From an uncultured virus (IMG/VR IMGVR_UViG_3300027754_000074) (lineage: Duplodnaviria > Heunggongvirae > Uroviricota > Caudoviricetes): a stretch of DNA of 64,000 bases. Positions 1 through 64,000 of the stretch are shown one piece after another (within the stretch, counting starts at the first letter, position 1; the number at the start of each line of letters is the position of its first letter). The notes beneath the pieces were generated by a model. The model searched no databases. It had not been told where the DNA came from and saw only the letters and a list, made by a program, of their open reading frames with translations. The stretch is from IMG/VR virus record IMGVR_UViG_3300027754_000074. One strand, written 5' to 3'. The position numbers and the translations under genes are program-made.

Positions 1-771
1 AAACACATCGAAGCCGTCTACCAAGCGGCCCACGCGGCATGGCCGGCGAAGTGGGCGCAGGCTGCAATCCTCGACGTGAGCCTACTCCGGCGTGCTTGCG
101 AGAAGGCAGGCGTCGCCATCGACCGCGTGAAATCAAACCCCCGCCACACCGCCGCTCGCCGCAACCACCATATCCGCGTCGGCGGCACGTTCTACACGCC
201 GGGCGGGCGTCGGGGCACCGTGCTCGCGGAGGCACGCGGCGGGTACTACCGGGTACGCTGGTCGGACGGTACTGTGGGAACCGTGCAGGATAACGAATGG
301 GCCGCCTACCCTACCGCCGGGAGCCGGGCGAACCCCGCTACGCAGCTTCCCACAAAGGTCGGAGAAACGGTAAGCCTATCGGGATCGGGCGGAACGCTTC
401 ATGTGACGAAGACGAAGCGGAACGAATACCACGCGGCGGTTTCGGGCACCCGCTCCGCGACGTGGGGGCCGAGCGGCACACGCTGGGGAAACGCCCAAGA
501 AATGCAGGAAGATATTGCAAACTGGCTCCGAATGGGGGCTCTCCCTTTTTCGGGGGGCAACGTGCATAACCCTCGCTCGAACGGGCGGAAGACGTTTCGT
601 GTGCGCTTTCACTCCGCCGTAGGGCAAGGCTCCCGACTAAAGCAGGTTGTAGAGCGTTGGGGCGGAAAGGTCGGCGGGGGCGGAGTAGCTACGTTCTACG
701 GTGCCGACGATGCCGAACACGCCATGCGCCAAGCGGAAGGCTGGGGTATCGCAGGTGAGGTAATCAAGTAA
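1..771 (+). CDS. 5'-truncated multidomain protein with RxNP linkers
   Basis: Frame of ORF 76..771 is open back to base 1; contains KSNP, RRNH, RANP, HNPRSNG. Confidence 0.75.
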   Translation, partial: KHIEAVYQAAHAAWPAKWAQAAILDVSLLRRACEKAGVAIDRVKSNPRHTAARRNHHIRVGGTFYTPGGRRGTVLAEARGGYYRVRWSDGTVGTVQDNEWAAYPTAGSRANPATQLPTKVGETVSLSGSGGTLHVTKTKRNEYHAAVSGTRSATWGPSGTRWGNAQEMQEDIANWLRMGALPFSGGNVHNPRSNGRKTFRVRFHSAVGQGSRLKQVVERWGGKVGGGGVATFYGADDAEHAMRQAEGWGIAGEVIK

Positions 772-773
772 CC

Positions 774-1097
774 ATGCGCTCCCCGTCCTTCCGCCATTCT
801 ACCGAGGTACAGACCGTCCTTTTCGACGTGTCGGCGTTTACGCCGGCTACGGCGAAGACGTGGGCGCGGTCGCACGGTTTCCGGGCTCCGGCGGGGGACG
901 TGACCGCCCGCTACATCCGCCTCCGGCAGCGGGATCCGTCCGCGTACCGGGCGGGCACCTTCCGGACGATCACCCTGACCGATGGCGTGCAGGCGGTCGT
1001 CGGCGTGCCGAAGACCGGCGGGAATCTGAAGCCCCGTAAGAATCCTCCCGCTTCCCCCGCCGTGCTCGCGGCTAACGGGCACCGGGGGCGAGCGTGA
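774..1097 (+). CDS. Hypothetical protein; same domain as the C-terminus of the SNF2 ORF
   Basis: VQTVLF..W..SHGF..RLRQ..GTFRTITLTDGVQAVVG; ends with PRKNP. Confidence 0.8.
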   Translation: MRSPSFRHSTEVQTVLFDVSAFTPATAKTWARSHGFRAPAGDVTARYIRLRQRDPSAYRAGTFRTITLTDGVQAVVGVPKTGGNLKPRKNPPASPAVLAANGHRGRA

Positions 1098-2836
1098 CCC
1101 CCGGCTTTCAAGCGATCATCGCCGACGCTGCTGGGGCTGGCCTCACGGTCAAGCCGTATGGGGCGTCTGCTGTCATCGTCACCGGCAAGAAGGATAAACG
1201 CTTCAAGAAGGCGCAGTATTCTGTAGCCGTGATCCTCTGGGAGTCGGGGTGGGCGCAAGACGCGACCATCGATCTGGCCCATTCGCGCCTCGTTCGCCGC
1301 TTGCCCGAAGTTCGGGCGATGCTGGGGTTGCCCGCCGCTCCCGCTGCAAGTACCCGCCCCGATCTTGACGCCCGTGCCGCTGACCTGTTTGCGCGAATTG
1401 ACGAGGATAGGAAGCCCCGCAAGAACGCCGCCCCTCCCGAATATGTGCTGTGGGGCTTGCCAAAGGGCGCGACTGACGCTCTCCACCAGAAAATCCTATA
1501 TACGCAGGGGAAGACGATGGCGGATGTAGAGCGCGTCAAGAGGGCGGCGTCTCTCGACGGCTGGCACACGTTCCGGGTACAAACCCTCGACCTGTCGCAA
1601 CCGTTCAACGCGGGCGCGGCGTTCGCCGGAAGCGTTCGCAAGAACGCCGGGGGCTCGACGCGCCCGACGCGCACCGCACAGGTAACCGCCTACCTCGCGG
1701 CGCACGGCTTCCCCGGTCTGAAGCTCCACAAAGGCAACGGCTATCTCTACGTCAGCGGGGGCGGCTCCGAGACGTGGCCGGAAACCTCCGTAATGACCTA
1801 CCGCGTGAGCGATCAAACCCTCGATCAATGGCTATCCGATGTTCGCCGCTTGGCGGGCGGAGCGCGCCGCAACGGAAGCCTATCCGCCGCCCGCGCCCGC
1901 CTGCTGGCCGCGCAGGAGGCTTACGCCCTGCTCCGCCGCCACCACGGCGGTAGTATGATCGGCTGGGCGGAGTACAAACGCACCGTCGCCCGGATGTCGC
2001 CGGAGGCGATTTTGGCGGAGGCCCGCGAAGACGTGAACCGCCAAAACCCCCGCCGCAACACCGGCGCGGGGGCGCACTACGAAGAGGCGCGCACCGCAAT
2101 CCGGCGCGCAATTGCGGCTCGCGGAGCCCCCGACTACGACGCCCGCTACGTCGAGGCCGCGCACGCCCTGAATCGGGCGGAGCGCCACCGGGAGCAGACC
2201 GCCGCGTTTTTGGCCCCCCGTGGGAGCGTAGTCACCCCCCCGATGGCGACACATCACCCGTGGCGGCGGAACGCCGGGTATTCCCGGTCTACGCGCCCGC
2301 AGGTAACTTGCCCGAAATGCTACGGGGCGAAGCGGTTTTCCCCTTACGCGCATATCGCGGAGGGTATCTGTTTCACCTGTGGCGGAGCGGGGACGGTAGA
2401 CGAAACGAAGGAACGGGGCGGGACAATTACAACCCCGACCCCCGTAGCGAGCAAAACGGTGACCTTGCCGGGCTTCGGACAAGTGACGGTCACACGCAGC
2501 GCGGGTAGTCGCGGGAGCTTCAGAGCGGATTTTCCCTACGATTCAGACGCCTACGGGGGCGTGGTGTATTTCAACGTCCGCGACGGGCGCGTAGTGGACG
2601 CGGACACGGACAACTTTTCACCAAGCTACAAAGGCCAAAAAGCGGAGATCGTAGCGGGTTTGCAAGCCGCCCTGAAGCCCCGCCAGAATCCCCGCCGCAA
2701 CGGCGCGGAGCGCGTCACCGTGCCCGGAATGGGTACGGGCGTAGTCGTCGCGCACCGTCCCGGCGGGATGTGCGATATTCGCCTCTCCGGCGGGCAGGTA
2801 GTCCGCAAATCAAAATCCACCCTGAAGCCCGCGTAG
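1094..2836 (+). CDS. RxN-punctuated polyprotein including a CxxCxG zinc finger
   Basis: 580 aa; RKNA, RKNA, RRNG, RQNPRRNT, RRNA, RQNPRRNG; CPKCYG...CFTCGG. Confidence 0.85.
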   Translation: MTPGFQAIIADAAGAGLTVKPYGASAVIVTGKKDKRFKKAQYSVAVILWESGWAQDATIDLAHSRLVRRLPEVRAMLGLPAAPAASTRPDLDARAADLFARIDEDRKPRKNAAPPEYVLWGLPKGATDALHQKILYTQGKTMADVERVKRAASLDGWHTFRVQTLDLSQPFNAGAAFAGSVRKNAGGSTRPTRTAQVTAYLAAHGFPGLKLHKGNGYLYVSGGGSETWPETSVMTYRVSDQTLDQWLSDVRRLAGGARRNGSLSAARARLLAAQEAYALLRRHHGGSMIGWAEYKRTVARMSPEAILAEAREDVNRQNPRRNTGAGAHYEEARTAIRRAIAARGAPDYDARYVEAAHALNRAERHREQTAAFLAPRGSVVTPPMATHHPWRRNAGYSRSTRPQVTCPKCYGAKRFSPYAHIAEGICFTCGGAGTVDETKERGGTITTPTPVASKTVTLPGFGQVTVTRSAGSRGSFRADFPYDSDAYGGVVYFNVRDGRVVDADTDNFSPSYKGQKAEIVAGLQAALKPRQNPRRNGAERVTVPGMGTGVVVAHRPGGMCDIRLSGGQVVRKSKSTLKPA

Positions 2837-2852
2837 GGATAGAGTCTTCGCC

Positions 2853-4256
2853 ATGCTGAATATCGCCCCCTTTCGTACCGCCTTGCAAGGCGTCCGATCC
2901 GAATCCGGAGAGCGGAACGCCGTGCAGCGTGTCCTCGACGCGAGCGGACACCGGAAGCTCCCGACCACCGAGCGCACCACGCTCGATGATGGGCGCTCCG
3001 CCCGCGTCTACCTGTGGCGCAACGTCGGCGCGACCGGCTGCGCCGTGGCGCTGATCGCTGGCCCCGAAGTGGTGGGCGACGTGCGCGTACTCTACCCGCA
3101 CACCGGCGGCTCAAAAGGCAACCTCTACGTCCCGGCGACCGGGAATAGCCCCGCCCTGACCGATTCCAAGACGGCCCGGCACAATCCCGCCGGGGGCGCA
3201 AGCTCCCTGAAGGCGCTTACCGCCACCGTTATGGGGCACGCGGGCGAGCAGGGGCAGGTCAACGCGGTAATCCGCGCCTTGGCGAGCCACGGCTACGCCG
3301 CCGCCGACCGCCCGGAGGTACACTCGACCACCGTTGACCGGTCAACGTACCGGATCTACCTGTGGCGGGACACCCCCTACGGCGATCACCTTGTCCTCTC
3401 GACCGGGCCGAGCTTCGAGCCGGCGTTGGCGCTCGCTTCGCAGATCCCGGCGGATCCGGGCGTCGGTTTCTACGTCAAGGCGCTGGTAGACAAGAGCCCG
3501 CGCACGCTGGCCGGAGCGAGCCGCGTAGCCTCCCGCGCCATGCCGAAGCCGACCCCGGCGGCGGAAGTGGCGACCGAGCGCGTAGCCCGCAAGGTGCGGA
3601 TCCCGAAGGCGAAGGTAGCGGAAGCCGCCGCCGCCGTGGCGGAGGCGGAGAACGCCCCCACCGTGACCGTGGCGCACGTCGAAGCCGTCGAAGAGGCCGC
3701 CGGGAACGGATGGGTGCCCTCCGCCGGCTTGACCGACGCGCAGGTAACGGCACGCGACATCGCCCGCGCCCGTGGGCGCAAGCTGTCTCAGGACGCCGAG
3801 GCGCAGCGGATTCAAGCTGTGGCAGACGAAGCGGCTACGACCATGCGGCGGATGCTGCTGAGTGGTAGCACCAGTCCCGCCGCGCAGAACAAGGCGGCGG
3901 ATGTAGTCGCAGAAGCCCGCGAGAAAATCCGTTCGATGATCGCTGGCAAAAGCGGCGGTCGCAAACACGATCTTCAGCGAATCGAAGACGGTTTGGTAAC
4001 GGAATTCAAGCGGATCCTCGCCATCGCGCAAGAAGACGAAGCGGCGAAGGTGGCAGCACGGGCGAAGCAGGCCGCCGAGCAGGACGCTTTGGAAGCGGCG
4101 CGGGCGGCAGAGCGCGAGGCGGCTTTAGTGAAGGCTCCGAAGGCTCCCCGCGCCCCGAAGGCGGCGAAGGCGGCCCCCCCTGTAGACGCCGCCGCTGCGG
4201 CGCGTGAGATGCAAGAGATGATTCAAGCCCTCCGGGCTATGCGAGGCGCATCGTGA
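2853..4256 (+). CDS. Hypothetical protein: duplicated N-terminal domain split by RHNP, Ala/Lys-rich helical tail
   Basis: NAVQRVL..RVYLWRN and NAVIRAL..RIYLWRD repeats. Confidence 0.85.
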   Translation: MLNIAPFRTALQGVRSESGERNAVQRVLDASGHRKLPTTERTTLDDGRSARVYLWRNVGATGCAVALIAGPEVVGDVRVLYPHTGGSKGNLYVPATGNSPALTDSKTARHNPAGGASSLKALTATVMGHAGEQGQVNAVIRALASHGYAAADRPEVHSTTVDRSTYRIYLWRDTPYGDHLVLSTGPSFEPALALASQIPADPGVGFYVKALVDKSPRTLAGASRVASRAMPKPTPAAEVATERVARKVRIPKAKVAEAAAAVAEAENAPTVTVAHVEAVEEAAGNGWVPSAGLTDAQVTARDIARARGRKLSQDAEAQRIQAVADEAATTMRRMLLSGSTSPAAQNKAADVVAEAREKIRSMIAGKSGGRKHDLQRIEDGLVTEFKRILAIAQEDEAAKVAARAKQAAEQDALEAARAAEREAALVKAPKAPRAPKAAKAAPPVDAAAAAREMQEMIQALRAMRGAS

Positions 4257-4555
4257 AGCTCCACAATCGTTTTTACCGGCATAATCCTATGGGGCTCGAC
4301 GATGTGATCGTGATCGCCCGGAAGATGGGCAAACTGAACCTCGCCGCTCTATTGGAGCAGGGCGGGCCTATGGCGGATGCCTTGCTCGCGGAAATCAACG
4401 CCGTGCTCGACGCCCCCGCCCCCGCCCCGCAGCGGGCGCTCACCGACCGCGAGGCGTGGCTGGAGCTTGCTTCCCTTGTCCCGCAGGCGTTCGCGGATCA
4501 ACCGGAAGCGGTGCAGAGCGCGCTGGTACGGGCGTTCCGCCAACAGGCGGCGTGA
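4253..4555 (+). CDS. Hypothetical protein (RHNP near N-terminus)
   Basis: GTGA overlap with previous stop. Confidence 0.65.
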   Translation: MKLHNRFYRHNPMGLDDVIVIARKMGKLNLAALLEQGGPMADALLAEINAVLDAPAPAPQRALTDREAWLELASLVPQAFADQPEAVQSALVRAFRQQAA

Positions 4556-4556
4556 C

Positions 4557-5012
4557 ATGGCAAAAGAACGCTTGATCCTTTCCCACGAAGCGAGACGCCA
4601 GATCGAGGCCGACGTGCAGGCTTTCATGGCAGACATGGAAGCGGCGGCGCGGCGTATGCCGGGGGCGTCCGTGTCGGCGTATGGGGGTTCATACGCCTCC
4701 GCCGGGTGGACGAAGACCCCGAAAAAGATCGAGGTGCCCGACATTTACGGCGCTGTTGACCTGAATAGTAACAACTACGTTGTCCTGTCGGCGTACATCG
4801 CGCCCGATTGGAACGCGGTGGATCGCGGGCAGCTTGCCTACATCCTGACCGTGTTCCAAGGCGGCACGTCTCGCAATTCCAAGGCAGCGCCCTACGTCCG
4901 GGCGCACGTCGCTCCCGGCGACCGGGTGGGCGGGTACATTTCGGATGCCTACGCGCAGGCGCTCGAAGCCTACCCCGTGCTGCGGAAAAACACCCGCCGC
5001 CATGCGCGCTAA
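4557..5012 (+). CDS. Hypothetical protein
   Basis: ATG just after upstream stop; ends LRKNTRRHAR. Confidence 0.7.
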   Translation: MAKERLILSHEARRQIEADVQAFMADMEAAARRMPGASVSAYGGSYASAGWTKTPKKIEVPDIYGAVDLNSNNYVVLSAYIAPDWNAVDRGQLAYILTVFQGGTSRNSKAAPYVRAHVAPGDRVGGYISDAYAQALEAYPVLRKNTRRHAR

Positions 5013-5049
5013 CCCCGCCCGTTCGCGGAATCCGAGCAAGGAGGCATAC

Positions 5050-5634
5050 ATGCGCCGCAACCCCATCCTAACGGACGTTCGCACGCTCACACGCGGGAAA
5101 CGGGATCGCTACCTGTACCCCGTGTGGAATATGATGGTTCTAAGTTACAAAGACATCGGCGTGCCCCACCAACACCCCGACGAGCTTTTGGCGGATTACG
5201 CGGTATGGGAAGTGGGTTTCGACGCGGACAAAGTGCCGCGCTCGTTCAACCTGTCTAAGCGTACTCCGAGGGGTCTGAAAAGCGCGGCGTCCGGATCGGA
5301 CGGTACGCTCGACGGGCGCGACACGATCAAGCACGGTATCGCCACCCGGTTTTTCAAGCCGGGGGTTTACGGCGAGGTATCCGAAAAGGTGGAGCGGATC
5401 GCAGCGCGAGCGGGAGCGCCCGCCGTATGCGCGTCCGAGGCGGGGCACGTTATCGGAAAATTCGTGTCCCCCGCCGACGACGGGCTGCATTACCGGCGCA
5501 TGATCACCGGCGTCGGGGAGCATACGAAGGTGCTTATGGGCCGCCCGAAGGGCACGCCCACAACGAGCTACGCGGAGCCGCATTGTCCCGTGCCGAACCC
5601 TAAGCGCAAGCGGCGGAAGCGCCGTGCGTGCTAA
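5050..5634 (+). CDS. Hypothetical phage protein, MRRNP start, basic tail
   Basis: AAGGAGG RBS before ATG 5050 (alternative start 5002, MRANP); ends PNPKRKRRKRRAC. Confidence 0.8.
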   Translation: MRRNPILTDVRTLTRGKRDRYLYPVWNMMVLSYKDIGVPHQHPDELLADYAVWEVGFDADKVPRSFNLSKRTPRGLKSAASGSDGTLDGRDTIKHGIATRFFKPGVYGEVSEKVERIAARAGAPAVCASEAGHVIGKFVSPADDGLHYRRMITGVGEHTKVLMGRPKGTPTTSYAEPHCPVPNPKRKRRKRRAC

Positions 5635-6469
5635 CCCCGCCCGCTTCGAGGCGTTCGCCTCCGCTCCGCTGCGGGCGTGGCTCGCCGTGCCCGCGCACGC
5701 GGCGGAGGTGCGCGCTATCGTCGCCGCGCCCGCCCGCGAGTACCGCTACGGCGCGCAGTTTCGCCCGCCCGGCTACGCCACGGTGCCGAACGGTTTTATC
5801 CGCATAGACCCTCCGGTAGAGGGAGAACGGCAGACACGGCACGGGGTCGTCGTCTACGATCACCCGCTGACGCAGGAAGAGGTCACCGGCTATGAGCTTG
5901 TCCCCTATATGCCGCTCGATGAAGTGGTGTCGCGCCTGTACGATGCCGTTTCGAGATACGGGGACGCCTACGCCGAATCGATCCGGAAAGGCGACGTGGC
6001 GCTACTACGCTCCCCCCTTGGCTCTCGCTTCGACCGGCTGAAAGTCTACACCGATGTCCCCTACGAGCATATCGTACCGATGGTCGCGGATGAGATCCTA
6101 CGGAGGCACCCCGCGCCCCGCTCCGGGCCGTTTCAGGTCGTGGTGCAAATCTCTAAGGGCTTCCGAGACGAAATGGACGCCCTCGAATCGGACACCTACG
6201 ATCCGCGCAGCAGCAGCGCAGCGCACGGCGAATTTGCCGACGCCGTGGTGGCTTCGCGGGGCGGCGTGCTGACGTTGACCGAGGGGGCGGCGCGGTACGC
6301 CGTCTCCCCGAATGGGGCGCTCCACAACAGCATTGACATATGGACGGATCAAGAAAAGCAAGCCCGCAATAAAGCGAATACGCGAGCGCGGCTGAAAGGC
6401 TGGATCGCGGAAGCGAAAGCCTTGGACGCTACGATCACGGCGGCGCTCCGCGACCACAAAGGGGCGTAG
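5624..6469 (+). CDS. Protein with DarA C-terminal-like domain and MRANP leader
   Basis: YRYGAQFRPPGYATVP...HGVVVYDHPLTQEEVTGYELVP resembles DarA_C. Confidence 0.7.
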   Translation: MRANPARFEAFASAPLRAWLAVPAHAAEVRAIVAAPAREYRYGAQFRPPGYATVPNGFIRIDPPVEGERQTRHGVVVYDHPLTQEEVTGYELVPYMPLDEVVSRLYDAVSRYGDAYAESIRKGDVALLRSPLGSRFDRLKVYTDVPYEHIVPMVADEILRRHPAPRSGPFQVVVQISKGFRDEMDALESDTYDPRSSSAAHGEFADAVVASRGGVLTLTEGAARYAVSPNGALHNSIDIWTDQEKQARNKANTRARLKGWIAEAKALDATITAALRDHKGA

Positions 6470-7773
6470 TGCGCGCTAACCCCGCCCGCTTCGAGGCTTA
6501 CGCCTCCGCTCCGCTGCGGGCGTGGCTCGCCGTGGGAAAGAACGCGGCGCGGGTTGACGCGGTAATCGCAGGTGCGTTAGCATATGCGAAACCGGAGTCT
6601 CGCATGACCGCCCCCGTGAAGTTTGACGCCCCCGCCCTGCGACACCTGACCGTCGAACAGGTAGAGAATTTTCCGGAGGGTACGATCCTCCAAGATGAGG
6701 CGGGCACCCGCGCAATAGTGGGTCGCTACTTCAACCGGGGGCTCCGAATCGAAGCCGCCGGCACGCACGGCACCGACCGCGCCGTGTCGCAGGCGACCGC
6801 TACGGAGATCGCGCAGGGCGGCCCGTGGCGCATCGAGGCATACGCGCCCCGAACAAAATACCTGTCCCGAATCGCGTACATCGACCTCGACGGCACCGGG
6901 AGGAAAATGTGGGTCGCGGTGCCTTCGGCTTCCGAGGCAGCGCGGTACAACAAACAGGCGGAGGCGTGGAAAAAAGCCGGGTATCCGTCCGGATCCGCTC
7001 CGAGCGCACCGGGGGTTTACTACGTCCGACATAAGGGTGTAGAGCACGCGATACATACCAGTTACTTTCACGACGACACGACGGATTGGACGCGGTTGGA
7101 TGCCCGCCCGACGCGCCGGGCGGAAGCCGCAAAGACCGCCGACCGGCGAAAGCTCTCGCCGGGCGCGGAGCGGGCGCTCGAAACGGCGGTACTGTACGTC
7201 CTCCCCGCTCCGGGCGAGTACGCGCTCACCGCCTCTGAGGTAGTGTCGGATGTACTGTCGATATTGACCGAGCACGGGAACGTGTTTTCTCAGATGCGGG
7301 CTGAGAACAAGGTGAGTAGCTACCCGTGGGAAACCGCGTTCACCCCCACCGGCGACGACGCCGCCTTGTTGGAAGCCGCAGAGTACAGCAAACAGGTACA
7401 GACCCGATTGATCGAGGCGTCGTTGCGCCGACTGGTCAAGGCGGAATGGGCGCAAGAGGCGTACAACGCCCGGCAGAAAACCAACGGGTTTACGACGGGC
7501 AAGCACGGTCTGTCTTCCCGCGAGCGCGAGACGGCGATCCGCTCCGGGGATTATATCTCCCCGGCATACGCGGCGGCGGAGAACGCCGAGAAGCGGCTGA
7601 TGCGGAATCATAACTACTACCAGCTTCCGGAATACAAAGCGTTGCAGGCGGCTAAAGACGCCATGAAGCGCGCTTCCGCTACTGTGGCTCACCCGTTCGC
7701 TACCCGTGCCGACGTGCCGGCGCTGGCTGCGGCGGTCGAACACCTGACCACGCTTGCCCGCGAGCTATCGTGA
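6469..7773 (+). CDS. Hypothetical protein with MRANP leader
   Basis: 434 aa; first ~21 aa nearly identical to ORF 5624. Confidence 0.8.
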   Translation: MRANPARFEAYASAPLRAWLAVGKNAARVDAVIAGALAYAKPESRMTAPVKFDAPALRHLTVEQVENFPEGTILQDEAGTRAIVGRYFNRGLRIEAAGTHGTDRAVSQATATEIAQGGPWRIEAYAPRTKYLSRIAYIDLDGTGRKMWVAVPSASEAARYNKQAEAWKKAGYPSGSAPSAPGVYYVRHKGVEHAIHTSYFHDDTTDWTRLDARPTRRAEAAKTADRRKLSPGAERALETAVLYVLPAPGEYALTASEVVSDVLSILTEHGNVFSQMRAENKVSSYPWETAFTPTGDDAALLEAAEYSKQVQTRLIEASLRRLVKAEWAQEAYNARQKTNGFTTGKHGLSSRERETAIRSGDYISPAYAAAENAEKRLMRNHNYYQLPEYKALQAAKDAMKRASATVAHPFATRADVPALAAAVEHLTTLARELS

Positions 7774-7853
7774 CTTGCAGGATGCCCGGAAACGGCCCTC
7801 TACGGGCACACGGGCTCGAATCCGGGTGCTACCCTACCTCGCCCCTTTCCGAT

Positions 7854-7895
7854 AGCTTCCCCGATTATTCTACCGGTGTAAATATGTCCGATACC
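7854..7895. repeat. 42-bp palindrome family, copy 1 (left arm and core)
   Basis: AGCTTCCCCGATTATTCT-ACCGGT. Confidence 0.8.
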
Positions 7896-8531
7896 TCTAC
7901 GCTGAAAGGCACGCGCTTTCCGAAGCTCACCGAAAAACAGAAAGCCTCCCTGCTTCACGTTTGGCGCTACACGCTGAAGGGGCGCGAGCGGACGCCCGAC
8001 GCCGCCTTTTGGGAGAGTTACGGGATAGGAGATTACTCGACCGATAAGCACGTCCCGTTGCCTACCGCGAAGGCGTTGGAAAAGCAGGGGCTCGCCCGTG
8101 TCCGCGTCCATGATTCGTATCATTGGGTAACGGTAGCCCCCTTCAGGGATACCCGCTACGGACACAAAAAAGTGCGCGTGATAGATCACAGCGTCAAACT
8201 GACCCCCGAAGGGGAAGCGTTCGCGGCGGCATTGACCGCCCCCCGCCGCAACCCGTCCTCGAACGATCCGGGCCTGACCGTAGCGAAGCTGAAGCTCCGG
8301 CGGATCGCCCCCGGACACTATGAGCACGTCAACAAGGCTACGGGTACGACGTGGGAGATTTTCCACCGTACCCGCGAGTACCGGGGCGAAAACGAGTGGG
8401 TCTATTTTCGGACTGACGTTGAATGGGGTACAAGCACATGGTCGGAGGGCCGGGCGCACGATACTTTTTTCACGAAAGCGGATGCTGTCGAGGCGCTGGT
8501 TGACTATCTGCAAGAGCGAGACGGGCGATGA
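7884..8531 (+). CDS. Two-domain protein (winged-helix-like + RRNP + unknown)
   Basis: PKLTEKQ..LPTAKALEKQGL..LTPEG; start could be 7770. Confidence 0.75.
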   Translation: MSDTSTLKGTRFPKLTEKQKASLLHVWRYTLKGRERTPDAAFWESYGIGDYSTDKHVPLPTAKALEKQGLARVRVHDSYHWVTVAPFRDTRYGHKKVRVIDHSVKLTPEGEAFAAALTAPRRNPSSNDPGLTVAKLKLRRIAPGHYEHVNKATGTTWEIFHRTREYRGENEWVYFRTDVEWGTSTWSEGRAHDTFFTKADAVEALVDYLQERDGR

Positions 8532-9145
8532 AAACGATCTATGTGTACGGGGACGGCGCGGTTTGGAAGCTGTCACCCGCCGACGTTCGCGCTATTGCCC
8601 GTGATAAATCGTGGTACGAAGGCGGAAAGTACCCGCGAGGGAAACAACTCTCCGCGCACCAAAACCTTACGCGCCGTGGCGACTACGGGGCGTGGCGCAG
8701 CCTCCCCGCCGCTTTGTACGCGGATTCGATGGGGCGGCTATCCGCATGGGTGTCGGCAGAAACAGAGGTCTACCATTACGGCGACGACGATCAGATCGTG
8801 GCGGCGTGTGAAGATGCGGTCGCCGCCTCGCCCCGCCGCAACCCGGCACCGCTCCCGAAGCTGACCGAGACGCAGATCGCCGCGCTCCGCTACCTGAGTA
8901 AAGCTCGCTACGCGCCCGGCTGGCGAGACACGGGCAAGCATTGTCGGCTCCCGACCGCCCGCAAGCTGGCATCGCTGGGCTTAGTGGAAGTCAGGGCGGA
9001 AACGCAGCAGGAGCGCGTTTTTACGGGGGGGTTTATCAAAACAGGGCGGCCCGGCGGATCGCAGACGCATATAGATAGCTGGGTTGCGTTCGACGCTCGC
9101 TTGACCCCGCTGGGGAAAGAGACTTTGGCAGGATTGGCCCGATGA
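8528..9145 (+). CDS. Two-domain protein (unknown + RRNP + winged-helix-like)
   Basis: PKLTETQ..LPTARKLASLGL..LTPLG. Confidence 0.75.
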   Translation: MKTIYVYGDGAVWKLSPADVRAIARDKSWYEGGKYPRGKQLSAHQNLTRRGDYGAWRSLPAALYADSMGRLSAWVSAETEVYHYGDDDQIVAACEDAVAASPRRNPAPLPKLTETQIAALRYLSKARYAPGWRDTGKHCRLPTARKLASLGLVEVRAETQQERVFTGGFIKTGRPGGSQTHIDSWVAFDARLTPLGKETLAGLAR

Positions 9146-9173
9146 TTCTCTCGCGCTATACAAGGAAAAACCG

Positions 9174-9359
9174 ATGAAGACCCCCCGTATCGTACCCCCC
9201 GCGAAGCCGTTTGCCGTGGTCGCCCGCGCTATCCGGATCCTCGAATCCCGCTTCGACCGGATCCTCGTTACGGAGCCCGCGTCACCGGCGCGGGCGGCTA
9301 CGTTGCGCGCTCTCGAAGAGCGCCGTACCGCGCTCGCTGATAGTATCGGAGCCTGCTAA
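9174..9359 (+). CDS. Small hypothetical protein
   Basis: AAGGA RBS; TAATG coupling to next gene. Confidence 0.55.
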   Translation: MKTPRIVPPAKPFAVVARAIRILESRFDRILVTEPASPARAATLRALEERRTALADSIGAC

Positions 9360-10804
9360 TGCACTACCCCCGTCGAAACCCCGCCGTCCCGCTGGTTAGC
9401 GCCCTTGACGCGCTCGCTTCGATCCGCCTGCGGACGTGGCTACGCACGGGCAAGCACGCCGACCTCGCGGCGCAGGTAGTCGAGGGGGCTATCGCCCGTG
9501 CCGCCGCGTGCGCGACGACGGCGCAGGAGACGATCTACGACGCGGAGGGGCGCAAGTACCCGACCGTCTACCGCTTCGTGCCCGCCTACTTCGACGGGCG
9601 CACGGTCGCCACGTCGCACCGGGCGAAGGATTTGGAATGGGCGGAGGGCTACCCGCCGGAATTCCAGACCCGCGACCTCGGAAGCCCCGAAGAGTCAATC
9701 AAGATCCAGAACATCGCTACACACTTCGATCCGCTCCGGATGCTGGGGAAAAACCTCGACGCGACGTTAGGCCCGCCGGTAGTTTGGCAGGGCGACGACG
9801 AGCGCCTGTATGTGCTCGGCGGGAACGGGCGCACGCTCGCTTTCCTACGCGCCCCGGAAGAGGCTTACGAACGGTACTTGGAGCTTGGACGGTGCCTGTG
9901 GGCGGATTTTCCTGCGGGGGCCGCCCCGAAGGGCTCCCGATGGATGCTGGTACGAGTCGTCTCCCGCCTGACCAAAGGGCAAGCGGCGCAATTGGCCGCC
10001 GCCTCGCAGCTTTCTACCTCGGCGGATGAGGGGCGGATCGGGAAGGCTATCGGAATGGTTCGCTCGCTCAATATTCAACTGGAAAAGCTCCCCCCGTTTA
10101 TCTGGACGGAGCCTATCGCCCCGGACAACGTGCAGGCGTTCGACAAGGAAAACCCCGCTTTTGTCAACGCGATCCTCGCCAACATGGATCCCGCGAAACG
10201 CTCCCGCTACCGGGTAGATCCCGAATCGCTATCCGACGCTGTGAGCGCCGCTATGATCGCCTTTTTGCCGAAAGAGGCGCGGGGCGCGGGCGTGTTCAAG
10301 AATCGGAAGGTAGAGGACGCTTTTATCGGCGCACTACCGGCTATTTTGTCCTCCCATTCGCTTGCGAAGGGAGAGCAAATCTATCCCGAATATGACCTCT
10401 ACCTGCACATTCAGGGCGCTACCCGCACGTTCGAGGCGTTCCGTATTTTGCGGCTACCCCTCTCCGAATTGTCAAAACGGCTCAAAGTAGAGCAAAGTAA
10501 CGCCGTTTTAGAGGGGGCAAACGTCCGCGTATCGGATGCGAGCGACCTTGCTTTGGCGCTCGCCGCCGCACTTTACAATGCCTCGCAGCGAAGCGCCCCC
10601 GAAGACGCCGTAGCCGGGATACTCCGCGAATACCTCAACGTGGTGCAGAAGTTCAATCCGAAGCAGCAAACCATAGCTTTCGGGGAACCAAAAAAGCGCC
10701 CGGATCCCGGCGAGCTACTGGCGGAATTCGTGCCCCGGTTCGAGCTACCGCGCCGGTTCGATGCACCATCCGCACAGGTCGGGCTGTTAGGAATGGGAGG
10801 ATAA
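9359..10804 (+). CDS. DdrB-associated ParB/Srx-like domain protein with RRNP leader
   Basis: YPPEFQTRD...GPPVV...VLGGNGRTLA motifs. Confidence 0.7.
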   Translation: MHYPRRNPAVPLVSALDALASIRLRTWLRTGKHADLAAQVVEGAIARAAACATTAQETIYDAEGRKYPTVYRFVPAYFDGRTVATSHRAKDLEWAEGYPPEFQTRDLGSPEESIKIQNIATHFDPLRMLGKNLDATLGPPVVWQGDDERLYVLGGNGRTLAFLRAPEEAYERYLELGRCLWADFPAGAAPKGSRWMLVRVVSRLTKGQAAQLAAASQLSTSADEGRIGKAIGMVRSLNIQLEKLPPFIWTEPIAPDNVQAFDKENPAFVNAILANMDPAKRSRYRVDPESLSDAVSAAMIAFLPKEARGAGVFKNRKVEDAFIGALPAILSSHSLAKGEQIYPEYDLYLHIQGATRTFEAFRILRLPLSELSKRLKVEQSNAVLEGANVRVSDASDLALALAAALYNASQRSAPEDAVAGILREYLNVVQKFNPKQQTIAFGEPKKRPDPGELLAEFVPRFELPRRFDAPSAQVGLLGMGG

Positions 10805-11431
10805 ATGTCTGAAAGCGCAAAAAGCCTGCTCACGCTGCTACCCCGTCAAACGCAGACCGCCGCCGAATTGCTCCCGAAGGCGTGGCGGGCGGCGCTCATG
10901 GCTACACTCCCGCCGCTCTATCGCCTACACCGCATCGGCACGCGGGCGGAGTACGACGGGTGGGCGCAGCTTCCCGCCGTGGTCGAGCACGTTAGCCGTC
11001 TCCAGACCTCGATCCGCCGGGTGCTCCGGCGCGTCGAAGCGAGGGCCGCCCCGGCGGCGTCCTACCAACCGAGCCTGTTTAGCCAGATGGGCGGCGCTCC
11101 CCCTACCCCGAAGCCGTTAGGGCTGTTCGGGGCGGATACGCTGTCGGAAAAGGTGTGGGTCGATGAGCCGGATGGATCCGTACCGCTCCCCGCGCCGGGC
11201 ACGCTCGCCGCCTTGATCATCGCTCCGGACGGCGAGATTACGCCGGCGCAAAAAGCGGCGGTACTCTCCCGGTATGTGGACATCGCGCTCCAGAACGCGC
11301 CCGGTCAACTCCGGCTCGCCGGTCGCGCCCCGTCGCAGGTAGAGGCGTTTTCGCAGGCGATCCAAGAAGCGGCGAAGCGGCGGAACCCCCGGCGGAAACG
11401 GCGCACCCGTCGCCGTCGTCGGGCACGTTGA
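10805..11431 (+). CDS. Hypothetical protein with RRNP + poly-Arg tail
   Basis: Ends KRRNPRRKRRTRRRRRAR; internal QPSLF. Confidence 0.75.
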   Translation: MSESAKSLLTLLPRQTQTAAELLPKAWRAALMATLPPLYRLHRIGTRAEYDGWAQLPAVVEHVSRLQTSIRRVLRRVEARAAPAASYQPSLFSQMGGAPPTPKPLGLFGADTLSEKVWVDEPDGSVPLPAPGTLAALIIAPDGEITPAQKAAVLSRYVDIALQNAPGQLRLAGRAPSQVEAFSQAIQEAAKRRNPRRKRRTRRRRRAR

Positions 11432-11456
11432 CAACCCTACGCCGCTCGCGTATACT
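11428..11456 (+). promoter_or_regulatory. Sigma70-type promoter, probably leaderless
   Basis: TTGACA-17 bp-TATACT; ATG begins 7 nt after the -10 box. Confidence 0.8.
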
Positions 11457-11462
11457 GTGCGT

Positions 11463-12479
11463 ATGCCTAATCGAATCTACGTTACCCCCTCGTTTTTAGA
11501 CGTACTGCGCGACATCGCGGGGGATAGCCCGCTGGGCTTTTACCTCGAAGACCCCCCGCGCCACCATGAGCAGCACAGGTACGGCGTGCCCGTTGCCTTG
11601 CTCGCCCCCTTCCTGCCGGTACTGAGCCGGCGGATTGACGCTTGGGAGGTAGCTATGGCTACCGCCACCGGGCGCGGCCCGGACGGGCGGAGCGCCCTGA
11701 CGCGCCGGATCACGGAAGGGCGGGACGTGCTCGCTGCGGCGGGGGCTGAGTTTGTCCCCCCGGTGCTCGCGGTCGTGGTGTACCGGGTGACGCCACGCCT
11801 GCTCGACGCGCTCCGGGCGCGTACCCTCGCCCCGGCGGTTCGGGACGCCGTGGCGGAGGCCCGCCACCATGCGGAGAGCCACAAGTGGGAGGTAGCCGTC
11901 CCCGCGACGGCGCAGGCCGGCTTTCGGGCCGCGCTGGCTGACCTCCGGGCGGAGGTAGACGCCCGCCACGGGGGGGCGGTAGACGCGGAAAAGGCCCGGC
12001 TGGGCTGGCTTCGCCGCGAGCTTTCCGCGTTGGGCGTCGAGGAGCTACCGGTAGCTCGCGGGAAAATCGTACCCGCCCCCGTGGCGGCGCACGCGCTCCG
12101 GGGCCGCCGCAAAGAAGCCGCGCCCGCTCCGAAGCCGAAGGCAGCGCCCGCGCCCCCTGCGCCCCCCGCGCCTCCGAGCCGCGCCGAGCTTATCGCCGCG
12201 CTGGGAACCGCCCCGGACGCGGACATAGCCGCCCGGTTTGGATCCACCACGTCAGCGGTACGTCAGGCGCGCACGGCGCGGGAAATCCCGGCGTTTACCG
12301 CCGTGCGAGAGCGCGACATTGAAGCGACACTAACCGCGCACCCCGATTGGAGTATGCGCGCCGTAGCCCGTGCCCTTGGAGTCGCCGTTACCACGGTGAT
12401 CCGGACGGCGGAGCGGCTAAACGCAGGAAAGGGGCGGTCGCAAGCCTCCCTAAAAGAACAACGAAAAGGCAAGGTGTAA
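11463..12479 (+). CDS. Protein with C-terminal HTH domains
   Basis: DADIAARFG..; SMRAVARALGVAVTTVIR. Confidence 0.75.
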   Translation: MPNRIYVTPSFLDVLRDIAGDSPLGFYLEDPPRHHEQHRYGVPVALLAPFLPVLSRRIDAWEVAMATATGRGPDGRSALTRRITEGRDVLAAAGAEFVPPVLAVVVYRVTPRLLDALRARTLAPAVRDAVAEARHHAESHKWEVAVPATAQAGFRAALADLRAEVDARHGGAVDAEKARLGWLRRELSALGVEELPVARGKIVPAPVAAHALRGRRKEAAPAPKPKAAPAPPAPPAPPSRAELIAALGTAPDADIAARFGSTTSAVRQARTAREIPAFTAVRERDIEATLTAHPDWSMRAVARALGVAVTTVIRTAERLNAGKGRSQASLKEQRKGKV

Positions 12480-12480
12480 C

Positions 12481-13359
12481 GTGGCAGGTATCCCCGGAAA
12501 AGGCGGCAAATCCCGCGCAGAAACCGGCCTCTCCGGCCCCGAAGATCGGCGCGGTCGCGCTCATAGTCGGCTCGATGAGGCCGCCGTCGCGGACGGGCTC
12601 ATACAGGCGACATTGAACGGGTGGGGCGCTCCGGCGCTCGCTCGCTACCTCGGTATCTCCACGCCGACCGCTACACAGATCCTCTCCGGCAAAACGTGGC
12701 AGCACGTCCCCCGTCCTGCGGGGCTCACGAAGCAGCGGGCGGCGCGCTCCGCCCGCCTCTCGGACGCCGCCATTGAAGAGGGCTTGCGGGTCGCCCGCGC
12801 CTCCGGCTGGGGGGCGCATAAGCTCGCCCGCTACCTCGACGTGTCGCCGGCCACGGCAACCCGCTACCTCGCGGAGCGCGCCCTACCCGCGCCGCCTCCG
12901 CCCCCGCCCCCGCCTCCCGTGCGCGCCGCCCCCGTCGTGCTCCCCCGCCTTCCCCGTCCCCCCCGGATCCCGCTCATCATAGGGCTGGGAAGCGACCTCG
13001 ACACGGTGATAGCCGACCGGTTCAACGTGTCGCCGTCGCGGGTGCAGCAGCTACGCGAAATCGCCGGCATCCCGGCGTTTGTAGCCACGCGGCGCGAGGC
13101 AATCCGCGCCGTCGCCGGCTCGAAGAGTGACGCGGCGCTCGCCGCCGAATTGGGCGTAGATCGGAAGACGATCCGCAAGCACCGGCGCGAGGCGGGGATC
13201 GAGAACGAATACAGCGCGGCGGTCGCCAACCGGGACGCGACGATCCGGGCGCTCATCGCCGCCAACCCCGGCGCGAGCCTGCGGGCTATCGCCGCCGAAG
13301 CGGGCGTCAACGCAAGCACGGTAATGCGCGTCAGGAGAGCGATGGAGACGGGGGGGTAG
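12481..13359 (+). CDS. Multi-HTH DNA-binding protein (about 5 HTH units)
   Basis: LARYLGISTPT, LARYLDVSPAT, IADRFNVSPSRV, LAAELGVDRKTI, IAAEAGVNASTV. Confidence 0.8.
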   Translation: MAGIPGKGGKSRAETGLSGPEDRRGRAHSRLDEAAVADGLIQATLNGWGAPALARYLGISTPTATQILSGKTWQHVPRPAGLTKQRAARSARLSDAAIEEGLRVARASGWGAHKLARYLDVSPATATRYLAERALPAPPPPPPPPPVRAAPVVLPRLPRPPRIPLIIGLGSDLDTVIADRFNVSPSRVQQLREIAGIPAFVATRREAIRAVAGSKSDAALAAELGVDRKTIRKHRREAGIENEYSAAVANRDATIRALIAANPGASLRAIAAEAGVNASTVMRVRRAMETGG

Positions 13360-13386
13360 GCTTCGCCCCGCCTGCGACGTTTCGAG

Positions 13387-13428
13387 AGCTTCCCGGTTTA
13401 TTCTACCGGCGAAAATAACCGGGAAGGT
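13387..13428. repeat. 42-bp palindrome family, copy 2
   Basis: AGCTTCCCGGTTTATTCT-ACCGGC-GAAAATAACCGGGAAGGT. Confidence 0.9.
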
Positions 13429-13448
13429 GCGCGTAGCACGTTTCTGAT

Positions 13449-14075
13449 ATGTGCCCCGTAAAGGGCCGGGATAACGTCTTACACATGCGATTCGTCGATT
13501 CACCAGACCGCCTATTAGAGCACCTTCGCCCCGGATACCTAAAAGAATGGGTAGGGGACAACGTGATACCGATCCGGAAGGTTGTCAAAGCGACGGTATC
13601 CGACACGTTGCAAGCCATTTTCGCACAACACGCGGCATGGTTGAACGGTCAGAAAGGCGGGAAGCGCGCCGACCTGAGTGGGTGGGACTTGTATATGCTG
13701 GACGTAAATCTGTCCGGACTAAACCTGTCCCGCGCCATTCTCACCGGGGCAAACCTCGAACACCGAAACCTCCAAGGGGCCAAACTGACGGGGGCCAAAC
13801 TGACGGGGGCAAACCTAAACAATGCCGATCTAAGCGATGCCGATTTGAGCGGCGCAGACTTACGCAACGCAAGACTGGTTCTCGCCAACTTGCGGAGAAG
13901 CAACCTCCAGAACGTCAACGCGACAAAGGCGAATTTTGACGGTGCCGCTATGATCGATGCCGACATAACGGGCGCGAAGGGGCGGGAGATTGAGATTGCT
14001 TTCAATAGAGGGTACTTCGGATCGGAAAAAGACATAATATGGGCGCGGCGACAGCTTGCGATGCTCCGTCCATGA
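13449..14075 (+). CDS. Pentapeptide repeat protein
   Basis: A(D/N/K)Lxx repeats; start may be 13485. Confidence 0.85.
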   Translation: MCPVKGRDNVLHMRFVDSPDRLLEHLRPGYLKEWVGDNVIPIRKVVKATVSDTLQAIFAQHAAWLNGQKGGKRADLSGWDLYMLDVNLSGLNLSRAILTGANLEHRNLQGAKLTGAKLTGANLNNADLSDADLSGADLRNARLVLANLRRSNLQNVNATKANFDGAAMIDADITGAKGREIEIAFNRGYFGSEKDIIWARRQLAMLRP

Positions 14076-17000
14076 AGCGTAACCCCGACGCCGTAGCCCG
14101 TTTCCGTCCGCTCGCTTCCCCCGCGCTCGCCGCATGGCTCGACGGCAACGGGGAGGCGGTAGAGGCGGCGGCGTTCGGCGCGCTCCGGTACTCGGAGGCG
14201 GGCTCGATGGTGGTAGCCGCCCCCGTGGTCAAGGGGGCGGGGGATATGTCCTTCGAGGCGGCTATCGCGCTCGCCCGGTCGTGGGCGGAACAACTCGGAG
14301 ATATGCCGGCCCCGACGCCGAAAGAGGCAGACGACGCGGGCGCGAGCGTGTCTACCTACTCCGCCCTGCAAAACTACGGGGCGGTGCCCCCGTCGCTACT
14401 CGATTCGATGCCCGTTGAAATGCACCTCGCGGCTATTGAAACGCTCCGCCTACACTCGAAGACGCAGATCCCCCGCGACCTGTGGCAAGCCGCCTACGCC
14501 GCCATCCGCCACCAGTACGAGCAGGAGCGCGGAGCGCCCGCCCCCGAAGGGCGCTCCCGCCTGTACGCCCCGATGAAGAGCACGGGGCGGCTCGAAGACG
14601 GCACGGCTTACGAAGCCGACGAAAAGGGCGCGGTCGCGCTGGGTTTTCCATTATACAAACGGGGCGGGAAACAGGTAGGCGATCTATTGCTCGATGCCGG
14701 ATTGGCGCGCAAGGTGCAAGGCCGGTTCGGGGAGCAGATCAAGATTGATCCCGACGTAGGACGCTGGGAAAAGCGCAACGATGCGAGCGGAAAAGATGCG
14801 TGGTGGTTGATCGTAAACCCGCTGCGGGTGGCGGAGGTTGCCGCCGTGGTCGAGGGGCAGTACCCGGCGCTCGCCGCCGCGCTCCGGCAAAACGCGCCTA
14901 TCTGGCGAGCGGCGGCGGAAAAGGCCGGCGTCGTGCCGCGTGTAGCGACGGCGACGGCGGAAGCCGTAGCCGCTCCGGCGGTAGACTTGGCAAGCCTAAA
15001 CCCCGAAGGGGGAGCGGTGCCGGGGATGCGCTGGGAGTGGTCGCCGGGATCCCTGTCCGTTGACCTACTGTTCGACCGGGGCGCAAAAGCCCTGCTGTCT
15101 GCGGGCGGTGTCGCGTTTTCGTGGGCGACCCGGAACCGACACACGGGGGAGCCCGCCGACCGCCGCACGCCGAGCGCGGACATCGCATGGTGGGTGCGCG
15201 TGCCTACGACGCAGCTTGACGCGCTGGGACGGGCTACGATGCCGCTTCCCGAGGCTCACGCCGCCGTGCTCACCCTATCCCCGTCGTGGGGCGGAACCCG
15301 ATCCGCCCTGAAGCAGAGCCGCGAAGAGGGCGTCACCGAAGAAGGATCGTGGCGCACGCTTCCAAACGGAACGGTGCAGCTTTACACGGTCTACAAACAA
15401 TCCGCGATGGGCTGGCAAAAAGGCGCTATCGGCGCGGTTGTCAAAATGTCAAAAGACATGGGGGGAAAGTGGTACTTTTCCTTTCCCGAGAAGCGGGCAA
15501 CGCTGGTCGCGGCGGCGCTCCGCGAGCACTACCCCCGGCTGGCGGAGGCGCTGGGGCGCTCGTTCGGCGGGGTGGCGCGCACGATTGACGAAGAGGCCGG
15601 CAAGTGCGATCCGCTGGTCGATATGTCGAACGCGCCAAACCCGGCGGCGGTAAAACACCCTATCGGGCAGGCGGTGATCGAGGACGTGATCAAGGCGCTG
15701 AAGCTGCGGCTCCCGCACGGGATGATCCCCTACCCGTATCAGACGGTCGGTATCGCGTTCTCGAAATTGGCCGGATACCGGGCGCTGATCGGGGACGCGA
15801 TGGGCCTCGGAAAAACGATCCAAGCTATCGGATGTCTCGCCGTAGATCCGGAGCAATTGCTACCGGCTATCGTGGTTTGCCCCGCGAGCGTGCTCTACAA
15901 CTGGCAGGCCGAAATCAACAAGTGGCTACCCTCCGTGCCCGTGATCGTTTTGGCTACAGGCAGCGCGCCGCTCCCGCCGAAGGGCTGGAAAGGCGTCATG
16001 GTGGTAACGTGGAATCAGCTAGTATCTCGCGGCCCGGCGCTCGAAGCGTGGGGGCTGAAGTGCATTATTGCCGATGAGGCGCACAAGGCGAAAGAGCCTA
16101 CAACAAGCTGGACAAAGGTATTGGCCGCCCTATCGGAGACGGTGCCGCACATCCTCATGCTGACGGGTACGCCGGTCAAAAACCGGGTGATCGAGCTTTG
16201 GAGCTTGCTACGGATGCTCGATCCAGACAGCTACGGGTCGAAAACGGAGTTTGGAAAGGAATATACCAACGTCGAAACCGTCAAGATCGGCGGCGGGAAG
16301 ACCGCCACGAAGTACGAAGGCGGAAAGAACCTCGAAGCCTTGCAACAACGGCTCCGCTGCATCATGGTACGCCGGCTGAAAGAGGACGTGCTATCTGACC
16401 TTCCCCCGAAGCGGCGGGTATCGCTCGAAGTGGAAATTCCCGACAAGTCGCGGGCAGATTATGAGCGCGCCCGCGAGGAATTCGCGGATTGGCTGGAGGG
16501 GGCGTTGGAGCGCAAGATCAGCGCGCAGTACGTCAAAGACGGGATCGATCCGAAGTCGGCTACGGCGGAGATCCGGCAGGAGGTAGCGGAGCGCGCCGAG
16601 CGGGCGCTACGGGCGGAGCAACTGGTCAAGATCGGATACCTCCGGCGCTTGGTCGGCGTGGCGAAGATCGAGCCTGCGCTCGACAAGATCGAGGAATTCG
16701 TGGAGGCGGGGGAGCCGCTGGTCGTGTTCGCGGAGCACGCGGATGTCGTGCAGGGGATTCAAGAAGGGCTGAAAAAGGCAAAAATCAAGTTTGTAACGGT
16801 AGACGGGTCTACCTCTCTCGCGGCGCGGGAAGCGGCAAAAAACGCTTTTCAGGCCGGCGGCGTGGACGTGTTTATCGGCACGCAAGCGGCGAAAGAAGGA
16901 ATCACGCTCACCCGTGCTTCTAACACGCTTTTTGTAGAACGCTGGTGGACGCCGGGCGACGAAGAGCAGGCGGAGGATCGTATCCATCGTATCGGGCAGA

Positions 17001-17473
17001 AAAACGCCGCAACAATCTACTTTTTGCAGGTAGTCAACTCCATTGACGATCACCTGAGCCGGCTAGTCGAGTCGAAACGGGTAGTCGCCACAGGTGCCGT
17101 AGGCGGTAGCCATGTTGCGAGCAGCGCGCAGAGCGTCGAGGCCGGTTTGGGGGCGTTCGCCGCCGCCGTGGCACGGCGCGGGGGGCGGAAGGGGGACGCT
17201 ATTCCGAATCCCCGCACGCACGTTGCCGGTGCGCGCCCCCTACCGCCGGGACGGGTGATTCATGCCCTGCTTTTCCGCCGGGATACATGGTCGCACGCGA
17301 ATATCGCGCATTGGGCGCGGTTGAACGGCTTTTCAGCCGACGACCTCGAACGGATGGGCGGGTACACCCGTGCGCGGCAACGGGCGGTAAGTAAGTTCAA
17401 GCCCGGTTCTTTCCTGACCGTCCCCCTGACCGACAGCATATCCGCCGTGGTCGCGGAGCCGAAAAGCCGGTAG
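14072..17473 (+). CDS. SNF2/SWI2-family ATPase with KRNP leader and extra C-terminal domain
   Basis: DAMGLGKT, DEAH, LTGTP, QAEDRIHRIGQ. Confidence 0.92.
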   Translation: MKRNPDAVARFRPLASPALAAWLDGNGEAVEAAAFGALRYSEAGSMVVAAPVVKGAGDMSFEAAIALARSWAEQLGDMPAPTPKEADDAGASVSTYSALQNYGAVPPSLLDSMPVEMHLAAIETLRLHSKTQIPRDLWQAAYAAIRHQYEQERGAPAPEGRSRLYAPMKSTGRLEDGTAYEADEKGAVALGFPLYKRGGKQVGDLLLDAGLARKVQGRFGEQIKIDPDVGRWEKRNDASGKDAWWLIVNPLRVAEVAAVVEGQYPALAAALRQNAPIWRAAAEKAGVVPRVATATAEAVAAPAVDLASLNPEGGAVPGMRWEWSPGSLSVDLLFDRGAKALLSAGGVAFSWATRNRHTGEPADRRTPSADIAWWVRVPTTQLDALGRATMPLPEAHAAVLTLSPSWGGTRSALKQSREEGVTEEGSWRTLPNGTVQLYTVYKQSAMGWQKGAIGAVVKMSKDMGGKWYFSFPEKRATLVAAALREHYPRLAEALGRSFGGVARTIDEEAGKCDPLVDMSNAPNPAAVKHPIGQAVIEDVIKALKLRLPHGMIPYPYQTVGIAFSKLAGYRALIGDAMGLGKTIQAIGCLAVDPEQLLPAIVVCPASVLYNWQAEINKWLPSVPVIVLATGSAPLPPKGWKGVMVVTWNQLVSRGPALEAWGLKCIIADEAHKAKEPTTSWTKVLAALSETVPHILMLTGTPVKNRVIELWSLLRMLDPDSYGSKTEFGKEYTNVETVKIGGGKTATKYEGGKNLEALQQRLRCIMVRRLKEDVLSDLPPKRRVSLEVEIPDKSRADYERAREEFADWLEGALERKISAQYVKDGIDPKSATAEIRQEVAERAERALRAEQLVKIGYLRRLVGVAKIEPALDKIEEFVEAGEPLVVFAEHADVVQGIQEGLKKAKIKFVTVDGSTSLAAREAAKNAFQAGGVDVFIGTQAAKEGITLTRASNTLFVERWWTPGDEEQAEDRIHRIGQKNAATIYFLQVVNSIDDHLSRLVESKRVVATGAVGGSHVASSAQSVEAGLGAFAAAVARRGGRKGDAIPNPRTHVAGARPLPPGRVIHALLFRRDTWSHANIAHWARLNGFSADDLERMGGYTRARQRAVSKFKPGSFLTVPLTDSISAVVAEPKSR

Positions 17474-17478
17474 TGCGC

Positions 17479-17507
17479 TTGCTTACGCACCCGCAATAGC
17501 ATACGCT
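17479..17507 (+). promoter_or_regulatory. Putative promoter, probably leaderless
   Basis: TTGCTT-17-TACGCT; ATG 17514 begins 7 nt after. Confidence 0.5.
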
Positions 17508-17513
17508 GGGGGA

Positions 17514-17918
17514 ATGACTACCCTTGATCCTAAGCCCCCGCAGGGGCAAATCTTCGTGCTCAATGACATCGGGGAGCGCGAGCGTGCCGCGCTCGAAGCC
17601 GCCGGGAAGGTGGCGAGCGACTATTGCGTGATCCTGACGCCCGTAGTCCAGATGGATATGGCGCTACAGACAGCGCAGAGCGGCGAGGCGGTAATGCTGC
17701 TGCAAAGCGTGGTAGCGGTGCCCGTGAGCATCCTACCGCTCCCGACGCGGGGCGTGCTCGACGCCTCCGGCAATACCGCCGTAGCCTCGAAGTCGAAAGA
17801 GGCTTTGCCGATAGCGCCCTACCTGCACCTTGTCGTCGCCCGTTCGGCGCTCTCGGAGCCCGTGCGCGCCGACCTCGACCGCTCCCGCGTCCTGCGTACC
17901 CTGACGGGTGCCCTGTGA
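17514..17918 (+). CDS. Hypothetical protein
   Basis: 134-aa ORF coupled to next gene. Confidence 0.7.
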   Translation: MTTLDPKPPQGQIFVLNDIGERERAALEAAGKVASDYCVILTPVVQMDMALQTAQSGEAVMLLQSVVAVPVSILPLPTRGVLDASGNTAVASKSKEALPIAPYLHLVVARSALSEPVRADLDRSRVLRTLTGAL

Positions 17919-18226
17919 CCGGGCGCGACGTGTTCCGCCTGCGCGCCGACCTCGGATGGACGGGGGCGCAGTTTGCCTCCCTGTTCGGGGTGCATCCCTC
18001 GACGGTGTACCGTTGGGAAGACCGCGACACCAACGACCTGAAAACGGAGCCGTTGCAGCTTCAGCTTTTGACCGTCCTACGGGGCGAAATCAAGCGGCAA
18101 GGTAGCAACAACCTAAAGAAGCTGACCGAGCAGATGGAAGACGCTTTAGCTTTGGGAGGCTCGCTCAGGGCGCTTCACGTCCTGCTGTCCGTCGTGTACG
18201 CGCCCCCGGACGCCGTTATCCCTTAA
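17915..18226 (+). CDS. XRE/Cro-like HTH regulator
   Basis: LRADLGWTGAQFASLFGVHPSTVYRWE; GTGA overlap. Confidence 0.85.
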   Translation: MTGRDVFRLRADLGWTGAQFASLFGVHPSTVYRWEDRDTNDLKTEPLQLQLLTVLRGEIKRQGSNNLKKLTEQMEDALALGGSLRALHVLLSVVYAPPDAVIP

Positions 18227-18434
18227 AGGGGAGAACGGCGCATAGAGTACGTTAGACGCGACGTTTCGCGTGGGCGCGCATGGTGCGCGCTACGCAAAAC
18301 GACGTGCGCGAGAATCGGCGTTCGCCGCCCCTTTGGCTAAAGCGTAGGTATAACCGCGCTTTCTCGAACACTTGTGATAATACGCATTATCGCAAGTTTG
18401 CCCCGGCGGCGGGGTTCGCCGTCCGGTGAAAAAG

Positions 18435-18533
18435 AAAGTAGCGGAATGTTTCGCATACGCCTTGCATATGCGAATGGTCTACGGTAGAAAGGGGATGTCG
18501 GATTCACCGACGCCAACCCCTGAGAGCAAAATG
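18435..18533 (+). repeat. Duplicated ~100-bp promoter/leader, copy A
   Basis: Near-identical to 19367-19466 up to the ATG. Confidence 0.85.
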
Positions 18534-18947
18534 CACGAACTTCTGACCGATTCCATCCTCGGCTACATCAACCCCGAAAACAGCAGCAGGGCTAAGGCCC
18601 GCGAAGCCCTCTATACCAGCATCCTAAACGCCCCGACGCTATCGGCGGCGTCCGCGATTGCCGGCGTCACCGGATACCGCGTAAGCTGGGGACGGTACGA
18701 AGAGAACCCGTACCATATGGAGGGGTGGCAAGTCATGGACGCATCCCGTCAGCGTTGTATGGCGATTTCTGTTTACCAAACGGCGCTCGTTTATGCCGTT
18801 GCGTTGCCTCGGCTGCGTTGCCCTGAGCGCCGCGCTCGATGCCGCCGCGTGGTGGAGAACTGCGCTCAGGCTATCGAGCATCGCGCATACAGTTTGTCCC
18901 GTACACAGCGCGAGGCCGATGCTGCGGAAGTGCGGGCGCTCATTTAG
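18531..18947 (+). CDS. Hypothetical protein (cassette gene A)
   Basis: ATG at end of repeated leader. Confidence 0.7.
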   Translation: MHELLTDSILGYINPENSSRAKAREALYTSILNAPTLSAASAIAGVTGYRVSWGRYEENPYHMEGWQVMDASRQRCMAISVYQTALVYAVALPRLRCPERRARCRRVVENCAQAIEHRAYSLSRTQREADAAEVRALI

Positions 18948-18966
18948 CCGATACTCCCCGATTACA

Positions 18967-18999
18967 CCCGCTCCGAAAGGGGCGGGCCTTTTCGTTTTT
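18967..18999 (+). terminator. Rho-independent terminator
   Basis: CCCGCTCC-GAAA-GGGGCGGG then T-rich run. Confidence 0.85.
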
Positions 19000-19028
19000 G
19001 ATATGGTAGGAACACCGCAGGAGATTCT

Positions 19029-19373
19029 ATGCTTGTTCGATACGGAGGTTACGGTGGGCGCACGGTGCAAGTCGTCGGCACGCTAAAGAACGGTTCTAAG
19101 CTCTACAAAATGACCTATACGACGGATAACAAAATCAGCGCGCCCGAATGGAAGCTCGTCGTTGTCGATGAGGTGAATGAGTACGGAACCGTTTTTGTGC
19201 GCGGGGCGTCCACAACGGAAATTCTCAGCGCGTACATTCCCGACGAGGGGGTGAGCCTGCCCATGAAGTACGCCCCCCGCGCTATCCGGCACGCGGAAAA
19301 GCCGGCATGGGAACCTGTGCGGGCGCTCATAGAAGCCCGCATAGCGCGACGGCTTGCCGCTCGAAAAAAGTAG
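19029..19373 (+). CDS. Hypothetical protein
   Basis: GGAG RBS; 114 aa. Confidence 0.65.
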   Translation: MLVRYGGYGGRTVQVVGTLKNGSKLYKMTYTTDNKISAPEWKLVVVDEVNEYGTVFVRGASTTEILSAYIPDEGVSLPMKYAPRAIRHAEKPAWEPVRALIEARIARRLAARKK

Positions 19374-19466
19374 CGGAATGTTTCGCATACGCCTTGCATA
19401 TGCGAATGGGGCGGCGTAAAGGGTGGGTGTCGGATTCACCGACGCCAACCCCCCGAGAGCAAAATG
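19367..19466 (+). repeat. Duplicated ~100-bp promoter/leader, copy B
   Basis: Near-identical to 18435-18533. Confidence 0.85.
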
Positions 19467-19940
19467 AAAGCCTTGACCCTCCGTGTTTCCATCCCCGCCC
19501 TTGTTGCCAACTACAACGGCGACCGCACCCTCGAAGAGTGTACGCAGGCGGTCGTCGCCGCGCTCGCCGCCCCCTCGATGTCCGACGTGCTCCACGTCGC
19601 GGGCACCACCACGGATCCTACGGACATCGCCGCCGTCTACTACGCCGGCACGGATACCCGCGTCGAAAACGCGGCGGCGACGGAGATAAAGGCCCGGTTT
19701 TGGGCCTCGCTCGCTCAGGCGTTCCGGGTGCTCGACGTGGTAGAAGGCTACCGGTGCGGGGAAGCCTGCGCCCGCGCCCTCGGTGTCGGAAACACCTTTC
19801 TGGGCTCGATGGGGCACGCCGAAGCGGCGGGGCTCATCGTCAATACCACGAAGTACCGGGGGTTTCTGATCGGCTTCGCGGGCGCGTTGCCTGAAACCGT
19901 GGCGACTACTTTAGAGGGGGTACTGGTCGAGTACCGGTAG
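19464..19940 (+). CDS. Hypothetical protein (cassette gene B)
   Basis: ATG at end of repeated leader. Confidence 0.75.
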   Translation: MKALTLRVSIPALVANYNGDRTLEECTQAVVAALAAPSMSDVLHVAGTTTDPTDIAAVYYAGTDTRVENAAATEIKARFWASLAQAFRVLDVVEGYRCGEACARALGVGNTFLGSMGHAEAAGLIVNTTKYRGFLIGFAGALPETVATTLEGVLVEYR

Positions 19941-19953
19941 ACGGTAGCAGCGC

Positions 19954-19988
19954 GGCCCGCTCCGAAAGGGGCGGGCCTTTTCGTTTTT
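19954..19988 (+). terminator. Rho-independent terminator (same sequence as 18967)
   Basis: GGCCCGCTCCGAAAGGGGCGGGCCTTTTCGTTTTT. Confidence 0.85.
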
Positions 19989-20020
19989 CTGTCCGGATAT
20001 GAGGCAGGTAGGAGTATCCA

Positions 20021-20254
20021 ATGAGCGCGACGATCAAACAAGCCGCAGGCGGCGAATGGCACGGCTACCACGGGCGGCGGCGGGTACGCACCTTCCCCGA
20101 CCGGGCGACCGCTATTCAATGGGTGGGCGCGCAGCGCGGGATGAGCGCGGCGGCCCGCGCCGCTTCGATCCTCCCCCCGGCGGAAGCGGTGATCGTCCTC
20201 CGCACGCGGAGCGCCGTAGAAGCCCCGCCACGGGCTCGCAAGGGGCGGGGGTAG
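20021..20254 (+). CDS. Small hypothetical protein
   Basis: AGGAG RBS; ends AVEAPPRARKGRG. Confidence 0.65.
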   Translation: MSATIKQAAGGEWHGYHGRRRVRTFPDRATAIQWVGAQRGMSAAARAASILPPAEAVIVLRTRSAVEAPPRARKGRG

Positions 20255-20312
20255 GCACATCCCTACCCCGTACCGTTTCGAGAGCTTCCCGATTGTTTCT
20301 ACCGGTAAAATA
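20212..20312 (+). repeat. ~100-bp direct repeat (left) containing palindrome copy 3
   Basis: Matches 26357-26457 with few mismatches; core ACCGGT at 20301. Confidence 0.9.
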
Positions 20313-20356
20313 TTTGCACGCGGGCGTGCTCGCCGGAGATCGAGTAAGCTCCCCCC

Positions 20357-21904
20357 GTGCGCCCGTACCTCTCCCTTGCGACCATCGACCGCTACGAGGC
20401 GGATATGGCCCGTCGCGGCGTCTCCGATGTTGCGCGTAGCCGCCGGGGTTTCCTGACCGCCTACCGCCGGGCGGGCGGGGATCCTGACCGCCTCTCCGAA
20501 TACTGGCAGGTACGCCGGGACGGGTTTATCGCCCGGCACATGGCGCAGGTACGCGAGCGCGGGGAGCCGCTCTTCGAGGACGGCGGCGAGCCTACCCGGC
20601 GACACCTTGCCCTCATCGCGTGGGCGTACTCCCCCGCCCCTGACCGCTTGCCCCGCCACAATCCGGAGCGCGCCTTGACATTCACGATTCACACCACGGC
20701 GGGGGATCTTGCCCGCGCTGTGTTTGGGTGCGACGTATCCGAGTTCAACCGAGGTTTTTACAAAGGCACCTCAATACCTCTGCGCGCTGTGCCCCCCGAC
20801 GCGCCGGTGACGGTAACAGGCAAAACGTCCCTCGCGGCTATCGAAGACGGACAAGGCGGCTGGATAGCTGACCGGTTCGGCCCGACGCTGGGGGCTCGCC
20901 AGATTAGGCGGCTTATAGATGCGGAGAAGCGCCACAATCCGGCGAGCGCCGAGCGCACCCGTCCGGAGCTATGGGCGCGGATCGTCCGAGAGGTTACCGC
21001 CGGTGCTCAGGGCGGTCTACCCGGTCAATGGTCGGCGCGAAAAGCGCAATTGGCGACGGCGCTCTACCAGAAGCGCGGCGGCGGCTACATCGGCCCGAAG
21101 TCGCCCGACAACGCGCTAACGGGGTGGACGCGGGAAAGGTGGCGTACAAAATCCGGTCGCCCGTCGCTGGTCACCGGCGAACGCTACCTCCCCGAAGCCG
21201 CTATCGAAGCTCTGTCCCCGCAGGAGTACGCCGCGACAACCCGCGCCAAGCGGGCGGGGCTTGCCCGTGGCGAGCAATACACCCCGCAGCCGGAGCGCAT
21301 CGCGGAGCGGGTACACAGTCTGCGCCGGAACGCCGGAGCCCGCGCTATCGCCCGCGAACTCGTCAACCATTGTGGCTGGCTGAAAGCGGACGCCCGTGCG
21401 ATCACCGGCAAGAAGTGGCGCAAGAGCATGGCGAGCCCCCGCGCCGCCCTGTCTCCGGACGCGCAGCGCGTCTTACTGCGGGCGCTCGACGCCGAGGTGG
21501 ATCCGGACGTGGCGCTAGTGCTCCGTCTATGCCTTGTGCTGGGGCTCCGGATCGCGGAGGCGACGATGGTAGACCGCTCCCGCGTCACGCCCGAAGGGCT
21601 CCGCGTGTTCGGGAAGGGCTCGAAGTGGCGTACCGTCCCGTGGTCGGTAGACCGGGGCGCAAAGGCGCTCGCGGCCCGTCTCCCGGCGGTCGCCACCGTT
21701 ACCCCCGGACGGGCGCAACGCGCCTGCACACGGCTTGCGGCGGCGCATCCGGAGCTTTCCGCCTTGACCCCGCACGTTCTCCGCCACACGTTCGCCACGA
21801 ACGCGCTACGCTGCTGCATGGATCCGAAGGCGCTACAGGCGGCTTTGGGGCACGATAAATTCAATACGACGCTAACCTACCTGCACACGCTGGGGGATGT
21901 ATGA
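20357..21904 (+). CDS. RxN-punctuated polyprotein ending in a tyrosine recombinase catalytic domain; middle DUF5872-like domain
   Basis: GLRIAE, GKG, HVLRHTFAT, LGH, TLTY; GQWSARKAQL..GGGY; linkers RHNP, RHNP, RRNA. Confidence 0.85.
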   Translation: MRPYLSLATIDRYEADMARRGVSDVARSRRGFLTAYRRAGGDPDRLSEYWQVRRDGFIARHMAQVRERGEPLFEDGGEPTRRHLALIAWAYSPAPDRLPRHNPERALTFTIHTTAGDLARAVFGCDVSEFNRGFYKGTSIPLRAVPPDAPVTVTGKTSLAAIEDGQGGWIADRFGPTLGARQIRRLIDAEKRHNPASAERTRPELWARIVREVTAGAQGGLPGQWSARKAQLATALYQKRGGGYIGPKSPDNALTGWTRERWRTKSGRPSLVTGERYLPEAAIEALSPQEYAATTRAKRAGLARGEQYTPQPERIAERVHSLRRNAGARAIARELVNHCGWLKADARAITGKKWRKSMASPRAALSPDAQRVLLRALDAEVDPDVALVLRLCLVLGLRIAEATMVDRSRVTPEGLRVFGKGSKWRTVPWSVDRGAKALAARLPAVATVTPGRAQRACTRLAAAHPELSALTPHVLRHTFATNALRCCMDPKALQAALGHDKFNTTLTYLHTLGDV

Positions 21905-22221
21905 GACGGAATACCCATTTTCAGGACGCCTACGATTGGGTGGCGGACGTGCGCGAATACACGAATAGGATCCAGCATGGCCCCGTGAAGGAAACCGACC
22001 TCGCCGGGCAAATGCACATCAACGAAAGGGCGGCGCAGGTAGAAAAGGCGTTGGACGATCTGAATCGCGTACTCCCCGGAGGCAGCGTACACCTACTATA
22101 CGAAGCGTTGACGTTGCCCCTGCGAACCTACCTATCTTTGATCGCTGTCCCCCGCGCTTTGTGGGCGGAGCCCGTAGTGCGCCGCAGCATACTACTCCCT
22201 CGCCGCAACGGGCGCGGGTGA
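21901..22221 (+). CDS. Hypothetical protein (RRN at both ends)
   Basis: MRRNT... PRRNGRG. Confidence 0.65.
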   Translation: MRRNTHFQDAYDWVADVREYTNRIQHGPVKETDLAGQMHINERAAQVEKALDDLNRVLPGGSVHLLYEALTLPLRTYLSLIAVPRALWAEPVVRRSILLPRRNGRG

Positions 22222-22225
22222 CCCC

Positions 22226-23164
22226 GTGAGTACCCGCAACCCCGCCATAGCGCGCCGCACGATGGGGAAGACCTACACCCCCGCCCGGCTCACCGACCGC
22301 CGCGAACACTTCACGGCGGAGGACACCCGCCGGGCGCAGCGCGCCGTGGCGGAGGTGTTCGCCGGGCGCGGCGTACCGCTGGGGCAAGGGAACTTCGGGG
22401 CGGCGTTCCGCGTCGAGGTAGACGGTGCCCCCGTGCTGGTCAAGATGGGGAGCCGGCGCGATATGCACACGCGGACACCCGGCGATATGTACGGGTGGCT
22501 AACGAGCAAGTACGCGCAAGGGGGGCGAAGCCTCGAAACGGCGCGGCGGGAGCTAATCCACGAAGCCGGCGTCAGTAACGAGCTATGGGCGCTGGGGCAT
22601 CGCGTAGTACCCGCCACGATCTACGCCGAATATAAGGGGCGGCCCGCCCTTGTCCGCGAGTACGGGCACATCCCGGCGAACATCACCCCGCAGGAGTACG
22701 ACAAATTAGCCCGCGACCTCGCCCGCGTGATCGAGGATGGATGGGCGGTAGCTGACGAGCTATTGATCGCCCGGCGCGCTGACGGTAGCGTTTTCGTCGC
22801 GGACGTGGGACTGTGGCACCCGTATAATCCCGGCCCGGAGGGTACGGGGTTGTCCTATTCGTGGTCTACGGCGGCGGGGCAAGCCTACGACGGGCTTTGC
22901 ACGTTGCTTTCCAATCTCAGCCAACAACAGGCATGGGCTACGGGAGCCGTGCCGTGGTCGCGCAGCGGAACCCTTCGGGGGCAACCGACCCCCTCCGCGT
23001 TGGAACTGAAAATCCAACGCTTGAAGCTCGCAGACAAGCGGGCGGAAAATGACGATATGTACGAGGGTTTACCCCCCGCGATAGCGTTACGAAACCTAAA
23101 GTTTGTCACCGACGCTATCGAAAAAAGCGAGGCGGCCCGCCGCGCTGTGGGGCTACCCGTATGA
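22226..23164 (+). CDS. Protein kinase-like fold protein with TRNP leader
   Basis: LGQGNFG Gly-loop, VLVK, ELIHE, VFVADVG. Confidence 0.7.
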   Translation: MSTRNPAIARRTMGKTYTPARLTDRREHFTAEDTRRAQRAVAEVFAGRGVPLGQGNFGAAFRVEVDGAPVLVKMGSRRDMHTRTPGDMYGWLTSKYAQGGRSLETARRELIHEAGVSNELWALGHRVVPATIYAEYKGRPALVREYGHIPANITPQEYDKLARDLARVIEDGWAVADELLIARRADGSVFVADVGLWHPYNPGPEGTGLSYSWSTAAGQAYDGLCTLLSNLSQQQAWATGAVPWSRSGTLRGQPTPSALELKIQRLKLADKRAENDDMYEGLPPAIALRNLKFVTDAIEKSEAARRAVGLPV

Positions 23165-24006
23165 CCGCCGCCGAAGGGCTCGAAGCTCGCTTCGACAAGC
23201 GGGGGCACCGGGACAATACCCGGCGCACCTACCGGAGCGTGGTGGCGCAGATGGAAGCCGCAGGCGCTACCGCCGATCCGGCGGCGTGGGCGTGGCAGAA
23301 AGCGACCGACAAGCCAATTGGAACCGTGCTCCCGACGCGAGCGGCGATCCTACACTACCTTGTTGCCGAGTGCGGGATGGCGGAAGAGGATGCCCGCGCC
23401 GCGCTCCCCCCGGCGAAGGGGCGGCGGGGCTACCGCCGGCAGGCACTAAGCCCGCGCCAACTCGACGCCTACTACGTCGCCGTGGACGCGCTCGACGCTG
23501 GCCCGGTACGGGCGATCTTGCTGCTGCTCCCGCAAACCGGCCTCCGGATCAGCGAGGCGTGCAACCTGCGCGACGAGGACGTGATCGTGCGCGGGGATTC
23601 CCCGGCGCTTCACGTTCGGGGCAAGGGCGGGAAAGAGCGGGTAGTCCCCCTGTCTCCGGACGCGCACGCGGTAATCCTCGCGCACCGGAGCGACCGCACC
23701 CGCGCCTCCGGCGGCTATCTGTTCGAGGGCTACGGGGGGCGGGCGCTCTCCGAAGAGGCGGTCAGGATCGCTACCCGGAAGATCGAAGCAGAAAACCCCG
23801 ATATGGGAGAGCTTTCGCCGCACATCCTCCGGCACACGTTCGCTTCGCACGCGCTCCGGGCGCGGGTAGACCTTTCCACGCTCCAAAGCCTGTTAGGGCA
23901 TGAGAGCATGGCGACGACGGCGATCTACGCCCGTCCCGACGATGAAATGCGCTCCGAGGCGGTCGCCGCCGTAGGGCGCAAGCGCAAACCAGCCCCCCCT
24001 ACCTGA
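23161..24006 (+). CDS. Tyrosine recombinase (XerC/D-like)
   Basis: TGLRISE, GKGGKER, PHILRHTFA, LLGH, TAIY. Confidence 0.95.
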   Translation: MTAAEGLEARFDKRGHRDNTRRTYRSVVAQMEAAGATADPAAWAWQKATDKPIGTVLPTRAAILHYLVAECGMAEEDARAALPPAKGRRGYRRQALSPRQLDAYYVAVDALDAGPVRAILLLLPQTGLRISEACNLRDEDVIVRGDSPALHVRGKGGKERVVPLSPDAHAVILAHRSDRTRASGGYLFEGYGGRALSEEAVRIATRKIEAENPDMGELSPHILRHTFASHALRARVDLSTLQSLLGHESMATTAIYARPDDEMRSEAVAAVGRKRKPAPPT

Positions 24007-24013
24007 GAGTCCG

Positions 24014-24277
24014 ATGGCCCGCACCTTCCCCCCCACAGGCAACGCCCGCGAAGATTCGATCAAAACGAAAGCCGGATACGTCGAGTACGCGGTTTTTCGC
24101 AACCAAAAAGGCGGCTACTTTTGTGGCACCTGTCACGCTTTCGACCCCGAATCCTTCGGACAGGGGGGATTCTGCGCTGGGCTGAAAGTGCCCGTGGTGA
24201 CCTACGGATGCTGCAACAATTGGCGGCTCGAACCTAACCGCGAAGATTGGATTGGCGCGGACGGATCGAAGCTGTGA
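24014..24277 (+). CDS. Small Cys-rich protein, HiPIP-like pattern
   Basis: CGTCHAF..FC..GCCNNW. Confidence 0.6.
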   Translation: MARTFPPTGNAREDSIKTKAGYVEYAVFRNQKGGYFCGTCHAFDPESFGQGGFCAGLKVPVVTYGCCNNWRLEPNREDWIGADGSKL

Positions 24278-24798
24278 CCGCCCCTGTTTTCCGCAGTTTC
24301 GACTACCCGGAACCCGCGCAGGGCCGCATGGTGCGTCAACAGCTTGCGCGGATCGTCATGGATGCGACGGCGCTCCACCGGGCGCTGCGCGACAATGACC
24401 GCCTCCCCGCGTGGACGTTGCACCTGACGGGCACGGCGGAGGATCGTCTTCACATGGCGAGCGATTACCTGCGCTACAAAGCGCAACCGGGGATCCGCGC
24501 TTACGGCTACGGCTATCCCGGCGTCACCGGGCGTATGCTCCCCGACGCGGGCACCGTGACCAAAACGCGCATCGACGGCAAGCCGTACCTGTGCGTTGCC
24601 TACGACGTGGAGCGGCGCACCGTGCAACCGCTCCGAGCGGCGGCGGCGCTGGTCGGCGGCCCGCTGGTGATGTACGCGGCCAGCAAGCTCCCCGCTTCCG
24701 GCGGCCTGCGAGCGGCTACCTTCCTGACCGGGGCGGCGGTAACGGTGTGGAGCGCGTGGGTATGGAGCAAAGCCAACACGGCGATGGCGGGCGAGTGA
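24274..24798 (+). CDS. Hypothetical protein with C-terminal hydrophobic segments
   Basis: GTGA coupling; central AYGYGY; two hydrophobic helices. Confidence 0.7.
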   Translation: MTAPVFRSFDYPEPAQGRMVRQQLARIVMDATALHRALRDNDRLPAWTLHLTGTAEDRLHMASDYLRYKAQPGIRAYGYGYPGVTGRMLPDAGTVTKTRIDGKPYLCVAYDVERRTVQPLRAAAALVGGPLVMYAASKLPASGGLRAATFLTGAAVTVWSAWVWSKANTAMAGE

Positions 24799-25175
24799 GC
24801 CGCGTAGCCGAGCAATTCCGCAGGCTCGCGGAGATAGCTACCCGCGCCGCGCCGCAATTGCGGATTGACCTCGCCGTGGGCGACCTCAGCGAATTCCCGG
24901 CGTACCGGGATTTTGCGTATTGCACGGACAACACCGATCCGATCCGGATCGTGGTGAGCCCCCGGCTCGAAAACCAACGCGCCGAGCGCATCGACGGGAT
25001 CCTGCGGCACGAATTGGGGCACGCCGTATACATGCTGGGGGGCGACCGGACACACAGCGAGCGCGAAGCGGACAAAATGGCGGAGCGCCTGTTCGGCGGG
25101 ATCATCCGCTACGACGAATTCGATGTGCAGACGACCGGGCACGGGATCACCCCGCGCCCCCGCAGGCTGGGGTAG
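24795..25175 (+). CDS. Small zincin-type metallopeptidase-like protein
   Basis: LRHELGH...SEREAD (HExxH plus downstream Glu). Confidence 0.75.
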   Translation: MSRVAEQFRRLAEIATRAAPQLRIDLAVGDLSEFPAYRDFAYCTDNTDPIRIVVSPRLENQRAERIDGILRHELGHAVYMLGGDRTHSEREADKMAERLFGGIIRYDEFDVQTTGHGITPRPRRLG

Positions 25176-25427
25176 TCAGGTGTCGTAAAAGTCAGGCTCG
25201 CTAACGGACATATTCGCAATCTCGCGGAGCGTCATATCCGCCAAAATCCCGGTATACTTGTCGTCGGTTTCGTTGCGGACAACGCCGCGAGCGAGCGCGG
25301 CGATAAGCCACGCATACCAAAAGTTATCCGTAGGCAAAACCTCCGTTACACCCCGGCAACCTTGCCCGGCGCGCTCCGCGAAGTGTTCGGGTTTCCGGGG
25401 AAACGTGCGGCGGCGGCGGCTTCTCAT
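25176..25427 (-). CDS. Small hypothetical protein
   Basis: Fills gap on minus strand; start uncertain. Confidence 0.4.
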   Translation of the reverse strand: MRSRRRRTFPRKPEHFAERAGQGCRGVTEVLPTDNFWYAWLIAALARGVVRNETDDKYTGILADMTLREIANMSVSEPDFYDT

Positions 25428-25539
25428 ACCGGGGGCGTAGCACGTTTTGGAGCGCAGAGCGTAGCCCGATAGGCTACCTGTCCGCATGGCTGCGCCTACG
25501 TCCCCCGTCCCCTCCCCCTCTACGGATGAAACCTCCCTC

Positions 25540-25797
25540 ATGCGAAACCCTCCGTGGTGGCTTCTGCTGCTGCTGGGAGCGAGCGGCGGCGGCGGTTTAG
25601 GAACGCTGATTAGCCGCCCGGTCTACGCGACGAGCGCCGAGACGATCACCCGCGAAGACGTGCAGGAGGTTGTGGACGCGAGCATCGCCAAAAACAACGA
25701 GGTGCTACTCCAGAAAATAGAGCTAATGGTCGCTAAGGAGCGGCTACACTCCGCCGGGCTATCCGCTCCGATGTTGTCCACGGCTCCCCCCGAATAG
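25540..25797 (+). CDS. Small membrane protein
   Basis: MRNPPWWLLLLLG hydrophobic N-terminus then helical segment. Confidence 0.6.
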   Translation: MRNPPWWLLLLLGASGGGGLGTLISRPVYATSAETITREDVQEVVDASIAKNNEVLLQKIELMVAKERLHSAGLSAPMLSTAPPE

Positions 25798-25829
25798 CGC
25801 ACCCCCTACCGGGATGCTAAGGCGGGAAC

Positions 25830-26399
25830 ATGATCCCGCCTGAGAAGATCGAAACGTACCGTAAGGTGTCTGTGCTCGCAGAGCGCGGGACGCCGGGCGA
25901 GCGCGTGAGCGCGCAAAACATCCTCGCGCAACTGGAGGCGCGCTACCCCGGAATCCGCGAGGCCGCGAATCCGCCCCCGCCCCCTCCGCCCCCGATGCCG
26001 AAGCCGGGCGACTTTTGGGGCGGGTTCACCGGGGCGCGGGGCGGCCCGCACGGGTTCACCGGCGCACCCCCGCCCGGCCCGACGATCCGCGACGTGCAAG
26101 GCGCGGTAGACGCCGTGCGCGAATTTTTCCGCGCCGCCGTAGCCGAGCAGGAGGCGGTCGCGGCGCGGAATAAGGCGGCGCAGGATTACGCCGACGTTTC
26201 GAGCCGTTGGCTGGATTCGGGCGATTTGGTCGTGCGCGTCAAGATCACACGGGCGGGGATCCGAGCGTTCCACAGGGGCGACCTCGACGTGCGGGCGGTC
26301 GCGGAGCAGGTAGGCGCGGACGTTGCCGACGAGATGGTGGCGGCTATCGAAGAGGCCGCCGTAGAAGCCCCGCCACGGGCGCGCAAGGGGCGGGGGTAG
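25830..26399 (+). CDS. Hypothetical protein
   Basis: LAERGTPGER N-terminus, poly-Pro; ends AVEAPPRARKGRG. Confidence 0.75.
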   Translation: MIPPEKIETYRKVSVLAERGTPGERVSAQNILAQLEARYPGIREAANPPPPPPPPMPKPGDFWGGFTGARGGPHGFTGAPPPGPTIRDVQGAVDAVREFFRAAVAEQEAVAARNKAAQDYADVSSRWLDSGDLVVRVKITRAGIRAFHRGDLDVRAVAEQVGADVADEMVAAIEEAAVEAPPRARKGRG

Positions 26400-26469
26400 G
26401 CACGTCCCTACCCCGCACCGTTTCGAGAGCTTCCCGATTCTTTCTACCGGTAGAATAAACCGGGAAGCT
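26357..26469 (+). repeat. ~100-bp direct repeat (right) containing palindrome copy 4
   Basis: 26428-26469 AGCTTCCCGATTCTTTCT-ACCGGT-AGAATAAACCGGGAAGCT. Confidence 0.9.
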
Positions 26470-26708
26470 ACGTTAGGGGGACACGTCGATAACAACCGGC
26501 GGGTAGCGCCGCGACGGCGCAGGATCGCCCGGAATGGGGTGATTGAAGAGCGCGTGAAAACCGCGCCGGGGAGGCCACAATAGGAGCAGGAGCATCCGCG
26601 CCAAGTATCACGCGCAATAGCAGGTGCAAGGCACGCGCAGTAGCAGGCGCAAGAGCCTTGCTAACGCGCCTGCGACAGCATACGCCGTGCGCTCCCATAG
26701 AGGCTAAC

Positions 26709-26965
26709 ATGGCAGATTTTGACGATTCCCTCGACGTGCTCATCGCGCACGTCGGCACCGTGCCCGCCGAGGGCAAATCCGTAGCAATTACGGTAGACAT
26801 CAAAAGCTACAACAGGGGCGCACCAAAAGTACGCACGTCGCGCACCGGCGAGAAAAAGGACGGCACGGCGTACACGGGGAAGCTGGGGAGCCTCGACGCC
26901 CGCGAATCCCGCCTACTCGCCCCGCTGCTGGTTGCCGCAGCCGACATCCTCGACGCGGCGAAAGC

Positions 26966-26969
<4 letters not shown>
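26709..26969 (+). CDS. Small protein, possibly PC4-like ssDNA-binding
   Basis: GAGG RBS; ITVDIKSYNRGAPKVRTSR..KLGSL. Confidence 0.6.
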
Positions 26970-27274
<305 letters not shown>

Positions 27275-27378
27275 AGTTTCGCACGCGCTATTGCATATGC
27301 GTAGCGCGTCCGTTAGAGCTTGAAAACCGGGCCGCACAAGTGGCCCGCAGCCGGAATCACCGGCGAAGGAATATCAAC

Positions 27379-28830
27379 ATGACCGCTGAAAACACCGCCC
27401 CCGTCCTGACCCTCTCCCCCGATCAAGAGGCCGCCTGCGCGGCAATCCTCGAAGGGCTCCGCACGGGCGCTTCCCGGTCGCTGGTGCTCGTTGGCCCCGC
27501 CGGAACGGGGAAGACGACGGTAGTAAAGGAATTGGTGCGCCGCATCCGCGCCGCAGAAACCCGTCAAGTGGCGTTCGCCGCCCCCACCGGGAAAGCCACC
27601 GTGCGCCTGCGCGAGTCTACCGGCGAACAGGCCGCCACCGTTCACAGCTTGATCTACGGCAAGCCGACCAACATGGGACAATGCCCCGATACCGCCTGTG
27701 GCGAATGGTCGGCAGACCTCGCCCTGTCTCGCTTGGAGCTTCGCGCCCTGAGCCTGACGCACCGGGTTTGCCCGAAGTGCAAGGGCGCGAGCCTCCCCGA
27801 CGCGGACATCAAGGTAAAGCTCAAATTCGAGAAAAAGAAGGGCAACGCCGAGGAGACGGAGATTGAGAGTGACGCCATTTTGATTGTCGATGAGGCGTCG
27901 ATGGTCAACGAAGCCCTGCACGGCGACATATTAGAAAACCTCCCCGGCGTTACCGTGGTGTACGTCGGGGATCGGGAGCAGCTTCCCCCCGTCGAGGGGA
28001 ATTGGGGGCCGAATTTCGCGCACCCTACCGGCGCGCTTACGCAGATCCACCGGCAAGCCGCCGGGAATCCGATCATCGCGGTAGCGACCACGCTCCGCAC
28101 GCCGGGGGCGCTGAAGTACCCTTTTAGCCGCTCGGACGCCGACCGCGAAGGGCGCTTCGCGCTGGGCGACGGATCGGTAGACATCGCCGCCCGCTGGTTG
28201 ACCGAAGCCCGCGCCGCCAAAGAAGACGCAACCCTAATCACCTACACGAATCGCACCCGTCAGGCGGTCAATTGGCGCGTCCGCGAATTCCGGGGGCTGG
28301 TCGCGGAGTCCAACCGCTCCGGGCTGGCGGTAGTCGCCGGCGACCGCTTGCTTGTGCTAGGAAACAATCGCTCGCTGGGCGTGAGCAACGGCGAGGTCTT
28401 CGAGGTGGAGAGCGCCGAATGGCTCCCCCCCGGTAAGATCGTGGGCGAGGGCGAGATTGTCCGCGTGAAGCTCGTAGGGCGCGCTGAGAGCGTGCTGGTG
28501 CCTATGCCCGTCTTCGGGCTCGACCGCCGCGAGTTCATGGCGTATCGACGCGACCACGAAAACGCATGGGAGCACGCGAAGCGCGCCGATGCTTCCGGAG
28601 AGCGTGCAAAAGCCATGAATCTGGCCGATCCGGATACCATGCTTCACGCCGACTTCGGGGAGTGCCTGACCTGCCACAAATCGCAGGGTAGCCAATGGGC
28701 GCACGTCGGCGTTGTTTGGGACAAGCCCCTTTGGGGGATGTGGTTCAATGACGTGGCGACCGGTCGCCGCTGGGCGTACACGGCGGTTACCCGTGCAGCA
28801 CAAACCCTCCGAATTTGGTACGTCAAATGA
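27379..28830 (+). CDS. Dda/RecD-like SF1B helicase with Cys4 insert
   Basis: GPAGTGKT, APTGKA, VDEASM, GDREQLPPV, HKSQGS, YTAVTRA. Confidence 0.92.
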   Translation: MTAENTAPVLTLSPDQEAACAAILEGLRTGASRSLVLVGPAGTGKTTVVKELVRRIRAAETRQVAFAAPTGKATVRLRESTGEQAATVHSLIYGKPTNMGQCPDTACGEWSADLALSRLELRALSLTHRVCPKCKGASLPDADIKVKLKFEKKKGNAEETEIESDAILIVDEASMVNEALHGDILENLPGVTVVYVGDREQLPPVEGNWGPNFAHPTGALTQIHRQAAGNPIIAVATTLRTPGALKYPFSRSDADREGRFALGDGSVDIAARWLTEARAAKEDATLITYTNRTRQAVNWRVREFRGLVAESNRSGLAVVAGDRLLVLGNNRSLGVSNGEVFEVESAEWLPPGKIVGEGEIVRVKLVGRAESVLVPMPVFGLDRREFMAYRRDHENAWEHAKRADASGERAKAMNLADPDTMLHADFGECLTCHKSQGSQWAHVGVVWDKPLWGMWFNDVATGRRWAYTAVTRAAQTLRIWYVK

Positions 28831-29117
28831 ACCTCTACCTACTCCGCAGCCGGGCGACCGGTTGGAATAGTTACGATGCGTGCGTAGTGGCCGCCCCTGA
28901 CGAGGGGGCGGCCCGCCGCGTTCATCCCGCAGGCTCCGCCTACACCCTTTGGAACGAGGCCGCCGGATGGGGCTACTGGACGCCTGCGGGCGCGTTCCGC
29001 CAAGTGATCGTAGCGGAGTGGATCGAGGACATCGCAAACCTCGACGTGACGCTGATCGGCGTAGCCGTCGAGGGCACGCCGCAGGGGGTTGTCTGCGCGT
29101 CTTTCAACGCGGGATAG
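28827..29117 (+). CDS. Hypothetical phage protein
   Basis: ATGA coupling; YDACVVAA...CASFNAG. Confidence 0.75.
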   Translation: MNLYLLRSRATGWNSYDACVVAAPDEGAARRVHPAGSAYTLWNEAAGWGYWTPAGAFRQVIVAEWIEDIANLDVTLIGVAVEGTPQGVVCASFNAG

Positions 29118-29178
29118 TGCGCGTATGCGTTGCACGCGCCGCGCTGCTACGTTACCGAGTGGAAACACAGGAGCTTGA

Positions 29179-29385
29179 ATGTCTATTGACCTTGACGCGA
29201 TCCGGGCGGAGATTGCCCGTACCGCCGCGCTAATCGCGGAGATCGAGCGGCTAAACGCCGTACTGCGCGAGGCGGCGCGGGAGCGGGTGGCGTTAGTCGC
29301 GTGGATTCGCGCCAACGGGGGAATTGTCCTCGCAAGCGCCATCGAGCGCGGCGAACACCGCAGCAAGGGAGGGAGCCATGATTGA
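29179..29385 (+). CDS. IDLDAIR/ERGEH paralog 1
   Basis: IDLDAIR, AEIERL, LVAWIR, IERGEH. Confidence 0.75.
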   Translation: MSIDLDAIRAEIARTAALIAEIERLNAVLREAARERVALVAWIRANGGIVLASAIERGEHRSKGGSHD

Positions 29386-29683
29386 CCTTGACGCGATCCG
29401 CGCCCGGCTTCCCCGCTGGGGGAATGACGATTACCTCGCCTTGATCGGGGAGGTAGAGCGTTTGCGGACGCTCGCTTTTCACGCGGAGGGCCGCGCCGAT
29501 GAGGCGTACCGAGGGGGCTGGGTGGACGGCGAAGCGGCGGAGCGCGCCGCCGTCGCGGGCTGGCTGCGGAGGCCGCCTATCGGGGAGGGTGCGGAGCCGT
29601 CGCCGGGCGCGGCGGTACTTGCGATAGTGCTGCACACGCTCGCGGCGGCCATAGAGAGCGGCGAACACCGGGGGGGCAAGTGA
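29378..29683 (+). CDS. IDLDAIR/ERGEH paralog 2
   Basis: Shared motifs; GGAG RBS. Confidence 0.75.
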   Translation: MIDLDAIRARLPRWGNDDYLALIGEVERLRTLAFHAEGRADEAYRGGWVDGEAAERAAVAGWLRRPPIGEGAEPSPGAAVLAIVLHTLAAAIESGEHRGGK

Positions 29684-29958
29684 CCGACGCCCCCGCCGAC
29701 CCCGCCACGCTGGTAGCCGAGGTGGCGCGGCTACGCGCAAGCCTACGCGCCACGCGGCGCGTGCGCGACACTCTCCGGCTGAAGCTGACGCGCCTGAGCG
29801 CGATACTGCTACGCGCCGATGATTTGGCGACGGAGGCGGAGCGCGCCGCCGTGGTGGCGTGGCTCCGCGACCAAGCATACCTGACGCTCTACGAGTCCGC
29901 ACCCGTGGACATAGCCGCCGCCATTGAGCGCGGCGAACACGTCAAGGGGGGAGAATGA
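29680..29958 (+). CDS. IDLDAIR/ERGEH paralog 3
   Basis: AEVARLR, ERAAVVAWLR, IERGEH. Confidence 0.75.
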   Translation: MTDAPADPATLVAEVARLRASLRATRRVRDTLRLKLTRLSAILLRADDLATEAERAAVVAWLRDQAYLTLYESAPVDIAAAIERGEHVKGGE

Positions 29959-30413
29959 TCGACCTCGACGCGATCCGCGCACGGCTGGCCCGCGTGTGGG
30001 GACGCTGGCCCACAAAGGGGGCAACGGCCCCCGGAGCCGACGAGTTTGGGGCGAAGGCATGGGCGGCGCATGGCCCGCTGCGTTGCCACGCTACGCCGCA
30101 AGGCAGGGCGCGGGGATGGAAACAAGCGAACGCCGACGCTGATTTTATCGCCGCCGCGCCCGCCGACATCGGCGCGCTCATCGCGGAGGTGGAGCGGCTG
30201 CGCTCAATCAACGACGACTACCTGCTGGAGATGGGGAGGCAACACGCCCTGTTACGCGACCAAGCCCGTGAGGCCAAAACAGAACGCGCCGCCGGGGTGG
30301 CGTGGCTGCGCGAGTGGCAGAACACAATGGATGACCGCATCACGCACGACGACCTCGACTATGCCATCGCAGTCATCGAGCGCGGCGAACACCGCCGCGA
30401 GGGGGAGAAGTGA
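29955..30413 (+). CDS. IDLDAIR/ERGEH paralog 4 (Ead/Ea22-like insert)
   Basis: Shared motifs plus DADFIAAAPADIGALIAEVERLR. Confidence 0.75.
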   Translation: MIDLDAIRARLARVWGRWPTKGATAPGADEFGAKAWAAHGPLRCHATPQGRARGWKQANADADFIAAAPADIGALIAEVERLRSINDDYLLEMGRQHALLRDQAREAKTERAAGVAWLREWQNTMDDRITHDDLDYAIAVIERGEHRREGEK

Positions 30414-30676
30414 TGAAAAACTGGGAACGCGACGACAAGATCACCGAACTGCGCGACCGGCTGGTGGCGGCGCAGCGCGCTTTGCGGAGCACGGAGCGTC
30501 GGCTGCGGGAAGCCGAGGACGACAAGCGAGCGGCGCGCACAGCGATGGAGGAGGCGGAAATCGCCTACGATGAAGCGTCGTTCGACTGCACCGAGGCCGA
30601 GGAGGCGTACGCGGACGCTGACGTTGCGGAGCAGGAGCTTCGCGCCGAACTGGAAGCGTTGGAGGGTGAGTCGTGA
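30410..30676 (+). CDS. Acidic coiled-coil small protein
   Basis: Coupled ORF. Confidence 0.65.
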   Translation: MMKNWERDDKITELRDRLVAAQRALRSTERRLREAEDDKRAARTAMEEAEIAYDEASFDCTEAEEAYADADVAEQELRAELEALEGES

Positions 30677-30996
30677 TCGACATCGAATGGCTGCTTGCAT
30701 GGCTGCGCCGATCCGATGAGCAACGGCACCCGTGGTCTGTGACGCCGAACGAAGCCGCCGCTCTGGTAGCGGAGGTGGAGCGGTTGCGCGGCCAGCGGCA
30801 CGCAGACAACGAAGCCATCGCGGGGGCGTGGGACGCCGGGCGCGACAACGAACGCGCCGCCGTGGTCAAGTGGCTGCGCGACGAAGCCGCCCGGCTCCGC
30901 AAGGCCATGTTCGTGGGCTCCCGCGCCTACGTTCTGGAGTCTACCGCCTACATGATCGAAAACGGCGTACACGCCGAACAACAGGAGAAAACATGA
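30673..30996 (+). CDS. IDLDAIR/ERGEH paralog 5
   Basis: AEVERLR, ERAAVVKWLR, IENGVH. Confidence 0.75.
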   Translation: MIDIEWLLAWLRRSDEQRHPWSVTPNEAAALVAEVERLRGQRHADNEAIAGAWDAGRDNERAAVVKWLRDEAARLRKAMFVGSRAYVLESTAYMIENGVHAEQQEKT

Positions 30997-31376
30997 CCAT
31001 CGACCTTATGACCATCGACCTTGACGACATCCAAGCACGCTATGAGGCTATTCTCGACGGCGACGAACGGTGGTGTGCTGTCCAAGGGCAGATTCGTGCG
31101 GGATTGGCCGCTGTGATCGCTGCGGTCAAGCGGCTGCGGGCCGAAAACGAGGCTCTGCGCGAACGCTGCTTGTGGCATGAGGCCGACCAAACCGCAGGCT
31201 TTCACGATGCTGCTGCGTTGATTGCGGAGAACACCGAACTTCGCCGCCAACAAGGGGCCGTTATGGCGTGGCTCCGCGCACAAGCCGATGCCCCGCGCCT
31301 GACATGGGCCGAGATCGTCGCAGAGGTGGATCGGCGAAACGAGCGCGGCGAGCACCGCCGCAAGGGGGACGAATGA
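30993..31376 (+). CDS. IDLDAIR/ERGEH paralog 6
   Basis: IDLDDIQAR, AVMAWLR, ERGEH. Confidence 0.75.
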   Translation: MTIDLMTIDLDDIQARYEAILDGDERWCAVQGQIRAGLAAVIAAVKRLRAENEALRERCLWHEADQTAGFHDAAALIAENTELRRQQGAVMAWLRAQADAPRLTWAEIVAEVDRRNERGEHRRKGDE

Positions 31377-31666
31377 GCCAGTTTGATCGAGGCGTGGGCA
31401 CCTACTGGCCCACCGTCTGCTGCGACCCGCGCTGCACGACGACGCAGACCTGTCAGCGTGAGAGGCACGAACGCTACGGCAGTACTCCGGGGGAGAACTA
31501 CGGCTCCCGGTGCGTCCCGCCGCCGCCGCCCGCCCCCGCCGACGATTGGGCTGCTGTCGTCGCGTGGCTGCGCGAGCAGTCGGGCGGGCTGGAGGGGGAC
31601 GCCCTTCTGGAGTGGATGTCTGCCCGGATCAAACGCAACGAAGAACAACGTAAGGGGAACGAATGA
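31373..31666 (+). CDS. Paralog 7 (Cys-rich N-terminus)
   Basis: AAVVAWLRE; ATGA coupling. Confidence 0.6.
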   Translation: MSQFDRGVGTYWPTVCCDPRCTTTQTCQRERHERYGSTPGENYGSRCVPPPPPAPADDWAAVVAWLREQSGGLEGDALLEWMSARIKRNEEQRKGNE

Positions 31667-32046
31667 CCGACAACATGATCGAGCTTGGACGCCGCGCCGT
31701 CGCCTGCAAGGGCTGGCGGTGGATGCCGGGTATGCTCGCGGTAAACGAAAAAACGCGCTCTGAAGCGCGGGTATTGTACGATGGGACGGATCTATACGTC
31801 CTGTACGCCGAGGGTTACAGCTACATAGTCGGATCGGTGCCCGTGCTGACCGACCCCGCGACGGTCGGGTGCTTGCTCGCGTTGGTGCGGGAGGCGTGGG
31901 GGCCGGATCTCCGCATATTCCGAGACGGGGTTTGGTTTGTCGAGTATGTCCCGCCGCACGCGCCCGAAAATATGTACGGACAACGCACCTTCACCGGCGC
32001 GACCGAAGCGGAGGCGCTGGTAGACGCGCTGGTAAACGCGCCATGA
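31663..32046 (+). CDS. Hypothetical phage protein
   Basis: WRWMPGM..DPATVGCLLALVREAW. Confidence 0.75.
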   Translation: MTDNMIELGRRAVACKGWRWMPGMLAVNEKTRSEARVLYDGTDLYVLYAEGYSYIVGSVPVLTDPATVGCLLALVREAWGPDLRIFRDGVWFVEYVPPHAPENMYGQRTFTGATEAEALVDALVNAP

Positions 32047-32252
32047 TCCGCGCCATACGCCTTGACGTGCTCGACGCCCTATCCCTGCGGAGGCGGCTGG
32101 GGCGCGCTATAGGCGCTCCGGAGGCGTTAGCCCTACGCGCACCCGTCCTATGGCTCGCCGTGGCGCTGCTGGCCCGCGTAGCCCGTCTGGAGCGCATCGA
32201 GGCGGTCGCCGTAGGGCGCTTCCTGCGACCGGCGATCCGCGCTTTCCGATAG
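32043..32252 (+). CDS. Small hypothetical protein
   Basis: ATGA coupling. Confidence 0.45.
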   Translation: MIRAIRLDVLDALSLRRRLGRAIGAPEALALRAPVLWLAVALLARVARLERIEAVAVGRFLRPAIRAFR

Positions 32253-32322
32253 GCGCGGGAACGGGCCTGTAGGAGCGATTCGGGGCCGTTCCGAGTCAGA
32301 CTACGGATCGAGCCCGCTATAG

Positions 32323-32364
32323 AGCTTCCCGGTTTATTCTACCGGCAGAATGATCGGGGAAGCT
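32323..32364. repeat. 42-bp palindrome family, copy 5
   Basis: AGCTTCCCGGTTTATTCT-ACCGGC-AGAATGATCGGGGAAGCT. Confidence 0.9.
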
Positions 32365-32875
32365 ACCCGCGCTCGCAGAGGTAGATTCCGATACCTACCG
32401 CGTGCATCACGTCGTTTAGGTGCGTTTTACGGGGCGGGACAAGCACGGCGCTCCAAGCGGCGACTACCCCGGCGGGTAGGGGGCGCTCCCCCCGCAGCTT
32501 CGCGGCTACGCGCTCCCCCATGACCTCGCGGGGCACCTGCCCTTTCCATTCCGCCGGGAGCAGGGCGACCGGGCGGGCGCTGGGGAACGCGGCGAGGATC
32601 CCGCCGCCGATGGCGGAGAGCGCGAGTAGATCCGCAGGATCGCCCTTCCCCCGTGCGTACACCTGCATGGCTTCGACGGCGATCACGTCCGGGGGCGGCA
32701 GGGCTCCCGCAGCGCGCACTACACCGGCGACCGCCGCCGCCCATACCGCTCCCCTACCTTCGCCCTCGACGGGGAGCGCCGGGACGTAGGCGGCGCGCAG
32801 GAGCGCCCATCCGGAGGGGGTACGCGACCACCACGCGCACCCGCACCCGTGAACGCCGGGATCTATCGTGAGCAT
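32363..32875 (-). CDS. RuvC-like Holliday junction resolvase
   Basis: MLTIDPG, IAVE, PAEWKG, NDVMHAVGIG. Confidence 0.8.
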   Translation of the reverse strand: MLTIDPGVHGCGCAWWSRTPSGWALLRAAYVPALPVEGEGRGAVWAAAVAGVVRAAGALPPPDVIAVEAMQVYARGKGDPADLLALSAIGGGILAAFPSARPVALLPAEWKGQVPREVMGERVAAKLRGERPLPAGVVAAWSAVLVPPRKTHLNDVMHAVGIGIYLCERG

Positions 32876-32923
32876 CGAACGCCTCCGAGCGTCCCCTAAC
32901 CCCCGTCCGCGAGCGCCACGGGG

Positions 32924-33362
32924 TTTCATGGACGCGCCCCCTTTTTTGGTGGACGCCGCAATTCGTTTGGTGGACGGAAAAAACGGCCCGAACGGACAAA
33001 CGCCGAGAATATAGGTAATCCGTCCACGAAAATTCTCAGTCCACGTCTTTTTTCATTTGCACGAACCTGTAGGAAACAAAAGTTATACTTTATTGCCGTA
33101 TCTTATACAAACGGTCATTATTCCCGATAATCCCGATAATCCAAATACTCTAATAGCACGCGGTTTCACGAGATTTGTATAAGATATAGCAATAAACCGT
33201 AGCTTTTTATTCCTACAGGTTCGTGCAAATGAAAAAAGACGTGGACTGAGAATTTTCGTGGACGGATTTTCGATATTGTCGGCGTTTAGTCGTTGCGGGG
33301 GGTTTTGCCCGTCCACGAAACGGATCCGCCCGTCCACCAAAAAAGGGGGCGCGTCCATGAAA
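32924..33362. repeat. Large imperfect AT-rich inverted repeat, candidate replication origin
   Basis: Arms ~32924-33111 and ~33174-33362, ~62-bp loop, repeated GTGGAC/GTCCAC. Confidence 0.85.
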
Positions 33363-33440
33363 GCGAGCGCCCCCGTCCCTGAAAGCCCGGCTGCGCTTTT
33401 GCCGGTTGACGCTACGCGAGCGAGCGATTATCAGATTATC

Positions 33441-33992
33441 ATGCTCATCCGACCCCTAAACTACCCCGATACGTTGCTTCTAACTCCCTTTCTGGACATT
33501 CCGCGCCTTCGAGCGCGCCAACATGAGGCAGACATAGCGGACGCTCTCGCCGCCGCCGAGGTGGCTGCGGGAGCCGTGACCGCCGCGAAGACGGGCACCT
33601 ACCGGCTGGTGGCGGATCGGAGCGTGGCGATCACCGCCGCGCTGGCGGCCCGCCTTGCGGCACGGGCAACCCTGAAGCGGCGGCAGCTTCACCGCCCCGC
33701 CCGCCGCCTGACGCGGAGCGAGGTCGTGCGGGCGCTCATCGTGGCGGCAAGCTACCTCCCCCTTCCTGCTGCGACCGGGCGGGGCTCGAAGGGCGACCGG
33801 GCGACGACGGTAGCCCTCCCGGACGCGGTAGACGTGCTGCTGTCCCGCCTGCAACCGGACGGGCGGATCGCCCCCTTTCTGGATCGGGCGCTCGCCTCCC
33901 CGGACGTGGTGGCGCTGGCGACCACGATCCTGCTGCTGTCGGTCGCGGAGCAAGACGCCTTCGCTTACGACACGTTGCATATCGGCGGGTAA
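33441..33992 (+). CDS. Hypothetical protein, possible ribbon-helix-helix domains
   Basis: LTRSEVVRALI; start uncertain (33357 or 33441). Confidence 0.55.
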   Translation: MLIRPLNYPDTLLLTPFLDIPRLRARQHEADIADALAAAEVAAGAVTAAKTGTYRLVADRSVAITAALAARLAARATLKRRQLHRPARRLTRSEVVRALIVAASYLPLPAATGRGSKGDRATTVALPDAVDVLLSRLQPDGRIAPFLDRALASPDVVALATTILLLSVAEQDAFAYDTLHIGG

Positions 33993-34058
33993 CGCCGGGA
34001 TTCCGGTTGTTTGGTTTTTCCTTCGGGTATCCCCTTGTCCCGCTATTGACCGTGCGCT

Positions 34059-36734
34059 ATGACAGGTGACACCGCCTCCGGCACCGCTAACCGTCCCCCC
34101 CGCCTGCTCTCCGCCCCGGAGACGCGGGCTGTTTCCCCCTCTTTGCGAGTCCCTATGCCCGTATCCACCGTGCCGATCAGCGTTTTCCTGTCCGTACTGG
34201 ACAACGATCCGCTGGCGGCGACGTTGGAATGGCCCGGCGACCTGAACGATTGGCGGGAGATCGAACGGAAAGAGGCGGCCCCGCTGTGGTCGCCGGTGAC
34301 CTACCGCGACGGGGGCACGCGCACGAAGGGGGAGACGGCTCGGAACATCCTGAGCGCGCACGCCGTCGTGCTCGACTACGACGGCGGCGGCGGCGTCACG
34401 TTGGACGAGGCGACCGCTGCGTGGTCAGGCTTCGAGCACGCGGCCTATACGACCCATTCGCACCTACTGGTCAAGCCGCCAAAGTACCACGGGGAAGCCC
34501 GTTTCCGGCTTGTCCTCCCGCTCACCCGCTCGGTGACGGTCGCGGAGTACGACCGGGTATGGCATTGGGCGCAGGCGTTCGCGCAGGCTCGCGGCGTACC
34601 GTTCGATCCGCTCGCGGACGTGGGCCGCCTCTACTACGTCCCGGCGCACCGCCCCGGAACGGAGTATGACTACCGTTACAATCCTTCGCTCGACGTGCTC
34701 GATCCTGACGTAATCCTTGCTCTCTCGGGGGATGTTGTTGTTGAAAGCGCGCCCGTTTCGCGCACGTCGAGTTTCCCCATTCCGCTGTCCGCGCCCGCCC
34801 CTGTGGGGGGCGTGCCGGGCACCGGTCTTTTTTCGGGCATCACCAACGCCCACCAACGGGAAGACCTCGGCAGGATCGAGGCACAATGCGCGTTCATGGC
34901 GCACGCCCGCGCCGACGCCGCTACGCTCCCTGAGCCGGAGTGGTATGCGTGGCTTTCGGTTATCGCCCGTTGCCGCGACGGTGACCGGCTGGCGCATGAG
35001 ATCGGCAGCGCCCATCCTTCCTACTCGAAGGCGGAGACGAGCGAGAAGCTAAACCGGGCGCTGGCGGAATCCGGCCCGCGAACGTGCGCGGCTATGCGCG
35101 TCCTAAGCCCCGCCTGTCGCGGGTGCGCGCTGACTGTGACCTCCCCCGTCCTGCTGGGGCGGCCTGACCCGGTGACCGCCACCGTCGAAGAGGTACGCGA
35201 CGACCGCGCCGCCCGCGTGGCAAGCGCCGTAGAGCGCACCCGCGCCACGTTCGAGGCGCAAACCCGCATCGTCGCCCACCTGACCGTAGACGAGGCCCGC
35301 GCCCGTGCGCTGGCAACGCACGCCCGGCAGTTTGGCACGCCGGAGCTTGCCGCCGATGAGGCCGGAAAGCACGCCGTCCTGAAAGGCCGCCTGCGCGACG
35401 AAAAAGAGACGCTGAAAGAGGCGGAGCGGGCGTTCAACGCGGCGGAAGCGGACGCGAAGCGCGCTACCCGGCTGGCACAGGCCGATCCTCGGATCCTCTC
35501 CGATCCGCTGTTCGCCCTCGACATAAAAACCGGCTTGCCCCGCTCATCGTTGGGAAACGTCGCGCTCATTCTGGAGCGAGACGCGACCTACGGGGGGGTG
35601 TTCGCGCACAACCTCTTCGATGAGAAAGTCTACTACAACGGAAAGCTGGCCGCCGACCATCACGATTCGCAAATCAACATCGACATTGAACGCCGCTACG
35701 GGTTCGCCATGAAAACCTCACTTGTGCAGGAAGCTATTATGAAAATCGCCCATGAAAACGCCTTCCATCCCGTCCGCGACTACCTAAGCGCCCTCGAATG
35801 GGACGGCGAGGATCGGATCGCCTCCCTGTTCGCTACCGGTTTCGGCGCGGTCGGGGACGCGCAATACCTCTCCGAAGCGAGCCGGAAATTTGCAATTGGC
35901 GCGGTCGCCCGCATCCTGCAACCCGGTTGCCAGATGGACAATATGATCGTCCTGACGGGTAAGCAGGGCGCGGGGAAAAGCACGGGGCTCCGCGTGCTCG
36001 CGGGTACGGATTGGTTTGCGGATTCCGCGCTTTCGCTGGGGGATAAAGACAGCTATATGCAGCTTGCGGGGCGCTGGTTCTATGAGATCGCGGAGCTTGA
36101 TTCGTTCAAGAAGGCGGATAACACCCGTATCAAGGCGTTTATTACGTCGCGGGATGATACCTACCGCCCCCCTTACGGGCGGCACGTTGTCAAGCGGGCG
36201 CGTCAAACCGTGCTCGTCGGCTCGACCAACGAGCGCGAATTCCTGAACGATCCGACCGGGAGCCGGCGCTTCGTTCCCATCGCTATCGGCAGCGTTGACC
36301 TCGCGTGGCTGGCGGCGTGCCGCGACCAACTGTGGGCGGAGGCGGTCGTCCGCTACCACCGGGGGGAGATATGGCACTACGACGGGGAGAGCGCGGAGCG
36401 GCTGGCCGTGGAGAGCGCGCCCTACCAGCAGGACGATCCGTGGGAGCCGTTGGTGCATGACTTTTTGGTGCGCCGCAAGCAACCGACCGTCACGGTGCTT
36501 GACGCGCTCACCGGCGCGGTCGGCGTTTCCGTCTCGCAGATTAGCAAGGGCGAGAAGAGCCGCATGATCGCCGTGCTCCGGGCGCTCGGATGCGAAGAGT
36601 ACCGCGCTACGACTACGGCGGCGGATGGCGTCTACCGGCAGCGCGCCTTCCGGGTGCCTGCGGAAATCCTCGACAACGTGATCGCCCTCTCTCCCGGCGG
36701 TCGCGCTCCGGCCTTTGGCGGGGGTATCGCGTGA
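34059..36734 (+). CDS. Primase-helicase (AEP-type primase + PriCT-like + VapE/VirE ATPase)
   Basis: VVLDYD, YTTHSH, RFRLVLP; EPEWY; FHPVRDYL, GKQGAGKST, DPTGSRRF. Confidence 0.9.
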   Translation: MTGDTASGTANRPPRLLSAPETRAVSPSLRVPMPVSTVPISVFLSVLDNDPLAATLEWPGDLNDWREIERKEAAPLWSPVTYRDGGTRTKGETARNILSAHAVVLDYDGGGGVTLDEATAAWSGFEHAAYTTHSHLLVKPPKYHGEARFRLVLPLTRSVTVAEYDRVWHWAQAFAQARGVPFDPLADVGRLYYVPAHRPGTEYDYRYNPSLDVLDPDVILALSGDVVVESAPVSRTSSFPIPLSAPAPVGGVPGTGLFSGITNAHQREDLGRIEAQCAFMAHARADAATLPEPEWYAWLSVIARCRDGDRLAHEIGSAHPSYSKAETSEKLNRALAESGPRTCAAMRVLSPACRGCALTVTSPVLLGRPDPVTATVEEVRDDRAARVASAVERTRATFEAQTRIVAHLTVDEARARALATHARQFGTPELAADEAGKHAVLKGRLRDEKETLKEAERAFNAAEADAKRATRLAQADPRILSDPLFALDIKTGLPRSSLGNVALILERDATYGGVFAHNLFDEKVYYNGKLAADHHDSQINIDIERRYGFAMKTSLVQEAIMKIAHENAFHPVRDYLSALEWDGEDRIASLFATGFGAVGDAQYLSEASRKFAIGAVARILQPGCQMDNMIVLTGKQGAGKSTGLRVLAGTDWFADSALSLGDKDSYMQLAGRWFYEIAELDSFKKADNTRIKAFITSRDDTYRPPYGRHVVKRARQTVLVGSTNEREFLNDPTGSRRFVPIAIGSVDLAWLAACRDQLWAEAVVRYHRGEIWHYDGESAERLAVESAPYQQDDPWEPLVHDFLVRRKQPTVTVLDALTGAVGVSVSQISKGEKSRMIAVLRALGCEEYRATTTAADGVYRQRAFRVPAEILDNVIALSPGGRAPAFGGGIA

Positions 36735-38305
36735 GGGAATTTCGCAGCGTATCGGCGTCTCAACTCTACAACTATCGGGAGTGTGAGCGCCTATGGTGGT
36801 TTGTGTCCGTGCTCGGTTTGGAGACGCCGCAGCGGGCGAGCGCCGCGCTGGGGACGGAGGTACACGCCCACCTCGAACGCTACCTCGACGCGGGGACGCC
36901 GCCCCCGGACACCGCGAGCGGGAAGATCGCCCGCTCCGGCTTGTCGCTGCTTCCGGAGCCGGGAACCGTTTTTACTGAGGTGAAGATCAAAGACGATGAG
37001 CATAATTGGCCGCGCCCGGAGATCGCGGGGATCCCGGTCAACGGGTTTGTGGACGTGCTCGGCCTGTCCGGAGCCGTGCCGCTTGTCCTCGACCACAAAA
37101 CGACCTCGAACCTAAAGTATGCCAAGCGAGAAGCGGAGTTACTGAAGGATCCGCAGATACTCATTTACGGCAAATTCGCCCTCGACGCCGCTACGCACAC
37201 GGGATCCACCGCTGACCGGGTAGAGGCGGGGCACGTCGTCTACCTGACAAAAGGCGCACCGCTCGCCGTAAAAACGATGGTCACCGTCACCCGGCAGCAC
37301 ATCGCGGCGGAGTGGCCCGCGCTCGAAGCGAACGTGCGCGCCATGAAGGAAACCGCCAAGATTGCCACGCCTGACGCCGTGCCCGGCAACCGCGAGGCGT
37401 GCAACAACTACGGCGGGTGTCACTTCCGCGACCGGTGCCGGGCGCTCGGCATGATCACCGCCCCCGACGCCCCCCGCTTTATCACCGGCGAACGGTTGCC
37501 GCCCGGCGACGTTTCGGATACGCTACCCGTGCCTCTCCCCCCGTCAAACACAAGCAAGGAGCTTATTATGTCTATCGATCCTCTCGCCGCCCTCGCCGCC
37601 ATGAAAGCGCGCCGTGCGGGTACACCTGTTGAAACCGCGCCCGCCCCCGTGGTCGCCCCGGTAGTCGAAGCCGCCCCCGCGCCCGTGGTCGCCCCCTCCG
37701 CCCCTACCATCGTCGCGGCGGATCCCCGTGCATCGATCCTCGCCAAGTACGGGATCAAGCCGCCCGTCACCGTCGCCGGGGAAGCGCCCCCCGTGCTCCC
37801 GCCCGATGCCCCCCCGCAGGGGCTCCCGGCGGCCTTTGGCGGCACGGCGCAGGCGGAGGCTACCCCGGAGGCCGCCCCGGCGGAGAAAGCCGCCCGTAAG
37901 CCCCGTGCGCCGAAGGCGGAGCCCGAAGCCGCGCCGGTAGTCGAGGCGTCCCCCGCCCCCGTCGAAGCCGCCCCCGTCGCGGCGGTAGTCGCGCCCGGTT
38001 TGGTGCTCTACATCGACTGTGAGCCGGTGAAAGGCCGCGAGCGCGGCTACACCCTGCTCGAAGACCTCGTAGCCCCCCTGCTCCCCGTCGCGCTCGAAAT
38101 GCACAACAAGGGCGCGAAGGACGGCGATAGGAGCGAGTTTTACTCCCTCATCCCCTACGCTCGCGGCCCCGGCTACGTCGCGGCGCTCATGCTCCGGAGC
38201 CCGCCTACCGGCGTGCTGGTCTGCAACACGCGGATGCCCGCCACCGGCGCGGTACTCGAAGTGCTGATCCCGATGGCAGACGCCGTGGTACGGGCGCTGC
38301 GTTGA
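36731..38305 (+). CDS. PD-(D/E)xK Cas4/RecB-like nuclease with Ala/Pro linker and extra C-terminal domain
   Basis: SASQ..C, GTEVHAHLE, GFVD, LDHKT, C..YGGCHFRDRC. Confidence 0.85.
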   Translation: MREFRSVSASQLYNYRECERLWWFVSVLGLETPQRASAALGTEVHAHLERYLDAGTPPPDTASGKIARSGLSLLPEPGTVFTEVKIKDDEHNWPRPEIAGIPVNGFVDVLGLSGAVPLVLDHKTTSNLKYAKREAELLKDPQILIYGKFALDAATHTGSTADRVEAGHVVYLTKGAPLAVKTMVTVTRQHIAAEWPALEANVRAMKETAKIATPDAVPGNREACNNYGGCHFRDRCRALGMITAPDAPRFITGERLPPGDVSDTLPVPLPPSNTSKELIMSIDPLAALAAMKARRAGTPVETAPAPVVAPVVEAAPAPVVAPSAPTIVAADPRASILAKYGIKPPVTVAGEAPPVLPPDAPPQGLPAAFGGTAQAEATPEAAPAEKAARKPRAPKAEPEAAPVVEASPAPVEAAPVAAVVAPGLVLYIDCEPVKGRERGYTLLEDLVAPLLPVALEMHNKGAKDGDRSEFYSLIPYARGPGYVAALMLRSPPTGVLVCNTRMPATGAVLEVLIPMADAVVRALR

Positions 38306-40104
38306 ACGCCCTTGCGGCCCTCCAGAGGCTACGCGCAGCGCGAACCGCCGCCGTGGTCGGAGTGATACCCGCAGAGAGAACGGTGAATGTTTCTACCGGT
38401 AATAATAAACCGGAAGCTCTCGACGCCGGGCGGGCGCTCGTTGCCCGCGCCGCCGTCTCCAAAGCCGTGCAAACCGAAGCGCGGCGTATTCTGGCGCTCC
38501 CGGTATGGTCGCCCGCTGAGGCTTTCGAGCTAGCGAAGCCGGGCGGCCCGCTCGACCTGACCGACACCTACCGCGCACCCGGCGGGACGCTCACCCTGAA
38601 GCCGATCCAAAACCTCGCCCTCCGCTGGATCGCGGAGCGGCGGGGGCTCATCGGGCCTATCGCCGTGGGCGGCGGGAAGACGTTGATCACCCTGCTTGCG
38701 GCAAGCGCCATGAAGGCGCAACGCCCCGTCCTGCTCATCCCGCCGACGTTGCAAATTCCGCTGCGGCAAGAAATGGAAAAGCTGGGAAAACACTTTATCC
38801 TCCCTAAGAATCTCCATATCATACCCTACTCCCGCCTGAGCGTGGCATCGAGTACCGCCATGTTGGAAGAGCTATGCCCCGACTTGATCATAGCGGATGA
38901 GGCGCACAATCTCCGGAACCCGGACGCGGCGCGCACGAAGCGCGTACTACGGTATTTCAAGGATTTTCCTAGCACGCGATTCGTCGCCCTGTCCGGTACG
39001 CTGACCTCGAAGAGCCTCCGCGACTACGCGCACCTATGCGAGCTTGCGCTACGGGAAGGATCGCCGCTCCCGAAAGAACAGGCCGATTTGCTCGCGTGGG
39101 CGAATTGCATCGACGCGAACGGGGAGCCGCAGGATAAAGATTGGAGCTTGTTTGCGGCGTTCTCGGATGTGCGCCGCGTTCCGATAACCGACCGGCAGGA
39201 GGTAGCCCGCGAAGTGTTCCGGCAGCGATTCGTGGTTACGCCCGGCGTGGTGGCGACCACAGAGGCGTCGGTACAATGCTCGCTATTGTTCCATGAGCGC
39301 CGCCCTGCGGTGCCTACGGCGGTCGCGGACGCGCTCGCTGACCTTGCCCGGACGTGGTGCCGCCCGGACGGCGAAGAGATGGATTCGGCGCTCGCCCTGT
39401 GGCGGCTGGGGATGCAGATTAGCCAAGGGTTTTACCTGCGCTGGGTATGGCCCGGCGGCGTGGTAGACCACGAATGGATGAACGCCCGCGCCGCGTGGCA
39501 TCGAGAGGTAAGGTACACCCTGCAACGCAGCGTCACGGGGATGGATTCGCCCTTTTTGGTGTACCGCGCCGTGGTTACCGGCGTGCTCACCGATCCTTCG
39601 ATCCAACGGGCGTGGGCGGCGTGGGACAAGGTGCGCCACCGACCGAAGCCGCCGACTGAGACGGTGTGGATTGACGACTACTTGATCCGGGACGCGCTCG
39701 CGTGGCACGCGGATCACCCGCAGGGCATTATCTGGCACGCGGATCGCGCTACGGAAACGGCGCTCCGAGCGGCGGGGATCCCCACCTACGGGCGCGGGGA
39801 AGTCCCCCCGCTCGACGGTAGCAAGGGCGGGATCGCCTGCTCAATCCGCGTTCACGGTACGGGGCTGAATATGCAGGCGCACGCCGAAAATCTGATCCTG
39901 TCGTGGCCGTCCAGCGGGAAAACCTGCGAGCAATTGATCGGGCGCACGCACCGGCAGGGGCAGGAAGCCGACGAAGTAGCGGTTTGGTACTACGCGCATA
40001 CCGGCGCGGCGCGGGATGCGCTCGCCACGTCCCGCGCCGATGCCCGGTACATCGAGGACACGCACGGCTCCCCGCAAAAACTTTGCTACGGTGTTTTCGT
40101 CTAA
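38302..40104 (+). CDS. SF2 helicase
   Basis: VGGGKT, IIADEAH, LSGT, QLIGRTHRQGQ. Confidence 0.85.
   Translation: MNALAALQRLRAARTAAVVGVIPAERTVNVSTGNNKPEALDAGRALVARAAVSKAVQTEARRILALPVWSPAEAFELAKPGGPLDLTDTYRAPGGTLTLKPIQNLALRWIAERRGLIGPIAVGGGKTLITLLAASAMKAQRPVLLIPPTLQIPLRQEMEKLGKHFILPKNLHIIPYSRLSVASSTAMLEELCPDLIIADEAHNLRNPDAARTKRVLRYFKDFPSTRFVALSGTLTSKSLRDYAHLCELALREGSPLPKEQADLLAWANCIDANGEPQDKDWSLFAAFSDVRRVPITDRQEVAREVFRQRFVVTPGVVATTEASVQCSLLFHERRPAVPTAVADALADLARTWCRPDGEEMDSALALWRLGMQISQGFYLRWVWPGGVVDHEWMNARAAWHREVRYTLQRSVTGMDSPFLVYRAVVTGVLTDPSIQRAWAAWDKVRHRPKPPTETVWIDDYLIRDALAWHADHPQGIIWHADRATETALRAAGIPTYGRGEVPPLDGSKGGIACSIRVHGTGLNMQAHAENLILSWPSSGKTCEQLIGRTHRQGQEADEVAVWYYAHTGAARDALATSRADARYIEDTHGSPQKLCYGVFV
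38377..38418. repeat. 42-bp palindrome family, copy 6 (intragenic; core and right arm)
   Basis: TTTCT-ACCGGT-AATAATAAACCGGAAGCT. Confidence 0.75.
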
Positions 40105-40206
40105 AATGCCCGGCGGGTGTGGACACCTGACATACCCCCGGATACGCTCTCCCTGTCGCCGGGATCCCCCGGTGACCTTGTACCAACAAACGATAAGAGG
40201 TGTTTT

Positions 40207-40650
40207 ATGGGTGTTTTCACCGGTATTGAAGAAGCAAAGAGCACGGAAGGCGGTAACTACTTGCGTCAAGGGATGTACGATGTCGAGGTAGTACGTTTGT
40301 CCGTAGGGAAGACGCGCAAGGGGATCCCGTTTTTCGCGGCGGATCTGCGGATCCTCGGGACGAACAATCCCGATCACCGGATTGGCGAGGTCGCAAACTG
40401 GTTTGTCGGCTTCGATAAGGACGCCGCGCTCGGCAACGTCAAGGCGTTCGCCGTGGCGATGCTCTCCAGCGAGGGGGCGGTTGACCCCGCCTCGATCACC
40501 GAAGCCGTGATGGAATCGCTGGTGGACAAGGGCGGCGAAGCGGTCGCCGGTAGTCGCGTCAAGGTGCAAGTCACGCTGGTAGAGACGAAAAGCGGCGGCA
40601 CCTTCAGCAAGCACCTGTGGTTCCCCGCAGGGGCGCAAATCTCCGCGTAG
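40207..40650 (+). CDS. Putative single-stranded DNA-binding protein
   Basis: GAGG RBS; beta-rich; lies between helicase and polymerase. Confidence 0.6.
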   Translation: MGVFTGIEEAKSTEGGNYLRQGMYDVEVVRLSVGKTRKGIPFFAADLRILGTNNPDHRIGEVANWFVGFDKDAALGNVKAFAVAMLSSEGAVDPASITEAVMESLVDKGGEAVAGSRVKVQVTLVETKSGGTFSKHLWFPAGAQISA

Positions 40651-40734
40651 GCGGTAGCGACAAGGGAGCGGGGTAGAGAGTAGGCAGACGCCGGCTTTCT
40701 ACCCCGCGATCTTCCTTTTTTGTAGGAAGGTGCC

Positions 40735-42876
40735 ATGCGCCGTATCAGTCTCGATTCCGAAACCTACCTCATCGCGCCCGGCTTGCCGGCTCCCCGTATG
40801 GTGTGCTTGACCACCTGCGACGAGGACGGCGATACCTCCCTGCTGCTCCGCGCCGACGCGCTCCCCGTCCTGCACGCGCTCTTCGACACTCCGGACATCG
40901 AATTCGTGGCGCACCATGCCCGGTTCGATATGGCGGTATTTGCGGCTGCGGACGCCTCCCTACTCCCCAAGATCATGCGCCTGTACGACGAGGGGCGGGT
41001 GCGTTGCACCATGCTCCGCGAAAAGCTGCTCGCGCTCGCTCGCGGGGAGCTTGCCGACGAAGGCGATACGGGCGCGAAGCGGAATATCAAATTCTCGCTC
41101 GCCGCCTGTGTGGAGCGCCGGTTCGGCGTTGACCTCTCCGCCGCGAAGAGCGGCCCGGACGTGTGGCGCTTGCGGTACTCGGAGCTTGACGGGGTGCCTA
41201 CCGCCGCGTGGCCGGCGAGCGCCCGCGAGTACGCGGTAGACGACGCCCGATGGAACCTTGCCGTATTCGACGGGCAGACAGCGGAGCTACACCGGGAGGG
41301 GGGAAGCGGGAACGTGATCCCCGATGAGCGGGCGCAGGCCCGCGCCGCCTTTTGGTTGTACCTTATGTCGATGCGGGGGGTACGCACCGACCCCGTAGCC
41401 GTAAACGCGCTGGCGACCCGTACCCGTGCCGCCTATGAGCGAATGAACGCCGTTATCCGCGCCGCCGACATCCTCCGCCCGAAAATGGAAAAGGGCGAAA
41501 TGGTATGGTCAAAGAACATGGGCGCGCTCCGCGACCGGGTGACGCTCGCTTACGGCGGGAGCCCCCCGCTGACAGAAAAAGGGGCCGTCGCCACCGACCG
41601 GAAAACGATGGTCAAGTGCGCCGACCCCCGCGTGCTGGCGTGGGTAGAGCAGACTGAGCAGGAGATCGTAGACGCCCGCAAGGGGGCGGGGCTTCCGGAG
41701 TTTACCGCCGCAGAAATGGCGCAGGTAGCCCGCGACGTAGCCGCCGCCGCCGGGGAGCAATTCAACCTCGATCCGGAGCGCGTCTACAACTGGATGGCGC
41801 TGCACGCCGTAGGGGAGCGGAGCGGCGTGGAAAAGATACTCACTACCTACGTCCCTACGCTGTTCGAGGGCACGCAAGGCCCAATTTGCACGTCCTACAA
41901 CGAGCTTGTCGCTTCGGGGCGCGGGAGCGCCTACAATCCAAACCTCCAGAATCCGCCCCGGAAGGGTGGTATCCGCGAGTGTTTCGTACCGCGCCCCGGC
42001 TACCTGTACGCCCTGTGCGACTACAGTTTTGTGGAGCTTGTCACGCTCGCTCAGACCTGTTTGGATATGTTCGGTTGGTCGAAGCTGGCGGATGCGATCA
42101 ACGCGGGCCTCGATCCGCACCTCGATATGGCCGCGAGCGACCTTGGAATCCCCTATGCGGAGGCGCTGCGCCGCAAGGCCGATCCGGACGTGACCGAGTA
42201 CCGGCAGCGCGCCAAGGCCCGCAATTTCGGTTTCCCCGGCGGGCTGGGCGCGGGTACTTACGTTGCCTACGCCGAGGGCTACGGCGTCTTCCTGACCGAG
42301 CACGAAGCGAAGCAGGAAAAGGAAAAGTGGTTCGCCAAGTGGCCGGAAATGCGCCTTTACTATGATCATTTTGGACGGTTGACGCTGGGCGATCAGAAGT
42401 TTACCGCTATCCAGTTACCTACCGGGCGCGTGCGCGGCGGCGTCGGCTTTTGCGACGGGTGCAATACGTTTTTTCAGGGACGGGCAGCGGACGGGATCAA
42501 GCGGGCCGGATGGTACGTCACGAAAGAGTGCTACCTACGCGACCCGTACCCGGCGGATACCGAGTACGAAGCCTCCGGCCCGGTGCTCCGGGCGCTCGCC
42601 CGCCTGTGCGCGGGGATCCCCGGCGGGAGCCCGCTGTACGGCTCGCGCCCCGTCCTGTTCCTACACGATGAATTGATCCTCGAAGTGCCAGAGCAGACCG
42701 CCGCAGAGGCGGCCAAGCGCCTATCGGACGTGATGATCGAGGGGATGCGCGAGGTAGTGCCTGACGTGCGCGTGGGGACGGAATACGCGCTCGTTCGGCG
42801 CTGGTATAAGGGCGCTGGCCCCGCCTACGACGCTACCGGGCGGCTCATCCCGTGGGAGCCCCGGAAACGTGCATGA
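40735..42876 (+). CDS. polA: Family A DNA polymerase with 3'-5' exonuclease
   Basis: LDSET, HHARFD, YAVDDA; DYSFVEL, RQRAKARNFG, LHDEL. Confidence 0.95.
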   Translation: MRRISLDSETYLIAPGLPAPRMVCLTTCDEDGDTSLLLRADALPVLHALFDTPDIEFVAHHARFDMAVFAAADASLLPKIMRLYDEGRVRCTMLREKLLALARGELADEGDTGAKRNIKFSLAACVERRFGVDLSAAKSGPDVWRLRYSELDGVPTAAWPASAREYAVDDARWNLAVFDGQTAELHREGGSGNVIPDERAQARAAFWLYLMSMRGVRTDPVAVNALATRTRAAYERMNAVIRAADILRPKMEKGEMVWSKNMGALRDRVTLAYGGSPPLTEKGAVATDRKTMVKCADPRVLAWVEQTEQEIVDARKGAGLPEFTAAEMAQVARDVAAAAGEQFNLDPERVYNWMALHAVGERSGVEKILTTYVPTLFEGTQGPICTSYNELVASGRGSAYNPNLQNPPRKGGIRECFVPRPGYLYALCDYSFVELVTLAQTCLDMFGWSKLADAINAGLDPHLDMAASDLGIPYAEALRRKADPDVTEYRQRAKARNFGFPGGLGAGTYVAYAEGYGVFLTEHEAKQEKEKWFAKWPEMRLYYDHFGRLTLGDQKFTAIQLPTGRVRGGVGFCDGCNTFFQGRAADGIKRAGWYVTKECYLRDPYPADTEYEASGPVLRALARLCAGIPGGSPLYGSRPVLFLHDELILEVPEQTAAEAAKRLSDVMIEGMREVVPDVRVGTEYALVRRWYKGAGPAYDATGRLIPWEPRKRA

Positions 42877-42901
42877 GCGCGTGCCTATGCGCGGGTATGC
42901 C

Positions 42902-42931
42902 TTGACATACGCCCTGTCAGGTGACTAAGGT
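42902..42931 (+). promoter_or_regulatory. Putative promoter, probably leaderless
   Basis: TTGACA-18-TAAGGT; GTG 42938 begins 7 nt after. Confidence 0.55.
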
Positions 42932-42937
42932 GTACCC

Positions 42938-43156
42938 GTGAACGATCCGATCCATCCGCGCCGAGTACGCCCGCCGCAACATCCGCCGCACCCTACCGTC
43001 GCGCAATTGCGCGCCTGTGGGTTTACGCCCCGCGCTATCGCGGAGGGCATCGGCGCTTCGATCCGCGAAGTGTCCCGCTGGGCGGCAGGCGATACGCGCC
43101 CGATTCCGGTATATGAGCGCGAGTTAGGGCGTCTACTGGCCTCCGCGTCGGTTTGA
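42938..43156 (+). CDS. Small HTH protein
   Basis: TPRAIAEGIGASIREVSRW. Confidence 0.7.
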   Translation: MNDPIHPRRVRPPQHPPHPTVAQLRACGFTPRAIAEGIGASIREVSRWAAGDTRPIPVYERELGRLLASASV

Positions 43157-43167
43157 TCCGCTACCGT

Positions 43168-43209
43168 AGCTTCCCGGTTATTTTCGCCGGTAGAATAATC
43201 CGCGCTTCG
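43168..43209. repeat. 42-bp palindrome family, copy 7
   Basis: AGCTTCCCGGTTATTTTC-GCCGGT-AGAATAATC. Confidence 0.85.
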
Positions 43210-43263
43210 TTGCCGGGAGGGTACGCAGGGGGTAAGGGTAGGTAGCCTCCCCCGGAGCTTCCT

Positions 43264-43503
43264 GTGACCGATTTAGCCCCCTCTCTCGCTTCCCTGTTAG
43301 TGACCTACCGGCAACGCGCCGGGCTGGGTATGGCGGGGGCGGCCCGCACGCTTTCGCTCGCCCGTCAGACGCTATGGCGCTGGGAGAACGGGCGGCGGTC
43401 GCCCGACCACGACGAGCTACGCCTCCTGCTCGACCTGTACGACGCGACCGCCGATGAGCGGGAAGCGGCGGAGCGTGCGCGCCGCGCCGGGCTGGCAGTA
43501 TGA
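43264..43503 (+). CDS. XRE-family HTH protein
   Basis: YRQRAGL..LARQTLWRWENGRRSP. Confidence 0.85.
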   Translation: MTDLAPSLASLLVTYRQRAGLGMAGAARTLSLARQTLWRWENGRRSPDHDELRLLLDLYDATADEREAAERARRAGLAV

Positions 43504-45287
43504 GCCCCGCCGATACCGTGGGCGCGGGTAGGTCGGCTCGGCTTTACTTCGGGGATTGTCTCGAATCCATGCGCGCTATGCCTGCGGAGAGCATCGACGC
43601 GGTAGTGTGCGATCCGCCCTATGAGCTTGGATTCATGGGGAAAAGCTGGGATGCGAGCGGGATAGCGTTCGATCCGGCGACGTGGCGCGAAGCCCTACGG
43701 GTGCTGAAACCCGGCGGCTACCTGCTCGCGTTCGGCGGCACGCGGACGTACCACCGGATCGGCGTCGCTATCGAAGACGCCGGTTTCGAGATTCGGGATT
43801 CGCTGATTTGGAACTACGGAAGCGGGTTTCCGAAGTCGCTGAACGTCTCTATCGCCATCGACAAACAGGCGGGGGCTATGGGGCACCGGGGCAAGGCGAT
43901 CATAATCGCGGGTGACGGGGGGCAACAGGCTAATTTGGTCAACCCGCAGGGTGCGCCCGCGCACGATCCGATCACCGACGCCGCGAAGGCGTGGCAGGGC
44001 TGGGGGACGGCGCTAAAACCGGCTTTCGAGCCCGTAGTGGTGGCGCGCAAGCCGCTAACGAAGGGGCTAACGGTCGCGGCAAATGTGCTGAAGCACGGCA
44101 CCGGGGCCATGAATATCGACGGGTGCAGGGTGCCGGGCGTTTTGGATGGCGATCCAAATCGGTTTGCCAAGACTAATGGAGGATCGTTTGTTGCGTTTAC
44201 CGATGCTCCTGTTGTTCGCTCTGAAGGCCGCTGGCCCGCCAACGTCATTTTCACGCACGCGCCGGGGTGCGTGCGCGCCGGAAGCCAAAAGGTCAAATGT
44301 TCCAACGCGACGTATTCCAGCGAAGGTCAGGGGAAAGGTGGCGCACACGGGATCTATTCGGCGCTGGGCGCACGCCCGGCGGGTGTAGAGCTTGGCTACG
44401 CCGACGCCGATGGGACGGAAACCGTCGCCGCCTACGAATGTGCGCCGGGGTGCCCGGTCGCCGCGCTCGACGCGCAGAGCGGGGTAGCTGCGCCGAAGGC
44501 GGAACGCACGGGGAAGCGCGGCGGATCGAACGCCGCGCACATGAGCCGGGAAGCCGGCAACAACGCGCACCAAGAGACGGACGGAGTTTGGCCCGCTGAC
44601 CCCGGCGGGGGCGCGTCCCGCTTTTTCACTACGACCGAGTACGGCGACGGGGATTACGAATGTGCGCCGGGGTGCCCCGTGGCCGCGCTGGACGCGCAGA
44701 GCGGAGTGAGCAAAAGTACCTCGCAACTACGACACAACAAGGCAAAATCCGATGTGTTTTACGGTCAATGTGACTCAATAGATCGAGTCACCGGGGGGCA
44801 CGACGACACCGGGGGCGCGTCCCGCTTTTTCACTACGACCGAGTACGGCGACGACGACGACCTACCCGGCGCGGAGCCGGGCGATCCGCCGTTTTACTAC
44901 GCCTCGAAGGCTTCGCGCTCCGAGCGGGAGGCCGGCTGCGGAGACTTACCCGCGAGAAGCGGGGCGGAAGCGGTAGACCGCGACGAAGGGAGCGCGGGCG
45001 CACAGTCGCCCCGTGCGGGCGCGGGAAGGACGGCGAGCGAGGTACGCAACCACCATCCTACGGTCAAGCCTTTGGCCGTTATGCGCTGGCTTTGCCGCCT
45101 CGTTACCCCGCCGGGCGGGATCGTCCTCGACCCCTTCATGGGATCGGGGACTACGGGGGTAGCGGCGCTGCTCGAAGACTTCAATTTTGTGGGGTGCGAG
45201 CGAGAAGCGGACTACCTGCTCATCGCGGAGGCGCGGATCGCCCACCACGCGCCCGGTGCGCGCCTGCTGGGGCCGGGCGACGAGTAA
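43500..45287 (+). CDS. N6A/N4C DNA methyltransferase (beta-class motif order) with internal duplication
   Basis: GDCLE, DPPY, HPTVKP, LDPFMGSGTT. Confidence 0.93.
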   Translation: MSPADTVGAGRSARLYFGDCLESMRAMPAESIDAVVCDPPYELGFMGKSWDASGIAFDPATWREALRVLKPGGYLLAFGGTRTYHRIGVAIEDAGFEIRDSLIWNYGSGFPKSLNVSIAIDKQAGAMGHRGKAIIIAGDGGQQANLVNPQGAPAHDPITDAAKAWQGWGTALKPAFEPVVVARKPLTKGLTVAANVLKHGTGAMNIDGCRVPGVLDGDPNRFAKTNGGSFVAFTDAPVVRSEGRWPANVIFTHAPGCVRAGSQKVKCSNATYSSEGQGKGGAHGIYSALGARPAGVELGYADADGTETVAAYECAPGCPVAALDAQSGVAAPKAERTGKRGGSNAAHMSREAGNNAHQETDGVWPADPGGGASRFFTTTEYGDGDYECAPGCPVAALDAQSGVSKSTSQLRHNKAKSDVFYGQCDSIDRVTGGHDDTGGASRFFTTTEYGDDDDLPGAEPGDPPFYYASKASRSEREAGCGDLPARSGAEAVDRDEGSAGAQSPRAGAGRTASEVRNHHPTVKPLAVMRWLCRLVTPPGGIVLDPFMGSGTTGVAALLEDFNFVGCEREADYLLIAEARIAHHAPGARLLGPGDE

Positions 45288-45336
45288 CGCGAGCGGGGGG
45301 TAGCGCCCGCCGCCGGGATGCGCTATCCTCCGGCCT

Positions 45337-45687
45337 ATGGCCGCCTCCACAAACACCGTTGATTTTCAGCTTGTTACCGTGCCTGCACCGGGCACGTCTA
45401 TCGCGCTGAATCCGCAACCCTACGACAACACGCATACGATCATTTTTTACAACGCGGGCGCGAACGCTTGCCGCGTGGCTATCGCCGCTCCGGGCGGCGC
45501 TATCGCCGCAGGCGGGGGCGCTGACCTCCCCGTGGGCGCGGCGCTGGTATGGGCTATCGGCGCTCTCCAGTTTCGGCCCGGCCCCCCGTTCACCGGTTCT
45601 AACCGCGTGGTAGTGGATTCCGTAGGCGGCGCGGGCAGCGTCACGATTCAGCTAATCAACGCCAATCCGCCCGTAGGGCCGACGTGA
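45337..45687 (+). CDS. Small beta-rich putative virion protein
   Basis: Gly/Ala/Thr/Asn-rich, low charge; heads the fibre-like cluster. Confidence 0.6.
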   Translation: MAASTNTVDFQLVTVPAPGTSIALNPQPYDNTHTIIFYNAGANACRVAIAAPGGAIAAGGGADLPVGAALVWAIGALQFRPGPPFTGSNRVVVDSVGGAGSVTIQLINANPPVGPT

Positions 45688-46250
45688 GTAGCCGCTACGA
45701 CTTTTTAGCCGGCGGCGGCGGCGGCGGCGGAGCCCCCGTCAACGCTACCTATCTGGTACTGAGCGCGGACGGCACGCTTACGGCGGAGCGCGTTTTTACG
45801 CCCGGTACGACGCTGGCCGCCGTCGATGGCGGAGCGGGCGGCGCGTACACGCTGAATCTGGCATTGGCGGGCACGGCGGGCACCTACGCATACCCGGCGA
45901 GCTTGACCACGGACGCCTACGGGCGCGTTACCGCGCTGACTGCGGGTAGTGCGCCGATCACCGCGCATACGGGGCTATCGGCGCTGGGCTGGACGGGCAG
46001 CGGGCATACGGGCGGGGTTACCTCGGTCGCCGCGTTCGATGGTGGCGGGGCCGCGCAAAACGTCGCCGCGACGGCGGACGGGCAGGTTTTGACCCGCGTA
46101 GGTGGCCTGCTGGTGTTCGCCGCTATCGCCGCGAGCGCGGGCGTGATCCTCGACTCCACCAAAACGCTGGAGATCATTTACCTCGCCCCCCTTGAATTGC
46201 CGCTACCCCCCGGCCTGAATTCGGCGGTTGGCCCCGGAGTATTCGCATAA
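45684..46250 (+). CDS. Fibre/spike-like virion protein
   Basis: Poly-Gly; AGTY..LTTDAYGRVTA fibre-like motif. Confidence 0.65.
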   Translation: MSSRYDFLAGGGGGGGAPVNATYLVLSADGTLTAERVFTPGTTLAAVDGGAGGAYTLNLALAGTAGTYAYPASLTTDAYGRVTALTAGSAPITAHTGLSALGWTGSGHTGGVTSVAAFDGGGAAQNVAATADGQVLTRVGGLLVFAAIAASAGVILDSTKTLEIIYLAPLELPLPPGLNSAVGPGVFA

Positions 46251-47230
46251 TGGCAAACCCCCCGCTCAATTGGCGCTATGTCGGCGTTCAGACTTTCGTT
46301 TCGACAATCAGTAACGCCCTCGATGGTGTCTACGCGCTCGGCACCGCTGTAACTTACGCGGACGGTAGCCCCCGCGTTCCCGGCGCGGGATCCGCGTGGA
46401 CGTGGAACCGCGAGGTATCCGGCGTCACGGTTGCGACCTACGGGGCTCCGCCGGTCAATGCGTTAGGTTTCAACTACATTATCGGCGGCACGCTCGGCGC
46501 AAGCGCCTATACGTTCCTGACCCCCGATACGGGTACTGCGGCGAATGTTATCGTTTACGGCATGAACCGTTCAAGCGGCGCGTATACGACGTGGACAAGC
46601 GCCACGCCGTTTACCAACGTGAACGGGTTTAGCGGTTTCTGGCGGGGAACCCGTACTTTTGTCGCTACCGCCTATGATAGCGTCTCGATGTGGGAGAGTC
46701 AGGAAGGTTGCATTTTGCAATTCGGGAACGCGGCTTCTGGCTTCACGTCGGTTATCGCGCTCGGCGCTCTACTCGACCCGCTCTCGACGGCGGCGCTGAA
46801 CGCAGAGACGGACGGGCGGCTATACTCGATGTTTGGGAGCGGCGGGAGCGCGGTGCTGAATTCGCTGTGGGCGAGCGTTTCCCCCCCTGCGGACGGGAGC
46901 CTACTCTCAGGTAGCACCACGGCGGGAAGCGCACATATGGGGACTTTTGCGCCGGGTACGAACGTCATGCTCGGCGGCGCGGGCATCCAGACGTACCGGT
47001 TTGGCTCTTTTGTTCCTGCTACCACGTTTTTGGCGACCAACGGGGACATCCCCCGCGTTCCGCTGTCCGCATGGAACGCTAATTCTACTTTTGTCGGTCA
47101 GAGCCGACAATGGTATATCACAAAAGATAGCCTTACTCGCCTAACATGGACGAATGGGGCGACCGTGATCGGCTACATCGTGGCCGCAAACACGTTGTCT
47201 ACCTCCGATGCCCTTGTGCTGACCTACTAA
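46250..47230 (+). CDS. Putative spike/receptor-binding protein, paralog A
   Basis: G/T/S/A-rich beta protein; paralog of next ORF. Confidence 0.7.
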   Translation: MANPPLNWRYVGVQTFVSTISNALDGVYALGTAVTYADGSPRVPGAGSAWTWNREVSGVTVATYGAPPVNALGFNYIIGGTLGASAYTFLTPDTGTAANVIVYGMNRSSGAYTTWTSATPFTNVNGFSGFWRGTRTFVATAYDSVSMWESQEGCILQFGNAASGFTSVIALGALLDPLSTAALNAETDGRLYSMFGSGGSAVLNSLWASVSPPADGSLLSGSTTAGSAHMGTFAPGTNVMLGGAGIQTYRFGSFVPATTFLATNGDIPRVPLSAWNANSTFVGQSRQWYITKDSLTRLTWTNGATVIGYIVAANTLSTSDALVLTY

Positions 47231-48216
47231 TGGCAAACCCCGCCCTAAATTGGCGTTTCGTCGGTACACGCGCCTTCGTGGGGAGCGACCTCGTTGGGGC
47301 GCTGAACGCCTCCTATGACCTCGGCATCGCCACGGTCTACGCGGACGGCACCACGCGCACGCCCGGCACGGGCAGCGCATGGACGTGGGCGCGGGAGCAG
47401 ACGCTTGGCACCACGGTAGCGGCTTACGGAAACCCGCCGGTCAATGCGCTGGCGTTCCGGTACATTATCGGTGGAACCGTTGGCGTCCCTGCGCCGACCA
47501 TGCTTGCGCCCGACACCACGGCGGGAAACCTCATCTTTTATGGGATGCAACGCAACGCGGGCGCGTATACGACGTGGACTTCGGCAACACCCTTCACCAA
47601 CGCCGGCTTTTCGGGCTACTGGCGGGGTACGCGGACGTTCAATTCGGCCCCGTCCTTCGATAGCGTTTCGATGTGGGAGAGTCAGGAAGGGTGCGTGATT
47701 CAGTACGGCGCAAACTCCAATGGTAACACCATGACCATCGGCTTTGGCGCGCTGATCGATCCCCAAAGCACCAACGCGGCGAACGCCGAAAGTGACGGTA
47801 GGCTCTACATGATGTTTGGATCGGGGAGCAACGCCGTTACGTCGGGGGCGTGGGCCTCGGTGGCAAACAACGCCAACGCGAGCACATGGGGAGCCGGATC
47901 AAGCTCGGTGTCGAACAGTCACGCGGGCGTTTTTGCGCCGGGCACCGCTGTTATGTACGGCGGAGCAGGCGCGCAAACGTACCGATTTGGGACGTTTGCC
48001 CAGAGCAATCCGTTCAATGCGTCCAGCAGCGCGCTCCCGCTAATTCGCGTGGTGATCACTACGGCGGCGGGTGTCTACCTCGGTCAGAGCCGCGAATGGT
48101 ATCTGACGGAGGATCAACCGTCCCGCGTCGTGCTGAAGTCGGGCGCGACGACCATAGGATCGATTTGCGGGGCGTCTATTGGCTTCGCGGCTAACTGCGT
48201 GATCCTCACCCCCTAA
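47230..48216 (+). CDS. Putative spike/receptor-binding protein, paralog B
   Basis: MANPALNWRFVG; DSVSMWESQEGC shared. Confidence 0.7.
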   Translation: MANPALNWRFVGTRAFVGSDLVGALNASYDLGIATVYADGTTRTPGTGSAWTWAREQTLGTTVAAYGNPPVNALAFRYIIGGTVGVPAPTMLAPDTTAGNLIFYGMQRNAGAYTTWTSATPFTNAGFSGYWRGTRTFNSAPSFDSVSMWESQEGCVIQYGANSNGNTMTIGFGALIDPQSTNAANAESDGRLYMMFGSGSNAVTSGAWASVANNANASTWGAGSSSVSNSHAGVFAPGTAVMYGGAGAQTYRFGTFAQSNPFNASSSALPLIRVVITTAAGVYLGQSREWYLTEDQPSRVVLKSGATTIGSICGASIGFAANCVILTP

Positions 48217-48229
48217 CGGAGCCCCCCAC

Positions 48230-48454
48230 ATGGACACCTACGCCTACCTAAACGCCGTCCTCGACGCTAATCCCACCGTGGAGCGCCTCGTACTGGCGAC
48301 GGACGCCTACGCGACGGCGACCGGCCCGGTGCCGCCCAGCGAGCCCGACCTTGCCAGCCGCGCCACGCTCGAAGCGCAGCCCCCCGATGCCGTCCCGAAT
48401 CTCTCGGAGGGCTACGACGCCGCGAACGTGAGGATTGTCGGCTTTTTCTGTTAG
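48230..48454 (+). CDS. Small hypothetical protein
   Basis: GGAG RBS. Confidence 0.6.
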   Translation: MDTYAYLNAVLDANPTVERLVLATDAYATATGPVPPSEPDLASRATLEAQPPDAVPNLSEGYDAANVRIVGFFC

Positions 48455-48479
48455 CCCCCTTGCGTATGCTGTAGCAGGT

Positions 48480-48537
48480 GCATAGTAGTGTTTTGCGGTC
48501 GGATGTCCCGGCCCGGTTCCCCGATAGGTTCGGGGGA
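48480..48537 (+). repeat. Duplicated structured leader, copy A
   Basis: CGGTCGGATGTCCCGG..TTCCCCGATAGGTTCGGGG, also at 50355-50412. Confidence 0.75.
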
Positions 48538-48678
48538 AGGAGACTTTATGCGCCTTTTGTTTGACGTTACCGCCGCCGCCGTTCTCGGCGGCTTTTTTGC
48601 CGCGCTCGCTCTGCTGTGGGTAGCTCCGGAAAGCTGTCCGGACGCCGCTACGGCTATCCTCTCGCCGGAGACGTGCGA

Positions 48679-48972
48679 ATGAGCCGGCACACTCCCGGCC
48701 CTTGGTCGCGCCGCTTAGTGCGTGGTGTCCCTGACGGGTACATTGGCGGGGCGGATGCCCCGTTGGAAGGGGCGAGCTACCCCCGTGCCATTTGCAAGGT
48801 GACGGGCCGCGCCACGCTGGGCGAAGCCCGCGCTAACATGGCGCTCATCGAGGCCGCGCCTGACCTGCTCGCCGCGTGCGAGCATATGATCGCCTTCCTG
48901 TCTCCCGGCACGGTAGACGCTCTCGACGCTACGCGAATCCTAAACGCTATCCGAAAAGCAACGGCGGAGTGA
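48679..48972 (+). CDS. Hypothetical phage protein
   Basis: HTPGPW...ANMALIEAAPDLLAAC. Confidence 0.75.
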   Translation: MSRHTPGPWSRRLVRGVPDGYIGGADAPLEGASYPRAICKVTGRATLGEARANMALIEAAPDLLAACEHMIAFLSPGTVDALDATRILNAIRKATAE

Positions 48973-48974
48973 CT

Positions 48975-49319
48975 ATGCGCCCCACAAAGCAAGAATTGTC
49001 CGACCTCAACACCGTACTCCGCTGCATCGGCGGCGGGTACGAAGCCCGCGATGCTCTCGCCGGCCACCTCGTCACCGTGTACCGGCTGGTGCCCGGATCC
49101 CGCGCCGTGCGCGAGGACTACACGCTCCGCTACGAATTGGCGGGGTTGTCCTCCGGCTGGTCGTATGACGACTGCGGCTGCGGGACGTGCGAGACGACGC
49201 CCCCTGAGCCGTGGCTCGAAGCCGCCCGCCGCTTGTCGCAGGGGATCATGGATGATCTGCTCGACGCCGCCCTGTTCGCCACGGCGGCGGTATCCCTCCC
49301 CGTGACGGGGGAAGCATGA
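48975..49319 (+). CDS. Hypothetical protein
   Basis: GGAG RBS; coupled. Confidence 0.6.
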   Translation: MRPTKQELSDLNTVLRCIGGGYEARDALAGHLVTVYRLVPGSRAVREDYTLRYELAGLSSGWSYDDCGCGTCETTPPEPWLEAARRLSQGIMDDLLDAALFATAAVSLPVTGEA

Positions 49320-49534
49320 GCCCCGACACGTTCGCCCGGATGCGCCGTTTGTGCGCTGTGCAGGTGCTCGCCGGAGCGACCGGCACCCCGCGCCGGTATC
49401 AAGGCGTGCTGGCGGAGTACGCCGCCGGTATCCTCGCCGCCGAAAGTGGCGCACCCGTCACAGAGGCCACCGTAGCCCCTCCAGAGGCCGCGCTGTCCTG
49501 CGACGGGGCGGAGGCATGGTTGGCCTCTCTATCG

Positions 49535-49576
49535 AGCACGCCGGATCATTCTACCGGCACAATAAAACAGACTTCA
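49535..49576. repeat. 42-bp palindrome family, copy 8 (degenerate)
   Basis: AGCACGCCGGATCATTCT-ACCGGC-ACAATAAA. Confidence 0.6.
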
Positions 49577-49633
49577 CCCCCCTGCACGGGGGCGACCGTT
49601 ACCCCCGTGCTTTTCAACACCCCCGGAGAGACA

Positions 49634-50326
49634 ATGCACCCCTATCCCGACCTTATGAAGCGCCTTCTCAGCGACACGACTACCCGCCTTGTGGAGTCCA
49701 TGCCCCCGGCGACACTCGCCGCGCAGGTTGCGGAGCACGTCTCTGTCAATCTGAGCGACCTTGCAACGGAATTTGACCTGTCCGAGATTGCGGCGGAATT
49801 CGACCTTACCGATCTTGCGGCGGAGTTTGATCTCAGCGACCTTGCCCGCGAAATTGACCTCACCGACCTTGCGGCAAACATCGACGCGAGCGACCTCGAC
49901 TTAGATAGCCTCGATCTTACCGTGCTGGCTACGCACCTCGACCTGTCCGCGCTCGCCGGAGAGATCGATATGAGCGACCTTTCCCGGCGGATCAACGTAA
50001 AAGACCTCGACCTGTCCGCGCTCGCCGGAGAGATTGACCTATCCGCGCTCGCCCGCGAGGTAGGCACGTTGGATTCGTTTAGCGCAGACGACCTCCAGAG
50101 GATCGCCGGCGGGATTGACCTGTCCGAGCTTGCCCGCGAGCTACGGAAATCCGCCGGCGTAGCTTGGACGGTGCCCCCCGTGCCCGTACCCGTGCCCGTG
50201 CCCGTGCCCGTGCCCGTGCCCGCCCAAGCGGCGGAGGTGCCCGACCTCTCCGCCCGCCTGCTGTCGGACGCGGTAGATCGCCTGCTCGCGCTGGCGGATG
50301 CCGCCGTGCGCGACGGAAAGATTTAG
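49634..50326 (+). CDS. Acidic 9-residue repeat protein
   Basis: E(F/I)DL(S/T)xLA repeats, (PV)n run; GGAG RBS; frame also open from 49316. Confidence 0.8.
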   Translation: MHPYPDLMKRLLSDTTTRLVESMPPATLAAQVAEHVSVNLSDLATEFDLSEIAAEFDLTDLAAEFDLSDLAREIDLTDLAANIDASDLDLDSLDLTVLATHLDLSALAGEIDMSDLSRRINVKDLDLSALAGEIDLSALAREVGTLDSFSADDLQRIAGGIDLSELARELRKSAGVAWTVPPVPVPVPVPVPVPVPAQAAEVPDLSARLLSDAVDRLLALADAAVRDGKI

Positions 50327-50354
50327 TCGAGTAGTTGCATACGCGATAGCAAAC

Positions 50355-50412
50355 GCATAGACTGTTTTCACGGTCGGAATGTCCCGGCTGGTTTCCCCGA
50401 TAGGTTCGGGGA
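50355..50412 (+). repeat. Duplicated structured leader, copy B
   Basis: Follows TTGCAT-17-TAGACT promoter (50335-50363). Confidence 0.75.
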
Positions 50413-50423
50413 TTGGAGTCCAG

Positions 50424-50684
50424 ATGCCTGTAGTCAAGACGCCCTGCGTAGTTACCGTCTACTTCCGTACCCTCGATGGGTTTTCACAGTCTCGCCAATT
50501 CAAGACCTTGGAAGGGGCGCAGAAGTACGCGCAGACGAAGATCGGGGCGACCCCGGAAATGGGCGGCGGGTATGCGGTAAGCGCGTGGGGGGATGCCAAG
50601 ATCACCTGCAACGGGTGGTTCACCGGGCCGGCTACCGGCGCGGTAACCGTGGAAGACCTCTTCCCCGCCGCCCGGTGGGAGTAA
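50424..50684 (+). CDS. Hypothetical phage protein
   Basis: GGAG RBS; FKTLEGAQKYA. Confidence 0.7.
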   Translation: MPVVKTPCVVTVYFRTLDGFSQSRQFKTLEGAQKYAQTKIGATPEMGGGYAVSAWGDAKITCNGWFTGPATGAVTVEDLFPAARWE

Positions 50685-50686
50685 GC

Positions 50687-51124
50687 ATGGCCCGCATCGG
50701 ATCCCACGCGCTCGCCGCCGCCTCCGTCCGCACCTTCATTGAGGGGGGCGCGGCCACCTTCACCGTCCGGAACGCCCGGACGGACGGGCGCTACACCTAC
50801 CGGGTGAAGCGCCCCAAGGGCGAAAAGAAGGGCGCGGCGGCGCTCTTCGTCTCGGTTCTGAACGGCTCGAATAACGAGAAGGACTATGCCTACATCGGTT
50901 TCATTACCGATGCGGGCGAGTTTGTGCCCGGTAAAGGCCCGATTCCGCGTACCGCCGTCTCGGTGCGCGGATTCGCGTGGGTATGGTCGCACGTTGACCG
51001 GCTCGCAGAATTCCCCAATGTCGAGGTTCACCATATCGGCGCGTGTGGCCGTTGTGGGCGTCCCTTGACCGTCCCCGAATCCATAACCACCGGGCTCGGC
51101 CCGGTTTGCGCGCAGCGCGTTTAG
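50687..51124 (+). CDS. DUF6011-like zinc-binding protein
   Basis: CGRCGRPLTVPESITTGLGPVC. Confidence 0.8.
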   Translation: MARIGSHALAAASVRTFIEGGAATFTVRNARTDGRYTYRVKRPKGEKKGAAALFVSVLNGSNNEKDYAYIGFITDAGEFVPGKGPIPRTAVSVRGFAWVWSHVDRLAEFPNVEVHHIGACGRCGRPLTVPESITTGLGPVCAQRV

Positions 51125-51133
51125 GAATCCCCC

Positions 51134-51739
51134 ATGATCATCGAGCTACAGTACACCCTCTCCCCCGCCGGGCAGCTTGTCGCCGCCCGTGCGGGGGCTC
51201 CGGCGGCCCGCGCCGGTTCCCTGTCGCTGGCGGAGGATACCGCCGACGCGGGGCTATTCGCGCTGGCGTTCTCGCTGGCCCGCGTGGATCCCACGGGGCG
51301 CGTACAGGTGCAGGGCGTCCGCGACTACGACGCGCCCCCTACGGCGTCGGATGTCCTCTCGGACGTGCAGGCGGCCCGCGCCGCCCGTGCGGCGTACCTC
51401 GCTGACCGGGCGGAGTGGATCGTGCTCCACGGTTCGGCGCACCTTCGCCGGTGCGCAGCGGAGGGGGTCGAGAGCGACCGCTTTTACCGCAACGAGCGAC
51501 TGGCGCTCGACCTCCCCCGCTGGAATTGGCTACCCGTTAGCGTCTCGCTGCGGGAGCCGCGCAACCCGTCGCCGGAGGCGTTCGCTATGCTCGAACGCGC
51601 CCGCGCCGACGCTCCCGCCGCGCTCCTGCACTACGTCGCCGGGGAGTACGTCGCCGTGGTTGCCTACCTCGGTCACCTCGCCGTCTACGCGGGGGATCGG
51701 TTTTCAGCTTCGCGGGACTACTTCAACCGCGAAGCCTGA
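51134..51739 (+). CDS. Hypothetical protein
   Basis: AGGA RBS; 201 aa. Confidence 0.7.
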   Translation: MIIELQYTLSPAGQLVAARAGAPAARAGSLSLAEDTADAGLFALAFSLARVDPTGRVQVQGVRDYDAPPTASDVLSDVQAARAARAAYLADRAEWIVLHGSAHLRRCAAEGVESDRFYRNERLALDLPRWNWLPVSVSLREPRNPSPEAFAMLERARADAPAALLHYVAGEYVAVVAYLGHLAVYAGDRFSASRDYFNREA

Positions 51740-51744
51740 ACCTG

Positions 51745-52119
51745 TCAGTATCCGCGAGCGCGTAGGTCGGCGTCGATGAGTCCCGCTACCCACGCGCTCG
51801 CGTTTACGTTTTGGTCGCGCACAAACCCGATCATCCGGGTAGCCACGTCGCGGGGGATGCTGAAGCTCCGCAGCATGGAACCGTTGCCCTTTTTTGCGCG
51901 GGGGGAGCCCCGGATCCGCTTGCGAGGGGGAACCGCGCCGGGCGCGTAGGGGGGCGGCACCGCTACCGCTCCCTCCTGCGGCGGAGGGGCTACCGGTGCC
52001 TGTGGCGCTTGTTGCCGGGGCGTCTCCGCCTGCGCCTTTGCCGGTGCTACGGCGGAATAAAGTGGATCGGGAGTAGAGGGGAGCCAACGCGATTTTACGG
52101 ACATCCGGGCAGGTATCAT
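51745..52119 (-). CDS. Putative ribbon-helix-helix regulator
   Basis: RSFSIPRDV..NASAWVAGLIDADL; start uncertain. Confidence 0.6.
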   Translation of the reverse strand: MIPARMSVKSRWLPSTPDPLYSAVAPAKAQAETPRQQAPQAPVAPPPQEGAVAVPPPYAPGAVPPRKRIRGSPRAKKGNGSMLRSFSIPRDVATRMIGFVRDQNVNASAWVAGLIDADLRARGY

Positions 52120-52178
52120 ACTACTCCGCGCCTTGCATATCCGCTGCACGTTCATAGCTTGTGCGAAAGCGAGAACCG

Positions 52179-54059
52179 ATGCCCCCCCGTAGAAAGCCCC
52201 CGTCAGAAGCGTTTTCCGAAGGACAAAACGATCCGTTTCCGCCGCTCGAAGACGACTTCGACCCGGAAGCCTCGGCTATTGCCGATGAAGCCAACAACAC
52301 CAACCGCGTCTCCCTCGCAGAGCATGAGCCGCCCCCGGTAGGCGGCTTCGGGCACGCCCCCTCCCCGATGGGGATGGGCTTCGGAGGCGGCTTCGAGCAA
52401 GGCCCGATGCCGGGCCGCCCGACCTCCCCGACGATGTGGGCGAGCGCGCACCTTCACGAATCCATCCCGCAAGTACGGGTCTGGAAAAAAGTAAACGGCG
52501 TCCCGATCCTCGTTGGCGAGATTGACGCGCAGGCGAACGAAGAGGAATTTATCCGGACGTTTATTGACCTCATGCCGAAGCCGGGCGAGGGCAACGCCTC
52601 TTTTGTGCTCCGCCCAATTGATATGAATGGGCGCGAAGTCCGCGAGGAAATCAGTCTCCCGCCGATCAGCGAACACCATACGACCTTGAAGCAGGTACGC
52701 GCCTCCGCCGCCGCCCTGACCGCCGTAGGGCATGGCCCCCCCGTGCTCGACCTAAACCCGCTGCACGCGCTGGTCGCCCGGCAGCAGGAAATGGCTGAGA
52801 CGCGGATGCGGCAGATGGAAGACGAAGCGCGGGGCGAGCGGGAGCGCGTCTCGACGTTGCAGGCCCGGCTAGTGGAGCAGCAGCTAGAGATCGCACAGCG
52901 CGGCGCTATGGCGACGGAAGCCGTTACCGAGCGCATGATGCGCGCCGAGAGTGAGCGCGCCGAGCGCGTAGCGCAGATGGAAGCCGCCCGGAATGATCGG
53001 ATGCTCGAAATGGAGCGCACCCGCGCCACCGAATCGGTCAACCTGACCACAGGCGTTTTTCAGCAGATGATGATGATGCAATCGCAAGCCGCCGAGCGCG
53101 AGCGGCTCGCCACCGACGCCCGGATGCGCGAAGAGTCCAATCGCCGGGAGCAGGAACGCGACGAGGCGAAGCTCCGGTTAGAGCGCGAGCGGCTGGATTG
53201 GACGCAGCGGTGGGAGCGCGAGAAACACGAAGACGAGCGCAAGTGGGCGCGGGAAAAGCAGGCCGCCGACGAGCACGCCCGCCTACTCGAATCCGAGCGG
53301 AGCCGCCAACACGAAGCGCGGATGCGCGATATGGAATTGCAGGCGCAGCGCGACCGCGAGCACGCGGAGCGCATGGCAAGCCTCCTGAAGAGCGAGAATA
53401 AAGAGCAATCCGTCGAGGGCTTGCTCGAAAAGGGTACGAAGCTCCTATCGCAATTCGGCGTTACCCCCGCCGACTTACTCCAAAAGGTGTTCGCCAAAGA
53501 CGAACCGGACGGGCCGAATCCTCTCTTAGAGCTTGGAATGGGCGCATTGAAGGAAGGGATGAAAGTGGCCGGCGAGTACGTCAAAGCGAACGCGCAAGTA
53601 AAGGCGGCGCAGGCGCAGGCGCAAGCGGGCGCGGGCGGCTTCCCCGGCGTTCCCGGCTACCCCGGTGTAGCCGGCTTGTTGCCGCAAGGGCTCCCCGCCG
53701 CCCCCTTCATGCCGGGCGCTCCGGGCGAGCTAATCCCTGTAGACGATCAGCTACCCGGCGAGGCCGCCGCGCAACAGGCGGAAACCAACGAACCCGGCGC
53801 GGAGCTTGCCCTAAGCGTCAAAAAGCCCGCCCGGAAGGCGATCCGCGACCTTATCGGAAAGCTCCGCAACGCCCCCGACGAACGCTGGGAAGAGACTGTA
53901 GCCCTTGCCGTAGCCTCCGAGCTTTCGATCTACCATTACGTCAAGGCGGTATCCATCCGATACGCCTTGATCGAGGCGGGCGCGGATGTTGATTTTGTGA
54001 CGCGCTTCCTTGACCATTCCGCCTGTGCGCTCATTCCGGAGGACGTGCCCCGTGGCTAA
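52179..54059 (+). CDS. Large coiled-coil protein
   Basis: Long E/R/Q/M-rich helical centre. Confidence 0.85.
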   Translation: MPPRRKPPSEAFSEGQNDPFPPLEDDFDPEASAIADEANNTNRVSLAEHEPPPVGGFGHAPSPMGMGFGGGFEQGPMPGRPTSPTMWASAHLHESIPQVRVWKKVNGVPILVGEIDAQANEEEFIRTFIDLMPKPGEGNASFVLRPIDMNGREVREEISLPPISEHHTTLKQVRASAAALTAVGHGPPVLDLNPLHALVARQQEMAETRMRQMEDEARGERERVSTLQARLVEQQLEIAQRGAMATEAVTERMMRAESERAERVAQMEAARNDRMLEMERTRATESVNLTTGVFQQMMMMQSQAAERERLATDARMREESNRREQERDEAKLRLERERLDWTQRWEREKHEDERKWAREKQAADEHARLLESERSRQHEARMRDMELQAQRDREHAERMASLLKSENKEQSVEGLLEKGTKLLSQFGVTPADLLQKVFAKDEPDGPNPLLELGMGALKEGMKVAGEYVKANAQVKAAQAQAQAGAGGFPGVPGYPGVAGLLPQGLPAAPFMPGAPGELIPVDDQLPGEAAAQQAETNEPGAELALSVKKPARKAIRDLIGKLRNAPDERWEETVALAVASELSIYHYVKAVSIRYALIEAGADVDFVTRFLDHSACALIPEDVPRG

Positions 54060-54435
54060 TACCCCCGATCCGTCCGCTTCGTGGATCGCCCCCGACGCTA
54101 TCCGCCTCCCTCTGCTCGCCGCCCGCGCCGCCCTGAAGGACGCGGAGGACACGCTTACCGATATGATGGCGGGCTACCTCCGCGACCGTATCGAGCGGGC
54201 CGCCCCCGTTGACCGCTTGAATATGCTCCAAGGGCTCTCCGCGCAGTACGCGGCGGAGGGGGACACCGACGCCCCCGCCCGCTTGGCTGCGGCGTGGGCG
54301 GACTGTGAAGCCGCCTATGCCGGAGTGGTATGGGCGGAGCGCGCCTACAGCGACGGACTACCCCCCGACATTGGCCTAAGCGTTGTCGTCTCCCCCCAAA
54401 TTTTCCCTACCTCCGAGGATGAATCCCCATGCTGA
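54052..54435 (+). CDS. Hypothetical protein
   Basis: GGAGG RBS before GTG. Confidence 0.65.
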   Translation: MANTPDPSASWIAPDAIRLPLLAARAALKDAEDTLTDMMAGYLRDRIERAAPVDRLNMLQGLSAQYAAEGDTDAPARLAAAWADCEAAYAGVVWAERAYSDGLPPDIGLSVVVSPQIFPTSEDESPC

Positions 54436-55139
54436 AACTTACGATCTACATCGAGCCGCACACGCCGGCCAAAGCCGCCTCCCCGATGGGAAACGCGCTC
54501 GCGCTCCTGAATGACCCGGAGCGCCTGAAAGCCACCATAGCGGCGTTTCGGGAGGCGTTCGAGGGCTACGCACCCCCCGCACCCGCAACGGAGCTTCCCG
54601 AATCTATTTACCGGCAGAATAAACCGTCCGTCGTCGCGGAGCCCGCCCCCCTTCCCGCGACACCCCCGGCGGCGGAAAACGCTCCAGAAGCCCCCGTAGC
54701 GTCCGCAAACGAAACGGCCATGCTCCGCTACTCCGCGATGCTCTACGAGGGCGAACAATGCTTCGACACGCTGATCCGGACGTGGGTGCAAAACTACGGC
54801 GTGGATACCGCCCCGCAGCCGGATCGCGTGGGCTCGCTTATGGGCGCTATCACCGGGCACGGCCCGGCGTTCGGTGCCTACGTCCGTGAGCGCGGCGGGC
54901 TCGCCGGTGCCTGCATCGACAGTATCGTAAGGCAGAGCCTTGTCGCCGTCGAAGACGCCGTAAAGCTGGGGCAAGACGTGGCGCTCAACATGGTACAGGT
55001 GGGCTCCGGCGTAGGTGCCCCGATGGATACCCTGCTCGAAAAGAGTATGTTCCGCCGCGAGCTTCACGATGCGCCCCCCGCGCCCGGCACGCTCCCGGCG
55101 ACCGAGTTTGATCGCTCTACCCTCCCCCTCCCGCACTAA
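54429..55139 (+). CDS. Hypothetical protein
   Basis: 236 aa, coupled. Confidence 0.7.
   Translation: MLKLTIYIEPHTPAKAASPMGNALALLNDPERLKATIAAFREAFEGYAPPAPATELPESIYRQNKPSVVAEPAPLPATPPAAENAPEAPVASANETAMLRYSAMLYEGEQCFDTLIRTWVQNYGVDTAPQPDRVGSLMGAITGHGPAFGAYVRERGGLAGACIDSIVRQSLVAVEDAVKLGQDVALNMVQVGSGVGAPMDTLLEKSMFRRELHDAPPAPGTLPATEFDRSTLPLPH
54592..54633. repeat. 42-bp palindrome family, copy 9 (intragenic)
   Basis: AGCTTCCCGAATCTATTT-ACCGGC-AGAATAAACCG. Confidence 0.8.
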
Positions 55140-55147
55140 GGATCCTC

Positions 55148-55567
55148 ATGTCTACCGATACTGAATTCGAGTGCGCTATCTCCGGAAAGCGCGCCCCTGA
55201 AGCTGACCTCATCCTCGATGATAACGACGACGACGCCGGTTTGGAAACCCTGCCAATCGGCTGGATCAAGATCACGGCGCAGCGCCGGGGCGTCAATCCC
55301 GCGTGGCTGGAGATCCAAAAGCGCAAGGCGCGGCAGCTTGCCGGGATGTCCGCGCAAATCCCCGAAGGCGACGAAGCCGAGCGGGCGGAGCAATTGGAAG
55401 ACGTGAAGATGGCGGTAGACGCGGCGTTCTTCGCTATCGAGCGGGGTACGCCAAAGTACGTTGTTGTCGAGGCGTCCTGCGTAGTCCTGAATCCGGACGC
55501 GAACAAGCAAGTCGCCGCCGAGTGGAAGGGGATCGCCTCCGCGCTCTCGTTGGACGTGAGCGGGTAG
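55148..55567 (+). CDS. Hypothetical protein
   Basis: AAGGA RBS. Confidence 0.7.
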   Translation: MSTDTEFECAISGKRAPEADLILDDNDDDAGLETLPIGWIKITAQRRGVNPAWLEIQKRKARQLAGMSAQIPEGDEAERAEQLEDVKMAVDAAFFAIERGTPKYVVVEASCVVLNPDANKQVAAEWKGIASALSLDVSG

Positions 55568-55598
55568 CTTGCGTATGCGAAACCGGATAGGGGGGCAT

Positions 55599-55817
55599 AT
55601 GCCTACTCTATCCGACCTTTTCGCCGATTACGAAGCTGAAATCATCCGCGAGCGCGCCGCGTTCGACGCCTCCCCCGCCGGGGCGCTCCTGCGGGAGCGG
55701 GGGCGCAGAACGCGGATCGCGGAAGCGGCGCAGCGCGTCCGCGAGATTGAAGCGGGCGAGCGCCGCCCGGACGGCTCGCTCATCGAAGACCTCGAAGACG
55801 ACGACGCCGACGAATAG
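55599..55817 (+). CDS. Small hypothetical protein
   Basis: G-rich RBS; acidic tail. Confidence 0.55.
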   Translation: MPTLSDLFADYEAEIIRERAAFDASPAGALLRERGRRTRIAEAAQRVREIEAGERRPDGSLIEDLEDDDADE

Positions 55818-55851
55818 GGGTTAGGGGCTCCGGACAATCTGGAGTCCCCCC

Positions 55852-56091
55852 GTGAAATTCCCTCTCGTTACCGTGCTCCTGCGTATCGCGCAGGCGCTCC
55901 CCGCTATTGTTGCCACCGTGACCGCCGACGTGAAAGCGGACAAAGCCGCTACCAGCGACGGCGGCACGAAGATCACCGCCGCCGAAGTGGGCGTGATCGT
56001 CGGGCACATTTTCGAGAAGCTGGGGGCCGCCGTGCTCCCGGTAGTCCTGAAAGCCAACGACATCGCTACGGCGCTCGCGTCCACGATGTAG
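55852..56091 (+). CDS. Small hydrophobic protein
   Basis: GGAG RBS; amphipathic helices. Confidence 0.65.
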   Translation: MKFPLVTVLLRIAQALPAIVATVTADVKADKAATSDGGTKITAAEVGVIVGHIFEKLGAAVLPVVLKANDIATALASTM

Positions 56092-56178
56092 CACAAAGCG
56101 AGCACAAAGCGAGCACGTTTACCCGGTGCCCGGCGTGCGCCCGCGTGCTACCCTCGCATCAACGCGCCCCTTTGGGGG

Positions 56179-56207
56179 TTGACGCGCTTTCGCATATGCT
56201 ATAGTAT
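56179..56207 (+). promoter_or_regulatory. Putative sigma70 promoter with GCATATGC in spacer
   Basis: TTGACG-17-TAGTAT. Confidence 0.6.
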
Positions 56208-56231
56208 GTGCAAACAACCCTCGGAGATTCC

Positions 56232-56837
56232 ATGTACCGCCGTAACGCTTCCGCCTCATCCGCCGACACTACCGCCGCGACGGAGCTTGCCCTGTTCGCA
56301 GCCAACGACGGCGACCTGTACCGCTCGCAGGCGCAGCCGATCATTACGAACCTTGCCAAGAAAATGGGGAAAGGACAATATGACGAGGCGAAAGCCGCGA
56401 AGCTGTGGGGCTACTTCGCAAACACCGCCGCGCAAAAGTACGCATGGGAGTTCGGGGATCGCAAGCGCGGAACCCGGTCATGGCGGGAGCAAAGCGTAGA
56501 CGGTAACGGTATGTTCAACGCGGCGACCCGCCGCTTTGCGAGCGCGGAGCTTGAACACCACTACCGCGACGAGGTGACCTCGTTAGCGACCACGGCGCGG
56601 ATGTCGGCGCGCAGCAACCCCCGTTCGAGCGGGCAGACCTACAACGGGCACCCGTCGCGGGCACATTGGAACGTCGCCCTGTGGGTAGCAAACGACTACG
56701 GATTGTATCAAGCCGTCTCGCGCATGGGGAAAGCAGAGGCGGTAGAATTCCTCATGGATAGTTTTCCGCGCACACCGGACGGCGTGAAAATGACGAAAAC
56801 CCTTGCCGCCTACGCATGGCGCAGCTTGAAGGATTGA
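56232..56837 (+). CDS. Two-domain RxN polyprotein (MYRRNASASS leader)
   Basis: GGAG RBS; linker ARMSARSNPR. Confidence 0.8.
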   Translation: MYRRNASASSADTTAATELALFAANDGDLYRSQAQPIITNLAKKMGKGQYDEAKAAKLWGYFANTAAQKYAWEFGDRKRGTRSWREQSVDGNGMFNAATRRFASAELEHHYRDEVTSLATTARMSARSNPRSSGQTYNGHPSRAHWNVALWVANDYGLYQAVSRMGKAEAVEFLMDSFPRTPDGVKMTKTLAAYAWRSLKD

Positions 56838-56842
56838 CCCCC

Positions 56843-58021
56843 ATGTACCGCCGTAACGCTTCCGCCTCATCCTCCGTACTCGACGCCGCACGCGCCGTCG
56901 CGGATCTTTCGCGCACCCTGACCGCCTCCTATGTGAGCGCCCGCCTGTCCACGCTGGGCGGGGAAAACAGGGCTTCTACCATAATCACCGTTAGTCTCGA
57001 CCCCAAGAGCGCGTGGACTAACGGCGTCCTCCAGAATAGCCGTTATGCGTTGTTTTCGGTGCATCCGGCGGATGGGACTATCGAGCTTTTTTCGGGCTCC
57101 GGAATCCCGAAGTTTCGCAAGGCTCAATTCAAGACGCCTGCGGAAGCCGTCGCCAAGATCGAAGCGTGGGTGGGGAAGGCGCGGATGTCGGCGCGCAGCA
57201 ACCCCCGCGTGCCGCGCACCCTCCACCCCGGCAAGGGCACCTACGGAGCCTACCGCCGCCGGCCCGGCCCTCAATGGGATGCTAACTTTACCGACGAGGA
57301 AAAGCGCAACTGGCGGCTGTTCTACCATTCGCCGCAGGGTCGGGCAACGCAGAAAGCACTACTTACGGCGCGTGGCCCCGACGAAACCGCTCACTTCCGG
57401 TCGGAGAACCCCGCACACGCTCCGCGCCATAATCCCGGCTTCGGGGACTACCTCGCCGCCGGTCGCCGGCACCTCGCTACCGGCTTGACGAAAGCGGCGG
57501 AAGAGGCGCAGCGCGCCGCCGAGCGCGCCCGTGCCGCCGCCGACCGCGAAGCCAAGCGCCGCCAATGTGACGCCCCGACCCCGGAGCAGGCGATCCGCGT
57601 GCTGGCACAGGCGGTAGGCGTGGCGAAGCTGAACCCCCGCAAGAAAACCCCTTATGGCCCCAAGTTCAACCGCGACGGAACCGTTACGCTGTGGGATGTC
57701 TACACCCAAAGTTGGGATCGTACCTCTCAACCCAGCGACCGCGATCTTGCCTCGCTGGACGCCGCAGAGCGCGCCCGTGTTATCCGGCACTTGAAGCTAA
57801 ACCCCCGCAAGAACGCCGGGCAGAACGCGCCGGGCCTTTATCCAATTTCCAGCCTAAAAAAAGGCGAATTCTTCAAGCGTAAGCCGGATGCGCGCAAGGT
57901 TTACGTCAAAGGCGACTATGACCGCTCGGAGCGCACCTACACGGGGACGGACACGGAAGACATTAGCCGGGCTATCTACCTCAAAGGCACTACCCGCGTA
58001 TACGTCGGCTTCGACTACTAG
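56843..58021 (+). CDS. Multidomain RxN polyprotein (MYRRNASASS leader)
   Basis: RSNP, SENP, RHNP, KLNP, KLNPRKNA linkers. Confidence 0.8.
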   Translation: MYRRNASASSSVLDAARAVADLSRTLTASYVSARLSTLGGENRASTIITVSLDPKSAWTNGVLQNSRYALFSVHPADGTIELFSGSGIPKFRKAQFKTPAEAVAKIEAWVGKARMSARSNPRVPRTLHPGKGTYGAYRRRPGPQWDANFTDEEKRNWRLFYHSPQGRATQKALLTARGPDETAHFRSENPAHAPRHNPGFGDYLAAGRRHLATGLTKAAEEAQRAAERARAAADREAKRRQCDAPTPEQAIRVLAQAVGVAKLNPRKKTPYGPKFNRDGTVTLWDVYTQSWDRTSQPSDRDLASLDAAERARVIRHLKLNPRKNAGQNAPGLYPISSLKKGEFFKRKPDARKVYVKGDYDRSERTYTGTDTEDISRAIYLKGTTRVYVGFDY

Positions 58022-58055
58022 CCCGTTTCCCGCCCGGAGGCGTTAGGCTCTCGCT

Positions 58056-58577
58056 ATGACCACCGCTACCGCCGTTTTTACCGCCCCCGTCTCCGATACC
58101 GCTGAAGCCCGCGTCACGCGGGATGAGCCTATCGTGCGCGAAATGGTGCAATCCCTCGAAGTGGCGATAGCTCGGTGCGCGCTCGATCCGGAGCGGGACG
58201 CCCTCGAAGAGCGGGCGATCCTCAAAGCGGTACGGCTACTCGACAAGCACCTGAGCGACGTGTTCGGGCCGGATAGCGTGCGCGCCGCCTTCCGGCAGGC
58301 GTTGTACGCGCTGGGCGACCTCCGGGCGACCCGTACCCCGTTCCTGCTCTCCGACGACGTGACCGTGCTGTGGATTGACCTCTACCCGGCAGCGGGCGAA
58401 GACGGGCGAGCCGCGCACGTCTACCTCGACGCCGACCGGGTGACGCTGAAGGCGCGGGCGCGCTGGGCGCGCATCGCTCCGAAACCGACCAAAGCCGTAG
58501 CCGCGCCGATCCTCCCCGACATCCTGACCGCTCCGAAGCCCCCGCGCCCCTCGAAGCGCATGGAGAGTAGCCCGTGA
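58056..58577 (+). CDS. Hypothetical protein
   Basis: 173 aa, coupled to next gene. Confidence 0.65.
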   Translation: MTTATAVFTAPVSDTAEARVTRDEPIVREMVQSLEVAIARCALDPERDALEERAILKAVRLLDKHLSDVFGPDSVRAAFRQALYALGDLRATRTPFLLSDDVTVLWIDLYPAAGEDGRAAHVYLDADRVTLKARARWARIAPKPTKAVAAPILPDILTAPKPPRPSKRMESSP

Positions 58578-59428
58578 ACGAAATCCAACCGCTGATCATG
58601 CCCGCAGGCGTCACGGCTACCCCCGTGACCCTCGATCCGCCGAAGACCTACCACCTCCCCAATTGGGGGCGGATGTCCGATCCGGATCGCCTAAAGTTTC
58701 TCCGCTCGGTCGCGGAGCAACGCGGGCGCGACCCCCGGATCCGTGAGCTTGCGTTCACGTTGATCGCCGGCACGCAGGAACGCGACTACCCGGCGCAAGC
58801 CGCCCGCCTCCTGAAAGCGGTGCAACCCGGCGGCCCTCTCATGGCTTACGTCAATGAGCCGGGCGAGGTATTGCAGGATCCGATCTACACCCTGAAGGTA
58901 AAGGCCGGCGATTGCGACGATGCCGCCTTGCTTTTGTCGTCTCTTTTCGAGGCGCTTCGGATGCCTTGGCGCTACGTCCTCTCCGGCATGAACCCGATCA
59001 CAAAAGAGCGGGTTCGCTGGGTAGAAGGTACGCCGTACCCGCACGGCGTCCGCTGGGCGCACATTTACACGCGGGTAGGCTGGCCGGTCTTCGCGCCGAA
59101 AACGTGGGCGTGGGCGGAGCCGACCGTCCGTAACGCCCCCCTCGGCTGGGACGTGACCGGGCACATGGAACGCACCGGGCAAGCCGGCTTGCCGGAGCTT
59201 GGAGACGCGGGCGCTCCGGCGCTCCCCGTGAGCAACGCCCCCGTGACGATTACCGCCCCGCCGTCTGCTCTCCGCGACATCGCTACCCGCATCGGCGGCA
59301 GCGTGGCAGGTAGCGGGCAGCGGGGGCTTGTGGAGACGGTGCTCCTCAGCGTGGCGGCTACCGTGCTCGCTACCGCCGTGCTCGACTACCTACGCGCCCG
59401 CAAAGTGATCCCGACGCCCTCCCGATAG
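58574..59428 (+). CDS. Transglutaminase-like (papain-fold) protein with C-terminal TM helix
   Basis: YVNEP, GDCDD, WAHIY, AEPT; hydrophobic C-terminus. Confidence 0.8.
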   Translation: MNEIQPLIMPAGVTATPVTLDPPKTYHLPNWGRMSDPDRLKFLRSVAEQRGRDPRIRELAFTLIAGTQERDYPAQAARLLKAVQPGGPLMAYVNEPGEVLQDPIYTLKVKAGDCDDAALLLSSLFEALRMPWRYVLSGMNPITKERVRWVEGTPYPHGVRWAHIYTRVGWPVFAPKTWAWAEPTVRNAPLGWDVTGHMERTGQAGLPELGDAGAPALPVSNAPVTITAPPSALRDIATRIGGSVAGSGQRGLVETVLLSVAATVLATAVLDYLRARKVIPTPSR

Positions 59429-59463
59429 TGGCGGGTGCGCGTGCGCGTGCATATACGCATCGT

Positions 59464-59820
59464 ATGTCACACGCTTTTGTAGAGCTTCCGGAATGGATCA
59501 ATCAAAACACCGTCGAAGAGGCGTACCGCCTGTGCAAAATGGCGCAGGAAGGTCGCCGCCAATCGCTCGCTAACGCCGGGATGCGCGCCGCTCGCGCCCG
59601 TGACGCCCGGTTGCTAAAAGCGCTCGAAGGGGGCGCGGAAGTTTTGCACCGGATGAGCGAGCGCCAATTGGGCGGTACGTTCAACGTCGGGGGGCTTCGG
59701 GTACAGTCTACCGAATTCCAATTGTGGCGCAACGCTTACGAGCGCGCCGACGAAGGCGTAGCGGACGGTCACTATGAATGGATCTACGGCGCGGCGGCGC
59801 TGCTTGCGGGGCTCGCCTAA
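59464..59820 (+). CDS. Hypothetical protein
   Basis: Open frame; start uncertain. Confidence 0.6.
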   Translation: MSHAFVELPEWINQNTVEEAYRLCKMAQEGRRQSLANAGMRAARARDARLLKALEGGAEVLHRMSERQLGGTFNVGGLRVQSTEFQLWRNAYERADEGVADGHYEWIYGAAALLAGLA

Positions 59821-59880
59821 GCCCTTTCCGGCGCGTTTGGAGCGCGGGGGGTGCCACGGCTCCGGTTACGCCCGCCGGTG

Positions 59881-59922
59881 AGCTTCCCGGTTTATTTTAC
59901 CGGTAGAATGTTTCGCCCTTCT
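59881..59922. repeat. 42-bp palindrome family, copy 10
   Basis: AGCTTCCCGGTTTATTTT-ACCGGT-AGAAT. Confidence 0.85.
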
Positions 59923-60019
59923 CTCTGGAGCGTAGGGGGGTAGCTCTGGGGTGTAGCACGTTTCTACGTTGCCCCGCAGGGCCATAAACGGTACTCTCTC
60001 GCACTTAGCGGAGTGTGCT

Positions 60020-60613
60020 GTGATCCCTTTTTCCCCTACCGTGGCCGCCTTGATCGCAGCCGCCGGTGAGATCGTGCCGTCTACCTTGGCCGGTCGCATC
60101 GCCCTACTCGACCGCCGCGCCGGAATTGAGCGCGCCGCCGCCGCCAAAGCCGTCCGCGAGCACAAGCCGGGATGGCGCGTCACGCGCACGTTTCACCTGA
60201 CCCGCTCGCGCTATCTGGAGCAGGAAGCGGTGCGCCTCCGCGCCATTCTGGCCCGTCAGTCGCGCCCCGCGCCCTTCCGCCCGCGCCCGTTGGTGACACC
60301 TTCGAGCTTCCGCCCCGGCTACCGCCCCCCTCCGCCCGCGTACTACGCGCCGCCCGTCTACACCCCGCCCGTGCGCCCCGCTCCCCTGTTCGCGCCGGGC
60401 GTCTATGGCCCCTCGGCGGAGATGGAAGAGGCCGCCCCCGCCGTTATGGAACCGTCCACCATCGCGCAGCAAGAGAACGCCTCCGCCCTCCCCGATGTCG
60501 GGCCGTGGTACACCCGCCCGCTCGGCGTGGGCGCGCTGGTGTTCGGCGGCGTGGTTGCCGTGATCGCCCTCCGCAAGAAGGGCAAGAAGGGCAAGGCGGA
60601 TAAAGCGGCATGA
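60020..60613 (+). CDS. Putative virion membrane protein (C-terminal TM + basic tail)
   Basis: GGAG RBS; VYGP; LGVGALVFGGVVAVIAL-RKKGKK. Confidence 0.75.
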   Translation: MIPFSPTVAALIAAAGEIVPSTLAGRIALLDRRAGIERAAAAKAVREHKPGWRVTRTFHLTRSRYLEQEAVRLRAILARQSRPAPFRPRPLVTPSSFRPGYRPPPPAYYAPPVYTPPVRPAPLFAPGVYGPSAEMEEAAPAVMEPSTIAQQENASALPDVGPWYTRPLGVGALVFGGVVAVIALRKKGKKGKADKAA

Positions 60614-60870
60614 GCTTTAGTTCTGCGAGCCTCCTACCCCTCGGCGTCAAGCTGGCCGATTTGGTCAAGTCCGCCGTCGATCAATACGCCGTCCTGAAGG
60701 GCGCGGGGATTGAAGTCAGCGCGGACGTGCTCGGCGCGTTCCTACTGGCGAAAATGGACGGGTGGGCTCCCACCGTAGCCGGTCGCCGGGTACTCTCTGA
60801 CGACGAGACGCGCACCGCTTTTGCACGGGCGCTTGCCGGTATCGCCTTCGACCTTTCACGCGGAACGTGA
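60610..60870 (+). CDS. Small hypothetical protein
   Basis: ATGA coupling. Confidence 0.65.
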   Translation: MSFSSASLLPLGVKLADLVKSAVDQYAVLKGAGIEVSADVLGAFLLAKMDGWAPTVAGRRVLSDDETRTAFARALAGIAFDLSRGT

Positions 60871-60873
60871 TCT

Positions 60874-61839
60874 ATGTACGGTACAACCTCTGATTCGATG
60901 TTCGGTGACGATGGGATGTTCGCGGGCGATTACGGCGCTCCGCCGGCTATGCCCGCGTCCGGTATTCCGCAGGTGCCGGGTACGGTGATCTCCGCTGAAG
61001 CCGCGTTGCCGCCGGGCGTCAAGGCGCAGCCGGGTACGGTCATTGTGAGTCAGACACCGCTCCCGGCGGGCGTCAAGGCGCAGCCGGGTACGGTCGTGGT
61101 CGCGGATGTCTCCGCAGCCCCCCGCGTGCCGGAGTTCGCCACCGTGCGCCCTCTGTCCACCGTAGGACGTGGCGGGCGCTCGATCAATGGGGGGCTCCCG
61201 CCTCTCCCGGCGGGGCAACCTCCCGGCATTGACACAACGCTGTGGATGACCGGAGGCGGTACGAATATGCCCCTACCGGGCCGCCCTGTAGGCTCGACAC
61301 CCTACCCCTACGATATGCAGCGTTTTCGCGGCGAGACGGTCGGGAGCTACTTCGGGCAGATGAAACCCGGTATGGATTACTGGTCAGGAACCGACGTTAC
61401 CTACCGCGACGTGAAGAGCCTAAACTACGCGACGGACGGCTACGTTTACCGGCTCTACAACGATCCGGCGCAGTCTATCGACGTGATCAAGGCCGGGAAG
61501 GTCGTAGCCAAGCGGATCACCGCCGCGTCCAGCCCGGCGGCGTACAAAGCCATTATGGACGAAGTACAGGGCAAGAAGCGGGTAGACCCCGCGCTGCTGA
61601 TTGCGGCGATCAACGCAGGTACGATCATCGGCGTAGCCGCCGTAAGCGCCCTCGCCCCGAAGCCAAAGCGGCGTAAGGCGTTCGAGGCGTCCGCAGCCGC
61701 CGCGCCCGTCGCGGAGCCCGTCTCGACGGGGATCCCGACGTGGGTATGGGTTGCAGGCGGCGGCGTCGTGCTCGCCGGTATCGGCCTTATGGTGTTCGGT
61801 CGTCACTCCGAGCCCGAAAAGGCGAAGGGCGCGGCCTAA
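60874..61839 (+). CDS. Putative virion membrane protein
   Basis: MYG, DYGAPP; GVKAQPGTV repeat; WVWVAGGGVVLAGIGLMVFG. Confidence 0.8.
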   Translation: MYGTTSDSMFGDDGMFAGDYGAPPAMPASGIPQVPGTVISAEAALPPGVKAQPGTVIVSQTPLPAGVKAQPGTVVVADVSAAPRVPEFATVRPLSTVGRGGRSINGGLPPLPAGQPPGIDTTLWMTGGGTNMPLPGRPVGSTPYPYDMQRFRGETVGSYFGQMKPGMDYWSGTDVTYRDVKSLNYATDGYVYRLYNDPAQSIDVIKAGKVVAKRITAASSPAAYKAIMDEVQGKKRVDPALLIAAINAGTIIGVAAVSALAPKPKRRKAFEASAAAAPVAEPVSTGIPTWVWVAGGGVVLAGIGLMVFGRHSEPEKAKGAA

Positions 61840-62171
61840 TGCCCCCCGCCTTCGATACCGGGCGGGCTTACGGTGCGTTCGATGTGAGCACTATCGATCC
61901 AACCGTGCTGGTAGAGCTTGTCAAAAGCACTACCGCTATCACCACCACAGGTATCAAAACGGCGGCGGAGTTAGCCGCCGCGAAACGGGAAAAGGACGCT
62001 AAAAAGAAGAAAACCTCTTCCGCCCCCGCCCCTTCCCCCGTGGTCGTCGCCGCCGCCCCGCGCTCCGCCGTCCCCGGCTGGGCTATCGGGCTGGGCGCGG
62101 TCGCCGTGGTCGGCGTCGTAGGTCTGATCCTGTTTTTGCCGAAGGCGGCTCCCGCGAGGACGAAACGATGA
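61839..62171 (+). CDS. Putative virion membrane protein
   Basis: AYGAFD; C-terminal TM; TAATG coupling. Confidence 0.75.
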   Translation: MPPAFDTGRAYGAFDVSTIDPTVLVELVKSTTAITTTGIKTAAELAAAKREKDAKKKKTSSAPAPSPVVVAAAPRSAVPGWAIGLGAVAVVGVVGLILFLPKAAPARTKR

Positions 62172-62749
62172 ATCTTTACCTCCCCTTCCCTCCCCCCGGA
62201 AAAACGGAGCCCGCTACGGGCAACGTCCGCGTGGTCTATGGGCCTAACGGTCGCCGCCGTAAAACCATGCTGCTCCGCCGCGTGGCGCAGCCGCCGCAGC
62301 CGGTCGTGATCACCCCGTCCCCCTACATCATCGCGTGGGGCGCGACGGACAACCGCGCCACCGAAGCCTCGAACCGGGGGCCGGAGCCCTTCGAGGATCA
62401 GTTTCAAGCGTACCTGCCTACCGCCGTGCAGGCGGTCAGCGCCCTAACGGAAGGGGACGCCCGCACGCAGGTAAATCTGCTTGAAACGAAGATCCGCAAC
62501 TACGAAAACATGAAGCGGACGCCCCCGTACAACGTCGTGCCCGGCACGCTTTGGTACGACAACGAGATCGCCAAAATGCGCGCCCGCTTGATCGCCGCCC
62601 GGCAAAAGCTCGCCCTCACCCGCGAGGGGGAAAGCGCGACCCGCGATTGGCGCAACCTCGGACAAACGGCGCTCGGCGTCGGCATCGTCGCCGGTGTCGC
62701 GTTGGTCATGCTCACCCTTGCGGGCACCGCTCGCGTAGCACGGCGGTAA
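62168..62749 (+). CDS. Putative virion membrane protein
   Basis: VYGP, AWGA; C-terminal TM. Confidence 0.75.
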   Translation: MNLYLPFPPPGKTEPATGNVRVVYGPNGRRRKTMLLRRVAQPPQPVVITPSPYIIAWGATDNRATEASNRGPEPFEDQFQAYLPTAVQAVSALTEGDARTQVNLLETKIRNYENMKRTPPYNVVPGTLWYDNEIAKMRARLIAARQKLALTREGESATRDWRNLGQTALGVGIVAGVALVMLTLAGTARVARR

Positions 62750-62751
62750 CC

Positions 62752-63189
62752 ATGTTCGACGCTTACGGAGCCCCCGCCCTTACCCCCGCCTGCGCCGCCC
62801 TGCTGGCGCAGCGAAAAGCCGCGCTGCGCGAAATGGCACGCTCCCCCTTGTTTAGCCCCCGCCGGAGAGCGGCGGAGAAAGAAGCGAACCGCTTAGGGAA
62901 GCTCTACAACGCTTGCAAGCGAGCGGCGCACAAAGCCAAAGTGGAAGCCCGGAAAGCGAGCGCGATCCGTTCGAGCCGCCCGGCCCCCGCTCCCGAAGCG
63001 GAGCCCCCGGACGTGCCCGAAGTGGTGGATACCCCCGCCGGGATCGTCGCGGCCCCCTCTGGCCCGTCTACTACCGTGCTCGTCGTGGGCGGCGTAGCCG
63101 CGCTGGCTATCGTGGGCGCGCTCCTGTTCGCCGGCAAGGGCGGCGGATCGGCCCCCGTCAGCTACACGTCGCAGCGGAGGCGCAAATGA
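62752..63189 (+). CDS. Putative virion membrane protein
   Basis: MFDAYGAP; C-terminal TM. Confidence 0.75.
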   Translation: MFDAYGAPALTPACAALLAQRKAALREMARSPLFSPRRRAAEKEANRLGKLYNACKRAAHKAKVEARKASAIRSSRPAPAPEAEPPDVPEVVDTPAGIVAAPSGPSTTVLVVGGVAALAIVGALLFAGKGGGSAPVSYTSQRRRK

Positions 63190-63824
63190 CGACCCAATTT
63201 CTCCCCCTCGGATATGGGGCTCCGCCTCCGGAGGTCGCGGACTACTCGACGGACACCGAAAATATGGCTCGCGGGCGCGCTGGGCGCAAGGCCGCCGTAG
63301 GCGTGGCTATGTCCGCAAGCTCCCTCGTACTCAGCGCCGCTATTGGCACGGCGGCTATCCCTGCGGTGCCGTGGACGCAGATCGCCGCCGCCGTAGGTGT
63401 CGCCGTCGCTGGGTGTCTCGCCGCCGGAGAGGCTATCGGAGCGCGCAACGAGAAAATCCTACGCGGCGACGAATCCGCGATTGTGCCCTTCATAAAGGCG
63501 GTTTCGCGCTGGAAGTCTGACAAGCGCAAGAAGGTCGCGGAGCGCCTGCTAAAAGAGTATCAAAACCACCTCCAACACGAAAAGACCGGCGTGTTTGCGA
63601 AGGCGTGGCGGATCCGGAAAAACGCGCTCGCTATGAAAATGGGCGCGTTGTACGCTGCGGAATCGCATAATCGGCGTAAGCCAAACGTCGCCCTCGACCC
63701 CGCCGGCCCGACCCCCGCACAGGTAGAGGCGGAGCCGGAGATCCCCGCGTGGGTGTGGGTGGGCGGCGGAGTCGCCGTTTTCGCTATCATCGGTGCCGCC
63801 GTAGCGCGGCGGAGGTCGTCGTGA
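63186..63824 (+). CDS. Putative virion membrane protein
   Basis: LGYGAPP; WVWVGGGVAVFAIIGAAVA. Confidence 0.75.
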   Translation: MTTQFLPLGYGAPPPEVADYSTDTENMARGRAGRKAAVGVAMSASSLVLSAAIGTAAIPAVPWTQIAAAVGVAVAGCLAAGEAIGARNEKILRGDESAIVPFIKAVSRWKSDKRKKVAERLLKEYQNHLQHEKTGVFAKAWRIRKNALAMKMGALYAAESHNRRKPNVALDPAGPTPAQVEAEPEIPAWVWVGGGVAVFAIIGAAVARRRSS

Positions 63825-64000
63825 ACACTTACGGAAACATCCTTACTTGTCACTTCGGAACGTACAATACCTGCGCGTGGGAAGAGAGCGCGAAGGTGCG
63901 TACCTACGGCGATTTTCTGCTGCTGGCGGCTACGGCGCTGAAAATGGCGAATCTGTCCGCTATGGCCGCCGCCCCCGAAAAGGTGCTCGACGGCAGCGGG
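63821..64000 (+). CDS. 3'-truncated ORF continuing the cluster
   Basis: GGAGG RBS, GTGA overlap, MNTYGN..RTYGD, open to window end. Confidence 0.65.
   Translation, partial: MNTYGNILTCHFGTYNTCAWEESAKVRTYGDFLLLAATALKMANLSAMAAAPEKVLDGSG

Follow-up and report, generated by a model that had tools for sequence, protein, structure and literature searches.

A first point of reference is the head-protease cleavage codes of T4 and the giant phages. For T4 gp21, phiKZ gp175, and SPN3US gp245, one short consensus flags many head and ejected proteins for cutting in the prohead. In SPN3US, a single motif is where the head protease cuts a large set of head proteins, and propeptides can carry several sites (PMC10052503). 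A second point of reference is the polyvalent proteins described by Iyer, Burroughs, Anand, de Souza, and Aravind in 2017, which combine many domains with disparate activities and for which both injection alongside the DNA and proteolytic processing by zincin or assemblin peptidase domains have been predicted (PMC5512222). A third is the Dar system of P1 (DarA, DarB, DdrB, and Hdf, with the head protease Pro), whose proteins are packaged in the capsid: the first 30 residues of DarB direct cargo into the capsid (PMC9024508), and Pro removes the N-terminus of DarA (PMC12810830).

The stretch of DNA analyzed here (the window, 64,000 nucleotides from an uncultured virus of the Caudoviricetes) resembles all three and departs from each. 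Like the polyvalent proteins, it or its relatives have the hallmark domains DarA_C, ddrB-ParB, ART-PolyVal, RadC, and PcfJ and the methylase-helicase dyad; unlike them, it keeps many modules as separate small genes with a junction peptide retained, whereas the main text of the polyvalent-protein study names no junction peptide (the words "linker," "proline," and "boundaries" each occur zero times; PMC5512222). It has the same protein types as P1, but the cut in the P1 capsid protein follows a Glu (E120|S121), and the candidate site here has Asn. The T4 and giant-phage codes end in Glu and mostly direct removal of N-terminal propeptides, whereas the motif described below has Asn followed by Pro and would part independent modules.

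An R-x-N-P peptide concentrated in one block of genes

We built a set of 77 + strand ORFs, of which the 27 within positions 1-23164 and 56208-58018 (8,063 aa) form block A and the remaining 50 (11,789 aa) serve as the comparison set, and counted the motif against 1,000 within-protein shuffles. The block contains 18 occurrences of R.NP against a mean of 1.28 (shuffle maximum, 7; 0 of 1,000 shuffles reached 18), while the other 50 ORFs contain 1 against 1.65 expected. The broader forms behave similarly, with 35 versus 6.86 in the block and 7 versus 8.60 elsewhere for R.N[PAGT], and 45 versus 10.05 and 13 versus 11.23, respectively, for [RK].N[PAGT]. Because the block was drawn after the motif had been seen, all 8,000 patterns of the form a.bc were also scanned without bias over all 77 ORFs; R.NP ranked second (19 versus 2.80 expected; Poisson P = 1.8e-10), after the low-complexity pattern P.PP. 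These counts confirm the original observation. The term virus-wide, however, overstates its reach, as only about a third of the ORFs have the motif; R.N[PAGT] is present one or more times in 18 of the 27 block ORFs and in 6 of the 50 outside.

As had been proposed, the motif is kept as a peptide and not as a DNA repeat. In the block ORFs, CGNNNNAAYCC is found in codon phase 0 at 18 places, in the other two phases at 0 and 5, and on the opposite strand at 1 to 2 per phase, and the codons vary (Arg: CGC 18, CGG 8, CGT 4, CGA 2; Asn: AAC 25, AAT 7; Pro: CCC 13, CCG 4, CCT 2). Of the 18 R.NP contexts in the block, 17 are nonredundant. Within the block, Pro follows [RK]-x-N 24 times against 2.0 expected, and Asn is the residue before the Pro of the motif equally often (24 versus 2.0). 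The flanks are rich in Ala, Pro, and Gly, as in ordinary linkers, and the residues beyond N-P are free to vary, Arg and Lys accounting for 23 and 9 of 98 contexts at position +2.

Position of the motif at termini and module borders

All features given here are on the + strand, and Shine-Dalgarno-like sequences precede most of the motif-bearing starts (DNA read by eye). The block probably begins upstream of the window, whose first ORF (1..771, open at its 5' end) carries RANP (325-336) and RSNG (574-585). A 107-aa module (774..1097) ends in KP-RKNP (1035-1046), ahead of its tail; it forms one protein with the following ORF in homologue P0023, leads the mosaics P0024-P0029, and has a domain that recurs as the C-terminus of the SNF2 protein (14072..17473). 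The next ORF is a 580-aa cassette polyprotein (1094..2836) with six junction clusters (motif codons starting at 1418, 1637, 1865, 2039, 2051, 2264, 2681, and 2693). Single sites are found in three ORFs. In the 467-aa ORF at 2853..4256, RHNP (3177-3188) separates an N-terminal part from a repeated part; at 7770..8531, RRNP (8244-8255) follows a domain at residues 50-155; and at 8528..9145, RRNP (8834-8845) precedes a paralogue of the 7770 domain, located at residues 109-203. The ORF at 4377..5012 has RKNT (4983-4994) at its end and then a short basic tail, and the RRNP (11378-11389) of 10805..11431 stands right in front of an Arg-rich C-terminal tail; such Arg-rich tails follow the motif in ORFs 10805 and 4945.

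The motif immediately follows the start codon at 5050, 5624, 6469, 14072, and 21901 and lies close behind it at 9359 (after MHYP) and at 56232 and 56843 (after MY), as first reported; only 22226, which reads V-S-T-R-N-P, does not match R-x-N-P. The ORF at 5050..5634 opens with M-RRNP (5053-5064) behind an AGGAGG box, has a basic C-terminal tail, and is preceded by a second in-frame M-RANP (5002-5016). A 106-aa ORF (21901..22221) has the motif at both ends (M-RRNT at 21904 and RRNG-RG at 22201). In the second part of the block, the ORF at 56232..56837 opens with MY-RRNA (56238) and has RSNP (56610) ahead of a DUF7249-like domain, and a cassette protein (56843..58021) opens with MY-RRNA (56849) and has further sites at 57194, 57425, 57626, 57794, and 57806; the ORF listed as 56816 in this region has six matches, four R-type and two K-type.

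Comparison with homologues places these sites at module borders, which together with the position map supports the view that the motif lies at termini and between unrelated domains. Mosaic homologues have the same cassette behind differing upstream cassettes, always with R-x-N just before. For ORF 1094, 19 of 25 homology borders are no more than 5 aa away from the Asn of a motif (3.64 at random); in the ORF 56843 family, this holds for 6 of 10 (1.59 at random; P = 0.008). A tyrosine recombinase with three N-terminal cassettes (20357..21904) is ordered as domain A, RHNP (20654), cassette B, RHNP (20930), a DUF5872-like domain, RRNA (21323), and the integrase, and two widespread domains (1,964 matches at E ≤ 1e-3) have match borders at its sites 100, 192, and 323. 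Its homologue P0040, 97 to 98% identical, lacks exactly residues 104-195, the 92 residues of cassette B bounded by the two RHNP copies, which are identical over 12 bases of DNA. In P0018, a DarA_C module is joined to a ParB module via a doubled motif, and fused homologues of the ddrB-ParB-like domain have RRNP on both sides. In these comparisons, gain, loss, fusion, and splitting of modules take place exactly at the motif.

The predicted structures agree in part. In the model of ORF 20357 (mean pLDDT, 68), domain A (87 to 97) gives way at site 1 (residues 102-106) to values below 50, and site 2 lies inside a segment below 50 (190-206); site 3 is a helix break at a pLDDT of about 76 and not clearly a disordered linker, which counts against the cleavage reading. 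The model of ORF 1094 is poor (mean, 49.5; 339 of 580 residues below 50), so sites in its low-confidence stretches carry little weight, but confident islands begin or stop at sites 112|113, 323|324, and 528|530.

The survey of relatives that had been suggested gave the same picture. In 150 distant representatives of the wider family, 150 copies of [RK]-x-N-P were counted where 14.7 would be expected. Of the internal borders, 30 of 59 on the upstream side and 32 of 66 on the downstream side have N-P in a window of 15 residues (background, 6.2%). The motif brackets Pfam domains across unrelated architectures and appears as KKNP or RRNP in relatives of 39 to 70% GC. Ala, Gly, or Thr at the fourth position, included in the original motif, holds for this phage but not for the wider family, where N-P is the invariant core. 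Among DUF5872-like domains, 34 of 61 internal copies have the motif, whereas 42 of 43 stand-alone copies do not. The motif is therefore a feature of junctions and not a tag placed on each protein. Very probably, selection maintains R-x-N-P as a seam peptide where modules meet.

Dar-like content and a shared N-terminal leader

The block contains DarA_C, ddrB-ParB, an SNF2 helicase, and pentapeptide repeats, and relatives contain ART-PolyVal (in 19 of the 60 longest representatives), RadC, and PcfJ. The motif genes are thus of a kind known to be packed in capsids and injected, as anticipated (DarA_C, ddrB-ParB, DarB-like SNF2), and the idea of small effector domains strung into polyproteins fits the polyvalent-protein concept (PMC5512222). 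The block is best explained as the Dar-like or "polyvalent" anti-defense set of an uncultured phage with a large, high-GC genome; small, interchangeable modules make up these proteins and are probably injected with the DNA.

Four of these proteins begin with a common leader, about 30 residues long, in which a Leu-Arg-x-Trp-Leu core is conserved. A leader profile built without the window's own protein matched four N-termini in the window (E = 2.6e-14 to 5e-5; next best, 0.66): the DarA_C-domain protein (5624..6469; V-RANP start at 5627-5638, then the leader, E = 5e-5), a 434-aa protein (6469..7773; V-RANP at 6472-6483, E = 3e-6), the ddrB-ParB-like protein (9359..10804; MHYP-RRNP, motif at 9371-9382, E = 2.6e-14), and the DarB-like SNF2 helicase (14072..17473; M-KRNP at 14075-14086, E = 2.6e-6), whose C-terminal domain is homologous to ORF 774. 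The P1 Dar proteins have no consensus N-terminus in common (PMC9024508), in contrast to this set, and similarity to P1 is at the domain level only: the DarA_C protein matches PF18789 at 45.6 bits, but the DarA model at 29 bits, far under its 350-bit cutoff. The shared leader would seem more likely than the motif to direct capsid targeting, and the proposal that the motif is a loading tag is weakened by the 34/61 and 1/43 counts.

Possible cleavage at the seam

We favor reading the motif as a processing site peculiar to this lineage, with Asn in the P1 position; we put the probability that the seam is recognized by a phage maturation protease at roughly 0.45. Such a protease would read Arg at P3 and cut between Asn (P1) and a Pro or other small residue (P1'), the family seam being [RK]-x-N-P and this phage also accepting A, G, or T after Asn. 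Cutting would separate the modules in the capsid or on the way in and let any module work wherever it is placed, so that fusion, fission, and exchange at the seam could be nearly neutral. Stand-alone modules of this phage have a seam just after the start Met or just ahead of the stop, and fused ones have one or two copies per junction. The seam joining these swappable modules looks like a new cut-here mark. That the proteins are packaged and cut, at which bond, and by what kind of enzyme is what we infer from these patterns. Several points count against cleavage. Pro at P1' is disfavored by most proteases. Only one representative, P0169, is fused to a Peptidase_S78 head protease, and it has no N-P at all. 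Some relatives with the same proteins are without the motif: P0006-P0017 do not have it at the N-terminus, and L016 has 0 motifs against 0.88 expected. Moreover, sites 4 to 8 residues from a start or 2 to 17 from a stop would free only tiny peptides, so these need the argument that the motif is carried along with its module.

The motif might instead be an uncleaved docking or loading signal for a common partner (capsid inner surface, scaffold, portal, or packaged DNA), with each module held in the head or carried by the DNA uncut. Its exposed positions in termini and linkers, its place right behind the start Met in eight proteins of this phage, the frequent Arg or Lys at +2, the Arg-rich tails, and the contact of P1 Dar proteins with capsid and DNA (PMC12810830) would all suit this. 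A loading tag should, however, matter most on stand-alone proteins, so its absence from 42 of the 43 stand-alone DUF5872-like copies counts against docking; the motif is also present at essentially every junction and not once per protein, and a targeting role already suits the separate leader. We regard docking as unlikely. Less likely still is a purely passive seam, a linker convention or a scar of joining, in which a tolerated linker or helix cap is inherited with shuffling modules and recognized by nothing. The linker-like flanks, the tendency of Asn-Pro to start helices, and the 12 bases shared around cassette B, a possible indel microhomology, speak for it. Against it, the exact tetrapeptide is in 10- to 14-fold excess, and this excess, with the 39 to 70% GC range and the varied codons, means that the residues must be under selection; the other 50 ORFs also have linkers yet no excess of R.NP, and of 9 modeled sites, only 1 or 2 have a helix beginning immediately behind them.

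Asn-Pro bonds at a chain break are also known from asparagine peptide lyases, and autocleavage occurs there in FlhB/HrcU-type proteins (FlhB/YscU, N|PTH) and reovirus mu1 (N|P). The invariance of N-P in the wider family would suit a bond cut by attack of the Asn side chain, either in such a lyase or by slow spontaneous chemistry, or by a host protease after injection. The known self-cutting sites, however, are single, need a folded catalytic context, and have more conserved residues, whereas here there are dozens of sites in linkers with free flanks; the replacement of Pro by A, G, or T in this phage is likewise a mismatch with a single Asn-Pro chemistry, and we consider this route improbable. 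A signal acting in DNA (a repeat or a site of recombination) or in translation (2A- or SecM-like pausing or skipping by the ribosome) is highly improbable. Module exchange at the motif and the R-x-x-P spacing, which recalls arrest peptides, favor it, but the varied codons and single codon phase largely refute it. Persistence across GC contents as KKNP or RRNP also counts against it, as do the sites 2 to 5 residues from the start, which cannot work via the ribosome exit tunnel.

As for an enzyme that might process the seam, no head protease or capsid gene was recognized in the window or in the relative G001, which also counts against the cleavage reading. The sole zincin-like candidate in the window is a small HExxH protein (24759..25175), which offers a weak lead.

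Enrichment of R-x-N-P and its place at module borders

Among the 77 plus-strand ORFs of the window, each named here by its start coordinate, R-x-N-P is concentrated in the 27 ORFs at 1-23164 and 56208-58018 (the block), where it occurs 18 times versus 1.28 expected when residues are shuffled within each protein, a count reached by 0 of 1000 shuffles; the other 50 ORFs hold 1 versus 1.65 expected. The wider pattern [RK]-x-N-[PAGT] occurs 45 times versus 10.05 expected in the block and 13 versus 11.23 elsewhere, and at least one R-x-N-[PAGT] is carried by 18 of 27 block ORFs versus 6 of 50 outside. Because the block had been chosen after the motif was seen, we extended the scan to every one of the 8000 a-x-b-c patterns in the full ORF set, where R-x-N-P ranked second (19 versus 2.80, P = 1.8e-10), behind the low-complexity pattern P-x-P-P. 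Nearly all of its contexts (17/18) are non-redundant, and the N-terminal cases open at credible start codons, most of them preceded by ribosome-binding-like sequence (read by eye). The observation behind the original prediction, enrichment over shuffled sequence included, is thus confirmed and extended, while its interpretation is supported in part. One proposed motif start drops out: ORF 22226 reads S-T-R-N-P, not R-x-N-P.

The claim that the motif is kept at the protein level also stands. Its DNA pattern falls 18 times in codon phase 0 and 0 and 5 times in the other phases, and Arg is written with all four CGN codons, Asn with both of its codons, and Pro with three. This codon-phase restriction, together with the codon variety, indicates that the motif is kept as a peptide and rules out a DNA repeat as its source. 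A signal read in the DNA or during translation is hardly credible as an explanation of the motif. We also considered an N-glycosylation sequon, an AT-hook, and 2A-like skipping and rejected them, as the residues fit none of the three.

R-x-N-P marks module borders, as four independent lines of evidence show. The homologues of ORF 1094, a cassette protein, combine the same cassettes as mosaics in differing order, and in them the upstream neighbor of a cassette varies, yet the cassette always follows directly on R-x-N. Of the 25 local-homology borders in ORF 1094, 19 come within 5 residues of a motif Asn, versus 3.64 for random site positions, a figure reached in 0 of 10000 randomizations (the identical protein P0023 was excluded). 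ORF 56816, an unrelated cassette protein at the opposite end of the window, has 6 of 10 borders at sites versus 1.59 expected (P = 0.008). The original prediction had placed the motif between unrelated domains, and both counts bear this out.

ORF 20357, a tyrosine recombinase with N-terminal cassettes, extends the pattern to a wider family. A search with its first 325 residues against 1.84 billion cluster representatives gave 1964 relatives at E ≤ 1e-3, and the match borders of its two mobile domains fall at its three sites (residues 100, 192, and 323). The 150 representatives listed of these 1964 relatives contain 150 [RK]-x-N-P motifs versus 14.7 expected. In them, ART-PolyVal, RadC, and DUF5872-like domains are bracketed by the motif in many orders, and N-P lies within a 15-residue window of the internal borders of the DUF5872-like domain at 30/59 upstream and 32/66 downstream borders, against a background of 6.2%.

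Individual proteins show modules gained, lost, fused, and split at the motif. P0040, which is 97-98% identical to ORF 20357, lacks exactly residues 104-195, the cassette between two RHNP copies that are written in ORF 20357 in identical 12 bases. P0018 joins a DarA_C module to a ParB module via a doubled motif, and the ParB module has RRNP on either side in four further fused forms. ORFs 7770 and 8528 have a domain in common, with the motif after it in ORF 7770 and before it in ORF 8528. P0023 is a fusion of ORFs 774 and 1094 arising from a difference in the length of a G run: the window has five G at 1084-1088, just ahead of the ORF 774 stop, and P0023 (687 aa, matching ORF 1094 at 100% identity) looks as though it had six. 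A sequencing difference could account for this, as could phase variation in nature or slippage at a -1 site.

Predicted structures agree, within their limits, with the border position of the motif. In the ORF 20357 model (mean pLDDT 68), the pLDDT of domain A is 87-97 and falls below 50 at site 1 (residues 102-106), and site 2 lies inside a below-50 stretch at 190-206; site 3, by contrast, is a helix break with a pLDDT of ~76 that ends the confident DUF5872-like core. The ORF 1094 model is poor (mean pLDDT 49.5), and although all three of its confident islands begin or end at sites, more than half of the chain is of low confidence, so this agreement counts for little. A fold search with the ORF 20357 model found nothing at E ≤ 0.001; the best match was the mimivirus sulfhydryl oxidase R596 (3td7; E = 0.026, 104 aligned columns, rmsd 1.6), which would seem to fall on the helical domain A (20357-20656).

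Relatives and the polyvalent-protein world

We examined 17 loci coding for relatives of the ParB-like protein (ORF 9359), and they show the excess in part. R-x-N-P is enriched in L002 (7 versus 0.89 expected) and in L009 (6 versus 0.69), which looks like a near-duplicate of L002, with identical ORF coordinates and motif contexts across the common 14.9 kb, as well as in L005 (7 versus 1.24), L006 (7 versus 0.35), L011 (6 versus 0.64), L012 (39% GC; 4 versus 0.78), and L008 (3 versus 0.21). The partial relative genome G002 has 11 versus 2.3 expected. On the other side, L016 (0 versus 0.88), L010 (1 versus 0.66), and the short loci among the 17 show no enrichment. The low-GC relative writes the seam as K-K-N-P. 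Seam carriers in the relatives are giant ORFs of 900-2500 aa adjoining DarB-like methylase-SNF2 proteins. As a control, 80 viral loci with mostly stand-alone DUF5872-like genes, found with a small alignment of such proteins, gave 93 versus 61 expected, almost no excess, which shows that the motif is not intrinsic to the DUF5872-like domain. The seam belongs instead to particular lineages and to fused architectures. There are hints of other seam words in other lineages, as G-S-(R/A) or A-N-S-R replaces N-P before the DUF5872-like domain in P0072, P0088, P0089, P0092, P0095, P0097, P0149, P0042, and P0044. A PHROGs search of the relatives returned almost nothing, and the SNF2 query against viral contigs returned only L001, an unrelated 26%-GC locus. 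The ORF at L002:2911-4326 (also present in L009) encodes an Arg-rich protein of 472 aa with six RRRN[T/A/G] or RRSNA words within 120 residues; possibly it is a core protein, or one associated with DNA, in which the same code serves as punctuation.

By their sequence, the block genes appear to belong to the world of polyvalent and Dar proteins. Like polyvalent proteins, which are predicted to enter the host together with the DNA (Iyer et al. 2017), ORFs 1094, 20357, and 56816 hold several independent cassettes per chain, as do the 900-2500-aa proteins of the relatives, and the hallmark families (DarA, DdrB-ParB, ART-PolyVal, and the methylase-helicase dyad) are found here or in relatives. DarA_C in the window scores 45.6 bits (cutoff, 27) and ddrB-ParB scores 26.2 bits, just below its cutoff of 27.6; PF18763 is precomputed on 21 of 22 homologues, and ART-PolyVal occurs in 19 of the 60 longest representatives. 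P1 DarB combines an adenine methylase and a helicase in one giant protein; the 1144-aa protein of the window has SNF2 and Helicase_C domains, and no methylase was matched in it. L005 and L012 encode giant SNF2 proteins, and that of L005 has an Eco57I methylase and SNF2 together. Peptidase domains have been predicted to process polyvalent proteins into separate enzymes, and the main text of that study names no junction peptide or general cut site (Iyer et al. 2017 [PMC5512222]). Our literature search likewise found no description of the R-x-N-P seam. The seam would explain the free exchange of modules among polyvalent-type proteins, and thousands of dark metagenomic proteins could be divided into modules by the rule it offers; two modules alone have 1964 relatives.

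Possible roles of the seam and of an N-terminal leader

The reading we favor, at a probability of roughly 45%, is that a protease recognizes R-x-N-P and would cut after its Asn at module borders; P3 would then be Arg, P1 Asn, and P1' Pro or some other small residue. A sharp residue profile and the presence of one or two sites per junction count in its favor. In T4, numerous head proteins share a single short word that makes them targets of the head protease. The same is described for giant phages (PMC10052503). We count these precedents, and that of P1, in favor of a protease site: as in prohead-protease codes of the T4 and phiKZ type, a short consensus recurs at borders, although those codes have Glu at P1, whereas the conserved residue here is Asn (24 versus 2.0 expected before Pro in the block). 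Against cleavage stands the Pro, which is unusual after a scissile bond. Terminal sites would also free only tiny peptides, and the sole HK97-type head-protease fusion among the representatives, P0169, a single chain of a domain-A module, a 2'-5' RNA ligase domain, and a Peptidase_S78 prohead protease, lacks any N-P. No cognate head protease was found in the window or in the relative genome G001, both partial records, and no head protease or capsid families were found in G001 (35% complete).

If the seam is left intact, it could be a docking motif, which we regard as unlikely, or a passive linker convention between modules, which we think less likely still. Cleavage might alternatively be brought about by the Asn-Pro bond itself or by the host, the least probable of these alternatives. 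Asparagine peptide lyases carry their Asn within a conserved, folded self-cleaving motif (e.g., NPTH); here, the residues after N-P vary (at position +2: R 23, A 22, K 9, and S 8 of 98 contexts), and in the predicted structures the sites fall in low-confidence linkers.

As to an enzyme for the protease-site reading, the only zincin-like ORF in the window encodes a small HExxH protein (24759-25175, ~134 aa). It resembles SprT (Pfam, a weak E = 0.014), and its Atlas neighbors are families U49, M78, and M48 at 0.87-0.89. Its conservation extends to G001 and G002, both seam carriers (L020:7731-8135 and L101:10001-10396), which makes three related phages only. Sequence comparison makes this protein a lead for the processing enzyme and no more; it adjoins an integrase and could instead be an ImmA-type protease. 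An Atlas look-up of ORF 24411 also gave weak peptidase leads.

A broader proposal, plausible though short of even odds, is that many uncultured phages, together forming a large clade, have a protease of the head or virion that cuts R-x-N|P, a specificity not yet described for phages, and that the seam serves as a universal code to plug in, move, and release capsid-packed anti-defense modules, with lineage-specific words each matched to its own protease. The seam itself, with Asn at its key position, is widespread in uncultured phages and directly testable, and it supplies the exact residues for cleavage tests of polyvalent phage proteins. Discovery of the enzyme could add an Asn-specific phage protease, with a short portable site, to the available tools.

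The original prediction had also read the motif as a virion-loading code. The stand-alone genes of the window do retain it after Met or before the stop, but the wider family favors a junction function: N-P precedes the DUF5872-like domain in 1 of 43 proteins that have it at the N terminus, versus 34 of 61 internal domains with N-P within 16 residues upstream, and stand-alone proteins start near where the post-Asn residue would be, usually with Met and a small residue. A break after Asn would give free and excised modules similar mature ends, and the terminal motifs on stand-alone genes may be half-seams that travel along with mobile modules.

A better candidate for capsid targeting, by analogy, may be a common N-terminal leader of about 30 residues. 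A profile built from the N termini of ParB-family homologues, with the window's own protein left out, matched exactly four window proteins, all at the N terminus: ORF 9359 (2.6e-14), the SNF2 protein (ORF 14072; 2.6e-6), ORF 6469 (3e-6), and the DarA_C protein (ORF 5624; 5e-5). The next match had E = 0.66. The N-terminal 30 residues of P1 DarB are enough for targeting to the capsid, but the P1 Dar proteins have no consensus in common (PMC9024508), unlike the four proteins with the leader here. Should the seam protease be found, the leader could likewise be put to use as a tag for loading cargo, a use already suggested for P1 DarB.

Other gene content of the window

The window (64 kb, ~65% GC) is part of a contig of at least 75.7 kb, and practically every long ORF is on the plus strand. 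It contains no tRNA and no Rfam match. Megablast turned up no match among GenBank phages, and neither end of the window occurs among the viral contigs searched. The best match of its family-A DNA polymerase has 28% identity, and the ParB-like protein has a single weak match among cultured phages. Pfam and PHROGs place DarA_C (ORF 5624), the ddrB-like ParB (ORF 9359), multi-HTH and pentapeptide-repeat proteins, and the 1144-aa SNF2 helicase in the first 17 kb, two tyrosine recombinases at 20-24 kb, and a replication module at 27-45 kb (AAA_30/UvrD helicase, VapE-type primase, PD-(D/E)XK nuclease, DEAD helicase, PolA, and N6/N4 methylase). The same searches recognized no capsid, portal, terminase, or protease families in the window, so the structural genes probably lie outside it or are too divergent. 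ORFs 52161-54056 (for which an Atlas look-up returned nothing) and 54429-55136 are kept in G002 at 47% and 51% identity; they lie near the motif ORFs at 56-58 kb and could belong to the core or virion gene set.

The paralogous neighbors 46250-47227 and 47146-48213 are 56% identical over 329 residues and have no family match. ORF 22226-23164 (312 aa), without a Pfam or NCBIfam match, has by eye an apparent protein-kinase glycine loop followed by a V-x-K lysine. At 18432-19988, where GC dips to 0.60 and the ORFs look doubtful, an 89-base direct repeat, 87% identical (18432-18520 and 19364-19452), and identical 33-base terminator-like hairpins with T-runs (18967-18999 and 19956-19988) resemble a duplicated unit of ~0.95 kb.

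Follow-up and report, generated by a model that had tools for sequence, protein, structure and literature searches.

The window analysed here, the whole of a 64-kb stretch of DNA, comes from a GC-rich (65% GC), phage-like DNA element of lake water and carries eleven copies of one 42-letter near-palindrome. Its gene array runs almost entirely one way and includes temperate-like genes, among them two for integrase-family proteins, both located between copies 3 and 4, and others for XRE helix-turn-helix (HTH) proteins. Eight of the copies, which we designate by the position at which their central 6-bp core begins, lie between genes, and the other three (38395, 49553 and 54610) lie in open frames; two copies are flanked by genes for DNA-binding proteins. 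A sequence-only reading of the window had listed ten copies, and each of these is present at the core assigned to it. A 42-bp weight matrix derived from the ten and run over the full window scores them at 40.8-60.0 and adds a single weaker copy with its core at 4275 (span 4257-4298, matrix score 25.2), so the count of ten was one short of the total. The scan yields nothing else, the next-best position in the window scoring 10.4. With at most one mismatch allowed, the 12-mer CCGGTTTATTCT occurs six times as compared to 0.22 expected occurrences, a number reached by none of 100 shuffles.

The eleven copies and their surroundings

From left to right, copy 0 (4257..4298, core 4275, + strand) directly follows the stop codon of gene 2853-4256; it scores 25.1 forward and 10.4 in reverse, and it retains a 7-bp outer stem though both of its arms depart from the consensus. 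Copy 1 (7854..7895, core 7872, + strand) has kept its left arm and lost the right, which contains a candidate ATG at 7884. Copy 2 (13387..13428, core 13405, no strand assigned) has both outer arms kept and a hairpin of -17.2 kcal/mol, and is found 27 nt past the stop of a multi-HTH gene and 20 nt ahead of an ATG at 13449. Copy 3 (20283..20324, core 20301, + strand) lies 28 nt past a stop and upstream of a gene for a 515-aa tyrosine recombinase, and copy 4 (26428..26469, core 26446, no strand assigned), the best palindrome of the set at -19.1 kcal/mol, is also 28 nt past a stop. The 80 nt to the left of copy 4, including the C-terminus of the upstream gene, are a repeat of those to the left of copy 3. 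Copy 5 (32323..32364, core 32341, again with no strand assigned) is a full palindrome (-21.3 kcal/mol) between convergent genes, and it abuts the 3' end of the minus-strand gene 32363-32929, which has relatives in 15 loci.

The only reversed copy is copy 6 (38377..38418, core 38395, - strand; 27.0 forward, 38.3 in reverse), which lies within a DEAD-helicase gene. Because the helicase N-terminus upstream of it is conserved in relatives, the site can be assigned to codons 26-39, in a variable linker. Copy 7 (43168..43209, core 43186, + strand) follows the stop of the small HTH gene 42938-43156 by 11 nt and precedes the XRE-type HTH gene 43264-43503 by 54 nt. Copy 8 (49535..49576, core 49553, + strand) is in the open frame 49316-50326, which has an SD-preceded in-frame ATG at 49634, and copy 9 (54592..54633, core 54610, + strand) is in a Pro/Ala-rich linker of the open frame 54429-55139, where no start codon is nearby and the C in the sixth position of the core keeps that frame free of a TAG. 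Copy 10 (59881..59922, core 59899, + strand) lies 60 nt past a stop and ahead of gene 59969/60020-60613. The earlier statement that 38395 and 54610 both lie inside open reading frames was confirmed for 38395 by the helicase gene around it, but in the case of 54610 the upstream part of the frame has no homologue support. The same is true of the frame at 49553; both frames show coding-like GC3 on either side of the copy. The consensus is open in only one of its three frames, which is the frame used by three copies in a frame-1 reading; 54610 is read in another.

A stop codon is found 0-80 nt leftward of eight copies, 32341 being counted on the strength of ORF 31869-32252, which lacks support (the stop of the gene that does have support, 31663-32046, is 276 nt distant), and seven copies have a candidate + strand start within 100 nt rightward or inside the right arm. 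The copies tend to be nearer to the upstream stop (0, 11, 27, 28 and 28 nt) than to the next start. Such stop-proximal placement would suit a boundary or stop element no less than a promoter.

All copies share an 18-6-18 layout of arm, 6-bp core and arm. CCGG is invariant in all eleven and is set between AT-rich inner arms in a sequence of 65% GC; AG is also present at positions 1-2 in 11/11 copies. The inner dyad WTTCT-ACCGGY-AGAAW is conserved, with CCGG its only fully invariant part, and the 6-bp core is ACCGGT, its own reverse complement, in six copies. The outer arms are less evenly kept. The left outer block AGCTTCCCGG has at least 9/10 matches in eight copies (it is kept in 8-9 overall) and 3/10 in one, and the right outer block has at least 9/10 matches in three copies, 8/10 in one more and 5/10 or fewer in the remaining seven. 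This GC-rich outer block is a feature retained mainly on the side from which the genes are read, and of the palindromic consensus originally proposed it is the dyad around CCGG that stands, the whole being less symmetric than written. Leave-one-out scoring places six copies as clearly forward, one as reversed and four as near-symmetric, a 6:1 bias that is not significant alone (two-sided sign test, about 0.13). An invariant CCGG with AT-rich inner arms is most simply read as a dyad-symmetric docking site for a protein.

Spacing of the copies and comparison with relatives

The gaps given in the sequence-only reading (5533, 6896, 6145, 5895, 6054, 4791, 6367, 5057 and 5289 bp) are correct, and for those ten copies the mean gap is 5781 bp (sd 672, CV 0.116). 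The additional gap, from 4275 to 7872, is shorter than the others at 3597 bp, and for all eleven copies the mean is 5562 bp (sd 937, CV 0.169). An arrangement as even was obtained in 0/200,000 uniform placements and in 0/200,000 random picks among 72 gene starts; by these tests the even spacing is real, and gene boundaries alone are insufficient to explain it, as had been claimed. The array is near-regular and not strictly periodic, with residuals from the best line of sd 678 bp and a lag-1 autocorrelation of the gaps of -0.21. The even spacing (about 5.6 kb) is itself without a known explanation, and a literature search for near-equal site spacing along a phage-like genome returned no description of it, only CRISPR and unrelated papers. 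A genome-wide lattice, if real, would have no described parallel among phages. A functional spacing would point to an uncharacterised length-dependent process on viral DNA, set perhaps by how far a protein can slide or loop, or by the distance that transcription can cover while remaining productive.

In relatives whose polymerase is 55-68% identical, the motif is absent and there is no such lattice. These relatives have the same replication module, and the lattice is thus not a conserved requirement of the group. Absence of a motif from relatives is usual for fast-evolving regulatory sites. The strict pattern AGCTTCCCGNTTNNTTCTACCGG has no match in the genomes of 185,579 species or in viral and metagenome collections. 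One relative contig, C152, has kept the replication module intact; in the window precisely this module is bordered by copies 32341 and 43186, and in C152 the blocks next to it lie on opposite sides. C152 is itself without the motif, which means that its rearranged order did not arise at these sites, and no copy is present at the other breakpoints (at about 45.3-45.7 kb and 48.5 kb).

Transcription signals and candidate binding proteins

None of the eleven copies matches the sigma-70 consensus (a TTGACA-like -35 and a TATAAT-like -10 element, 16-18 bp apart), and the block at the -35 position shows no TTGACA likeness, so that any promoter reading must assume an activator or another sigma factor. 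In ten copies a -10-like hexamer (A2, T6) can be made out by eye at core position 6 or 7, in the forms TAGAAT (three copies), CAGAAT (two), TAAAAT, CATAAT, CACAAT, GAAAAT and AATAAT. In several copies the dyad provides a hexamer just as -10-like on the opposite strand, and the hexamer may thus be a mere part of a binding site. Good -35 elements on the + strand before genes are found at only three sites in the 64 kb (11428, 42902 and 56179); the array is also interrupted by strong intrinsic terminators at 18967-18994, 19954-19983 and 48572-48592, and additional start sites are therefore needed.

Among the proteins encoded by the element, two paralogues of 340 and 292 aa (11428..13359, + strand) have in common a C-terminal pair of HTH motifs and are candidate binders. 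Their operon (genes 11457-13359) has a strong promoter of the host type, TTGACA-17-TATACT, with the ATG 6 nt on, and ends 27 nt ahead of copy 2. The double-HTH C-terminus would suit a two-block arm. A further candidate is the 79-aa XRE/HTH_31 protein (43264..43503, + strand) encoded by the first gene past copy 7, of which no relatives were found in the loci of related elements. The ParB-like protein suggested earlier as a binder (9359..10804, + strand) has become a weak candidate. It is a DdrB-type member of the ParB superfamily, with a Pfam ddrB-ParB score of 26.2 bits against a cut-off of 27.6 and Atlas neighbours that are ddrB-ParB clusters; it carries a GxxRxxA-like stretch (GNGRTLA), and no HTH was detected in it at E up to 1. 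A canonical ParB, with an N-terminal CTPase domain and a site-reading HTH, was sought in the element, and the below-cut-off ddrB-ParB match was all that was found. Sites of the parS and OB kind are near-exact palindromes measuring about 13-16 bp; the inner dyad of the present copies is conserved, with CCGG alone invariant.

Interpretation of the sites and comparison with known systems

As judged from sequence features, the explanation we tentatively prefer, and to which we would give somewhat less than an even chance, is that the copies are docking sites for an element-encoded HTH regulator and form promoter-operator modules at gene-block borders. The 42-bp sites would mark the borders of gene blocks of about 5.6 kb and act on transcription as compact modules, in which the dyad around CCGG is of the kind that dimeric helix-turn-helix proteins recognise, a -10 element would be supplied by the right inner arm (yAgAAT), and the left outer block would occupy the place of a -35 element. 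Rightward transcription would then begin about 7 nt beyond the hexamer, with the bound regulator either assisting RNA polymerase or standing in its way. The likeliest binders would be the paired-HTH paralogues of 11457-13359 or the lineage-specific XRE protein of 43264-43503. Copies 32341, which faces a convergent gene, and 38395, which is reversed and within a gene, could not be of use as promoters and would act solely as operators or roadblocks. Several observations run against the promoter model: 32341 is directed at the 3' end of a genuine convergent gene, 38395 is reversed in a gene that begins upstream of it, and 54610 has no start codon close by. Nor would regular intervals be predicted from a transcriptional role, although no feature of the array is more significant than its evenness; the spacing falls outside the model, and selection may have favoured a single regulatory entry or stop point in every 6 kb or so. 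Mere promoter operators, which the sequence-only reading had set against its own view, are at least as likely as a structural lattice. If the sites are ordinary lineage-specific promoter-operators, they would still provide a usable transcription-unit map of a previously uncharacterised phage-like element from fresh water. A long specific site, only eleven copies and no more than a handful of candidate binders encoded beside them make the case open to direct testing.

It is possible, if doubtful, that the even spacing is a selected trait in its own right, with a site every 5.6 kb or so, at gene borders where possible and in tolerant protein linkers where necessary, so that the element's own protein could load over the full length of the DNA and there act in looping, coating, silencing or protection. 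The genome-organising lattice that follows this line, in which the palindromes are where an element-encoded protein (a ParB-like clamp or a multi-HTH bridging protein) loads or bridges so as to coat, loop or condense the whole DNA, and in which gene borders and protein linkers are merely the places that tolerate a 42-bp site, we also regard as doubtful. It is consistent with a spacing evener than either placement test produced, with a core unit that is a dyad, with the presence of a ParB-superfamily protein carrying GNGRTLA, and with the way that 38395 has been forced into the variable linker of the helicase and two more copies sit in open frames that are kept open. That ParB-like protein is, however, of the DdrB type, below the cut-off and without a recognisable HTH or partner; moreover, eight copies are at gene borders, the upstream outer arm is preferred, which a symmetric structural site would not need, and the array is only near-regular. 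We think it rather unlikely that the copies are stoperator-like roadblocks or insulators and not promoters at all, a bound repressor halting polymerase that enters from the left so as to silence or insulate gene blocks. The stop codons 0-80 nt ahead of eight copies (32341 again by way of its unsupported ORF) would agree with this, as would the conserved outer arm, which is the first met by a rightward polymerase, and the position of 32341, where it would shield the convergent gene from read-through. The temperate-like genes (two of the integrase family and those for XRE HTH proteins) also agree, and stoperators offer a precedent (PMC9283540, PMC4351075); on the other hand, stoperators as described in PMC9283540 are short, asymmetric and bound by a monomer, as compared to the long dyads here. 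The sites are also far sparser than stoperators, with one in about 5.6 kb, and the element gives no sign of a lysogenic state.

Recombination sites and RNA hairpins are both unlikely. The tyrosine-recombinase system that had been suggested drew on the arm, core and arm layout; as a shufflon-, integron- or lox-like system it would excise, invert or exchange blocks of about 5.8 kb, and it would gain from the two integrase-family genes between copies 3 and 4 and from the position of 32341 and 43186 around a module whose neighbours are rearranged in C152. We consider it very improbable. Sites of the lox, FRT, dif or sfx type have two inverted arms of about 11-13 bp, both present, around a 6-8 bp spacer whose asymmetry sets the direction of exchange. 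Here the core is symmetric (ACCGGT) in 6/11 copies and so gives no direction, the arms are 18 bp long with one lost or unrecognisable in most copies, and ten directly oriented sites would delete essential replication genes. Junctions at the cores were also looked for in the assembled contigs of four runs (likeness threshold 80; the four cores in 26000-45999), and none of the 15 joints listed, of 76, ends within 50 bp of a core; the lack of the motif in C152 points the same way. A hairpin in RNA or single-stranded DNA, whether a terminator, an RNase III or mRNA-stabilising stem, a primase-helicase priming signal or a cruciform, has slight probability. Three copies do fold at -17 kcal/mol or below (stems of 16-18 bp, -17 to -21), 4275 keeps its outer stem despite divergent arms, and 32341 is located where a two-way terminator would be expected, but the other eight copies reach only -2 to -9 kcal/mol, and hairpins are not the conserved feature. 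In addition, none of the eleven palindromes was called as a terminator (hairpin plus T run), canonical terminators being found elsewhere in the element; the sole hit to overlap a copy, at 59874-59891, is a weak stem of 5 pairs whose end falls within the left arm of 59899. The window has no Rfam match at gathering thresholds, and no tRNA was found. Least probable of all, and hardly to be expected, is a selfish miniature palindromic insert of the REP or MITE kind that spread within this lineage. Rickettsia palindromic elements are in-frame palindromic inserts, and the motif here is lineage-specific, its 42 bp equal 14 codons, and its copies lie in frame in linkers or just past stop codons. Against such an origin, the strict pattern is absent from the collections searched, where host repeats of this kind would be expected in many chromosomal copies, no target duplications were seen at the copies, divergence affects one arm only, and random insertion predicts no even spacing.

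Systems resembling these sites are known from other elements. In the GC-rich temperate Streptomyces phage phiC31, repressor-binding inverted repeats of about 17 bp (CIRs) occur at many intergenic sites of the early region, with unusual conserved promoters; we know of no even spacing among them. IncP plasmid RK2 has 12 OB sites on about 60 kb, which to our knowledge are not evenly spaced. Regulator sites dispersed over a phage or plasmid, which set a precedent for the promoter-operator reading, have been described as stoperators (PMC9283540), Cluster O repeats (PMC4351075) and the OB sites of KorB (PMC11790492). The stoperators of the Cluster A mycobacteriophages L5, Bxb1 and relatives (PMC9283540, PMC6550527) resemble the present sites in being a regulator sequence repeated genome-wide, mostly in short intergenic spaces, with a bias relative to the direction of transcription and an effect on transcription of the whole genome. 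They differ in being 13-14 bp long, asymmetric, monomer-bound and much denser, whereas here 42-bp dyads occur evenly at about one per 5.6 kb. The Cluster O mycobacteriophage repeats (PMC4351075) are 17-bp dyads (TGTTCGG-N3-CCGAACA) in more than 30 copies that, as here, are scattered partly between genes, near gene 5' ends and inside genes, and they are predicted to bind a dimeric protein. They are short, exact and concentrated towards one genome end, with no evenness reported; here each arm is a long structure of two blocks, the outer of which is often missing on one side. On RK2, OB is a palindromic operator dispersed, as here, over a mobile element of similar size, and it is read by KorB, a global regulator encoded by the plasmid that can act on promoters nearby or at a distance (PMC11790492). 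KorB is a canonical ParB-type CTPase clamp with an HTH, and OB a short exact palindrome, in contrast to the DdrB-type protein without an HTH in the present element.

A repeated intergenic motif at the borders of shuffled modules, comparable to copies 32341 and 43186, is also known from the PeSL cassettes of T4-type phages (PMC2839356 and PMC4122927). A PeSL joins a terminator stem-loop to a known early promoter, and the cassettes bordered by PeSLs are small and lie in hyperplastic regions, whereas in the present element the promoters are putative, hairpins are found in 3/11 copies, and the blocks are of about 5.6 kb and include core replication genes. One relative of the element has a repeated intergenic cassette of its own, consisting of a terminator and an RBS and present in 12 copies.

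Number, spacing and anatomy of the palindromes

The ten 42-bp near-palindromes claimed by the sequence-only reading, each named here by the start of its 6-bp ACCGGY core between two 18-bp arms, are all present where that reading placed them (7872, 13405, 20301, 26446, 32341, 38395, 43186, 49553, 54610 and 59899). A weight matrix built from these ten, on which they themselves score 40.8-60.0, finds one additional match with its core at 4275 (score 25.2), and because all remaining positions in the window score 10.4 or less, we count eleven copies. The motif lies far above chance, as a 12-mer allowed up to one mismatch has 6 occurrences where 0.22 would be expected. Successive gaps between the eleven copies are 3597, 5533, 6896, 6145, 5895, 6054, 4791, 6367, 5057 and 5289 bp, with a coefficient of variation of 0.116 for the original ten and 0.169 when copy 4275 is included. 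The even spacing that had been proposed withstands comparison of the gap variance with random placement, being equalled in 0 of 200,000 uniform placements and in 0 of 200,000 sets drawn at random from 72 gene starts; the array is nonetheless near-regular and not phase-locked (residual sd 678 bp). An origin of the spacing in tandem duplication of a 5.8-kb unit was rejected, since paralogues are only local.

CCGG is invariant among the copies, as is AG at positions 1-2, and the invariance of this dyad favours a dimeric DNA-binding protein as the binder. The inner arms are AT-rich, with the consensus TTTATTCT / AGAATAAA. Eight copies match the left outer block, AGCTTCCCGG, at 9 or more of its 10 positions, and 3 copies match the right outer block equally well, with 8 of 10 in one further copy. 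Leave-one-out scoring classes six copies as clearly forward and four as near-symmetric, with one (38395) reversed. Strong hairpins are predicted only at 13405, 26446 and 32341 (-17 to -21 kcal/mol), the folding energies of the other eight copies being -2 to -9 kcal/mol, and the 80-nt stretches upstream of the copies have structure not clearly above background (z +0.4 to -1.8). The consensus stays open in a single reading frame, which is the one used by 38395 and 49553 (and by 7872, if ORF 7770-8531 is real), while 54610 is read in another frame, in which its C avoids a TAG. The cores also fit the restriction-site pattern RCCGGY, an idea that was rejected because the window shows no depletion of CCGG (743 sites against 773 expected). 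Across the whole window GCGC and GATC are, like CCGG, close to expectation, CTAG is nearly missing (9 against an expected 141) and GGCC has about half its expected count (243 against 549).

Placement among genes and competing readings

Eight copies are intergenic: 4275 begins directly past a stop codon, 43186 begins 11 nt past the stop of a small HTH gene, 13405, 20301 and 26446 begin 27-28 nt past stops, and 7872, 32341 and 59899 begin 60-80 nt past a stop. For seven copies a candidate + strand start lies no more than 100 nt away or within the right arm. Copy 32341 adjoins the 3' end of a minus-strand gene with relatives in 15 loci and therefore sits between convergent genes. Copies 38395 and 54610 had been placed inside open reading frames, and for the former this holds in full, as it lies within the DEAD-helicase gene; for 54610, as for 49553, what can be said is that it occupies an open frame with coding-like GC3 on either side. 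The 24 helicase residues encoded ahead of 38395 are conserved (LNALAALQRL... in the window, MNDAFAALQR... in relatives) and similarity resumes at residue 40, with the copy filling a linker that varies among relatives. A shared downstream leader is not general, in that the 12-mer GTAGCACGTTTC follows two copies only, 13405 and 59899, at 13433-13444 and 59953-59964, shortly before candidate start codons; a version with one mismatch occurs at 25437. Copies 20301 and 26446 have near-identical stretches of 80-100 bp on their left (20181-20282 and 26326-26427), comprising a GC-rich hairpin and the 13 final codons (...AVEAPPRARKGRG and stop) of two upstream genes that otherwise differ, which suggests that this boundary segment may have been copied as one unit.

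Ten copies carry a -10-like hexamer at a fixed place, a block at the -35 position is conserved, and the outer arm is preferentially kept upstream; together with the placement at gene borders, these features point to transcription. Our preferred but tentative reading, which we hold at somewhat below an even chance, is that the palindromes are promoter-operator modules read by an HTH regulator encoded by the element. None of the eleven passed a sigma-70 scan or was itself called in a terminator scan, and the one terminator-like hit that overlaps a copy is weak and spans 59874-59891, stopping within the left arm of 59899. A lattice that organises the genome independently of transcription is kept alive by three anomalies that speak against promoter-operators, namely that one copy lies between convergent genes, that another is reversed and inside a gene, and that the evenness of the array is unexplained, and we regard this lattice as rather improbable, at roughly half the standing of the promoter-operator reading. 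Tyrosine recombination, which the arm-core-arm layout had brought to mind, is unlikely because six copies have a symmetric core, most copies have lost one arm, and none of the 15 joints listed in population contigs falls at a core, the last being weak evidence. Roles that depend on hairpins would suit the three strongly folding copies but are likewise unlikely, because the other eight cannot fold. As to the regulator invoked by the promoter-operator reading, the previously suggested ParB-like protein (9359-10804) is a weak candidate, being of DdrB type, below the Pfam cut-off and without an HTH; better candidates are the paired-HTH paralogues (11457-12479 and 12481-13359) and the lineage-specific XRE protein (43264-43503), both of which adjoin copies.

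Relatives and known systems

The motif, searched as a DNA pattern, gave no hits in viral, metagenome and genome collections. Its inner 16-mer does match viral contigs, at 31 loci, each with unrelated flanking sequence and a GC content of 23-56%, and these matches were taken as chance. Megablast of 33000-45000 against phages and plasmids returned no match, and viral contigs held no close relatives of the primase. A polymerase profile recovered 80 metagenome loci and 16 genome loci, the closest polymerases being 55-68% identical; a closer relative, P0002 (89% identical), falls outside the DNA loci compared. Around the 55-68% identical polymerases the replication module has the same gene order as in the window, with neither the motif nor an obvious equivalent at syntenic places and no such palindrome elsewhere in those loci, one palindrome detector applied to relatives being so strict that it missed the window's own copies. 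Inserts of ~1-1.5 kb interrupt polymerase matches (L008, L009, L011, L012) and DEAD-helicase matches (L001, L003, L012, L112) at some of the relatives' loci; homologues have intein, HNH or LAGLIDADG Pfam domains, and the window genes are uninterrupted. Five loci have tandem GTGCAC-N5-GTGCAC arrays ahead of genes starting ATGGCTCGCG.

In the complete 92.7-kb relative contig C152 no word family is evenly spaced. This contig has 12 copies of its own ~90-bp intergenic cassette between small genes (L128-L129, G001:C152 10285-25960), ordered as a terminator hairpin and T run, a second hairpin (AGGGCT...AGCCCT), a ribosome site (ACAGGAG) and ATG. Comparison with this contig shows the replication module of the window (32363-43156) to be intact, with copies 32341 and 43186 at its borders, and the blocks next to it to be on opposite sides in the two elements; other breakpoints are without a copy. 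Contigs from four DNA runs aligned to 26000-45999 are short, and several listed pieces end ~130 bp or less from a copy, as is expected from the 31-letter words common to the copies, so that these ends are uninformative on site variation.

Among known systems, we took for comparison the dyad repeats of Cluster O mycobacteriophages, which number more than 30 copies and are of unknown function (PMC4351075), stoperators (PMC9283540), KorB operators (PMC11790492) and PeSL cassettes (PMC2839356). Even spacing like that of the window's palindromes is described for none of the four in the text covered, and a search of the literature on evenly spaced sites in phages found nothing relevant.

Gene content and further sequence features

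GC content is 60-68% along the entire window and nearly all long coding-like frames are on the + strand. Recognisable products include a DarA_C protein and the DdrB-type ParB-superfamily protein, the two paralogous multi-HTH proteins, a pentapeptide-repeat protein, an SNF2 helicase, two integrase-family recombinases, a Dda-like helicase, a VapE-type primase-helicase, a PD-(D/E)XK nuclease, the DEAD helicase, a family A DNA polymerase, small HTH proteins and a DNA methyltransferase. The sole occurrence of the two-barrel RNA polymerase motif D.D[GI]D in the window is in the DNA polymerase. Because no capsid or terminase was recognised within the 64 kb, and virion-type matches of the 92.7-kb relative are weak only, we use the label phage-like mobile element. 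The window's polymerase is recorded on contigs of up to 75.7 kb, metagenomes hold many relatives of it at ~65% identity, and the sequencing runs containing window sequence are freshwater or lake metagenomes, with no RNA run among those listed.

Two host-type promoters look unlike the palindromes and each precedes an HTH protein gene: TTGACA-17-TATACT at 11428 (11428-11465) has an ATG, and TTGACA-18-TAAGGT at 42902 (42902-42945) a GTG, six bases past the -10 hexamer, which makes leaderless messages probable. The spacer of the latter holds a CACCTGTC/GACAGGTG dyad, and promoter and dyad are conserved after the relatives' polymerase gene (L001, L004, L006, L008, L009, L012, L112). Canonical terminators lie at 18967-18994, 19954-19983 and 48572-48592, the first two being the same strong intrinsic terminator (CCCGCTCCGAAAGGGGCGGG then a T run), ~1 kb apart and each after a small gene. 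Rfam and tRNA scans of the window gave no matches. An AT-rich region of ~220 bp within 32930-33330, a short way upstream of the primase-helicase, separates two divergent genes, 32363-32929 (-) and 33258-33992 (+). It contains long inverted repeats as well as paired TTTCGTGGACGG / CCGTCCACGAAA boxes and looks like a putative origin and/or divergent control region.

Genes 1094-2836, 2853-4256, 9359-10804 and 56816-58021 encode large proteins of unassigned function with repeated short motifs of the NPRRN/NPRKN/RHNP type, which may be a common processing or targeting signal. About 12 GAC triplets form a run at 27205-27247 inside gene 26966-27274, and 46250-47230 and 47146-48216 form a tandem pair of paralogues with 56% identity, which is also found in C152.
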